From the UHGV virus genome UHGV-1350644: a DNA stretch of 41,845 bases, one strand, 5' to 3'. A model generated the notes under the pieces. That model was given only the letters and a program-made list of their open reading frames with translations. It was not told where the DNA came from and made no database searches. Positions 1 through 41,845 of this stretch are shown in pieces; within the stretch, counting starts at the first letter, position 1; every line of letters starts with the position of its first letter. The position numbers and the translations under genes are program-made. Source of the DNA: a virus.

Positions 1-1
1 A

Positions 2-166
2 GCAAAGAAAATTGCTAACCGCAAATGGGATGCCGAAAACCTAACAGCAATAACAATCCGATTGCCAAAAAAAATGGCAGTGGATTTCAAAACAAAGTGT
101 AAAAAAGATGGCATATCACAAGCGGGCATCATAAAAGAGTATATCGAAGATTTTTTAGGGAAATAA
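2..166 (+). CDS. Ribbon-helix-helix (CopG/Arc/MetJ-like) DNA-binding protein, C-terminal part. The N-terminus is at 41826..41845 if the molecule is circular.
   Basis: Open frame from position 2 with no start codon: ...ITIRLPKKMAVDFKTKCKKDGISQAGIIKEYIEDFLGK*. Beta-strand, helix, helix pattern typical of RHH proteins. Confidence 0.6.
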   Translation, partial: AKKIANRKWDAENLTAITIRLPKKMAVDFKTKCKKDGISQAGIIKEYIEDFLGK

Positions 167-227
167 CAATCCCTAAAAAATATATACACCGCTTGCAGTG
201 TATGCCAACCAAGAAAGGAATGAAAAA

Positions 228-722
228 ATGAAGTATTTTAGCAACATCAACACAATAGAAGAATTAAAGAAACAGTATTTCGCATTAGCGAAGAAATACC
301 ATTCAGACATTACCGGCGGCAGCGATGACATCATGAAGCAGATCAACGCAGAATATGCGGAGCTGCACAAAAGATATAAGGACATCCACACCAGCCACAA
401 GCCGGAACAGGAGACTTACACCGCTACAGAATCAACAAGTGAATGCCCGGAGGATTTCATCAACATCGTATCCGAACTGTTAAAAATGGGCTTGAACGTG
501 GAATTATGCGGTCGCTGGTTATGGATTAGCGGAGACACAAAGCCGCATAAAGACCAGTTGAAGGCTATCGGCTGCAAGTGGTCCGCTAAAAAAGGCATGT
601 GGTCATGGCACTACCCGGAGGACGGCAAGAGATACCACAAAAAAACAAGCAGCATAGAAGAAATCAGAGAAACATACGGCAGCGTTAGTTTCCAGTTTCA
701 ACAGCAGATGCAGTTAGCTTAA
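228..722 (+). CDS. J-domain-like protein (HPD motif replaced by HSD), with a Trp-rich C-terminal domain
   Basis: RBS aaagga sits 8 nt upstream of the ATG at 228; the track's GTG at 198 lacks an RBS. The LKKQYFALAKKYHSD...IMKQINAEYAEL pattern resembles DnaJ helix II, loop and helix III. Confidence 0.55.
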   Translation: MKYFSNINTIEELKKQYFALAKKYHSDITGGSDDIMKQINAEYAELHKRYKDIHTSHKPEQETYTATESTSECPEDFINIVSELLKMGLNVELCGRWLWISGDTKPHKDQLKAIGCKWSAKKGMWSWHYPEDGKRYHKKTSSIEEIRETYGSVSFQFQQQMQLA

Positions 723-771
723 TCAATAGCCCCGCCGGGCGGGCAAAAGCCCGGCAGGAACGGAGGAAAAC

Positions 772-1209
772 ATGTACACAACCACAAAAGACGGAGTAAC
801 AGAATACCACATGACCACATACACCTATGAACCGAAAATCTATACAACAGGAGCTGACCTATTAGCTGCCGACCGCAGAGCAGCAGAGGACATCGCACAA
901 CTAACGCATTACATAACAGCGTTGAAGCAGTACCGCAAAAGCCTTGCGGAACGCATGGAACAGCTCGCAACGATGGGATTTTATACAAAGTGTGAGCTGC
1001 GGAGGGAAAGACGCTGGCGGGACTCGAAAGTGTTCTACTACATCACAATATCAATGGTTTTCGATGATGGCACAGAGCAGATAACCGAAAGCACAAATTA
1101 CAGCGGCACAGAGCGAAACAAAGCCCTTGCAGACTATGAATCAATGCGGAAAGCAAACCCGCACTGGAAGTGCAGCAAGGATATTGAGCGAAAAGCATGG
1201 GAAAAATGA
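772..1209 (+). CDS. hypothetical protein
   Basis: ORF with a ggagg RBS, preceded by a GC-rich hairpin at 727-760. Confidence 0.5.
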   Translation: MYTTTKDGVTEYHMTTYTYEPKIYTTGADLLAADRRAAEDIAQLTHYITALKQYRKSLAERMEQLATMGFYTKCELRRERRWRDSKVFYYITISMVFDDGTEQITESTNYSGTERNKALADYESMRKANPHWKCSKDIERKAWEK

Positions 1210-1275
1210 CTTTTCGCCCCGTCTGCCGGTACAAGTCCGGCACTGATGAGCAAGAGCGAAACGGAGGTAATGAAA

Positions 1276-1428
1276 ATGAGAAAAGAAATGAACTGTTATG
1301 AAGAAAAGGAAATGCAACAACTTGAAAGAGGGTTAAAACGTGACGGTTTCAGGAAAACAGCTGATTGCATGTGGGCAAAGATTTACGAGAAAGACAACGA
1401 AATGGTCGTTTTAACTCGCGAATGGTAG
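1276..1428 (+). CDS. small hypothetical protein
   Basis: ggagg RBS 9 nt upstream of the ATG at 1276. It is the last gene before the terminator. Confidence 0.3.
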   Translation: MRKEMNCYEEKEMQQLERGLKRDGFRKTADCMWAKIYEKDNEMVVLTREW

Positions 1429-1431
1429 CGT

Positions 1432-1465
1432 TGAAAAAAGCAAGGCATAGCACCTTGCTTTTTTC
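1432..1465. terminator. Bidirectional rho-independent terminator between the converging + accessory operon and the - early operon
   Basis: gcaagg-catagca-ccttgc hairpin flanked by A6 on one side and T6 on the other. Confidence 0.65.
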
Positions 1466-1753
1466 TTATAACTCTTTTTTCAGTTCCTCAAGCCTTGCGA
1501 TCAGCCGGTCAATTTCTTCTGTGGTTTCAATCTTTACGCTTTTTCTCCCGTCCGCAAAGCCTGCTTCATACTGCTGCCGATCGTACTCCAATGCCTTTAT
1601 CAGTTCGTCTTTTTCGACATAGATGCCATATTTTCTGACAAATGAATAGACATCGTTTTCGATCTGTTCTTTTTGCTTGTCTATTCCGTCATAAATGATT
1701 CTAATTGGTGACTCATAGCCTAGTTTTTTGAACACTTCTCCTATTCTGTCCAT
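1466..1753 (-). CDS. hypothetical protein
   Basis: ORF; last gene of the early leftward operon. Confidence 0.5.
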   Translation of the reverse strand: MDRIGEVFKKLGYESPIRIIYDGIDKQKEQIENDVYSFVRKYGIYVEKDELIKALEYDRQQYEAGFADGRKSVKIETTEEIDRLIARLEELKKEL

Positions 1754-1754
1754 T

Positions 1755-2210
1755 TTATCCCCTTTCTATGACCTTGTAATCGGCGATTTCACGGAGTTTT
1801 TTTCTCAACTTGCTCAATCGGTCATAGGTTGCAGTTCTGTCGTATCCTAGCGCATTTTTGAGGTCCTCAAAGTTCTTTGTTCCCTTTTGCTGCGCTATGT
1901 ACTGAATCATCAATAGTTCGTCTGAATCTAAATCGGCAGTCAGTTTGTCATAGGCATTCAGATATTCTTGATATTCCCTGATTTCCCAGTCGATTTTTTC
2001 CCTGCGCTGCGCCCGCTGCGCGGTCGGGTCCGATATTCCGCTGCCGCGAACATGGGAATAGTCCATGCCGCCGGAATCGGCAGCAGCTTCTTTTTCTGAT
2101 TTCAGTTCTGACAACTTCCGTAAATTCTCATCGTGATCTATTAGAAACCTGTCAACATCGAAATTATAATATTTCTCTATCATGTTTTTTCTCCTCGTAT
2201 TTTTTCTCAA
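1755..2210 (-). CDS. Putative late-gene transcriptional activator (ArpU/RinA/sigma-70 region-4-like)
   Basis: C-terminal helix-turn-helix-like segment LDSDELLMIQYIAQQKGTKNFEDLKNALGYDRTATYDRLSKL. It sits at the end of the early operon just before the packaging module on the circular map. Confidence 0.4.
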   Translation of the reverse strand: MRKNTRRKNMIEKYYNFDVDRFLIDHDENLRKLSELKSEKEAAADSGGMDYSHVRGSGISDPTAQRAQRREKIDWEIREYQEYLNAYDKLTADLDSDELLMIQYIAQQKGTKNFEDLKNALGYDRTATYDRLSKLRKKLREIADYKVIERG

Positions 2211-2466
2211 ATAACTGAAACATATCAGACAAACCTTGCTCTATATCTGCAATGTCATATTCAAAATACGCAATTTTTTTCGGATAAGAAAGCGCAGCAG
2301 CCGCGCCATTTTTTTCTATGCCTATCGTTATTGTCCTTGTATGGGAATCGTCAGTAAAATGTGTCTTTATTCCTTTTTTTTCGCATTCTGATATGAAATC
2401 ATTTATCAGCTTGTAGAATCGTTCCTTTCTTTCCATGCTTTTTTCGTAAAAACCGGTTTCAATCAT
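2164..2466 (-). CDS. hypothetical protein
   Basis: ORF. Confidence 0.45.
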   Translation of the reverse strand: MIETGFYEKSMERKERFYKLINDFISECEKKGIKTHFTDDSHTRTITIGIEKNGAAAALSYPKKIAYFEYDIADIEQGLSDMFQLFEKKYEEKKHDREIL

Positions 2467-2643
2467 CTTCTCCCTCCCCCACTATAGCTTTTACGTATTC
2501 TGCTAGTTTTTCTTCATCCATATTTTTCACTCTTTCAAGCTCGTTTTGCAGTTCTTCTTCGCTTAGTATCGGTTTCAGATACATTCGTATCAACGCTGGA
2601 GCCCAAGCTCTAAGTATGAAATGTTCCAACGCATCTACCCCCT

Positions 2644-3021
2644 CTAATAATCATCCGGTTTCCTTCCTTCGTGCGTGCGCTCCACTAACTCCATAATGCA
2701 GTAGTTCGCCAGGTCCAGCAGCGTATCATCCACTGATTCGTCCTGTACATGCCTTTCTGCCCCATTCATCAGCGTTTCAAGGCGGTTCAGCTTGTCGTTC
2801 AGCCTGATTAGAATAGCATTCGGATACTTATTCCGCACCATTGCAAAACTGTCTCCATAATCGGCGTTTTTAGCCTTGTAGGTGTCGTGCAGATCCCGGC
2901 AGATTGTCCAGTGAATGCATTCTTTCTCGTCTTGGAATTCAATCCATGTATTTTTTGCTTTTTTTATCACTTCGTTAATTGCACTAACACTATCATTAAA
3001 ATCTTTTTCTGTTTCTGTCAT
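2644..3021 (-). CDS. DUF1599-like (nucleotide-modification-associated) protein
   Basis: KAKNADYGDSF...NDKLNRLETL pattern recalled from the DUF1599 family. Confidence 0.35.
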   Translation of the reverse strand: MTETEKDFNDSVSAINEVIKKAKNTWIEFQDEKECIHWTICRDLHDTYKAKNADYGDSFAMVRNKYPNAILIRLNDKLNRLETLMNGAERHVQDESVDDTLLDLANYCIMELVERTHEGRKPDDY

Positions 3022-3178
3022 TTTTGCTCTCCTTTCAACGCTTCCACTGCCATCCGGCAGGCTTCTTCTACAGCTGCCATCTTCGCTTCTTCGCCTTTGA
3101 ATCCTGCATAGTATTCTATCTCCCAGAGGGCATCCCGGGTTGTTGCCGGGTCTAGGATTTTAATTGCTTCTTCTGTTG

Positions 3179-3415
3179 TCATTGTTCCACCTCGTTATTG
3201 AGCCATTCTTCTTTGCAGGCATAGCAAGTATCTCTGCCAATGTCGTGATTTTTACAATGACATCTTTTATCACCTTCATAATAAGGGCAAGCGATATTGT
3301 AATATACCATTGCTTCATATGATGCACCGTCGTCATCACTACTTATGCGCTTGGAATCTGCTTCGTTTCCCAATCCGTCCAGCAGTAGATAGATTATGTA
3401 TGCTCTGTTTGTCAT
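3179..3415 (-). CDS. Cys-rich small protein
   Basis: ORF with CxxC and CxC clusters. Confidence 0.4.
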   Translation of the reverse strand: MTNRAYIIYLLLDGLGNEADSKRISSDDDGASYEAMVYYNIACPYYEGDKRCHCKNHDIGRDTCYACKEEWLNNEVEQ

Positions 3416-3705
3416 TCTGCCTCACTCCAATCTATGGTTTGCCCGCACACGGGACAGTTTCTGTGCCAATACGGTCTTTTGATTGCGTCCATTGCAACCT
3501 CTGCTCCGAATGAATAATCGCATTGTGGGCAAAAAGCGTTGTAAATCGTGATTTTAGGTTTTCTCGGTTCTTGAAATCCTGCCGATTCCGCACACAGTGA
3601 CAAAAATTCTATGTTTTCTGATGTTGGTCTGATCGTTACCGTGCTGCCAGATCTTAACTGATCCACGATACTTAAACCTATATCCATTGCTTCTTCATAT
3701 GTCAT
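3412..3705 (-). CDS. zinc-ribbon small protein
   Basis: CPQC...CPVC motifs. Confidence 0.45.
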   Translation of the reverse strand: MTYEEAMDIGLSIVDQLRSGSTVTIRPTSENIEFLSLCAESAGFQEPRKPKITIYNAFCPQCDYSFGAEVAMDAIKRPYWHRNCPVCGQTIDWSEAE

Positions 3706-3996
3706 TATTTCTCACCTTCCTCGCTATCAAAACAAGCATTACAATTACCATCGCAACCTATTAACTCCATATCTTCTGCATCAATATCGTCGCACCACAT
3801 ATTCAGTATTTCGCACCAGTTCATTCCTGCTCACCTCCATTATTATTTAAAAAATCAAAAAACGCATTTGAGCATTCTTTACAAAAATAAAGATCCCACA
3901 ATTTTCCATAACCTTTTTCAGATACTTCTATATGTTTCCAGTCTTTTCTTGTTTCGTAATCAACAGTATTTTTTCTGCATCTATCACATACTATCA

Positions 3997-4764
3997 TCAT
4001 TTCTGATCGCCATCCTTTGCAAATGGATCATATTCACTTGATGCTGCTTCTTCAATTCTCTTTTTTGCTATCTCAAAATAGCCTTCATCAAGTTCCATAC
4101 CTATAAAATTTCTGTTTGTGTTCACACAGGCAACCCCTGTGCTGCCGCTACCCATGCAGTTGTCAAGCACCGTGTCCCCATCGTTTGTGTATGTCTTAAT
4201 CAACCATTCCAAAAGAGCAATAGGTTTTTGTGTCGGATGCAATGCTTCTTTTTGTGTGTCCTTCGCAAATATCACGATTGATTTTGGATATCGCTCTGTA
4301 CTATCGTAACTTGTAAGTCCGAATAATCCGTAATTGGTCGTTTCTTTGCAATTTCGCTTGTGCGCCGCTTTTGACACTTTTCTTTTATGTCCAGTAGTTT
4401 TTTGTGGGTTATATGTCGGCAGAGACTTGTAAAATACGCAGATATCCTCATGTGTGCGAAGTGGCATCTTCTTTGCGTTCAAGAACCCTGACGGTTGTGT
4501 TTTCTCCCAAATAAGATTATATCGCCACAAACTGCAATTACTTTTCATTAAATCAGCAGTGAACATACCGTTTGCAAACAATATAATTGCACCATTGTCT
4601 TTAATCGCTCGTTCATATTGACACCATAATGGTTCAAACGGGATTACAGAATCCCACTTGTTTCTTGTAGATCCGTACGGTAAATCGCATAGAATCATGT
4701 CAATACTGCCATCTGGAATGTTTTTCATTAGCTCAAGGCAATCACCTTGTTGTAATTCAATCAT
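3997..4764 (-). CDS. Orphan DNA methyltransferase, beta-class N6A/N4C family (motif IV reads DLPY)
   Basis: N-terminal GDCLELMKNIPDGSIDMILCDLPYG, then HPTQKP and a VLDNCMGSGSTG motif I. This is the typical N6_N4_Mtase order (IV before I). Confidence 0.75.
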   Translation of the reverse strand: MIELQQGDCLELMKNIPDGSIDMILCDLPYGSTRNKWDSVIPFEPLWCQYERAIKDNGAIILFANGMFTADLMKSNCSLWRYNLIWEKTQPSGFLNAKKMPLRTHEDICVFYKSLPTYNPQKTTGHKRKVSKAAHKRNCKETTNYGLFGLTSYDSTERYPKSIVIFAKDTQKEALHPTQKPIALLEWLIKTYTNDGDTVLDNCMGSGSTGVACVNTNRNFIGMELDEGYFEIAKKRIEEAASSEYDPFAKDGDQK

Positions 4765-4767
4765 GCT

Positions 4768-5040
4768 TTATTCCTTTCTCATTTCGCTTTGCAACGATTT
4801 TATGGCTGACCTTAGGTTACTGAATTCTTCCTCAATCAATTCTTCCGGGCTGTCGTAATAAAGCTCGCTACCATATGTGTAATATTCTGTAATTTCGTTT
4901 GCTTTCCCATCTTTTTTAAGTTCCCAGTACAAATCATACAGATCTCCACCATAGTTATCATGCTCCATTGACAAATCTTCTTCACAGTATATCTTGCCTT
5001 TATATTCATAAATCTTTTCTTCTGTCATTACTCTCTCCAA
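4768..5040 (-). CDS. hypothetical protein
   Basis: ORF. Confidence 0.45.
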   Translation of the reverse strand: MERVMTEEKIYEYKGKIYCEEDLSMEHDNYGGDLYDLYWELKKDGKANEITEYYTYGSELYYDSPEELIEEEFSNLRSAIKSLQSEMRKE

Positions 5041-5270
5041 TCATCATAAATTTCAATGAATACATCTTCCGCAGATTTTGTTACAACAATTCCTTTTGCT
5101 TCTATGCTCGCTATATCGACAATATCCTGCAAACTATTAATTTCTATTGTTGCAGAAGCAAGTCCGCACTTTTCATCATGAATTTTCAAATTGAAAGGAT
5201 CCAAAAGTCCTTGAAAATCTTGTAAATTAAGTTTTCCCCAGCTGCTTGTATTGCTAATCTTAACAATCAT
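5028..5270 (-). CDS. hypothetical protein
   Basis: ORF. Confidence 0.4.
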   Translation of the reverse strand: MIVKISNTSSWGKLNLQDFQGLLDPFNLKIHDEKCGLASATIEINSLQDIVDIASIEAKGIVVTKSAEDVFIEIYDDWRE

Positions 5271-5272
5271 TC

Positions 5273-5641
5273 CTACTCACGCTCCTTTACTTCCTCGATG
5301 TCTACCACCTTGAAACAAGTCGGTTGCAAGTCGTTTTCATTGATAAAATCAATGACAAATTTTTCGTATTTACGGGCAAATTTTTTCATTAGGTCTTTAG
5401 GAATTTCCCAACTTTCAGACACTTCGCCAACCTCTTCATGTAATTTTTCGCCCAATTCATATTCGATATCCGGAATCAAAATATCCTGTTTGTCAAATTC
5501 TATATGAACCTTTCTACCGATATATCCACATCCGTATTCTTTTCTGACTTCTTCAATGGCTTCTTCTCTGCTATAGTACCCATCAGTGAACCATTCGCCA
5601 TTGTCACTGATGCACCATCCACTCGTCTCTATGTGTTTCAT
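5273..5641 (-). CDS. hypothetical protein
   Basis: ORF. Confidence 0.45.
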   Translation of the reverse strand: MKHIETSGWCISDNGEWFTDGYYSREEAIEEVRKEYGCGYIGRKVHIEFDKQDILIPDIEYELGEKLHEEVGEVSESWEIPKDLMKKFARKYEKFVIDFINENDLQPTCFKVVDIEEVKERE

Positions 5642-5776
5642 TCCTTTTCACTCTCCTTTACTTCATCTTCGATACGCAATAATTCATCGCAAAACTTGAT
5701 AACTTCTCCTAATGGAACCATTGTGATATCAGTCTCATCCTCATGGAAACGTTCATATAATGCTGTTTTTAAATAA

Positions 5777-6139
5777 TCAATATCCATCGTTTACCTCCGT
5801 ATTCCAACATTCCATGCAATTTTCGTTGCACTGTTCTTCTGGTATCATTCCAAGTTCAACACAACAAGAACGTGGAGACCCGTCTTTGCAAATTTCTGCT
5901 TTCGGGAATTTCTCAAACAAAATATCTTTCCTAGTTTTTCGCGGGTGTTCTTCAGCCCATTTTCGAACGATTTCGGTAGCTTCAACAGGGTGTTCCGCTT
6001 CAAAGTCATAGCAAGTGCAGCTTAATTTATTTTGTAAATATAATGGACAATTTTGACAAAGTACACCAGCACACTTTCCATAAGTTCTTCCCAAACTATT
6101 TAACATTCTTGTTTTTTCAACTAAATAATTAAATTCCAT
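5777..6139 (-). CDS. Cys-rich hypothetical protein
   Basis: 14 Cys in 120 aa. Confidence 0.45.
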   Translation of the reverse strand: MEFNYLVEKTRMLNSLGRTYGKCAGVLCQNCPLYLQNKLSCTCYDFEAEHPVEATEIVRKWAEEHPRKTRKDILFEKFPKAEICKDGSPRSCCVELGMIPEEQCNENCMECWNTEVNDGY

Positions 6140-6533
6140 CGTTTACCTCCGCTAATTTTGCATAGTTCCAGCTCTTCCAGTCATCATAGGCAGTCCATGA
6201 TGTTTGTCCACCGGCAAAGGCATAAACTCTACCGTTCTCATAATGCGAAAAATACCTGCGTGACCATTCTTTCCGTTCTAAATCTTTTACCAAAATCGGA
6301 GTGTCAATTGGAACTTTTGTCCAATCAAATTCCGGCTCGATGCACTCGGCAGCAGCCCATGCCAGAGCAAGTTCATCACAAGTTTTTTTATTAGAATAGG
6401 CATAAAATAAACAGTCGCCACATCTCATGCCCCCGCAAGCACAAATTATATTTGTTGCTCTTTCAACGGCAACCTTTCTTCCCATTCTTGTAATCGGCTC
6501 GATTTCTGCTCTGTGTTTTTCGTAATTAGTCAT
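6129..6533 (-). CDS. hypothetical protein
   Basis: ORF. Confidence 0.45.
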   Translation of the reverse strand: MTNYEKHRAEIEPITRMGRKVAVERATNIICACGGMRCGDCLFYAYSNKKTCDELALAWAAAECIEPEFDWTKVPIDTPILVKDLERKEWSRRYFSHYENGRVYAFAGGQTSWTAYDDWKSWNYAKLAEVNDGI

Positions 6534-6587
6534 TTACTTGCACCTCCCATGGTTCTTCATCTTCCCATTTAATGAAGTTTTTCATCA

Positions 6588-7466
6588 TTACACCTCAATT
6601 CCTGTAATCTCCTTGAATACTTCGGCATCAAAATTCGGAATTTCCTGCACAATTTTCTTATTCTCTTCCGACATTTTCTCCCACCAATTAGTCCATGCTT
6701 CTTGCATTGTGTATTCCTTCAGGTAACCTCCGATCATTTCTTTTTCTGGGTCAGCTTTCTTCTCTTTTTCTGTGTACAGAATCCATTCTGTCAACACAAA
6801 CGGGGCACTGCATAATGCCACATAATACTTGCTTCTGTAGAAATCTTGCAGGCTCATTCCGGATGGTCGATTGAATATTCTAATATTCATATCCGGCTCG
6901 GTGCAAAATACACCGTTAGACCCATCTATCGTGTTCCCATACCCGGTGTTCCTGTCCCCGGTGTTCCAGTCCCCGGTGTTCTTGTCCCCGGTGTTCCCAT
7001 ACCCGGTGTTCCTGTCCCCGGTGTTCTTGTCCCCGGTGTTCTTGTCCCCGGTGTTCTTGTCCCCGGTGTTCCCATGCCCGGTGTTACAGTCCCCGGTGTT
7101 GAACACTCCGGTGTTCCCGTTAACCATGCCTTTCATTGCTTTCAGTTCCTCTCCGACTATCTCACGAACAATCTTAATATGGTCGCTCCCGCATTTCTGA
7201 CCATCGGTCACTTCTTCCCCCAAAACTTCGATTTCGAAGAATCTGTTCAGTTCCTTGTCATTACAAGAATAATGTTCATGTACTTTTCGCAGGCTGTCGC
7301 AGTAATGAAAAACAGTATCACTGCACAATTCCAACGGCTTTCCGTCATGCTCTATCTTATACTCCTTGCCGATTTCGAATTGAAATCCTCTGCATTTCAT
7401 ATCCTTATCCATTCCTTTAATTTTCATTTCTTTTCTCCTTTCCATCTCTGACCGCACAGCGGACAA
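6588..7466 (-). CDS. Pentapeptide-repeat protein (NTGDK/NTGDR/NTGYG, 12 repeats) with N- and C-terminal globular parts
   Basis: A 15-bp tandem DNA repeat at 6939-7118 encodes NTGxx units in frame. Confidence 0.6.
   Translation of the reverse strand: MSAVRSEMERRKEMKIKGMDKDMKCRGFQFEIGKEYKIEHDGKPLELCSDTVFHYCDSLRKVHEHYSCNDKELNRFFEIEVLGEEVTDGQKCGSDHIKIVREIVGEELKAMKGMVNGNTGVFNTGDCNTGHGNTGDKNTGDKNTGDKNTGDRNTGYGNTGDKNTGDWNTGDRNTGYGNTIDGSNGVFCTEPDMNIRIFNRPSGMSLQDFYRSKYYVALCSAPFVLTEWILYTEKEKKADPEKEMIGGYLKEYTMQEAWTNWWEKMSEENKKIVQEIPNFDAEVFKEITGIEV
6939..7118. repeat. 12 tandem 15-bp repeats (consensus gtccccggtgttctt) inside a CDS
   Basis: Read directly: (a/g)t(a/c)cccggtgttcNN units, nearly perfect. 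Confidence 0.9.
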
Positions 7467-7726
7467 AATATATAATCTTCTGCCCCGCCTTCATCCGTCT
7501 GCATTGCCTTTTTACAGCGTCTGCATGTAAATTGTGAACCATCCTCACTGTCTATCTGCGGTGGTAATGGGTCTTGATATTCCACTAGCTGTTCAATGTA
7601 CTTAAACATATAATGAACTTGGAATTTTACTGTTTTGTCATTTCCTCTTCGTTCAATCAGCTTTCGGGTTTGCCTTAACCAGGCAAGCACTGACTTCGGG
7701 GATAATTGATCTCTTCTTGGTGTCAT
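7424..7726 (-). CDS. zinc-ribbon hypothetical protein
   Basis: CRRC...CPLC. Confidence 0.45.
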   Translation of the reverse strand: MTPRRDQLSPKSVLAWLRQTRKLIERRGNDKTVKFQVHYMFKYIEQLVEYQDPLPPQIDSEDGSQFTCRRCKKAMQTDEGGAEDYIFCPLCGQRWKGEKK

Positions 7727-8007
7727 TCTCCGTACCTTACTTCCATTAATTTCAAACTTTGAATATCTTCATAAATTTCCAGTATTTCTTCTTTAACTTC
7801 TTCAATAAATCTTCCGGCTTCTATGGGTGTTTTTTCAATCTCCCACATGGCAGCATCTTCATTGCGAATAACCGCCATGTGGTAATTGTCAGCCACATAA
7901 TACAGCCCTGGTACGCTCTCGCTATCAACGGCATATACATTGGCATTTGTTAATACGCATCCCCAGCGTGTTTGCGAGTACTTCTTCTTGAATTTATATC
8001 TACGCAT
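7723..8007 (-). CDS. hypothetical protein
   Basis: ORF. Confidence 0.4.
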   Translation of the reverse strand: MRRYKFKKKYSQTRWGCVLTNANVYAVDSESVPGLYYVADNYHMAVIRNEDAAMWEIEKTPIEAGRFIEEVKEEILEIYEDIQSLKLMEVRYGE

Positions 8008-8321
8008 CTTCCCTTATCCATATATAACTGCATCCAATCATCGAATGTCATTGTTACCAAGACTTCCGCTCCGTTCTTCTTGTGGAACACTGCCGGAAGT
8101 TCATTCGCTCTTGCATCTCTTTCGGCTTGCTCCATCCAGTCATACAGATGCATCTTCTCTTGGTGCTTTGCTTCAATATGGATGCCCGGCAGTCCTACTA
8201 CATCTGCGTCCCCATTTGCTCCGCAAAACTGCTGACCTCTCCGGGCATCGAAGCCGTATACTCTTAATCTTCGGGCAAGCTCACGCTCAAACCTTGCTCC
8301 TTTAGCTTTACTGTTTGTCAT
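7950..8321 (-). CDS. Holliday-junction resolvase (Hjc-like PD-(D/E)xK nuclease)
   Basis: KGARFERELARRL...GDADVVGLPGIHIEAKH motif. Confidence 0.55.
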   Translation of the reverse strand: MTNSKAKGARFERELARRLRVYGFDARRGQQFCGANGDADVVGLPGIHIEAKHQEKMHLYDWMEQAERDARANELPAVFHKKNGAEVLVTMTFDDWMQLYMDKGRCVDINSRRSTRKHAGDAY

Positions 8322-8647
8322 TCAGCTTTCCTCACTTCCCCGGCGGTATAGGCTCCCTTCGTCCAGCTTCGTATAAGTCCGCTACTTAGCTTTTGAGCTT
8401 CAAAGAAATGGTCATAAATTCTTGTTATTCTGAATTTATAGTCCTTTGTGCTTTCGGCATTGCGGTCTTTCGCATAGATGAAATCTCCGACTCTTAAATC
8501 AAATTTCTGCCTTGCGGGTATTGTCATAATTTCTTTGAATTCCTCTTTGCGGTAACGCTTGCTGCAGGTCGGAGAACAAGTCATTTTATCTTTGCGTTTT
8601 GCGATATACAATTCTCCGCATACCGGGCATTTCCTCAACTCTTTCAT
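8318..8647 (-). CDS. zinc-finger hypothetical protein
   Basis: The start was moved to MKELRKCPVCG so the gene abuts the SSB stop; the track start overlaps SSB by 82 nt. Confidence 0.4.
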   Translation of the reverse strand: MKELRKCPVCGELYIAKRKDKMTCSPTCSKRYRKEEFKEIMTIPARQKFDLRVGDFIYAKDRNAESTKDYKFRITRIYDHFFEAQKLSSGLIRSWTKGAYTAGEVRKAE

Positions 8648-8658
8648 TTTTCGCCCTC

Positions 8659-9039
8659 CTAGAACGGTATATCCTCGTCCAGTTCTGCGAATCCACTTGG
8701 TGTAGCAGCTCCAATATCTCCGTGATCTTCTTTGCTCCATTCAAGGAATTCTACTCGGTCAGCGATCACATCTGTTGTGAATACCTTTGTTCCGTCTTTC
8801 TTTTCATAACTTCCAGTCTGAATGTGACCTTGAACACCTGCTTTCTTGCCTTTTTTGAGGTAAAGTTGGCAGTTTTCAGCGGTTTTCCCAAATGCCACGC
8901 AAGAGATAAAGTTTGTTCTCTTCTTCTCTCCGTATCCATCGTCTACCGCCAGTGTAAATCTTGCTACTGCCATCTGCTGCGGTGTGTATGTACACTCAAT
9001 GTCTTTTGTTGTTCTGCCAATTAATGCAACTACATTCAT
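8659..9039 (-). CDS. ssb: single-stranded DNA-binding protein
   Basis: OB-fold SSB signature and an acidic C-terminal tail ending DIPF. Confidence 0.8.
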   Translation of the reverse strand: MNVVALIGRTTKDIECTYTPQQMAVARFTLAVDDGYGEKKRTNFISCVAFGKTAENCQLYLKKGKKAGVQGHIQTGSYEKKDGTKVFTTDVIADRVEFLEWSKEDHGDIGAATPSGFAELDEDIPF

Positions 9040-9329
9040 GCTTTCATTCTCTCTTTCTGTCTTAATAATTTTTCGGCTCTGACCACCTTTACTTCTTTCT
9101 CGACATCGAATAGAATTTGAAGTTGATCAAGCATAATTCCAACGTCTGCGATTTCTTCCACGATATTGTCCTTTAGCGAATTTATCGTATCGGCATCATA
9201 TCCGGAATATCTCCAAAACTTCCGAATTGCTACTGTCAGTTCTGCCATTTCCTCGATCGTCTGATCACATTGGTCTTTCAATCCGTAATGGTTCGCTATT
9301 TGCTCGATTAATGTCATTTTGTCCTCCAA
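9036..9329 (-). CDS. MazG-like nucleotide pyrophosphohydrolase (small)
   Basis: EEMAELTVAI...EEIADV, an EExxE-type all-alpha NTP-PPase signature. Confidence 0.5.
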   Translation of the reverse strand: MEDKMTLIEQIANHYGLKDQCDQTIEEMAELTVAIRKFWRYSGYDADTINSLKDNIVEEIADVGIMLDQLQILFDVEKEVKVVRAEKLLRQKERMKA

Positions 9330-9825
9330 TCATTTTCAGTCCGGCAATCTGATTCCGTAGATTTTCCGGCAAATATGCAGCTTCTTTTTTCTTGTTCGCG
9401 GTTAGTTCATATACCTGTCGGAACTGTGCCCTTAGCGTTTCTTCGCTGTCTGCCGGGCTTTGGCATATTGACTGCCATCCAAGCTTTTTCACTGCTTCCC
9501 TTGTTGCTTCATCCATGCTTTTCAGCGCTCCGGATTCGTCATACATGCCGTATGCACTGATAGCCTTTTTAACCTGTTTCCATCCGTCTGACCAGTCATA
9601 ATCGGCTGTACCTTGCACATCTACTGCAATTCTGCGAATAATTGCTATAGACGGAAATTCTTCGGTTAGTACCATCGTTTTGACTGCCGCATTTGCGACT
9701 TCGCATGGCAAGTCTGATAATGCATCGTACCATGCATCCATCGCAAGGCTACTGTCAAGGAAATTCCTATGCGGATAAGCAGCTTTCATCGTTGCCGCCA
9801 GCGTTGCAAATTCTGCCTTATTCAT
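9265..9825 (-). CDS. Replication-associated hypothetical protein (possible helicase-loader analogue)
   Basis: Position between the replisome organizer and SSB; no Walker motif. Confidence 0.3.
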   Translation of the reverse strand: MNKAEFATLAATMKAAYPHRNFLDSSLAMDAWYDALSDLPCEVANAAVKTMVLTEEFPSIAIIRRIAVDVQGTADYDWSDGWKQVKKAISAYGMYDESGALKSMDEATREAVKKLGWQSICQSPADSEETLRAQFRQVYELTANKKKEAAYLPENLRNQIAGLKMIGGQNDINRANSEPLRIERPM

Positions 9826-10690
9826 TCAACCACCCTTTCATCATTTCGATGCTTGCATCAAGCGAACCAGTTCGTTTAGGTGCTTTGATTTTATCCCAAA
9901 TAATGCCTTGATACCGGTTAGCTATGGAATCCTCTATCAGCTCAATTACTGCTGCATCTCCGTACTGCCTAGAACGTTCAAGAATTCGTTTAAGCAAAGT
10001 ATTCAAGCCTGTTGGCTGATATGCTTGCCGTCTTTCTTGCTTATAGGCAAGCCATTTCACAACGGCATCTTCTAGCTCTGGCGAAACTTGCTTAAAGAAC
10101 CAATCAGTATCTGCACCCTCGCGCGTGCGCGCGCGTTTTTGGTTTATTTTATTTATTTCTTTTTTTTCCTTTATTGGTATATTCGCTTTTTGTTCGCATC
10201 CATCTCGCTTTTTGTTCGCTTTTTGATTGTTCATATCTTTAACAATCGGTTTATTGTTCGTTGATATTTCAACGTTTTCTGACTCGCTTTCAGTTCGCTC
10301 CGATGTCGCACTTTTTGTCGCATCTGATTTCGCGGTCATTTGGTACTTGTCATAATTTACGATTGTGATGAAAACCACCCTATCGGCTTTTTTGGTTGTT
10401 ATCATTTTTTGCTTCTCAAGCAGTTTTATAAAATTATCAACCTTATGCCAGGACCATTCCCATCGTGAGGAAAGACTCAAGACTGTTGTCTCTATCGTAC
10501 CTCTCGTCACAGTGACTATGTCATTGTGGTAGAGCCTTTGTTTATCTTCGTAATTCGCAAGTTGTATTAGGTCTATCCATGCTTGACCTTTGCTGTAGGG
10601 CTTGTCATCCCACAGCCAATGAGTGAAAAGTTTTCGGTCGATTGTTATAAATCCTATATCAACCACCCTCTTTCTTTTTCTTCTTTGCAA
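9818..10690 (-). CDS. Phage replisome organizer / replication initiator (N-terminal DNA-binding domain, internal ori-like linker)
   Basis: N-terminal WLWDDKPYSKGQAWIDLIQLAN pattern of phage replisome organizers. Iterons and an AT tract sit inside the gene, as with lambda O. Confidence 0.55.
   Translation of the reverse strand: MQRRKRKRVVDIGFITIDRKLFTHWLWDDKPYSKGQAWIDLIQLANYEDKQRLYHNDIVTVTRGTIETTVLSLSSRWEWSWHKVDNFIKLLEKQKMITTKKADRVVFITIVNYDKYQMTAKSDATKSATSERTESESENVEISTNNKPIVKDMNNQKANKKRDGCEQKANIPIKEKKEINKINQKRARTREGADTDWFFKQVSPELEDAVVKWLAYKQERRQAYQPTGLNTLLKRILERSRQYGDAAVIELIEDSIANRYQGIIWDKIKAPKRTGSLDASIEMMKGWLNE
10119..10336. repeat. Candidate origin: alternating-GC 18-mer, AT-rich tract, then 3-4 iterons TCGCnTTTTTGT(T)CGCATC
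   Basis: Read directly: ctcgcgcgtgcgcgcgcg, tttattttatttatttcttttttttcc, then tcgctttttgttcgcatc at three or more sites. Confidence 0.5.
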
Positions 10691-10865
10691 AATGTATAAC
10701 TTGTCTATCCGGTTTCGCTTCGCATTTAGCGGTGCAGCCTATTCCTGCCGGGCATGGTCTTGGCTTGCCTGTGATACTAATATAATCACAATGTTTCAAA
10801 GTCGATGCTTGCCATCCCTTAAAGTATTTACAGCCTTTGCAGTAATCCTTGTCTATTAGTGCCAT
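10659..10865 (-). CDS. Cys-rich small protein
   Basis: The start was moved to MALIDKDYCKGCKYF to limit overlap with the ninB-like gene. Confidence 0.35.
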   Translation of the reverse strand: MALIDKDYCKGCKYFKGWQASTLKHCDYISITGKPRPCPAGIGCTAKCEAKPDRQVIHFAKKKKKEGG

Positions 10866-11410
10866 GTTTGCTTTAACCTTTCGATTTCGTTTGGTGTCAT
10901 TGTTTCGATTCCTTGTGCTTTGCAATCTTCAATTATTGCATCGAGCAGTCTTGACATTTCTTTACTGTCATAGGTGCTACTGCCGAAGTAACAGACAATA
11001 TTTTCATAATTCGGAAGCTTGGATTTGCCTAGTCTTTCGCATACCCAGCCAAGCCCTTTTTGCTCCCAGTTTTTAATCCATCTGTCGGCTGCATCTTCCC
11101 GAATCGGTACGATCTCATATATTCCGTAATCTCTGACGTACTTCATGTAAAGATCTTCTTTTTTTGTTGGACTTTCCTTACTCAGCTCCATTGCCAACGC
11201 TCCTAAGAGTTTCCAACAATATGCATTCGCGTCAAGGCTTCTTTTCCGCTTCACAGGCTCGATTTTAACGGTATATTCCTTGCCAGTGTCTATTTCTCCG
11301 ACACTGGCTAAAAACTCGTTTAGAACTCGAATTTGACCCTTACAACAAGGAATTATGATATTATCTTGTTTGTATAGTAGTTCAATCCGTGGTTTCGCTT
11401 TCAGCTTCAT
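10856..11410 (-). CDS. NinB/Orf-family recombination mediator
   Basis: KRKRSLDANAYCWKLLGAL matches the NinB RSLDQNxxxW signature. Confidence 0.5.
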   Translation of the reverse strand: MKLKAKPRIELLYKQDNIIIPCCKGQIRVLNEFLASVGEIDTGKEYTVKIEPVKRKRSLDANAYCWKLLGALAMELSKESPTKKEDLYMKYVRDYGIYEIVPIREDAADRWIKNWEQKGLGWVCERLGKSKLPNYENIVCYFGSSTYDSKEMSRLLDAIIEDCKAQGIETMTPNEIERLKQTWH

Positions 11411-11726
11411 CTTGCGCCACCTTTAACCATTCGTACTTGTCATATACTAGATCTGCTTCATTCCAGTTCGGATACCAGCTTTTGAGATAATCTCTAATAG
11501 CCATCCCATAATCATTTCTCATTGCTCCATTGTCATAGTCTTGATGACACTTAGCACATAACATGACGAGATTTTGTGGGATGCCTTTACCGCCTTGCGC
11601 TCTGCCGATATAGTGAGCGCATTGCAGATACCAAGGTCTGCCGCATAGGATGCAGCACCCACCATCACGTTCACGCACTCGCTTATAGGTCCAGCGGTCA
11701 ATCTGTGTATGCTCTTTCATGCTCAT
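11382..11726 (-). CDS. HNH endonuclease
   Basis: CILCG...CAHYIGRAQGG...NLVMLCAKCH. Confidence 0.6.
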   Translation of the reverse strand: MSMKEHTQIDRWTYKRVRERDGGCCILCGRPWYLQCAHYIGRAQGGKGIPQNLVMLCAKCHQDYDNGAMRNDYGMAIRDYLKSWYPNWNEADLVYDKYEWLKVAQDEAESETTD

Positions 11727-11727
11727 G

Positions 11728-12627
11728 TTATTTACCTGGGGTTGTGATTCTCACATATCCCGCTTTGCCTTTCTTCGTTACTTCATCGCAATACTTGTCA
11801 TACAGTTCCGGGTTATCTTCCTTGAATTGCTTTGCATTAAATTCTCTTTTAGTGGTCGGTTCTCCATCCGGAACAAGAGTAATTTTTATTCCGCTTGGTG
11901 TCTCCCACTTTTTAACATGGTATTTTTCCATGTTCTTTTTCAGTTCTGCCTTAGCTTCTTTCAGTTCCGCTTCAATTTCCTTGAACAGTGTCAGCTGTGC
12001 TTCAAGATTGATGACCTTGGTTGCGATGTCTACAACTTCTTTTGGCTGTAGTTCTTCTTCTGTCATAAATGGATTTTCTTTCAGTCTCGCCCAGTCATCA
12101 CGGAACCGGTCAATTTCCGAATGGATGTATTCAAGCCACATGGTATAATCACTCAATTTGACTTTGTACATCGTCATTCTGCCCTTGTCGAATACTTCCG
12201 AGAAATCTTCCGGTCTTTCGTATACTGCTAGAATTCCGTTCTCATATCCGTACATTTCCATTCCGGTAAGAAGCTGGCATAAGTAGTAATCATATTCGTC
12301 TACATCATCGTGAATCGTAGATGTTGTTTTGATTTCCAGTACTGTTTGTGTGTCGTGGGATACACCGTCAGCGTGGTATCTCATATCCCCATCAATGACT
12401 TTATCTTCCACAAACTCTGTGTTCTCGATGATGCTTACACACTGACGGATTTTATCTTCCATCACGTTTCCGTATTCGGTATAGGCATTGCCGGTAAAGT
12501 CCGAATATTCAATTCCGGCTTTCTCTTTGAGTAGCTGCCATCTTGTTTTGAATTTTGAAATTCCGAGAATAGCAGCTATATCAGAACCGCCTATATATTT
12601 ATCTCTATCTTTTGTTACGTCCTGCAT
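11728..12627 (-). CDS. YqaJ-like viral recombination exonuclease (lambda Exo-like PD-(D/E)xK)
   Basis: N-terminal IGGSDIAAILGISKFKTRWQLLKEK, the YqaJ signature. Confidence 0.7.
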   Translation of the reverse strand: MQDVTKDRDKYIGGSDIAAILGISKFKTRWQLLKEKAGIEYSDFTGNAYTEYGNVMEDKIRQCVSIIENTEFVEDKVIDGDMRYHADGVSHDTQTVLEIKTTSTIHDDVDEYDYYLCQLLTGMEMYGYENGILAVYERPEDFSEVFDKGRMTMYKVKLSDYTMWLEYIHSEIDRFRDDWARLKENPFMTEEELQPKEVVDIATKVINLEAQLTLFKEIEAELKEAKAELKKNMEKYHVKKWETPSGIKITLVPDGEPTTKREFNAKQFKEDNPELYDKYCDEVTKKGKAGYVRITTPGK

Positions 12628-13238
12628 TACTTCTCTAAATCCTCCAATACTTCCTTAAATCTTTCTTCCGTTGTCTTACTGTTCAAGTCGTAATCTTTCG
12701 CCAGTTCTGCAAATGGGATGCCGGCTTCTTTCGCATAGATGATTAGCTTTTCCCGATAGGTTAAAGTTTTCTCTTTCGGTGCAACTGCCTGATTTTTTTT
12801 GCCGTCATTATACTTTGTATTGTCTTTATTCCAATATACATCTGCACCAATTCCAAGTGATTTACAAGCAACAGAAATGGCGTCAGTCAAAGCCATTTTA
12901 TAACACTCGTCATTCACGTATAGTCCGTTCTTTTCGTTTGCTACAAGCATTGAACCGCCAATGCCTACAATCGGCTTGCTCCATTCATTGTCACGTTTTA
13001 CATAAAGATTTATCTTTACATTTGCAGTGATTTCATCTTTTGCCATTGACGTTTCTATCCATTTATCGGTAATCTCGTAATACCAACCAAAACCGCAAAT
13101 TCCGAATTCTTCGGTAAGTGTTTTGATTCGCCACATCGGATTGATGTCGGTCATTCCTTTAAGTCTGCCACCGCCAATGTTTTTCTTTGCCGTATCAGGG
13201 ACTTTTCGGAATTTATCATAAAGTTCAAGATTATTCAT
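12627..13238 (-). CDS. Rad52-like single-strand annealing protein (Sak family)
   Basis: ALTDAISVACKSLGIGADVYW matches the Rad52/Sak 'A.TDA...A...LGIG..LY' motif. It is paired with the exonuclease. Confidence 0.55.
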   Translation of the reverse strand: MNNLELYDKFRKVPDTAKKNIGGGRLKGMTDINPMWRIKTLTEEFGICGFGWYYEITDKWIETSMAKDEITANVKINLYVKRDNEWSKPIVGIGGSMLVANEKNGLYVNDECYKMALTDAISVACKSLGIGADVYWNKDNTKYNDGKKNQAVAPKEKTLTYREKLIIYAKEAGIPFAELAKDYDLNSKTTEERFKEVLEDLEK

Positions 13239-13479
13239 TTTTTTCTCCTACAATTTCTTTAATAATATCCCTTAAGATGTTTCTAGCTTCTGCTACAAGT
13301 TCCTCGCTGTCCATCTTCGAAAGCTTAATGGCTTTCTCAAAATCTTCGTCCGATGCATCTTCCGGATACTTTTTTCTAATGTCTCTAATGGCGGCGGTCA
13401 GCTCTGCCATAACGGTTGAATATTCGCCATTAAGGGTTATCTCTTCTGACTTCTTCATATCAATCTGAATCATTTTCAC
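13231..13479 (-). CDS. hypothetical protein
   Basis: ORF. Confidence 0.45.
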   Translation of the reverse strand: MKMIQIDMKKSEEITLNGEYSTVMAELTAAIRDIRKKYPEDASDEDFEKAIKLSKMDSEELVAEARNILRDIIKEIVGEKNE

Positions 13480-13790
13480 ATCCTTTCCAGTGCATCTGCG
13501 ATCTCGCTTTGCACCTCATCGTAAGTTAAGTGGTAGTTTTCGCTTGCAGACTTGATAAAGCTTTCTAGCATTACATCAAAGCTTGTTCTGCAATCCTCAC
13601 AAAGGTTATCCCCGACCGGGCAAGGCTCATTACAGGCTCTGCATTGTGTGGCTTCTTCGATTTCTTCACTACCACACATCGGGCATACATTAATACGTCT
13701 TGTTGCAGGTACTCCCCAAGGATTCCCCACGCTTTCCGCTCTTGTAGCGGCTACAAGAAATTGTGCATTGCAGTCATTACATACCATCAT
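13476..13790 (-). CDS. Cys-rich zinc-finger protein
   Basis: CNDC...CPMC...CRAC..C..C..CEDC. Confidence 0.45.
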   Translation of the reverse strand: MMVCNDCNAQFLVAATRAESVGNPWGVPATRRINVCPMCGSEEIEEATQCRACNEPCPVGDNLCEDCRTSFDVMLESFIKSASENYHLTYDEVQSEIADALERM

Positions 13791-14335
13791 GCTTGCACCT
13801 CTTGCATGAGTTTGCGAACCATCTTCGCCCAGTTTTCGTTATCCGGGCAATATCTCTTCTGCATTGCTTCCGGGGTTGTCATTCCGTTATCGGAGTATCT
13901 TTTCAGCATCTGTACGAATGCTTTCGCTCCGGCTTTTTCGGATTCGTAAATGTAATATCCATTTCCGCTTGTCATTCCGCCCCAGTTATGAAGAATGGTA
14001 AACGCATCTGATGCATAATGTCCTGTTTCCAGTCTTGCGATTGCGATTGCCAGTACATCATTTACTCCGTATTTTTTGCACTGCTTATACAGCATTTCAT
14101 CCATACTGTGCGTGTACTTTGTTTCGTTTTTCGGCTGATACGGAATGTATTCAACCGCTTTCACTGTTCTTTCGGTTACAAGCTTGTCTTGCATCTTGGC
14201 ATCCTCTAATGCATCCGCAGAAGCAAAGCTGAATGATGCAAGCATAGTTGTTGCTACAGTCATTGTGATAATGCCTGTTTTGCTTCTGTCTAAGACTCCG
14301 AGAAGTCCTTTTCCTGTTTTTCTATACTTTTTCAT
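13787..14335 (-). CDS. Secreted protein with a glucosaminidase (GH73/FlgJ-C)-like domain
   Basis: Signal peptide (...TTMLASFSFASA/DA). ARLETGHYASDAFTILHNWGGMTS resembles the GH73 'ExGxGxSxLAxxxNNxFGI' core. Confidence 0.4.
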   Translation of the reverse strand: MKKYRKTGKGLLGVLDRSKTGIITMTVATTMLASFSFASADALEDAKMQDKLVTERTVKAVEYIPYQPKNETKYTHSMDEMLYKQCKKYGVNDVLAIAIARLETGHYASDAFTILHNWGGMTSGNGYYIYESEKAGAKAFVQMLKRYSDNGMTTPEAMQKRYCPDNENWAKMVRKLMQEVQA

Positions 14336-14576
14336 TCTCGTATTCCTCCCGTGTCAGTACGCAGATAAACTTTACTCCATCATATTCTGTGTATTTCACA
14401 AAGTAATCGTCTTTGTCATCAACGTAATATTGGGCATCTTCTTCCGGGAAGAGTTCATCAAAAGACCTTTTCAGAAGATGCACACGGTCTTGGTCAACTC
14501 CACAAAGACTTGTTTTTTCGTGAATCTCTTGGTATTCTTTTGCAAGACTTACCAATCTGTCTTTAATATCTGTCAT
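14322..14576 (-). CDS. hypothetical protein
   Basis: ORF. Confidence 0.45.
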   Translation of the reverse strand: MTDIKDRLVSLAKEYQEIHEKTSLCGVDQDRVHLLKRSFDELFPEEDAQYYVDDKDDYFVKYTEYDGVKFICVLTREEYENEKV

Positions 14577-14776
14577 TGTGCCACCCTACTTTCTCTTTTT
14601 AATGCCGATACAACATCTGGAATGAAATATTTCTTTCCCACTCTTTCAAGTCCGTATAAGAACCTGTCAACACAATGTGGATCGTTGTAGTTCATTGCTT
14701 TTGCAAGCTCATTTCTTGTGATAAACAATGAACCGTTCAATGTTTTAAACTCCTTAATCAGTTCTTGTCTGTTCAT
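14573..14776 (-). CDS. Small DNA-binding-like protein (possible regulator or excisionase)
   Basis: HTH-like LFITRNELAKAMNYNDPHCVDRFL; next to cro. Confidence 0.3.
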   Translation of the reverse strand: MNRQELIKEFKTLNGSLFITRNELAKAMNYNDPHCVDRFLYGLERVGKKYFIPDVVSALKRESRVAQ

Positions 14777-14781
14777 CTTTT

Positions 14782-14979
14782 TTAGTCCTTTCTTTCTTTG
14801 AGCAGCGTGTTGACTGTTACACCAAGCACATCCGCTACTTTTTGCAGGCTTGTAAGACTCGGGTTAAATGTTCGTTTCCATTTTTCTATATGACCCCTAG
14901 CCAAACCGGCACGTCTTTCGATTTCTCTTATAGACATTCCACGCTTTTTTGCGTAAAATTCTATGTTTTTGTAAATCAT
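14782..14979 (-). CDS. Cro-like XRE-family HTH regulator
   Basis: KKRGMSIREIERRAGLARGHIEKWK... HTH. It diverges from the repressor gene and has an aaggagag RBS. Confidence 0.7.
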   Translation of the reverse strand: MIYKNIEFYAKKRGMSIREIERRAGLARGHIEKWKRTFNPSLTSLQKVADVLGVTVNTLLKERKD

Positions 14980-15060
14980 ATTCTCTCCTTTCGTAATTTT
15001 TTGCTATAATGCTTTTGAGGTGGTAATCGGTTATTGCTATCATAGTTTCCATAATTTCGC

Positions 15061-15210
15061 TTATTGTAAGCGTAGTGCTATAATCAGCGCTGTTACCGAT
15101 ACCGCAAGGCTTGACAGCGAAAGCGTATATCTGATTATCGCTCTTCGCCGTTCAAATGCTTTTTGAGCAGCTTCTTGTTCTTCTTGCGCTGTTTTCAACA
15201 TGCTTTTCAT
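15061..15210 (-). CDS. small membrane-anchored protein (49 aa)
   Basis: aaaggaga RBS, then MKSMLKT...; C-terminal TM helix. Confidence 0.25.
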   Translation of the reverse strand: MKSMLKTAQEEQEAAQKAFERRRAIIRYTLSLSSLAVSVTALIIALRLQ

Positions 15211-15432
15211 GGTGTTATTGTTCTCCTTTCTTATCGGTGGACTAATCGCAATAGTGCAACTATTCCTATGAAAATCCACATTGCCGCCGTTATCGGCTTC
15301 ATGATCTGCAAGATTTTTTTCTGAATGGCTTTCTTTTTAGCTTTCCGCTCTTTATATGAAAGCCATTCTTCTTTTGTTTTCTTTTCCATCTCCACCTCTG
15401 CATTATTTGTAGTAAGAAGTTACGAAAAAATA

Positions 15433-15461
15433 TTGACATCTGACGTAATTTGTTCTATTAT
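15433..15461 (+). promoter_or_regulatory. Candidate sigma-A promoter for the repressor operon (TTGACA-17-TATTAT)
   Basis: Read directly: ttgacatctgacgtaatttgttctattat. Confidence 0.4.
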
Positions 15462-15607
15462 TCAAGTAACCACACAAGATAATAGAAAACGGAATAACAT
15501 TCATTCGTACATTATTACTAACTATGTTTTTATATTACCATACATTTGTACGAACGTCAATATGTTTTTCGTAATTCTGTACTACTTTTTTAAAGGAAGG
15601 TTTTGCC

Positions 15608-15949
15608 ATGAATATTTACGAAAGAATCAAGGAATTGTGCAAGAAAAAAGGTGTCACTATTAAAGACATGGAGATAGCAGTAGGAATCGGAGAAAAGAAT
15701 GCTAACAAATGGAAAACAAGAACACCATCTGCAGAAAGTCTGTTAAAACTTTCTGAATACTTTGGTGTATCTACCGACTATATCCTTACTGGCGAAGAAC
15801 CGGACAGCGGATATTATGCTGACAGAGAAGCAAATCAGATTGCAGAAGAAATATTACATCACAAAGAACTGAAAGCGTTATTTGATATTGTTAAGGATAT
15901 GCCTAAAGATCGTATCGAATCTCTATATTATGTATTAAAAAAGGAGTGA
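15608..15949 (+). CDS. CI-like XRE-family repressor (HTH only)
   Basis: MNIYERIKELCKKKGVTIKDMEIAVGIGEKNANKWKTRT...LSEYFGVSTDYIL. First gene of the lysogeny operon. Confidence 0.75.
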   Translation: MNIYERIKELCKKKGVTIKDMEIAVGIGEKNANKWKTRTPSAESLLKLSEYFGVSTDYILTGEEPDSGYYADREANQIAEEILHHKELKALFDIVKDMPKDRIESLYYVLKKE

Positions 15950-15955
15950 TGCTTA

Positions 15956-16198
15956 ATGAAAGAAGAAAACGTGAAAGTCGTTTTCAAATCGTTAGAGTGT
16001 GATTTTAGGGGTGCTGTTTTCTGCAAGTTTGATAATGGAGAAGATTTCTACACCATTATTATTAATTCGAATCTATCAGAAGAAGCACAAATTCGTACTT
16101 TTAGGCACGAAGTTGCACACATCACGAACAACGACTTCCACAATGGGTTATCGGTCGGAGAAATAGAACGTCGCACTCATGCGATGTTCGATGAATAG
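15956..16198 (+). CDS. ImmA/IrrE-like HEXXH metallopeptidase, unusually short (80 aa)
   Basis: HEVAHITNND motif; immediately downstream of the repressor. Confidence 0.45.
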   Translation: MKEENVKVVFKSLECDFRGAVFCKFDNGEDFYTIIINSNLSEEAQIRTFRHEVAHITNNDFHNGLSVGEIERRTHAMFDE

Positions 16199-16207
16199 GA
16201 GAATGAA

Positions 16208-16720
16208 ATGAAAAAGAAAATTGTATCACTTGTTCTTTCCATTGTTATTGCTACTACATCATTTGTGCCTGCATATGCCTTTCTTCCTGCACAAGAAAGG
16301 CTAAAAAGACCCGTTATTGATGATATTTGGCATGATTCAAGCAGTGTGATTGTTATGTGGCATGGTGTTCGCCATGCAAAGACATACAAAATATATCGCT
16401 CAACGTCAAAGGATGGAGACTTTAATTATTATACTTCTACATCAGACGAATACTTTTTTGACTATAACGTCAAAAAGGGTGTCAGATACTACTACAAATT
16501 AAAAGCCGTTGCATCCAATTACAAAGCAAGCAAATTGAGCAAATGGCGTTCTTCTAAAATACCAAAACCAAAAGCAGAGGTATCTACAACAGTATATATA
16601 ACAGAAACAGGTTCTAAATATCACAGGTATGGTTGTCAATATCTATGGAATAGTTGCTACTCCATTAGTAAGAAAAATGCTATTGCTCAAGGATATACAG
16701 CATGTTCAAGATGTTGGTAA
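16208..16720 (+). CDS. Secreted Fn3-like protein with a Cys-rich C-terminus (moron / superinfection-exclusion candidate)
   Basis: Sec signal peptide MKKKIVSLVLSIVIATTSFVPAYA; YKIYRS...YYYKLKAV is Fn3-like; C-terminal YHRYGCQY...GYTACSRCW. Confidence 0.5.
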   Translation: MKKKIVSLVLSIVIATTSFVPAYAFLPAQERLKRPVIDDIWHDSSSVIVMWHGVRHAKTYKIYRSTSKDGDFNYYTSTSDEYFFDYNVKKGVRYYYKLKAVASNYKASKLSKWRSSKIPKPKAEVSTTVYITETGSKYHRYGCQYLWNSCYSISKKNAIAQGYTACSRCW

Positions 16721-16784
16721 AATTAGCCCGGCAGTAATGTCGGGCTTTAATTGCACCGAATTCGAGGTAATTAAGGAGTAAATC

Positions 16785-17867
16785 ATGGATTACATCAGAA
16801 AAACATTTACCTTTGAGGGTAAACGGTACGCTGTCAGGGGGAAAACCGAAAAAGAAGCCATTATAAATATGGCAAATAAGATTCGTGACCTGGAAGAGGG
16901 AAAAGTGGTTGTGTCCGGAAATATGATGGTAAAAGACTGGACGGAAAAATGTATTGCCACATACAAAACAGGGCAAAGCGAAATAACAAGAAAAAAGTAT
17001 GTATCACGTATTAATTACTGTATTCTCCGTCATATCGGAAATAGACCCCTTAAATCAATCAAGCCTATAGATTGTCAATCAGTTCTTGCTTATCAAGAGG
17101 GCAATTCGCAATATCAAATCAACCAAGTGTATCAAGCATTACGCTTTATTTTCAGAACGGCAAAAGAAAATAAATTGATTCCAAACGACCCCACAGAGGG
17201 GCTAATGAAAAGCAAGAACGGAACAAAGAACGAAAGACGCTCCATGACAAAAGAAGAGGAAGAATGTTTTCTTACTGTTAACAGCAATCCACGATTCATG
17301 GTATTCAATTTGATGTATTACTGCGGACTTAGACCATCAGAAGCACGAGAAGTCATGAGAACGGATATTGCAAAAATTAAAGAGGATAACCTTGAATATA
17401 ATGTGCTGCACGTCAGAGGAACGAAAACAGGAAATGCAGACAGAAATGTGCCGATACCGGATGAATTGTTTTCTCTCATACAAGCCAATCCATCTCTTAC
17501 TTATATTGCACCGAATCAGAACGGAAATAAGCATGATGAGAAAAGTTTTCAGCGTGCATTTAATTCACTGCGAAGAGAGATGAACATTCAAATGGGATGC
17601 CGTACTTACAGAAACCAATTAATACCGCCTTATCCTTTAGCTGATGATTTTGTGCCATATTGTCTCCGGCATACATATTGTACCAATTTATGCAGAAAAA
17701 AGGTGGATATACGCATAGCAAAGTATCTTATGGGGCATGCAGATATACGCATAACTGCGAATATATATACACATGTTGACAATTCAGACGTGACCGAAGC
17801 GGCAAAATTAATTTCACAGGGTGTGACACAAGGTGTGACACTAACAGCTGTAACCATTGAAAAATAG
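16785..17867 (+). CDS. int: tyrosine integrase
   Basis: Catalytic R...K...HxxR...H...Y pattern (LRPSEAREV; HVRGTKTGNADRNVPI; LRHTYCTNL; LMGHADIRITANIYTHV). Confidence 0.9.
   Translation: MDYIRKTFTFEGKRYAVRGKTEKEAIINMANKIRDLEEGKVVVSGNMMVKDWTEKCIATYKTGQSEITRKKYVSRINYCILRHIGNRPLKSIKPIDCQSVLAYQEGNSQYQINQVYQALRFIFRTAKENKLIPNDPTEGLMKSKNGTKNERRSMTKEEEECFLTVNSNPRFMVFNLMYYCGLRPSEAREVMRTDIAKIKEDNLEYNVLHVRGTKTGNADRNVPIPDELFSLIQANPSLTYIAPNQNGNKHDEKSFQRAFNSLRREMNIQMGCRTYRNQLIPPYPLADDFVPYCLRHTYCTNLCRKKVDIRIAKYLMGHADIRITANIYTHVDNSDVTEAAKLISQGVTQGVTLTAVTIEK
17820..17841 (+). repeat. attP left-arm direct repeats GGTGTGACAC, two copies
   Basis: ggtgtgacacaaggtgtgacac overlapping the int 3' end. Confidence 0.5.
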
Positions 17868-17877
17868 CCATTTTTCT

Positions 17878-17927
17878 TCGCACTACGAATGCGAAGGTTG
17901 AGGGTTCGAGTCCCCCATGGCGCACCA
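17878..17927 (+). other. attP core: 3' half of tRNA-Arg(ACG), anticodon stem-loop through CCA, with no 5' half
   Basis: tcgca-ctACGaa-tgcga anticodon arm, GGTTCGAGTCC T-loop, atggcgc-a-cca 3' end. The upstream sequence is not tRNA-like. Confidence 0.65.
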
Positions 17928-17934
17928 ACTTATA

Positions 17935-17970
17935 AACCTTGGAATTTCAACGATTCCAAGGTTTTTTCTT
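17935..17970 (+). terminator. rho-independent terminator after int and attP
   Basis: ccttggaat-ttcaacg-attccaagg hairpin followed by ttttttc. Confidence 0.65.
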
Positions 17971-18032
17971 GCTCTAAAATATGTAATTAACTGTCAAAAA
18001 AACAGCAAAAATGGGGTCAAAAAGTGGTATTT

Positions 18033-18071
18033 GGTGTGACACTAGGTGTGACACTTTTTGCTGTGTCACAC
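18033..18071 (+). repeat. attP right-arm repeats: GGTGTGACAC twice, plus one inverted copy GTGTCACAC
   Basis: ggtgtgacactaggtgtgacac ... gtgtcacac. Confidence 0.5.
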
Positions 18072-18116
18072 TTTACGGTACTAAAATCTCAAAAAGAATA
18101 TTTATTCAAAAACAAA

Positions 18117-18144
18117 AACAGCCCCGGAAGAGGGCTGTTTTTTG
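18117..18144. terminator. Bidirectional terminator between attP and the moron island
   Basis: acagccccggaagagggctgt hairpin with an A-run before it and a T-run after it. Confidence 0.55.
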
Positions 18145-18277
18145 CTGTAAAAATAATCTGTGAGAATTAAAAAGACAATCTTTACAAGAACGATTTGAAA
18201 AACTAATTTAAGAAAGTATTTTAGAACATTTACAATTATATTATATATGATTTCTAAAAATCCGAAAGACAAAATTT

Positions 18278-18715
18278 TCAAGACATGAAATATTTTGCGA
18301 CTTTATATTTCTTTCCGTCCTCGTCCTGGATAAAATCTCTTGCGATGCTGTAATAAAACTCTGCATCTTCTGCCATACCGACCATTACTGCGGTATTATG
18401 GTAATCATTATATGCCATATTCATTGTCATATACCATTCGCAAAGTTTATCTGATATACCTTTATTTCTTAAAAAATCTTTGACTGTATCGAAAGACCAT
18501 TTTTCTCCGTATGGACGCATTTCACGCACGATCTCTTTTGCTTTCTCCGGTGCTATTTTATATGCAACTTCTCCAAGTTTTTCCATTACGCAAGAATAAT
18601 AGGATGGGTCATAAGCTTTTAACTTTTCCATAGCTTCATCCACTGCGTAATGTACAAAATCCCAATCAGGGTCATTCCTTTTGGCTATAAGATTAATCAA
18701 TCCCATGTATTCCAT
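18278..18715 (-). CDS. Moron gene E: helical cytoplasmic protein, unknown function
   Basis: ORF between the late terminator and attP. Confidence 0.45.
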   Translation of the reverse strand: MEYMGLINLIAKRNDPDWDFVHYAVDEAMEKLKAYDPSYYSCVMEKLGEVAYKIAPEKAKEIVREMRPYGEKWSFDTVKDFLRNKGISDKLCEWYMTMNMAYNDYHNTAVMVGMAEDAEFYYSIARDFIQDEDGKKYKVAKYFMS

Positions 18716-18728
18716 AGGTTCGCCCCCC

Positions 18729-19121
18729 TTACTGGATCCTCTGCACTGTTACAATTGCATTATTGATTGTGGCTGCCGCAGACAATCTGAACGATAATGC
18801 AATCTCTGTTCCGAGGTTATTTTTTACTGCTCTGATAATATCGGTAAGATTCAATGTGATTAAATCTGTTGCTGCGGTAGATGTTGCACTGGCTATTGCA
18901 TCCGGTATTGCTACTCCATTATTGAACATCTGCAAAGACACGTTCCCCGCAGCCACTCCTGTAATGTTGAACAGTGCCGCTACATCATACGCACCACAAG
19001 CGTTAATTCTTATACGATTACCATTAATTCCTGTGCGGCAATTCGTGTTAAAGATTAAGTTTAACGGAATATCTGTTCCGGCTGTTACTGCTGTTGCAGT
19101 TGTAATATTTGCTTTTAACAT
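18729..19121 (-). CDS. Moron gene D: C1q/TNF-like (BclA C-terminal-domain-like) beta-rich protein
   Basis: The start was moved to MLKANITT (RBS aaagggga; a GC hairpin ggcggggaatccccgcc lies upstream). NITGVAAGNVSLQMFNNGVAIPDAIASAT resembles the BclA-C/C1q jelly-roll. Confidence 0.35.
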   Translation of the reverse strand: MLKANITTATAVTAGTDIPLNLIFNTNCRTGINGNRIRINACGAYDVAALFNITGVAAGNVSLQMFNNGVAIPDAIASATSTAATDLITLNLTDIIRAVKNNLGTEIALSFRLSAAATINNAIVTVQRIQ

Positions 19122-19179
19122 TTGTTTCCCCTTTCTAGGACAAAGGCGGGGATTCCCCCGCCAATTCCTCAACCTATCG

Positions 19180-19782
19180 TTACACTAAGGTAGTGCCAGT
19201 TATGCCAGGGCATGCGTTACCATAGGCAATCGGTGCCATGTAGTAGCCATACGGATTCGTTTTTGGAATACCGCATAATGCAGACTGAAGCTGTAACTGG
19301 TTAATCTGATTCTGCATTTCTGCCATTCTGTTTCCAGTAATAGCATCAAGAATCTTCTGTGTCTGTGCTGTAGTGTTGGCATTGATCGCAGCTGTATTGA
19401 TTGCTCCGTTGTAGTTTACACCATCAATGGCTCTCTGCGTTTCGCAGCAGCATTGTGCAAGCTGAGACTGCATTGTACCGAAATTGCGTAAAGTCTCATA
19501 ACCAAGGTTAGAAATACCATTCTGCAATCCCATGTAATCATTTTGCAGACTGTCACTAAGTCTGCCTACAGAATTTTCAAGGTTATTGAAATTCATAGCG
19601 TTGCAAAGTCCTGCTTCTGTTACTGGTCCGCCGGCACCATCTCTGCCTACACCAAAGAATCCACCGCCACCGATGAGCAGAAGAATCAGAAGTGCGAAAA
19701 CCCACAGTCCACCGCTAGACATTCCAGCGTTTTCCTTTCCTGTTACTGCTCCAATGTCAGCTAAGCTATAATTACTTTCCAT
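19180..19782 (-). CDS. Moron gene C: membrane protein with a Gly-rich segment, a CCC motif and a Q/N-rich coiled region
   Basis: TM helix GLWVFALLILLLIGGGGFFGV; the extracytoplasmic part carries 7 Cys. Confidence 0.45.
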   Translation of the reverse strand: MESNYSLADIGAVTGKENAGMSSGGLWVFALLILLLIGGGGFFGVGRDGAGGPVTEAGLCNAMNFNNLENSVGRLSDSLQNDYMGLQNGISNLGYETLRNFGTMQSQLAQCCCETQRAIDGVNYNGAINTAAINANTTAQTQKILDAITGNRMAEMQNQINQLQLQSALCGIPKTNPYGYYMAPIAYGNACPGITGTTLV

Positions 19783-19820
19783 GATAATACCCCTTTCATG
19801 TTATATATAAAATTGCAATT

Positions 19821-20069
19821 TTATCTAAGCATACCAAGAATCATATCGGGATTTACTCCCATTTCTTTGCACTTGTCATAGAACACTTGCTCCGGATTCT
19901 TGCCCTTTACCATATCCATGACTTCTTTCATTCTTGGGTCATTAGAGGACATCTGATTTAATGCACCCATCGGGTCAGATGCAGCTTGCACCATTCCCAT
20001 CATCTGCTTTACCTGTCCGACTATCGGAAGTATCTGTCCGACCTTGTTATTCTGTAATATAGGATTCAT
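19821..20069 (-). CDS. Moron gene B: Met/Gln-rich small protein
   Basis: ORF with RBS. Confidence 0.4.
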   Translation of the reverse strand: MNPILQNNKVGQILPIVGQVKQMMGMVQAASDPMGALNQMSSNDPRMKEVMDMVKGKNPEQVFYDKCKEMGVNPDMILGMLR

Positions 20070-20419
20070 TATTCTACCCCCTTATTTTCGCTTGTGAGCG
20101 AGTTTTGCAAGACTGTTGATAAATAATTCTTTAGTTCATCAAACTCACTTCTTTTGACGTATTCTTCCGGTTTGTCCTGTTTTGCTTCTACAAAGTCATA
20201 AGCTTTTACTGTCGCAAAGCCGGATGCATCCGCAGTCTTGATATAGAATCTTGGCATCTGTGAATCCATCAGCATGACTTGCTGATTCGGATACACCTTA
20301 TAAGCGTTTGCACTTTCCATTCCATTGACATATTGAATACCGCTTGTCTGTTGCATGGCTTGATAACTCTGTTGCTGCATTGCCTGCATAGGCGGCATCG
20401 GGTACATTGTATTGAACAT
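20069..20419 (-). CDS. Moron gene A: protein with a Q/M/P-rich low-complexity N-terminus
   Basis: The start was moved to MFNTMYPMPPMQ (RBS aggggga 7 nt upstream). The upstream ATG in the track would overlap the promoter. Confidence 0.4.
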   Translation of the reverse strand: MFNTMYPMPPMQAMQQQSYQAMQQTSGIQYVNGMESANAYKVYPNQQVMLMDSQMPRFYIKTADASGFATVKAYDFVEAKQDKPEEYVKRSEFDELKNYLSTVLQNSLTSENKGVE

Positions 20420-20442
20420 ATTTCTTTCCCCCTTATGCCTTA

Positions 20443-20471
20443 ATTTTAATGCCTGCATAAATCATCCTCAA
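20443..20471 (-). promoter_or_regulatory. Candidate sigma-A promoter for the moron island (TTGAGG-17-TAAAAT on the minus strand)
   Basis: Reverse complement reads ttgaggatgatttatgcaggcattaaaat; it lies between the late terminator and gene A. Confidence 0.4.
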
Positions 20472-20493
20472 TCGCACAAAAATGCACAAAAAA

Positions 20494-20523
20494 TGCGAAA
20501 AAAGCCGCCCCGAAGGACGGCTT
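20494..20523 (-). terminator. rho-independent terminator ending the late operon
   Basis: Minus strand: agccgtccttcggggcggct followed by tttttcgcatttttt. Confidence 0.6.
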
Positions 20524-20722
20524 AAATCAATTTCCCTATTTTCCTGTTTACCTTTTGTGATGTTCGTCTTGCTGTGTCTATTGATATATTTAAGCTTTCC
20601 GCAATTTCTGCTAAGGGAATGCCCTTGCTTCGCATCTCAAACACTGGTAGTTCGTAATTTACGAAGTTACAGTGTTTCTTGAGATATTCAAGTTCGGGCT
20701 TAGTAAAGCTATATATCAGCAT
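20522..20722 (-). CDS. Small sigma-70 region-4/LuxR-type HTH protein
   Basis: GIPLAEIAESLNISIDTARRTSQKV. Confidence 0.5.
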   Translation of the reverse strand: MLIYSFTKPELEYLKKHCNFVNYELPVFEMRSKGIPLAEIAESLNISIDTARRTSQKVNRKIGKLI

Positions 20723-20730
20723 GACTCCCC

Positions 20731-20922
20731 CTATTCTTTTACTTCCGGAAGTCCTGCAACACTTGTCAGCATGGATACAATGCCGGATACTGCCGCAGTG
20801 GATACTACTAATACCCAGTTTACATCTCCTAATGCTGCACTCGAACCGATAACTGCGATTGCTGACTGTGCCATTGTCTTGATTGCTCTTACTCCTGCTG
20901 CCTTAAACCATTTCTTTGACAT
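20731..20922 (-). CDS. holin (two TM helices; LL-H/phage_holin_4_1-like)
   Basis: MSKKWFKAAGVRAIKTMAQSAIAVIG...; two hydrophobic helices; next to the lysin. Confidence 0.6.
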   Translation of the reverse strand: MSKKWFKAAGVRAIKTMAQSAIAVIGSSAALGDVNWVLVVSTAAVSGIVSMLTSVAGLPEVKE

Positions 20923-20934
20923 GATTTACTCCTT

Positions 20935-21234
20935 TCAAATTTCATCGTGTCTGATTTCCAGTTTGCAGACACGCTCATATAATCTTTTAATTGTGCCATT
21001 ACCGCCCAATTCTCTGTATGATTCATATAGATCCGTGAGATTTTCCAAGTCCTCTGCAGTCAGATAATCTGCTTCGATATAGCAGATTAAAAGGTGCATC
21101 AGCCTGTCATGCAGCATTGCAAGCACGGCTTTTTCTACTGGTGTTTTCTTCTTAAATCTTGTCTGTAGAAACTGCCAAAAACCATTGCTCGCAAAAACAA
21201 TTCCCACGAATCCTAATATTGATGCTGTATCCAT
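20935..21234 (-). CDS. Membrane-anchored protein between lysin and holin (possible lysis regulator or second holin)
   Basis: One N-terminal TM helix. Confidence 0.3.
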   Translation of the reverse strand: MDTASILGFVGIVFASNGFWQFLQTRFKKKTPVEKAVLAMLHDRLMHLLICYIEADYLTAEDLENLTDLYESYRELGGNGTIKRLYERVCKLEIRHDEI

Positions 21235-21686
21235 TATAAAAGCTCCTTGAACGGTTTATTAATCTGTTTCCCTGTTCGGGTATCCCAGTGCATGAATTTA
21301 CTGGAATATTTAATGGAGCTGCCAAGATGAATGCCCCATGTATAAATGCCTGCTTCTCCTACTATGCCGTGAGATTCGCAGATTGACCGCCATTTCTTGG
21401 CATATTTGATAAAATCATCTTTCTTGACTCCGGGGGAACCCCAGTCTGTCGCACATCCCCTTAAATGAGATGAATTAGCATTACCGCCTACTTTCTTGTT
21501 GTAAGCGGCTGTCCGGTACCATCCGTTAACTCTCATAGGCTTTCCGTACCACTGCCGGAATTCTTCAAGGCACTGTGCATGAAGAAAAGCTTCCGCTGTT
21601 AGATTGATTGTTCCGCTTTGATGCTTTGCGTACTCTGCAAGGCTAAAATGCTTTGTTAAGCCTGTTACTTTGAATGTTACTGCCAT
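21234..21686 (-). CDS. Endolysin: peptidase M15 (VanY/L-Ala-D-Glu peptidase-like), single domain
   Basis: SSHLRGCATDW (SxHxxGxAxD) and the downstream HWD motif; similar to T5-type endolysins. Confidence 0.65.
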   Translation of the reverse strand: MAVTFKVTGLTKHFSLAEYAKHQSGTINLTAEAFLHAQCLEEFRQWYGKPMRVNGWYRTAAYNKKVGGNANSSHLRGCATDWGSPGVKKDDFIKYAKKWRSICESHGIVGEAGIYTWGIHLGSSIKYSSKFMHWDTRTGKQINKPFKELL

Positions 21687-21698
21687 AATGACTCCTTT

Positions 21699-24600
21699 CT
21701 AGTACGGACTATATTTAGCCGTACTCAATGCAAGAAATATTGCTCTCTTCTGTGCTGTACTGAAACCACCATTCTGATTGAAAAAAGATATGATTTCATC
21801 TTTGCTATAACTTCCATTACCATTTGCATCTATGACGGATGCTACTTGATCTAATAAGTCCGGTGTAACACCTGCTTGCTTCAACCATGTTGCACGCTTT
21901 ACGGCTCTTTCGGATGTCAGCACTATTGCTACATTTGGCGACTGCTCATTGTCAAGAAGTGCGTATGCTTGACCAATAGATTTTGAGTATCCGCTATCTT
22001 TCAAGATTTTCTTTGCACTCTCTACTTCTTTCAGCGTGACTCCTTGTGATTTCAATGCTGTTGCCTGTTCCACTGCACTTTCTGATGTCATAGCAATTGC
22101 AAGCTTGGCGGATTGTTTACCTTCAAGTAGTGCATAAGCTTTTGCAATACTACTGTCATAGTCTTGTGTTAATAATTTTGCTTTCGCATACTCTTCTTTG
22201 CCTATTCCAAGTGGTTTATATTTCTTCTCATAGCTTTCTTTCTGCGACTTATCCATTTCAGTCTCGTAAGTAGGATTTTTCGAATATTCAGAATTAGCTT
22301 GCTTGATTTTTTGGGCTGCACTCCTTGCGATCTCATTTTTCTGCTCTCTGATAGCCTTTATCTGACGTGTTTTATCTGCTACAGATAAATTACTATTTTG
22401 AATCTCACGTTCTTTCTTGGATAAATCGGATAATTCTGTTTGAATCTGCGTGTATACCTTATTTTCAATATACTCTTTGCCCTTTTTCCCTGTTGTGAGT
22501 TTCACATCATTATAGGCTCGTTCAGCAGCATCTTTTTTATCGTAGAAGTCCGAAACAACACCGGAAGAAAATCTAGGATCCGCTGTGAATTTGTCTTTAA
22601 ATGGGTCGATTGTGACTCCTTTAATTCTTTCTCCAAGCCCTTGTAATTGTGGGTCGGTTACGGCTTGCCCCATTTGCCCCATATAGCCACCGAAACTGTC
22701 GATTAAATAATCAACTTTCATCGGAGATTTCAGTGAATCAAATGGTAAATTCAAGTTATTTGCCACATTTGCAATTCCTTTAGCAAGCCCGCTTGTCGAG
22801 TAGTCATATTGCAGCTGCGGCGAAACATTTTCCATCGTTGACGGAACAATGGAACGTCCTGCAAAGTCTTTGTTGTTCGGAATATTGATTAAAAGCGGTG
22901 CTAAAACATTATCCGTGAGTGGGTTCGGTGGTAAGAAGTTATTCTTAAGAGTTTCTCCATACCCATTCCAAGGATTAGCTTCTCCACTTAAATATCCGCC
23001 TACAACATCAAGAGAAGATGCAAAAATAGAGCCATATTCCCTATTAAGTGGGATTCTGATAAATGTCTTTGCATAACCTTGTTCGTCTGTTTCGCCTGCA
23101 AGATTCGGTATGCAAAAATAATTCTGCTTGGTTCTATCATTCAAGTCTTGATAATGTGGGTTATCCCAGTTATATGCCATTAAAAGTGCATAGGGAACAC
23201 CGACAACACCGATACTTCTTGCCGCTGTTCTTACTGGATGTGCCTTTGCTACTCTTGCGAACTTGTCAATACCTTGAACTGCTGCATTGAGATACAATGT
23301 CCATGCATCCAATGCTTTTGTGACTTCTCCGGCTCTTGAAAAGTTTACAGTGACTTCCGCAGCTTCATTCAATGCCCTGTTTAAGTCTCCGTGAGTCTGC
23401 ATGGATGAAATAAATTCAGCCAGTCTTGGAATAGATTCTGTTGCTTCTCCGGCAGCACCTAAAACACTTTTCATGCCCTCCCATATTCTCCGAACAGGGT
23501 TCGGAGATACATTAAATGTCTTGTCAAATCCTCTATTGGCATGAATATAACCTGCTGATTTACCGCCTAATGCTTGGTATTTTCTCCACATTTCTCCGTT
23601 TGTAGCCATCTGATAAATGGCATTAAACATATTCTTTGTGGTTTTACCAACTCCATATTCAGACTGAATAAGTGCTGTCGGAATATCTCTTGCCATGTTA
23701 GAAATAGCGAATACCGGGTTATAACCTGTGATTCCGGCTTTCATCGGATTCGTAATTGTTTTACCTAGATTAGCGAATGCTTGTATATTCTTCGAACCGA
23801 TTACATTATCAAGTTTGCCCAGTGCTTCTGCTAAGTCGCTATTAATGTATGCCGTGACTTTTTCGCTATTCCTCATAGCAGAAATAGTATAAACTTTAGA
23901 GTTTATTTCCTTTAATGCTCCCTGTTCTGCTTCGGACAGAAAATCATCAATATTAAGGCTTTGCATAGGCTTTGTGTCTGCCACAACTCCAAATGTTTTC
24001 AGCTGTTCCGGATTGCTTTTCAGTGTATCAATTAAGTTTAAATACAAGTCGTTTTTCCTTGTAGTCTTAATCATTTGTGATACCTGTTCCATCATGGCAT
24101 CTTCAATCGGAATTGTTTCTGAATGACCACCGACAGCCTTTTTTACTCCCGAACCAATGCTATAATGGCTGCCGCCTACACTGACTCCACCGGCTTTATT
24201 CTTACGGAATGCCGGTACATAGTTCGGATACATCTTGTTCATGGCATCCCATGCAGATTCGCTCATTCTGCCTGTTTCTACAAGCCAAGAATGGGTAAAT
24301 TGCCGCCAATATGAGTTGATATTATCTGTTATTTCAGCAAATTCAGGATGCTTATTAAGCATTTCTTGAACAATTTTTGCCGATTCTTCCGAGGAATACT
24401 GCTTAAATACTGGTTTTCCCTGTTTCCATCGGTCAATGTTATTCAAATGTTGTGCGTAAATGTTGAAATCCTCTGAATTTTTCGATACTGGCTTGAAAAC
24501 ATCGTAAAAAGACCGATTATCAATGACTTCTCCTTTAGGATTGACAAGCTGTTTGGTGTAGATGTATTCTGCTGTTCCGCTCGATGTTCTAACGGCTTGC

Positions 24601-26432
24601 ACTGCATTTGATGCACGTTTATCTCCGGCAGCTTTTGCAAGTCTGTTGATCTCATTACTTGAATCGACTGTTGCTTTGTAAAGTCTGCGGAATTTACCCT
24701 CTGCGGAGTCCATTGCTTCTTGAATAGTTTTCACATCCGGATTTACAATACCAAGATTTTCACTCTTTCCGACTACGTCAAAATTGCCAACCTTTGTTTC
24801 TTTTCCACTAGGTGTGACTTTGACTTCATTTGCCGCTTGTCTGATAGGTGGGGCAACCTTATTGACATTGTCAATATTATTTGCTATAATGTTCATAGGG
24901 TCAGATGAGTGGTTCGCCCCGGACAATTGGAGTCCGACGGAAGGAACATCATCTAGCCCTATTTTTTTATTTTCATACAAAACCTTTCCTTGCTTCCTTG
25001 CATTATCAATAAAACGCTCATATCCATCCTTACCATATACGCTTGCAATTTCATCCGTATATTCAATTCTGCCATCTTTATTAAGATGAAGCGCTGCAAT
25101 AACTGGATTATTATGTTCATCCAACATATTTGTTATAATAACTTTAGAGTCTTTCTGAGTTGACGAATCTAATACAGCTATTGGGTCCTCAAGCTGTTTA
25201 GGAAGCATTTCAAGACCGCCGAATCCTAAATTATGCCCTTGTTTTAAGCCTTGATATCTTTTTGGATACATAGCTTTTCTCACGGTATCTTGCGTTATTG
25301 TCAAACTATCAGCTTTTGCACCATGTTTTTTTAGAATTTCAGGAGTATCCATAACCTTAATGATTTTTCCTGTTGGTGTTTCTCCTGTTATAGTTCCTTG
25401 CAAGTCTTTTACATATTGTTTTTGTCTTGCCGATTTTGGAAGCTCTACCTTGGACGTTATTTTGACGTTTTCAGCCTGTTTTGCAGTCTTTGTGGGTAAT
25501 TCTATCTTTGGAGTGACTTCTTCCTTTACAGCCTGTTTTGCGGCTTTTGGAAGCTCCTTTTTCACTGCTTTTTTCGACCCTTTTAAGGCTTTGGCTACTG
25601 GCAATGCTTCAATTACACCGCCAGTAACCGCATTTATTCCGGCATTGACTGCCATATCCTTAGCAAGTTCTTTGCCCTTTTTGCCCTCGCCCCTTGCCAA
25701 GCCTAAATCAAGTGCAGTTCCTACTGTTGCATCAGCTATAGCATTCTTTGTCGCACTTTTGACAACTTGTTTTGCGGCTTCCTCGCCAATTTTTTTCCCA
25801 ACTTTGCTCTTTACGGCTTTTTCAGTAACCTTTTTCCCTGTTTTCGTTGCAAGAGCTTTTCCGGCAAGTTTTGTTGTGCCTTTCTCTGCTGCACCATATC
25901 CGGTAGCATAGCCGAACATTTCCCCGGCTATGTTTCCCGCTTTTCTATATTTTGCAGTCTTTTTATTTGGTGCTTTGATAGTTTTGTTGCCTTTTGTCAT
26001 AGTTTTGCTTTCGGAAAGTTTTTTTCCTTTAGCAATGCTATATGCAGCTCCTGCTACAGAGTTATCTACAACACCTTTTCCAAGCCCGACAAGAAATTGA
26101 CCTGTTTTATCGTTCGCAAAACCTCCATTTTTCTGATACTCTGCACGCTTTTCTTTTGCGATCTGCTCTTGAACCTTTTTTCGCTTTTCAGTAGGCATGA
26201 AATCAGATTCAATATCACGCCACGCCCAATTAACTTGCTGTTTTACTTTGTCCTTTAAGCTTTTGCCCGTGCTTTTTTTCTTATTTTGTGTTTTCGTATT
26301 AGACTTTCGCGGTGGTTTCTTTAATCCATAAGAAGCACTTACATTTCCGACATATCCTTTTTTATTTTTCTTCAAGTCATTTTTGGCTAAAGTGTTTACT
26401 TCTTTTTCGACTTTTTCCCAATTAATAGACAT
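21699..26432 (-). CDS. Large virion-associated protein (1577 aa): Lys/Ala-rich N-terminus, C-terminal tandem ~55-aa repeats. Possible tape-measure or DNA-ejection protein.
   Basis: Size, position in the morphogenesis operon, coiled and low-complexity segments. Repeat SIxxAYALLxxxQSxxxAIxxTSExAVxxATxLKxxGVT occurs twice. Confidence 0.45.
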   Translation of the reverse strand: MSINWEKVEKEVNTLAKNDLKKNKKGYVGNVSASYGLKKPPRKSNTKTQNKKKSTGKSLKDKVKQQVNWAWRDIESDFMPTEKRKKVQEQIAKEKRAEYQKNGGFANDKTGQFLVGLGKGVVDNSVAGAAYSIAKGKKLSESKTMTKGNKTIKAPNKKTAKYRKAGNIAGEMFGYATGYGAAEKGTTKLAGKALATKTGKKVTEKAVKSKVGKKIGEEAAKQVVKSATKNAIADATVGTALDLGLARGEGKKGKELAKDMAVNAGINAVTGGVIEALPVAKALKGSKKAVKKELPKAAKQAVKEEVTPKIELPTKTAKQAENVKITSKVELPKSARQKQYVKDLQGTITGETPTGKIIKVMDTPEILKKHGAKADSLTITQDTVRKAMYPKRYQGLKQGHNLGFGGLEMLPKQLEDPIAVLDSSTQKDSKVIITNMLDEHNNPVIAALHLNKDGRIEYTDEIASVYGKDGYERFIDNARKQGKVLYENKKIGLDDVPSVGLQLSGANHSSDPMNIIANNIDNVNKVAPPIRQAANEVKVTPSGKETKVGNFDVVGKSENLGIVNPDVKTIQEAMDSAEGKFRRLYKATVDSSNEINRLAKAAGDKRASNAVQAVRTSSGTAEYIYTKQLVNPKGEVIDNRSFYDVFKPVSKNSEDFNIYAQHLNNIDRWKQGKPVFKQYSSEESAKIVQEMLNKHPEFAEITDNINSYWRQFTHSWLVETGRMSESAWDAMNKMYPNYVPAFRKNKAGGVSVGGSHYSIGSGVKKAVGGHSETIPIEDAMMEQVSQMIKTTRKNDLYLNLIDTLKSNPEQLKTFGVVADTKPMQSLNIDDFLSEAEQGALKEINSKVYTISAMRNSEKVTAYINSDLAEALGKLDNVIGSKNIQAFANLGKTITNPMKAGITGYNPVFAISNMARDIPTALIQSEYGVGKTTKNMFNAIYQMATNGEMWRKYQALGGKSAGYIHANRGFDKTFNVSPNPVRRIWEGMKSVLGAAGEATESIPRLAEFISSMQTHGDLNRALNEAAEVTVNFSRAGEVTKALDAWTLYLNAAVQGIDKFARVAKAHPVRTAARSIGVVGVPYALLMAYNWDNPHYQDLNDRTKQNYFCIPNLAGETDEQGYAKTFIRIPLNREYGSIFASSLDVVGGYLSGEANPWNGYGETLKNNFLPPNPLTDNVLAPLLINIPNNKDFAGRSIVPSTMENVSPQLQYDYSTSGLAKGIANVANNLNLPFDSLKSPMKVDYLIDSFGGYMGQMGQAVTDPQLQGLGERIKGVTIDPFKDKFTADPRFSSGVVSDFYDKKDAAERAYNDVKLTTGKKGKEYIENKVYTQIQTELSDLSKKEREIQNSNLSVADKTRQIKAIREQKNEIARSAAQKIKQANSEYSKNPTYETEMDKSQKESYEKKYKPLGIGKEEYAKAKLLTQDYDSSIAKAYALLEGKQSAKLAIAMTSESAVEQATALKSQGVTLKEVESAKKILKDSGYSKSIGQAYALLDNEQSPNVAIVLTSERAVKRATWLKQAGVTPDLLDQVASVIDANGNGSYSKDEIISFFNQNGGFSTAQKRAIFLALSTAKYSPY

Positions 26433-26435
26433 ATC

Positions 26436-27869
26436 CTACCTCTTTGCATATTTATTTATAAGAGTTTTTGCCTGTTTTTCGGTTATATTTCCTGCGTTGT
26501 ATTGACTCTTAATGTAACTTAATGCGGACTCAGCACCGGTTCCTGCACTCTTTTGCCCATACGTTGAATTCCCATATCTGCTCGCAGCCGTATTCCTAAC
26601 TATATCAGAATAGCTAGGCTTATTCCAAACAGATTCAATATCCTTTATTGAAGTGCTACTGCCACTACTTCCTTTTTTCTTACTCGATCTACCCTTCTTT
26701 GTAGTAGTCTTAGGGTCTTTTCTTTCAACCACTTTTGCCCCAAGTGCTTTCGCAGCGTTTGCTGTTGCTTGCGAATTGGTGTAATGCAGTCTGCCATCCG
26801 ATGTGACATAAGTGTACTTCGGATTCTTCGCATTGATCTTAGACTGAATTTTCGTATTCCAACTATTAATAGCGTTTTGACTCTTAGCAGCTTGATTCTG
26901 CTCTTTAAGTTCATTCTGTCTATTAATATAAGCTTGAAGTGTGGAAATCTGTCCATTAAGTAGGTTCTGCTTTTGGTTTGCTAAATCTTCCTGTGCCATT
27001 GCTCCATACTGGGAATTGATGCTTGCCTGGTTCGACTGCAGCTGTGCCATTAAATCGGATAGATTGCCGTTGTACTCGTTTGCAAGTTCAGCTAATGCAC
27101 TCTGCCGGGATGCTTCTGTATCCGCTAAATTGGACGAATAAGAGTTTAAAATCTGATTCAAGGCAGTTTCACTTGCACCGCCTGTAATGCCGTTTGTAGA
27201 AAGCTGTTCTGCAAGATTCTTTCGGTTCTGCATATAGGCTATGTACTGCTGTCTTGCCGCTTCATCTGACGTTAAATTAGCTTGATTTACACCTTGGTTA
27301 TACACATTGCCAAGCTGTCCGGCATTTGTATTATACAAAGTGTTTGCATCTGCCAAGGCTGTATCCCACTGGCTTTGGATATTCGGGTTTACTGTCAGTT
27401 CCGAAGAACCTAACGGCTCAATTAAACCCGATTGTAAAGCCCTTAAATAAGCGTTTGGAGATGAATTGGGATTGTTGTTGATAAATGCCCTTGCCGCTTT
27501 ACCAATCGTTGACGTTCCTAACAGATTTGAACCGCCAAGTGCAGTCTTAACACCTGCATTTCTGTTAGTGTTTGCGGGTGTCTTGGTGGTTGTGCCTTTC
27601 GTGCCTGCACTTCCGATTTTAGCCAAGTTGGATGCACCTATGGTATTTCCATAGGTGTTGTTATTACTTGTGCTTTTCTTCCATGCTGATACTGCCGCCG
27701 CTGTATCTTTGCCCCATATACCATCTGCACCCGATTTACCAACACTGTACCCCGCTTTTATTAGCGAATTTTGCAAGTCTTTCACTTGCGATCTACTCAT
27801 GTTATTCTTGTTATAAATTGTTGTTTTAGGTGTTGTCTTTGTAGTTGTTGTTTTGGTTTTCGTTGCCAC
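26436..27869 (-). CDS. Virion protein with an N-terminal peptidoglycan-binding (PG_binding_1) domain and a Q/N-rich coiled region; GTG start
   Basis: SRSQVKDLQNSLIKAGYSVGKSGADGIWGKDTAAAVSAWKK. Confidence 0.5.
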   Translation of the reverse strand: MATKTKTTTTKTTPKTTIYNKNNMSRSQVKDLQNSLIKAGYSVGKSGADGIWGKDTAAAVSAWKKSTSNNNTYGNTIGASNLAKIGSAGTKGTTTKTPANTNRNAGVKTALGGSNLLGTSTIGKAARAFINNNPNSSPNAYLRALQSGLIEPLGSSELTVNPNIQSQWDTALADANTLYNTNAGQLGNVYNQGVNQANLTSDEAARQQYIAYMQNRKNLAEQLSTNGITGGASETALNQILNSYSSNLADTEASRQSALAELANEYNGNLSDLMAQLQSNQASINSQYGAMAQEDLANQKQNLLNGQISTLQAYINRQNELKEQNQAAKSQNAINSWNTKIQSKINAKNPKYTYVTSDGRLHYTNSQATANAAKALGAKVVERKDPKTTTKKGRSSKKKGSSGSSTSIKDIESVWNKPSYSDIVRNTAASRYGNSTYGQKSAGTGAESALSYIKSQYNAGNITEKQAKTLINKYAKR

Positions 27870-27988
27870 GTTCTACACCCTTTCTTTGTTTCAATAAAAA
27901 ACACAAACTTTTTATCGTTTGTGTCAGAATTTATTGTTGCATTCCGTTATATATTATGTACAAGGCAAACTGTGATTTCCTTGCATCT

Positions 27989-28036
27989 ATCGGCACATCT
28001 ACTCCAAACACATTATGTGCCGATTTTTTATTTTTA
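27989..28036 (+). terminator. Terminator-like hairpin on the plus strand inside a late-operon intergenic gap (perfect 10-bp stem, then T6AT5)
   Basis: atcggcacat ... atgtgccgat followed by tttttta ttttt. Confidence 0.4.
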
Positions 28037-28390
28037 AAACTCCGTGAAGAACTCTCCCTCGGAAATCTCTGTCGGACTTCCAGCTTTGATGCAAACGTAT
28101 CTTGTTGCTCCGTCCGTGTAATAGTAGTTTTCGTACACGTCCATGCCCGGCTTAAATGTAATCGGCTTGTCTGCTGTTCCCTCGGCATCCGGGTCGGTTT
28201 CTTCAACCCATGTGATAGCTCCACCGGCTTTCGCTTGGTGCGGAACCCACTTGAATCCAGGTCTCGGTGTTACGATTGACGGTTTATCTTCGATTGTAAT
28301 TCCGACTTCTTCGATAACATCAACGACTTCTTTGTCGGCTCTGATTGCCGTCTTGATTGCTTCAAGTCTCTTAGTCTGTTCACTGTTCAT
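28034..28390 (-). CDS. hypothetical acidic virion protein
   Basis: ORF. Confidence 0.45.
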   Translation of the reverse strand: MNSEQTKRLEAIKTAIRADKEVVDVIEEVGITIEDKPSIVTPRPGFKWVPHQAKAGGAITWVEETDPDAEGTADKPITFKPGMDVYENYYYTDGATRYVCIKAGSPTEISEGEFFTEF

Positions 28391-28757
28391 TAATTCCTAC
28401 CTCGATTTCTAATTCAGATAAAACTTGATCAACGTCCTCCGACGCCGGCTCACTTGGCAGTTTCGCCTTGACTTCTTCTTGATACTCAATCGGCACTCCG
28501 TCAATAGTCATTTGATTTGTGACTACTGCCGATACATACCAGTCCACTTTTTCGTCGTGCGTAGTTTCTCTGCCGACATAGGTTTCGGTTTCGGCAGATA
28601 GATAGTGTTTCGTTTCCAATGTGTCTTCCGGATGCGTCTGAATGACTGCCATAATCTGATCGTATTTCTCTTCGGAAATCTCAACAGCGTTCTGAGGTAC
28701 TACTGATGATTCCCCTATCATGGTTATCTCGCTACTTTGGATTGTTTTGTAATACAT
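28380..28757 (-). CDS. hypothetical acidic virion protein
   Basis: ORF. Confidence 0.45.
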   Translation of the reverse strand: MYYKTIQSSEITMIGESSVVPQNAVEISEEKYDQIMAVIQTHPEDTLETKHYLSAETETYVGRETTHDEKVDWYVSAVVTNQMTIDGVPIEYQEEVKAKLPSEPASEDVDQVLSELEIEVGINEQ

Positions 28758-28769
28758 TTCTTCTCCTTT

Positions 28770-29378
28770 CTATGCCATCACTTGCCAGTAATATGTTGCA
28801 CCAGTTAAGAAATAAGATGTTGATGAAGAAAAGCTCAAATTGAATGTTGATTCATCATAGTCAGCTGTTTTTACTATAAATTCACTATATCTGTATACTT
28901 CAATATCACTATAATAAGTATTATTGTATATATAAATACATTGCATACTGTTATCTGTTGAAGTACCGTCATAACTATATCTGTTAACGCATTGAATCGA
29001 ACGAATTGCATATTGTTTTCCTAGAAGACTAGCATCTGTATAAATCACTATGAATTTTGGTTTTGAACCAAGATTATGGGTTATTGAATAGCTTTTACTA
29101 TTTGAAGAAGGTATAAATGAACCATGAGCCTCTTTCGTCAGACCAAACATAAAATTTTTCACTTTCTCATACCAGTACCCGCCTTGCGTGCCGCCGTCTG
29201 GGTAGGCATTCGTGCTGTCAGATACGACATAATCAATGAATGTGCCGCCTTTCGCAGATAACTTCTTAAATACATACGCCCCATGTTTTACATCATCTAC
29301 TTTCGGTAGCCCCTTAACCGTTGACAGAATGGAGCTTAACTCGGTGTTGTTCGTTTGTAGTTTTTGTTTATTTCCCAT
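28770..29378 (-). CDS. Receptor-binding/tail-tip-like protein, paralogue 2
   Basis: Shares the SYSITHNLGSKPKFIVIY motif with the upstream 185-aa protein (SISHSLGTTPQIALLF). Confidence 0.4.
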   Translation of the reverse strand: MGNKQKLQTNNTELSSILSTVKGLPKVDDVKHGAYVFKKLSAKGGTFIDYVVSDSTNAYPDGGTQGGYWYEKVKNFMFGLTKEAHGSFIPSSNSKSYSITHNLGSKPKFIVIYTDASLLGKQYAIRSIQCVNRYSYDGTSTDNSMQCIYIYNNTYYSDIEVYRYSEFIVKTADYDESTFNLSFSSSTSYFLTGATYYWQVMA

Positions 29379-29390
29379 GCTTGCTCCTTT

Positions 29391-29948
29391 CTATGCTAAC
29401 GTGATAAGGGTGTATTCGACACCTGCGATATAATATCCATTAGAGCTGCCCACTTTAAACATCACTGAACTTCCTCCTACATTTCCATTTGCCGCGTACG
29501 ATAAGCCACCGTAACCAGCGGAAGCATTTGTGTTTCTTGTATAACAAAGAGTGCAGACGGAATTTGTAGCCGCAAAATAAACATCTGCATTTGCGGTTGC
29601 ACTGTCACGATTGCAAAACAGCAGTGCTATCTGAGGTGTGGTACCAAGAGAATGAGATATGGATGTGCCATAGCAAGTCTTTCTACTAGAGAACGAGAAT
29701 TTATCGACCGCCATTTTCGCGAACCCACCTGCTGATTTTAAATCCGCAAATTGGCTTGGGTCTTTCGCCGTTCCCTGCACCAGCTGACCATTGACCCATG
29801 CACTGAACCCCTCAAGAATCTTGTCAGCCGTGGCATTTGCTCCTGTTGCCTTGCCAACAAGCTGTGTCTTGATGCTCTCAATCAGCCCTGTCTGAGCTGT
29901 TACTTCGGGTGTAACGTTCTCGCCACCCTTTATTGGATACCAAGCCAT
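29391..29948 (-). CDS. Receptor-binding/tail-tip-like protein, paralogue 1
   Basis: Paralogy with 28770..29378; Gly-rich beta C-terminus. Confidence 0.4.
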   Translation of the reverse strand: MAWYPIKGGENVTPEVTAQTGLIESIKTQLVGKATGANATADKILEGFSAWVNGQLVQGTAKDPSQFADLKSAGGFAKMAVDKFSFSSRKTCYGTSISHSLGTTPQIALLFCNRDSATANADVYFAATNSVCTLCYTRNTNASAGYGGLSYAANGNVGGSSVMFKVGSSNGYYIAGVEYTLITLA

Positions 29949-31900
29949 TAATGCACCTCGATTCTTACGCTCATTGCGCTGCTTTGAGCTTCAAACTTTA
30001 ACGTAACTTTACCTGCGTCAATAGTCATCGCTGTGAGCGTTGCACCGAAGATGGATGTATACACATCCACAGCGGACGTTGCAAGAATTGCAGAATCACT
30101 GAATGTTAGTGAAGTTGACCCAGCAGCTAAGGTTGCTGTCATTGTTTTAGGTGTTAGTTTTGTTATTTTTGTGGTGTTCTGCTGTACCGCTGTGTTAAGC
30201 GCAGAGATTGACGATTTTGTATCGTCCGGAAGATTGTTTAAAATGGCAACAAACTGTGCTTCTGTGCCTTTATATCCACCTTCTTGTGCAAGCTGATATG
30301 CACTTTTTCCATTTGTTCCGTTCGTTCCCGGATTTCCCTGTGGACCTTGTTCGCCTTGCGGTCCTGTCTTGCCTTGTGGTCCTTGAACACCTTGTATACC
30401 TTGCAAGCCTTGCTCGCCTTTTGGACCCGCAGGACCTGTTGCACCTACTTCTCCTTTATCTCCTTTTTCGCCTTTTGCACCAGTAGCACCCTTTGGACCT
30501 TGTGGACCAGCTTCGCCTTGTGGTCCTTGGATTCCTTGAACACCCTGTTTACCCTGTGGACCTTGTTCGCCTTGGTCTCCCTTTTCGCCTTGTTTACCTT
30601 GTGGTCCCTGGATTCCCTGTATACCTTGCTCGCCTTGCGGTCCTTGCACACCGGGATCTCCTTTAGCTCCTGTTGCTCCGGTATCTCCCTTAGGACCTTG
30701 TGGACCCTCCGGACCTTGCAATGCACCAAGGCTTGACCATGCGCTTTCAAGTTCGCTCCAAATAAATATTTCATTATTTGAACCTGTTACTTGATAAGCA
30801 TAATCATTACCTTTTGGATAGGCTGTTTTTAATGCTGCAAGCGTAGGATAAATGTCTTGAATAACAAAGGAACGTCCGTCTGCACCTTTTTCCCCTCTTG
30901 GACCCTGTGCCCCAGTGGGACCTTGCGGACCTGTCGCACCAGTTGCTCCTGTTGCTCCGGTAGCACCTTTTTCTCCTTGTGGTCCTTGGATGCCTTGGAT
31001 TCCTTGCTTTCCTTGTGGTCCAGTTGCCCCGGGAGCACCTTTTTCTCCCTGTTTTCCTTGGACTCCTTGTTCTCCTTGTGGTCCTTGCAATCCTCTTGGA
31101 CCTTGCTCGCCTATATCTCCTTTTTCGCCCTTCTCGCCTTTTTCGCCTTGAGGTCCTCTCGGACCCGTTGGTCCTGTCGCACCTGTCGCACCTTCAGGAC
31201 CTCTTTCGCCTTGCTTTCCTTGGATGCCTTGAACACCCACAGGACCTTGGATTCCTTGCGGTCCTCTTGGACCTGTTGCTCCGGCTTCGCCCTGTACTCC
31301 TTGAACTCCTTGCGGACCTCTAATCGACTGTGGGGAAGGGATGATTGGTTCTTCTTGAATTTCCCAAGAAATAATTCCCGCATCGGTTACACTTGGCACT
31401 ATTACACCGCCAGTGTCTCCTTTTTGTCCGGTAGCACCTACTGCTCCGGTTTCGCCTTTTTCGCCCTTTGCGCCGGTTTCGCCTTTTGGTCCTTGCAGTC
31501 CCTCTATGATTGTATACGTGCCATCGTCTGTTATTTCAGTATTCAGAAACTTCAATCTTGAACGCTGTGTGTATTCTTTACCGCTAGAGTCAAATATTTT
31601 ATGCCCCGAAGATGCTGTTTGAATCCAAGTTACATTATCAATCGAAACTTCAATAGCACCATCAGCATTCAGTCTTATATATTTGACTTGTGATAAATCC
31701 CCGGACACAACAGCACTATCAATACCAAGTGCAACTAAAGCATCTACTAAAGCGTTGTGCTTTTCCATATCAAGCTGTGGGAATTTGTCAAATACAGCTT
31801 TATTTTCTGCGACTGATCCTGTGAGCCTTGTACCCTCTACGGAAGATACAGCAACGGCATCCCTTTCGCTTGTGAGTATTTTGGTATTGCTTAATGCCAT
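29948..31900 (-). CDS. collagen-like tail fibre protein
   Basis: Two long G-X-Y blocks separated by a globular insert. Conserved post-collagen motif [24 protein letters not shown]. Confidence 0.75.
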
Positions 31901-31903
31901 ATT

Positions 31904-33979
31904 TTACCCCCTATTCTTACTGAAATTGCCTAATGTGTAGGTCTTTGTTATTTTCAAAAGTCCAAAAGGTTCATAAATTGCTTTGTTTTCAACAGTAATT
32001 TGTAACCTTTTATACTTCTTTACTTTCTTATTGAAAAAATCATCTTGCGCTGCTTCGTTTGCACTGAATGTAAACCTTGTGAAATCAATCATTTCCCATG
32101 TATGAATATCAGCATAAAAAATTCCAAGCGTGAAAACTCGGTCTCCATCCGCTGATAGTGTTACGATTGCAGATGTCCGATTATATGGAAGCAGTGTAAT
32201 CAGTGACCCTTTTTTATTCAGTGTCTTGAAATATTGCGGTATTCCATCATCATCAAGAGGTGTTGACCATCTACAAGGGATTGCTACTCCCTCTGTCATA
32301 ACAATATCTCCGGTGCTGCTTATTGTCCCTACTCCATCATCACAATAGGCAGTCTCGTTATGCACATCAGTATTAAACTTGCACAAAGTTCCGGCGGCAG
32401 TACCGAACCACAATTCATTCTCATATACAAAGAAACAGGTTGCCGGAACATTATCCCAGTAATAACATTCATACGAATAGTTTGTTGTATTGTTACTATC
32501 GTTTGATTTCTGCCGTCCATCCAATACGTAGCAATGTGAGTTCACACACAAGATATAGTATCTTTTCCATACAATAGCACAAGATTCCTCAAGATGCGGT
32601 TCTTCAATCAGACGTTTATCAACATAATATGACCGATTTCTAAGAACATTATCTGTTGTTGCAAACACATTTGTAATTGCAAAGATTCCATCTCTTGTAA
32701 GAAATAATGGGTCATCTCCCAAGGTTGCAAAAGTCTTTGTTGCGATTCCTCCGGCACCGCCCATTGTCGGCTTTACCGCAAAATATGTTTCTGTGCCAAG
32801 AGTCTGACCATAAGCAAGATAAACTGTGGTTTCTGTGTTGGTATCTCCCTTAATGACTGCCAAATACGATGAGTAGGTATGAAGTCCTACAATATCGTTG
32901 CCATCTTGCCCGGCTACAAAATAATTGTTGTCTGGCCAGTATGTCGGTTCATCAACTCCGGTATAATACACCCTGTTTTTATTCACACCGCCTACTGCGA
33001 AGATTCTATCTGTTGTCGAATATCCATAAGCTTTCGTTATGGATGTTTTTAAGAGGTCTGCTCGTGCTTCTTTATACTGACCTTTATAAATAATCGTTTC
33101 GACTCCGTTTATAGTTTCCTTATGATCTTCTGTGGCATCGAAATTTTCAAATGTGATCTTGACATTATCTTGACCAGTGATAACCGCATCATGTGCCGTT
33201 TTAAAGGTTATTTTCGGGGAACATACCCCAAAATCGACTACTTGGCCAAGAACGTTTTTACCTTTCAGCGTTGTAACTTCGCCTATTGTATAATCTGTGT
33301 CTTTCGTCTTAACCTCGAAAGTGCCATCACTGTTCATGACTTCAACTTTGATTGAATCCGCAACAATATATTTATAAAAATCATTGGTTTTAAGCTTCTC
33401 AGGGACAAGAGAATATTCGGTAGAAGTCTCATTGCCTAAAAATGAATAGGTCCGTTTTGGTGTTAAAAGGTTAATTCCCTCTAAAGACACACCGCCAGTA
33501 CCGTCCGGATTCCTTGAAATGGATGCTTCCGGTATTTTAACCTTATCACTATTCAGCAGATTTTCTGCTTGTAGATCTTTGAACCGATACAAATTACCAT
33601 TCGCAAAGGCATAAACCACATCATTATACATAAACAGATCTGCACACTCTAAGGTTGCATACGCTACAAGCTGTGTAACAGTCTCTACACCGTCCACGTC
33701 ATGCACTGCATAAATGCCTTGTGCTGCAATGATATATTTCACGATTCCGCTTGATTCTTTATGAAGCAGAATCTTTTCTATCTTACCGCCATTTACATTC
33801 GTCATTTTTCGCCAGCCACGACGCTTAATAGGATTGCCCCCATTATCAGATATGAGATTCAGCATATCCGGACTTCTTCTGCGGTTTACCTCTGTCATAT
33901 CCCTTGAAAAGTCAGCACCCTTTAACTGCTCATAATAAGCATGTTTATAGGAAGGTTGTGCCGGTATGCTTAGTTTCAT
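31904..33979 (-). CDS. Large tail/structural protein (692 aa)
   Basis: The start was moved to MKLSIPAQPSY, abutting the upstream gene. Beta-rich. Confidence 0.4.
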   Translation of the reverse strand: MKLSIPAQPSYKHAYYEQLKGADFSRDMTEVNRRRSPDMLNLISDNGGNPIKRRGWRKMTNVNGGKIEKILLHKESSGIVKYIIAAQGIYAVHDVDGVETVTQLVAYATLECADLFMYNDVVYAFANGNLYRFKDLQAENLLNSDKVKIPEASISRNPDGTGGVSLEGINLLTPKRTYSFLGNETSTEYSLVPEKLKTNDFYKYIVADSIKVEVMNSDGTFEVKTKDTDYTIGEVTTLKGKNVLGQVVDFGVCSPKITFKTAHDAVITGQDNVKITFENFDATEDHKETINGVETIIYKGQYKEARADLLKTSITKAYGYSTTDRIFAVGGVNKNRVYYTGVDEPTYWPDNNYFVAGQDGNDIVGLHTYSSYLAVIKGDTNTETTVYLAYGQTLGTETYFAVKPTMGGAGGIATKTFATLGDDPLFLTRDGIFAITNVFATTDNVLRNRSYYVDKRLIEEPHLEESCAIVWKRYYILCVNSHCYVLDGRQKSNDSNNTTNYSYECYYWDNVPATCFFVYENELWFGTAAGTLCKFNTDVHNETAYCDDGVGTISSTGDIVMTEGVAIPCRWSTPLDDDGIPQYFKTLNKKGSLITLLPYNRTSAIVTLSADGDRVFTLGIFYADIHTWEMIDFTRFTFSANEAAQDDFFNKKVKKYKRLQITVENKAIYEPFGLLKITKTYTLGNFSKNRG

Positions 33980-34440
33980 AATCTCAACCCCTGTCCGATC
34001 ACAATTCTTGTTGTTGCATAACAAGCCTGCTTAATCTGATTCATTAAATCGTCATACTCGTTGTAATAATACGTTGCCTTGGTCAAATCATCATCTAACC
34101 ACACATAATGAGATGCCAGTAATTTAATTAAAGGCTGAACCATAAGTGGCAGCTGTATTTCAAAGTCATCCGGTGTATCTGATGTTATATCTTTGATTAC
34201 CGGAACTGTCCATTCTTCTTCATCTGTAGAAAGTTCAGCCTTGAAATAGGCTCTTAAAGGAAGTACCACGGTATAATTAATGGTATTAATTGCATGGTTT
34301 ACGGCATTACGAACAATCGACTCATATTCTTGCATCGAATAGTCATCCTCAAAGCCTAAATCACGAATCTGATTTTTTAATTCAGCCCATGTCATAACGT
34401 TTCTCCTTAAAATAAAATGGGGCGGTTTCCCGCCCCTCAT
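33976..34440 (-). CDS. Putative head-tail connector/completion protein
   Basis: Position after the capsid gene. Confidence 0.3.
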   Translation of the reverse strand: MRGGKPPHFILRRNVMTWAELKNQIRDLGFEDDYSMQEYESIVRNAVNHAINTINYTVVLPLRAYFKAELSTDEEEWTVPVIKDITSDTPDDFEIQLPLMVQPLIKLLASHYVWLDDDLTKATYYYNEYDDLMNQIKQACYATTRIVIGQGLRL

Positions 34441-34441
34441 G

Positions 34442-34795
34442 CTATGCTAACTCAACTACAGCTACAGATGCATTCGCAGTGGACGGAACAATGATGATTT
34501 TATCCTTATCCTCTCCGGATACGTTCTTGTACCTGCCATCATCAAGTCTGATTGCTGCAATCTTGCCTGCCGGTACAGTGAATGCATCAAGGTCTTTAAC
34601 TCCCTGGATGCCGTTACCTTTCTTCACTGTTACTGTAACAGCAGCAGAAGTGTTAGTGTTCTGTACTAAAATCAGTCTTTTGAAGTCTCCGTTTGTTGCC
34701 GGAATTGCTACACCATCGGTATTTCCGGCTGTGAAAGTCAGCACTTTCCAATCATTCAGCACTAATGCATCATTTGTAATATTTACTTTAGCCAT
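34442..34795 (-). CDS. Small beta-rich virion protein (decoration or tail-tube candidate)
   Basis: Immediately downstream of the capsid gene. Confidence 0.3.
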   Translation of the reverse strand: MAKVNITNDALVLNDWKVLTFTAGNTDGVAIPATNGDFKRLILVQNTNTSAAVTVTVKKGNGIQGVKDLDAFTVPAGKIAAIRLDDGRYKNVSGEDKDKIIIVPSTANASVAVVELA

Positions 34796-34807
34796 TGTCT
34801 ACACCTC

Positions 34808-35635
34808 CTATACCCATTTTCCTACAATCATTTCTTTTGGTCTTGCAATGATACCATCGTACAGGATAAATCCTTTTACTGCATCAGAGAAAAGCTGCTG
34901 CGGTCTGTACGGCTCGATGTGAGTCATCGGGTTAACGAATGCGATTGCTCTATTCGTTTTGAGCTGTACCATGTAGTTTCCGGAAGAATCCTTTGCACAG
35001 TTATTAGATTCTTTGATTGTGATACCGTTATATCTTCCAACAACACCATTTTTCAGCATTGCGGAGTTATCGGTATCAAGGTGTGTGTATGCCTGCTTTA
35101 ACAGCATTACATGCTTCGGTGGAAGTGTAAGCGTGATGTTAGAATTTCTCTTAACATCGTTTTCCAGAAGTCTTACAAGCATGCTGTCGATTGTTTCAAG
35201 GATATTATCCTTTGTGATTGTTGTTGCAGCAGAGTTGAAAACTACAGCCTGTTTGTCTAAGGACATATTTGCAATAAACTGGTCCATATCATTTGCAAGC
35301 CCTTCCGATGTTTCTTTCGCTAATGCTTCCATGATACCGCCAACAGCCTGTCTCTTGTCAATATCATCAACTTTATAGTTGAAGTAGGACACCTGATTGA
35401 TATTCAGAGTGATGGACTGATCTGCAACATCTTCTGCATCTCCCAGCTTAATCTTTTTGCCGATCTGCTTTGTAATTGTTGGCTTGCCTACACCAAGGAT
35501 TCTTACGGAGTCGCCCTTCTGCTTTACATCGCCCTCATACTGTCTGTTTGTATCGGCTACAAACACTGTTTCTCTTTCTAAGTCTCTGTTAATAGATTCC
35601 GCCCACACTGTCGGAATAAAATTCTGATATGCCAT
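34808..35635 (-). CDS. major capsid protein
   Basis: Follows the scaffold gene. The N-terminal 'NFIPTVWAESI' region is capsid-like. Confidence 0.6.
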   Translation of the reverse strand: MAYQNFIPTVWAESINRDLERETVFVADTNRQYEGDVKQKGDSVRILGVGKPTITKQIGKKIKLGDAEDVADQSITLNINQVSYFNYKVDDIDKRQAVGGIMEALAKETSEGLANDMDQFIANMSLDKQAVVFNSAATTITKDNILETIDSMLVRLLENDVKRNSNITLTLPPKHVMLLKQAYTHLDTDNSAMLKNGVVGRYNGITIKESNNCAKDSSGNYMVQLKTNRAIAFVNPMTHIEPYRPQQLFSDAVKGFILYDGIIARPKEMIVGKWV

Positions 35636-35649
35636 TTGTTATTTCTCCT

Positions 35650-36357
35650 TTACCATTTGGTCATTGATTTACGGATAAGATCAAAATTCTTGCTTACTTC
35701 TTCCTGTGACATTGCAGCAACCTCTTCACGAGTGAAATAATCGGTTTCAGGCTTTGTGCTTGTTGCGACTGCCCCGACAACTGGGGGTTTCTTGGGTGTT
35801 GTATTGCCCTTATAAGCAAGCATCATCTGATAAGCTTGCTCTGCCCCCATTTCTCCCATTGGGTTGAATCTGAATGCCAAGTATTCCTGCCCTAATTCAT
35901 CAATGGACTTTACTTCCGGATGTAACTTCTGAATTTCTGCTAAATCCGCATTCATTTGTGCTTGCGCTTGCTGTTCTACAAGCTGCTGTTTAAGTTCTTC
36001 GTTTTCCGCTTGCATCGTTTCAAGCTGTGACTGCATCTGCTGTTCAGCTCTGACCTCTTCAAGCGGTCTTTGAGATGCATAAGCCTGTGCCTGTAATGAT
36101 TTATCCTCGCCATCAAAAAACAGCCCTAAGGCATCCTCATACTCCTTGGACTGCTTCTGTGCTTCGGCTAACTGCCGTGCAAGATCTTCATTTTGTCTGC
36201 GCATCTGCGCAAAAGCGGCATCCTGCTCTGTTTTGCCCGTTTCAGCGACCTCCGGGGTTTCTTCGCTTGAAGTTTCCACTTCATTGTCCGGTTCGGCGAC
36301 TTCCGGCACTTCTGCGCCTACATCCTCTAATTGAGAATCTAAAGTTTCAAAATCCAT
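35650..36357 (-). CDS. scaffolding protein
   Basis: Acidic, Q/E-rich coiled-coil; lies between portal and capsid. Confidence 0.55.
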   Translation of the reverse strand: MDFETLDSQLEDVGAEVPEVAEPDNEVETSSEETPEVAETGKTEQDAAFAQMRRQNEDLARQLAEAQKQSKEYEDALGLFFDGEDKSLQAQAYASQRPLEEVRAEQQMQSQLETMQAENEELKQQLVEQQAQAQMNADLAEIQKLHPEVKSIDELGQEYLAFRFNPMGEMGAEQAYQMMLAYKGNTTPKKPPVVGAVATSTKPETDYFTREEVAAMSQEEVSKNFDLIRKSMTKW

Positions 36358-36377
36358 TCTGTATCTCCTTTAATTTA

Positions 36378-38048
36378 TTAAAAAACAGCCGGTTGTTCGG
36401 CTGTTTCTTGACCTGTATATTGTTGCTGTGCAATCTGTATTGCTTCTTCTTGCGGTATGCCTTGCGACATTAATTGTTCTACAATTTCAGCAAGCTGTGC
36501 ATTGCTTTCTTCTTGCTGATTCTGCATTGCTTGACGTTTTGCCAGTACCGCATTTAATTTTCCGACCGGAACAGAACTATTTGCTGGCGCAAGCTCTGCG
36601 TATTCCTCTAAGGATAGTTGTCCTCGGTCAAACATATTATCAAGCCATTGCTGTTCAGAAAGTTTTGTCCACTGGTTATCCTGTGATACATCAATTCTTA
36701 CAGTCGGCTTCAATCTTTGTAATTCTTCTTGGGAAATGAACATCTGCTCATCTTCGCCCATATCGTTCGTTCTTGTAATCGTGATGCCCTCCGGATTGTA
36801 TGCTACCCACATATCAAACCAAAGCATAGCTACATCTTCGACATACTGCTTATAACGTGCTACATTTTCATTCAATGTTACCTGTGACGAGTCTCGAACT
36901 GCTATAATTGCCTGTCCGGATGCTTGTTCCGGATTGACATTACCAAGCGCATAATCGCTTGCACCTACTAAATCTTTGGTCATTTGCAGTAAATCATCTT
37001 GCAAATACTTCGCATCACTAGAAATATTCGTTGCATTTAGATACGCTATCTGCTGCGATATGGATTGCGCTCCACCGCCATTTACTTCGATTGGCTTTCC
37101 TACTGTCTCTAAATCTTCCGGATTTACTACTGTGCTTGCATCATACGCAAGTCTTGGAAAAGCGCTCGTTCTTACAGTGATTGCACGTCTTGCAATGGTT
37201 TTATTAATTTCAAGCTGATTCGGAATCAGCTGCGCTACTTCCGCAACACCTCTTGCGTTATACGGGACCGGTCTCCATACCATTGAACAGATAGGATATG
37301 ATTTTAAGCCTGTTATATCCCCCTGTATTGGATGAATTGGTTCATATACGCACTGCTGTGTTGATCGTCCAACATGCACTACACCATCACGCTTTGTCAT
37401 GTACAGAAGCGAAGTAACCTTATTGGAAACTTCGTCTTTATTCATAATGACTCCGTTATCCCCATTAGAATTGGAGTCTCCGACAATTAAATCTCTTTCT
37501 TTCTTTGGAATGCCATTATCCTTTGCAATCTGTCTGACTTCATCCACGCTTCGTCTTTCTCTGATGATAATAAACGGCTGGTCTTGTATCTCTGTTATAT
37601 TTTCATCTCCAAGAAGCACGGATGTGTTCGGTAATACTTTAGGTGGAATATCGGTCCTATCCGTCTCCCACATGGTATAAGCATCTCCTTGAATAGCAGC
37701 AGACTTGATCACATCCCATGTTTTGGAGTCCATTTTGGACTTCTCCCAGTTCTTTGAAAAGTTTTGGTTCAGTAGTCCATAAATTTCCTGTAATTCGGCT
37801 GAGTTCGTAACATCAGAATACTTTGCTGTCATTGCATTCTGCGATACAACAGAGGTTTTATAGTCTACAATCTGTTGAATAATGTTAAGCACTGGCAGTT
37901 CTTCCCCGCCAGTATTGCATCCTACCCACTGATTTCCGATATAGAAGTTCCAGTTTCGTTCTGTCTTACTGACTAACTGCTTTTTTTGGATGTAATCTTT
38001 GCATTTTTCGTACTTACTCCAAATTTTGGTATAATTCTTATCTATCAC
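36378..38048 (-). CDS. portal protein
   Basis: 556 aa, directly downstream of TerL. Confidence 0.55.
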   Translation of the reverse strand: MIDKNYTKIWSKYEKCKDYIQKKQLVSKTERNWNFYIGNQWVGCNTGGEELPVLNIIQQIVDYKTSVVSQNAMTAKYSDVTNSAELQEIYGLLNQNFSKNWEKSKMDSKTWDVIKSAAIQGDAYTMWETDRTDIPPKVLPNTSVLLGDENITEIQDQPFIIIRERRSVDEVRQIAKDNGIPKKERDLIVGDSNSNGDNGVIMNKDEVSNKVTSLLYMTKRDGVVHVGRSTQQCVYEPIHPIQGDITGLKSYPICSMVWRPVPYNARGVAEVAQLIPNQLEINKTIARRAITVRTSAFPRLAYDASTVVNPEDLETVGKPIEVNGGGAQSISQQIAYLNATNISSDAKYLQDDLLQMTKDLVGASDYALGNVNPEQASGQAIIAVRDSSQVTLNENVARYKQYVEDVAMLWFDMWVAYNPEGITITRTNDMGEDEQMFISQEELQRLKPTVRIDVSQDNQWTKLSEQQWLDNMFDRGQLSLEEYAELAPANSSVPVGKLNAVLAKRQAMQNQQEESNAQLAEIVEQLMSQGIPQEEAIQIAQQQYTGQETAEQPAVF

Positions 38049-38303
38049 TTACAAAATCTCCTTTTGTCCGGTACTATCTCCATGATAGTTTTCAATATTT
38101 TGTAAAATAAGCTGCTGTCTGCGTATTTTCGCTTCGTTTACCGACTCTTTTTTTCGTCTTTCAATAGCTTTTTTAGGGCTTTCAACCTTGATTTCCGGCT
38201 TTCTGACCTCTTTCGCACCAATGTTATAGCCCTTTATAAAACAAAAGATGCCTAAAATCGGCATCATGACGGATAATATTAAGATTGTGATGTTAGATAA
38301 CAT
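38049..38303 (-). CDS. Small membrane protein between TerL and portal
   Basis: Two hydrophobic segments; overlaps the TerL stop. Confidence 0.35.
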   Translation of the reverse strand: MLSNITILILSVMMPILGIFCFIKGYNIGAKEVRKPEIKVESPKKAIERRKKESVNEAKIRRQQLILQNIENYHGDSTGQKEIL

Positions 38304-39756
38304 GGATTTTATCTCCCTTATCGAATTTTTTACCTTTTTTCTTCTTCAAGCCGGGGAAATTCCGCTCTAAAAAGCTTTCTTCCTTGACTTTTAGCACTTT
38401 TGCATTCGAATAAATGAATTTATTCAGCATTTGAGACATGCAGTCTACTTGGTCATCATGTTTACCATTTGGAAACGATGCGCACTCTTCTACAAAATCC
38501 CCTGTAAAGGGTTTATTCTTCGGTAAGAAGCAGTTTCCGCTTTCAATCGTACCAACTACCGCATTAACACGGGAAACTTTACCGCCATCCGGATTGACTG
38601 AAATAATTCCCGGAATATGTGTTCTCAAATATTTAATAATTGCAGAACCATTCGCCTTATCTTCAATATAAGTGGTCTTACATTTTGGATACATGCCCCT
38701 CAAGCGAGTAATTTCCCTTATCGTTGACGGCATATCTAAATGTTTTTTCACTGCATCTATCAAATACATATCCGGACCCGTCTTGCCCCATACCTGTATT
38801 GCTACAAAGTCATTATCGTCTCCATCTTTGAACGTGGCATCCACGCTCATTCCCCAAGTAACAATGCTTGGAAGTGTTTCGTAATACTGCCACCATTCAC
38901 GTTTTATCAGATTGCCCTCAAGCCCTGTCGGATGCCCTTGGAAAAGTGCATTCCATGCACGTGATCCGCTGACGCTCATATATGACTTCTTGAAGTCGGC
39001 AAGCCAAGTATTATCCTTGCCAATCTCCGGGCAAAGTGCTTCGCCTACTTTACGTCCTAAAATATCATCCGGCTCTGCTTCCAGTGGAATATTGACCACT
39101 TTCACATTCTCTTCGGTTTCAAGCATCCTTCCTGCCAAATCGTCCTCATGCCAGCGTGTCATAATCACAATGACTTTCGCTCCGGCATAAAGTCTTGTCT
39201 TAAAGGACGATAGCCATTCATCAAATGCCCTATTACGATAGCTTTCAGAGTCAGCTTCTTGCTGTGTTTTAACCGGGTCATCAATAATCATAAGGTCGCA
39301 TCTTCGTCCAGTTACACCGGACATTAAACCACGACTGACCATGCCACCGGTATGCCCCTCTAATTCAAATTCAGTCGCATTTGCCGGGCTTCCAATTTTA
39401 ACCCCGAAAATATGACCGAACTCTTTTATCTTTGACAAGTTTCTTCTACCGAATTTCTGTGCAAAATCTTCCGAATAGGATATTTCAATCACTGACTTAT
39501 CCGGATTTCTCCCAAGATACCAACTTGGCAGCGTTTCCGTTACTGTAACAGACTTACCATGCTGTGGCGGTGTCGAGATTATCAAAATATCATACGCATG
39601 ACCAGTATCAGCTTCTAAAAAATCTTGCACTGTATCACACAAAAAACGATGAAATTTACTGACTTTATAGCCTTTATTGGTATGTTTTACATAAGCAAAA
39701 TAATCCGTCCTTAAAACGTCATTATAGAGCTTTAAAACATTATCCATTCTTGCCAC
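38293..39756 (-). CDS. terL: terminase large subunit
   Basis: Walker A STPPQHGKS, Walker B DLMIIDD, nuclease TRWHEDD. Confidence 0.85.
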   Translation of the reverse strand: MARMDNVLKLYNDVLRTDYFAYVKHTNKGYKVSKFHRFLCDTVQDFLEADTGHAYDILIISTPPQHGKSVTVTETLPSWYLGRNPDKSVIEISYSEDFAQKFGRRNLSKIKEFGHIFGVKIGSPANATEFELEGHTGGMVSRGLMSGVTGRRCDLMIIDDPVKTQQEADSESYRNRAFDEWLSSFKTRLYAGAKVIVIMTRWHEDDLAGRMLETEENVKVVNIPLEAEPDDILGRKVGEALCPEIGKDNTWLADFKKSYMSVSGSRAWNALFQGHPTGLEGNLIKREWWQYYETLPSIVTWGMSVDATFKDGDDNDFVAIQVWGKTGPDMYLIDAVKKHLDMPSTIREITRLRGMYPKCKTTYIEDKANGSAIIKYLRTHIPGIISVNPDGGKVSRVNAVVGTIESGNCFLPKNKPFTGDFVEECASFPNGKHDDQVDCMSQMLNKFIYSNAKVLKVKEESFLERNFPGLKKKKGKKFDKGDKIHVI

Positions 39757-40456
39757 CCTCTAACAGTTTCGGTCTTGTATAGCCAAGTTCTTTCAGATTT
39801 TCTTCCGCTTCCTTTACGCTTGCATTATCTTCGACTTTCACAACTCTATCTTCTCTCTTATCTGCCCAGTCACATAAATTCTTTAACGTAAAAATCGCAC
39901 TAGATGTATTATATGCGCCTACCAAGGCACCATCCGAAAGCAAGTCACTTAGCATGGACTTATATTCGCTTTCCTGTGACGGACTCATATTCGCCAAGTG
40001 TTCCCTCATAGATCTCCGAGAAATCCCAAGCCACAAGGCTAAATTCGTCACATTCGGCACAATCGGCATCATGCCAGGTTCGCCATCCGGTCTTGTGAAC
40101 TTTTTCATAAAATTATGATTTCTGATATATGCACAAAACCCCTCAAAGGCGGTCAATATCTCTTCGCAATTCTCAAATATCTTTGCATGATAATTTGGAG
40201 TCATATCCTCTCTCATAGAGTAAATATAGCCCCACATTTCCTTTGCTTCTTTCGTTAAGTCCTTATCCGCTAAGTTTAGTGGATTCGGTCTTGGTTGCTC
40301 ATATTGCTTATATAGCTGCTCTGCTCTGCGTATTGCTTTCTTTGCATACGCTTCTTTATTCTTGTCCTTTATCTGTGGTCTGACGTGAGGTACGAATGGT
40401 TTTGCTACTATCTCATCATTCCTTGGTCTACCTCTACTTCTCTTTTCTTCTTCCAT
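39740..40456 (-). CDS. terS: terminase small subunit (HTH-containing)
   Basis: Upstream of TerL and overlapping it; N-terminal GRPRN plus an HTH; RBS ggaaaggagag. Confidence 0.55.
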   Translation of the reverse strand: MEEEKRSRGRPRNDEIVAKPFVPHVRPQIKDKNKEAYAKKAIRRAEQLYKQYEQPRPNPLNLADKDLTKEAKEMWGYIYSMREDMTPNYHAKIFENCEEILTAFEGFCAYIRNHNFMKKFTRPDGEPGMMPIVPNVTNLALWLGISRRSMREHLANMSPSQESEYKSMLSDLLSDGALVGAYNTSSAIFTLKNLCDWADKREDRVVKVEDNASVKEAEENLKELGYTRPKLLEGGKNG

Positions 40457-40486
40457 GTTCTCTCCTTTCCAGTTAATTTATGTAAA

Positions 40487-40508
40487 TTATGTAATGAACA
40501 TTACATAA
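40487..40508. promoter_or_regulatory. Perfect 10-bp inverted repeat 30-50 nt upstream of the terS start (candidate late-activator operator or pac/cos element)
   Basis: ttatgtaatg-aa-cattacataa. Confidence 0.4.
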
Positions 40509-41360
40509 ACTTTATTTCAGTAAATTATTTCTTGGTATTCCACCTGTGAACAAAGTTGACTTTCGCTCATTTTATACTGGAAATTTTTTATAATTTTGGA
40601 AATTGAGCTTCTTTCGACTAGTGGGGGTGTTTACGATGTGGGGGAGAGGTGTAAGTACTCTGTATAGGGGGCTTGCTCGCGCGAGTGGGTGCGTTTACGA
40701 TGCACCCTCTTCGGGTCGGCTGCCATCCTCCGGCATACTATATATAGTGGTCGAGCCGGTCAAAGGAAAAAATTATTGCGGGATATAATGCTATGGTATA
40801 GGCTGCACACCAGTAACCGCAATGGTTGTAGGCTTTTCTGCTTGCTTGCTTAACTATTCCGTAAATTATGATTTAGGGAATAGTTGAATGGTTATAAAAA
40901 AAGAAGCCGACAGTTTTTGTCGGCGGTACATCTATGAGAGCCCGTTCCCCCCTCTTGATTCTGCATTCATTATCTACTATTTTATGCGAAAAAAGTCTGA
41001 GCTGAAAAAAGCATTCTGAATAAATACAGTTTTGTATTGCCGTTACTATGGGGTAATGAGTGATAACTATGCTATATCCCGCCCCGATCGGCTGCCCTAC
41101 CTATATATGCCCCGATGCAATGCCCTATAGGCTGATATGGTATCTGATTATATAAGAATCGTTGAGCATTTCCCCCGAACGAAAAAATCCGGCTGCATTA
41201 TTTCCCACTAATAATACATACCGGATCATTTCCCCCGCCCCGCAGGGATACCGAAAGGAGGATGAAAAAAATGTAGAAAATCAACTATCCACACTATTAT
41301 TATAACACATTTCTAAAAATCCGCATCCGCGGAAAGTCCGCATTTTTCAATAGTTTCAGA

Positions 41361-41429
41361 GGTTTTTGAAAAAAAGTTTGAAAAAGTTTTGAAAAAGGTG
41401 TTGACATACACCGCTTGCGGTGCTATGCT
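41361..41429 (+). promoter_or_regulatory. Promoter with upstream A-tract repeats and an operator-like palindrome (TTGACA-17-TATGCT; caccgcttgcggtg)
   Basis: (gttt)ttgaaaaa three times, then ttgacatacaccgcttgcggtgctatgct. Confidence 0.5.
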
Positions 41430-41481
41430 ATAGCCACAACGAAAAATCGGAACGGCAAGAGCCGAGCGAAAGGAGAAAAAA

Positions 41482-41769
41482 ATGAAAGCAGAATTATATT
41501 ATATTCAGTCAATAGAAAATGGTTCAGTAGCATGGGAAGCATGGACGGCAGCTGAACCAGTCAGCAATCAGTACGTGAATCAAGATGTGCTAAAAACAAG
41601 AGAAGTTGAACTTCCGAAAGGTTGGAGTGTAGGATATACCCCGAACGAAGTAAGAGGTATTTTTGATAACAATAACAGAGCTGTTAAAATCAAAGGCGGA
41701 TACAACAGCGCAATATATGCCCTTTCCGGAGAAAGCGAAGAAAGAATTTATCTTAGAAAGGCAAAATAA
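41482..41769 (+). CDS. hypothetical protein (first gene of the accessory operon)
   Basis: Strong RBS aaaggag. Confidence 0.55.
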   Translation: MKAELYYIQSIENGSVAWEAWTAAEPVSNQYVNQDVLKTREVELPKGWSVGYTPNEVRGIFDNNNRAVKIKGGYNSAIYALSGESEERIYLRKAK

Positions 41770-41825
41770 ATGGGCAAGACATCACGAAGCGGACAAAACA
41801 ATCAAAACATATCAGGAGCATAAAA

Positions 41826-41845
41826 ATGGCACAGAAATATACGGA
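41826..41845 (+). CDS. 5' end of the RHH gene (MAQKYT...), continuing at position 2 if circular
   Basis: RBS caggag 7 nt upstream of the ATG at 41826; in frame with the ORF at 2..166 across the junction. Confidence 0.5.

Follow-up and report, generated by a model that had tools for sequence, protein, structure and literature searches.

The 41,845-nt stretch of DNA analysed here (the window) is a complete temperate phage genome recovered as a circular metagenomic assembly of 41,845 bp, in which base 41845 adjoins base 1. The window is one arbitrary linearisation of that circle, from which the assembler's 55-nt overlap has been removed, and the cut lies 20 nt into the gene for a 61-amino-acid ribbon-helix-helix (RHH) protein. 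In public records the gene is intact, and its apparent split is a real but ordinary result of the point at which the circle was cut. Circular closure is shown for the assembly only. Taken as a whole, the circular assembly, the RHH protein, and the operator and packaging model proposed below are very probably the best explanation of the window.

Closure of the window in public assemblies

The window ends with ...caggagcataaaaATGGCACAGAAATATACGGA, which includes the ATG at 41826, and begins with AGCAAAGAAA... Its final 20 nt hold six codons plus GA; base 1 (A) completes the seventh codon, GAA (E7), and base 2 opens the next, GCA (A8). Bases 41826-41845 joined to bases 1-166 form a 186-nt open reading frame that is translated, without an internal stop, to the 61-amino-acid protein MAQKYTEAKKIANRKWDAENLTAITIRLPKKMAVDFKTKCKKDGISQAGIIKEYIEDFLGK*, with the stop codon ending at 166. 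This is exactly the product that a first-pass annotation of the window had quoted for an in-frame join of its ends, with the same codon phase across the junction. Whether such a join could arise by chance is not the issue, because the source contig reads through 41845|1 at 100% identity.

Comparison of the two ends of the window revealed no terminal direct repeat in the window itself. By exact protein look-up, the identical sequence was found in three public records (Table 1), each of 41,900 bp, i.e., 41,845 + 55. All three have an exact terminal direct repeat of 55 nt, whose location on the circle differs from record to record; the positions of these repeats were predicted beforehand from the coordinates, and were then found in the record ends. 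The first-pass annotation had advised looking for a terminal overlap prior to trimming, and this is it. The three records probably derive from one read set (SAMN03283294), i.e., they are reproducible assemblies rather than independent samples. In the ENA record NODE_221_length_41900 (L024), window base 1 comes immediately after base 41845: one unbroken alignment of 19,924 nt, at 100% identity, crosses the junction, covering window 31482-41845 and then 1-9924, and the 61-amino-acid gene was called over the same junction, at L024 10345-10530.

Twelve related contigs from other samples (75-95% identity; 39.6-42.1 kb where near-complete) span the same junction, and the RHH gene is internal and intact in all of them. 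Their high-scoring segment pairs traverse the junction at 91-96% identity, and the gene order there is TerS/TerL/portal on the left and the 5′ genes of the window on the right. Together with the three 41,900-bp records and the read-through in L024, these contigs bear out, for the assembly, the earlier proposal of a circularly closed genome.

K-mer assemblers of the SPAdes type yield circular viral contigs with a terminal repeat, and such a direct terminal repeat (DTR) is a standard criterion for a "complete circular genome". The source contigs have the same properties: an exact terminal repeat of the k-mer length (55 nt), which when trimmed gives the length of the window, and breakpoints that are arbitrary and differ among records. 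The window does not differ from standard DTR contigs, having merely been cut at a fourth position, inside a gene. A circular assembly graph is equally compatible with a molecule that is truly circular, with a headful genome that is permuted, and with a linear one that has direct terminal repeats of at least 55 nt. The window can serve as the complete genome (41,845 bp) of a temperate phage, and rotation before annotation is advised, as otherwise the RHH gene is lost or called as two fragments.

Table 1. Features of the window, with positions in window coordinates unless stated otherwise
Feature	Position	Strand	Remark
Other 166 nt of the RHH gene, including TAA stop	1..166	+	Gene called across junction in source contig
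12-bp perfect inverted repeat ATTTTTTAGGGA/TCCCTAAAAAAT across RHH stop codon	150..181 (L024 10514-10545)	.	Conserved in L044
Palindrome copy ACACCGCTTGCAGTGT, candidate operator 2	186..201	.	19 nt past RHH stop, before next gene
164-aa cargo gene	228..722	+	PHROG 15863; weak J-domain-like N-terminus
145-aa cargo gene	772..1209	+	No family match
55 nt doubled at ends of ENA ERZ28622489 scaffold_245 (41,900 bp)	6946-7000		Record ends compared
Tyrosine integrase, single copy	16785..17867	+	PF00589
Two GGTGTGACAC repeats left of core, candidate integrase arm sites	17820..17841	+	
tRNA-Arg(ACG)-like 3′ fragment right after integrase, candidate attP core	17854..17929	+	Rfam tRNA match under the gathering score (23.8 bits, E 0.005)
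Two direct GGTGTGACAC repeats and one inverted copy right of core, candidate arm sites	18033..18072	.	
55 nt doubled at ends of ENA ERZ1749038 NODE_221_length_41900	18356-18410	n/a	Record ends compared
Major head protein, single copy	34808..35635	-	phrog_267, 1.1e-34
Portal protein, single copy	36378..38048	-	
Large terminase (Terminase_6N/6C), single copy	38293..39747	-	
Small-terminase-like 238-aa gene, divergent from cassette	39740..40456	-	GP3_package E 5.5e-4, below cut-off; adjoins TerL
55 nt doubled at ends of JGI 3300045988 Ga0495776_001425 (41,900 bp)	40521-40575		Record ends compared
Cassette promoter TTGACA-17-TATGCT, TG before -10	41401..41429 (L024 9920-9948)	+	Best site, 10/12 matches
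Palindrome ACACCGCTTGCGGTGC, candidate operator 1, in promoter spacer	41408..41423	.	Motif search; conserved
95-aa gene, no assigned function, first of cassette	41482..41769	+	
caggag ribosome-binding site, 7 nt before ATG	41813..41818	+	Read directly
First 20 nt of the 61-aa RHH gene (ATG...GA), cut by window end	41826..41845	+	Contiguous with base 1 in L024

Packaging, gene content and integration site

By analogy, the DNA in the virion is probably linear, circularly permuted and terminally redundant (headful) rather than a permanent circle, because the closest cultured relatives of the large terminase (TerL) belong to pac-type headful packagers. The circle would then reflect headful-packaged, permuted and terminally redundant DNA, and/or a circular replicative or excised form. 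The nearest of these TerL relatives are those of Bacillus phages Page and Pascal (47-48% identity); Page has been reported to be circularly permuted, with a TerL that has homologs among the pac-type headful packagers (PMC3990757). The Bacillus megaterium podophages Page, Pascal and Pony, which have the closest cultured TerL proteins, are also similar in size (about 40 kb) and, for Page, in G+C content (40.7%, compared with 40.9% for the window), whereas there is no similarity at the nucleotide level and the phage of the window is temperate (integrase, attP, CI/Cro-like pair).

It is unlikely that the genome is instead a linear molecule whose ends are fixed and bear short direct repeats (T7-like or another DTR type) that the assembler collapsed into a circle, in which case the window ends would still join in the assembly and the physical end would be elsewhere. 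A terminal repeat longer than the k-mer always gives a circular graph, and an ORF-poor region of about 945 nt (40457-41400), adjoining the small-terminase-like gene, could harbour packaging signals or ends; however, TerL is of the Terminase_6 type, with closest cultured relatives reported as pac-type headful phages with permuted genomes, and the small-terminase-like protein weakly matches gp3 of P22. Headful packaging of permuted DNA is preferred.

The window holds one full set of phage modules, as the first-pass annotation had stated: the hallmark genes are present in single copy (Table 1), there is one holin and one endolysin, and there are replication and recombination genes and a CI/Cro-like pair. 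No host genes were found in the window, the other matches all being to phage families, and many small ORFs are without annotation. Self-BLAST showed intragenic repeats only and no large internal duplication, which excludes the two partial prophages in tandem that the first-pass annotation had also rejected. The single attP that had been proposed corresponds to one integrase gene followed by an attP-like site, in which a tRNA-like candidate core is flanked by candidate arm sites. A search with the GGTGTGACAC repeat gave 7 matches, a number reached by 0 of 100 shuffles; no full tRNA genes were found in the window. The only relative from genome collections is a 39.7-kb contig in a Wujia chipingensis metagenome-assembled genome (MAG), which is collinear across attP and is therefore also unintegrated. 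The host is likely to be a gut Lachnospiraceae bacterium, for which MAG binning gives a weak hint.

That the window is a piece of bacterial chromosome, i.e., an integrated prophage or two partial tandem prophages with a coincidental in-frame join, is extremely improbable: although the integrase and attP-like site mean that an integrated form must exist somewhere, the ends of an integrated copy would be attL and attR, beside the integrase at about 17.9 kb, rather than a point within the RHH gene, neither host genes nor duplicated modules were found in the window, the MAG contig is unintegrated too, and public contigs cross the junction at 100% identity with their terminal overlaps elsewhere, such that the read-through in L024 and the 55-nt terminal repeats of the three records refute this reading.

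Family and predicted fold of the RHH protein

Judged by a predicted structure and a family profile, the 61-amino-acid protein is a member of the ribbon-helix-helix superfamily with an extra N-terminal helix. The CopG/Arc-type assignment made in the first-pass annotation is upheld by both, although the search against RHH families that it recommended had a mixed outcome: the protein alone scored 18.1 bits (E 0.0025) against Pfam RHH_1, just below the cut-off of 20.5 bits, whereas its 61%-identical homolog P0004 scored 27.4 bits, above that cut-off, and the family profile matched as well. RHH_1 was matched by 14 of the 48 family members at E<1e-3. The closest named PHROG families for the protein itself are those of the "Arc-like repressor" (3.9e-5). 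Among solved RHH proteins, the 48-member profile matched AvtR (3.8e-8), ParG (5.6e-6) and VapB26 (1.3e-5), and also Mnt and Arc.

The AlphaFold2 (AF2) model (pLDDT 91) has helices at residues 7-20, 30-43 and 47-58, and an extended segment at 21-29. The first helix (pLDDT 93) is additional, preceding the ribbon and having its own conserved KWDxxN motif, and the protein ends three residues past helix 2. DSSP assigned no strand in the AF2 monomer model, as the ribbon takes shape only on dimerisation; nevertheless, the strand-helix-helix arrangement of the superfamily, which occupies about 40-45 residues, is recognisable in the predicted model, together with the conserved glycine turn, G44 between the two helices being nearly invariant in the family. 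Superposition of the model on CopG, Arc and VapB26 gave 2.2-2.5 Å over about 40 columns, and the Foldseek matches to RHH structures, of which ParG is the top one, have E-values of 1 or more and are not significant. Proteins of the ParG/omega/AvtR type, which give the best profile matches among solved structures, resemble this protein in that ParG and omega also have an N-terminal segment before the ribbon, although here that segment is a predicted helix, and the window has neither a partition ATPase (ParF) nor a plasmid context.

There is a slim chance that the protein is a type II antitoxin, or a copy-number or partition regulator of the plasmid type (CopG, RepB-RCR_reg, ParG), rather than an Arc-like repressor of a phage operon. 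VapB26 and ParG are among its best solved-structure matches, other small genes follow the RHH gene, and homologs carry PF10723 (RepB-RCR_reg) as their precomputed Pfam label; these labels are weak matches, and the matches of the protein itself to CopG_antitoxin, RepB-RCR_reg and ParG are all below curated cut-offs (12.9-13 bits for PF10723, with a cut-off of 21 bits, and in a phage context, which places it outside that family). In comparison with type II RHH antitoxins (CopG/VapB/ParD type), the modelled protein stops right after helix 2, without the C-terminal extension that would bind a toxin, and Pfam and PADLOC revealed no toxin or defence family among the downstream genes. Moreover, these genes vary among relatives while the RHH gene is kept, which is a poor fit to a co-evolving toxin-antitoxin pair, and a plasmid regulator would be at odds with the absence of plasmid replication or partition genes from the window. 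An Arc-like phage repressor is the better account.

The RHH cassette and its candidate operators

The RHH cassette is small and on the plus strand, between the early/replication and the packaging/late blocks, each encoded on the minus strand. Transcription of the cassette would be driven by a strong promoter of the sigma-70 type, which is kept in all relatives and has an A/T-rich tract upstream. The slot of the first gene is variable in relatives (76-192 aa) or absent, and the cargo downstream also varies (65-450 aa); the RHH gene is retained.

A palindromic motif of 15-16 bp occurs just twice in the window. The first copy, a candidate operator, lies inside the 17-nt spacer of TTGACA/TATGCT and in this position overlaps the promoter of the module itself; at the second copy, no recognisable -35 or -10 element was found. 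In 12 of the 13 loci checked, one palindrome lies within the promoter spacer and the other at a constant +205 relative to the ATG, despite differing neighbour genes. The locus of the 61%-identical homolog (L044) has the same layout, the inner 8 bp having changed together at the two sites (ACACTATGCACAGTGT), and the ribbon residues of that homolog also differ (TAITIRL vs IRISFGL). Paired palindromes that co-vary with the protein suggest an Arc-like autoregulator. RHH dimers would bind both palindromes, DNA carrying ACACCGCTTGCGGTG being the putative target; once bound, they would repress the cassette promoter (autoregulation), like Arc at Pant in P22, and gate the expression of the cargo downstream. 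Some other factor could be what binds the palindromes.

Arc, from the immI region of Salmonella phage P22, is likewise a small RHH protein encoded inside an operon, control of which is putative for the 61-amino-acid protein, and its operator palindrome is likewise between the -35 and -10 elements of a strong promoter, as is the candidate here. The differences are that the sequence similarity to Arc is marginal (E 0.099), the N-terminal helix with the KWDxxN motif is extra, and a second candidate operator, at which binding is predicted, follows the gene. In contrast to the immI module, the window has no divergent Mnt-like gene and no downstream antirepressor: the 164-aa and 145-aa proteins gave no match to Ant, KilA-N or Bro.

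Possibly, though this is a tentative reading of sequence comparisons, the RHH gene and the two palindromes constitute a conserved control unit, a self-repressed "moron dock" at the early/late boundary in this group of gut phages, with unrelated cargo being swapped around the unit, both upstream and downstream, and the ribbon residues and operator specificity co-evolving. In lysogens, such cargo, the J-domain-like protein among it, might be active.

Current knowledge is not challenged by these results: circular assemblies from k-mer overlaps are routine, and so are phage-encoded small RHH regulators. The biological point is a modest one: in these uncultured gut phages, a regulator is accompanied by two co-varying candidate operator palindromes and flanked by variable cargo.

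Circular closure of the assembly

Positions 41826-41845, the final 20 nt of the window (ATGGCACAGAAATATACGGA), open a reading frame behind a caggag ribosome-binding site, and positions 1-166 hold, in the frame of position 2, a reading frame without a start codon. Joined, the two parts form a 186-nt ORF in which base 1 completes codon 7 (GAA), and its translation is exactly the 61-aa ribbon-helix-helix (RHH) protein that the first-pass annotation had obtained by joining the window ends in frame. Comparison of the window ends revealed no terminal repeat in the window itself. Its source records were traced by exact-sequence look-up of the 95-aa protein whose gene lies shortly ahead of the 3′ end, which returned two records (ENA ERZ1749038 NODE_221_length_41900, also in NCBI, and JGI 3300045988 Ga0495776_001425); a third (ENA ERZ28622489 OBRE15-1_SAMN03283294 scaffold_245) came from a further look-up. 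All three are 41,900 bp long, i.e., 55 bp longer than the 41,845-nt window, and 55 is a common assembler k-mer size. The 55-nt terminal repeats and their positions were predicted from coordinate maps before the record ends were fetched, and the fetched ends carried an exact 55-nt repeat in three of three records, each at a different position (see table). Thus, the public records hold one circle cut at three other places, and the window is a fourth cut of the same circle from which the 55-nt overlap has been removed.

The closed assembly proposed by the first-pass annotation, and the terminal overlap before trimming that it had named as a check, are both borne out by these repeats and by a 20-kb piece of NODE_221, which passes from window 31482-41845 directly to 1-9924, matches at 100% identity for 19,924 nt through the junction (base 41845 next to base 1), and has the 61-aa gene called across it. 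Every fetched piece of the source records was identical to the window. Since a single read set probably underlies all three records, they show that the circular graph is reproducible and do not count as independent samples. Independent support for the join comes from 12 contigs of other samples and assemblers (IMG/VR UViGs of 42,087 and 41,299 bp, together with ENA and Logan contigs, up to 41,667 bp), in which the RHH gene is internal, with TerS-like, TerL and portal genes on one side and homologs of the window's 5′ genes on the other. Full-length homologs of the 61-aa protein have 95-97% identity, and BLAST alignments of relatives cross the junction at 91-96%; the closest relative (loci L018/L022) has 95% identity over 9.4 kb left of the junction and 92% over 1.3 kb crossing it. 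The split of the RHH gene is thus an ordinary result of linearising a circular assembly within a gene, and in practice the sequence should be rotated ahead of annotation.

Megablast with a 2-kb junction-spanning sequence matched no GenBank phage, so no described phage is close to the window at the DNA level. The exact 60-nt junction pattern was not found in the IMG/VR copy searched, so the exact genome is not in that copy; its relatives in IMG/VR were found by protein-based search.

Coordinates of features in the window
Feature	Position	Strand	Remarks
55-nt terminal repeat, ENA NODE_221	18356-18410		exact match of record ends
55-nt terminal repeat, JGI Ga0495776_001425	40521-40575		exact match of record ends
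55-nt terminal repeat, ENA scaffold_245	6946-7000		exact match of record ends
tRNA-Arg(ACG)-like 3′ fragment	17854-17929		Rfam tRNA 23.8 bits, E 0.005, below gathering score
GGTGTGACAC repeats, left of tRNA-like fragment	17820-17841		two
GGTGTGACAC repeats, right of tRNA-like fragment	18033-18054; 18063-18072		two direct; one inverted
ORF-poor gap	40457-41400		about 945 nt, between small-terminase-like gene and cassette promoter
Cassette promoter	41401-41429	+	TTGACA-17-TATGCT, TG before -10; best promoter match in region
Palindrome ACACCGCTTGCGGTGC	41408-41423		within promoter spacer
Palindrome, second copy ACACCGCTTGCAGTGT	186-201		19 nt past RHH stop

Gene content, integration and packaging

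The window has single copies of TerL (Terminase_6N/6C), portal, major head protein, collagen-like tail fibre, r1t-type holin, M15 peptidase and tyrosine integrase genes, a CI-like/Cro-like HTH pair of regulators, and genes for an SSB, a YqaJ exonuclease, a DnaD-like helicase loader, NinB, an HNH endonuclease and a methyltransferase. No host-like genes were seen and no tRNA genes were found in the window; Rfam families were absent both from the whole window and from the 1-kb non-coding gap searched separately. This agrees with the earlier description of one full set of phage modules without host genes. Encoded between the tail and lysis genes (21699-26432, minus strand) is a very large protein of 1,577 aa that combines MuF_C with LPD38 (polyvalent-protein) domains and may be a virion component, either internal or ejected. 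Tandem repeats of 15 nt (6931-7118) lie in the gene for a pentapeptide-repeat protein (DUF7666 + Pentapeptide_2; 6588-7427, minus strand), and the overlap of the scaffold_245 record sits within this array.

Just one attP-like region is present, as had been claimed, and it adjoins the integrase: the tRNA-Arg(ACG)-like fragment lies directly 3′ of the integrase stop, and the number of GGTGTGACAC matches around it was reached in none of 100 shuffles. To judge from its sequence, the region 17820-18072 resembles an attP that targets a tRNA gene, which points to a tRNA-Arg gene as the integration target and makes the GGTGTGACAC repeats candidate integrase arm sites. The ends of an integrated copy would be expected here, not within the RHH gene; together with a self-BLAST that found no large repeats, only intragenic ones, this upholds the earlier rejection of two partial prophages in tandem. 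A scan of a genome collection with the integrase as query, aimed at an integrated copy, a host junction and attB, found none of these, returning one MAG-binned phage contig and distant integrases. That contig (39.7 kb), which had been binned with a Wujia chipingensis MAG, stays collinear through attP and is therefore also unintegrated; the binning of this one relative is a weak hint of a host in the Lachnospiraceae.

Among cultured phages, the Bacillus podophages Page and Pascal (about 40 kb) have the nearest TerL proteins (47-48% identity). For Page, a circularly permuted genome has been reported, as has homology between its TerL and those of pac-type headful packagers (PMC3990757). The small-terminase-like protein of the window has a weak match to P22 gp3. 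From these two resemblances we infer that virions would carry linear, circularly permuted, terminally redundant DNA that assembles as a circle, circularity being the state of the assembly. A genome with fixed direct terminal repeats, the other arrangement considered, seems unlikely beside such permuted DNA. The ORF-poor gap contains three CATTTCCCCCG-like repeats, two of GCCCCGAT...GCCCTA, and AGTGGGGGTGTTTACGATG / AGTGGGTGCGTTTACGATG at 40620-40638 and 40684-40702. Relatives have a gap of similar length, its sequence being kept in the closest one only (95%), and it may contain a pac site, an origin or an unknown RNA.

Assignment of the RHH protein

The joined protein belongs to a very well-known kind of protein. 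By itself, it just misses the Pfam cut-off for RHH_1 (18.1 bits, E 0.0025; cut-off 20.5 bits) and matches PHROG 'Arc-like repressor' families (best 3.9e-5); a 61%-identical homolog scores 27.4 bits on RHH_1, above the cut-off. An exhaustive search with a 95%-identical protein (P0002) as query gave 70 relatives, of which 48 were aligned (RHH_1 match in 14 of the 48, RHH_5 in seven, ParG in seven). A PDB search with the single 61-aa sequence gave no match; solved RHH proteins were reached by the family profile only (AvtR 3.8e-8, ParG 5.6e-6, VapB26 1.3e-5 and, more weakly, in order, Mnt, PutA, Arc, omega and CopG). The AlphaFold model (pLDDT 91) has helices at 7-20, 30-43 and 47-58 and an extended segment at 21-29, which would be the ribbon, unpaired in the monomer model. 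Its nearest PDB neighbours by Foldseek are ParG, VapB26, CopG and Arc, with E-values that are not significant for a model of 61 residues; with VapB26, CopG and Arc, some 40 residues superpose at 2.2-2.5 A. The family keeps G44 of the inter-helix turn almost without exception and shares an N-terminal EAxKxANxKWDxxN motif. The RHH superfamily, as first assigned, is a well-supported placement for the protein; no comparable support singles out one subfamily (Arc, CopG antitoxin, RepB-RCR_reg, ParG).

Palindromes and cargo of the RHH cassette

Two long minus-strand blocks enclose the plus-strand cassette (41482 to about 1428) that includes the RHH gene. The palindrome occurs in the window as two copies only, ACACCGCTTGCGGTGC and ACACCGCTTGCAGTGT, and a perfect 12-bp inverted repeat ahead of the latter spans the RHH stop codon. 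In 13 of 13 related loci the palindrome is in the same promoter, and in 12 of 13 at the same offset after the RHH gene, despite a gene of anything from 76 to 192 aa between promoter and RHH gene and despite different genes downstream. The same arrangement recurs in L044, the locus of the 61%-identical homolog (TTGACA-17-TATAGT, a stop-codon hairpin, another site 18 nt past the stop), and both sites there are ACACTATGCACAGTGT, the same 16-mer in opposite orientations. Compared with the window sites, they retain the outer ACAC...GTGT but have a different inner 8 bp; the ribbon residues also differ. More distant RHH homologs (L003-L013) lack motif and promoter, so the co-variation is drawn from L044 only; it is the best evidence here, and suggests that the RHH protein recognises both palindromes. 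The L044 sites would represent a natural specificity swap, usable in experiments. In L044 (3940-4220 of Logan SRR32508930_37482), the RHH gene is first after the promoter, without an upstream gene.

The slots flanking the RHH gene (window 41482-41769 and 772-1428; loci L014-L023) are filled by unrelated genes in different relatives: upstream by a gene of 76, 78, 95, 103 or 192 aa, and downstream by genes of 65+69 aa, of 70+70+450 aa with a faint AP2 match, or of 164+145 aa. The 164-aa cargo protein (228-722, plus strand) has a J-domain-like N-terminus in which HSD replaces the HPD motif; its score against Pfam DnaJ is weak and misses the cut-off (15.3 bits, E 0.021), and it matches the C-terminal half of PHROG 15863 (1.2e-40). 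Toxin-antitoxin and defence readings of the cassette found no support in PADLOC or Pfam. Lacking recognisable genes for an antirepressor, a toxin or defence, the cassette is assigned neither to a P22 immI module nor to a toxin-antitoxin system.

The unrelated genes in both slots mark the position of the RHH gene as a hotspot for gene exchange. From the palindrome layout and the co-variation, it can be proposed that the RHH protein would repress the cassette promoter via the spacer palindrome, by Arc-like autorepression, and that the second palindrome would control read-through or expression of the cargo; taken jointly, the two parts of this proposal have about an even chance of being right.
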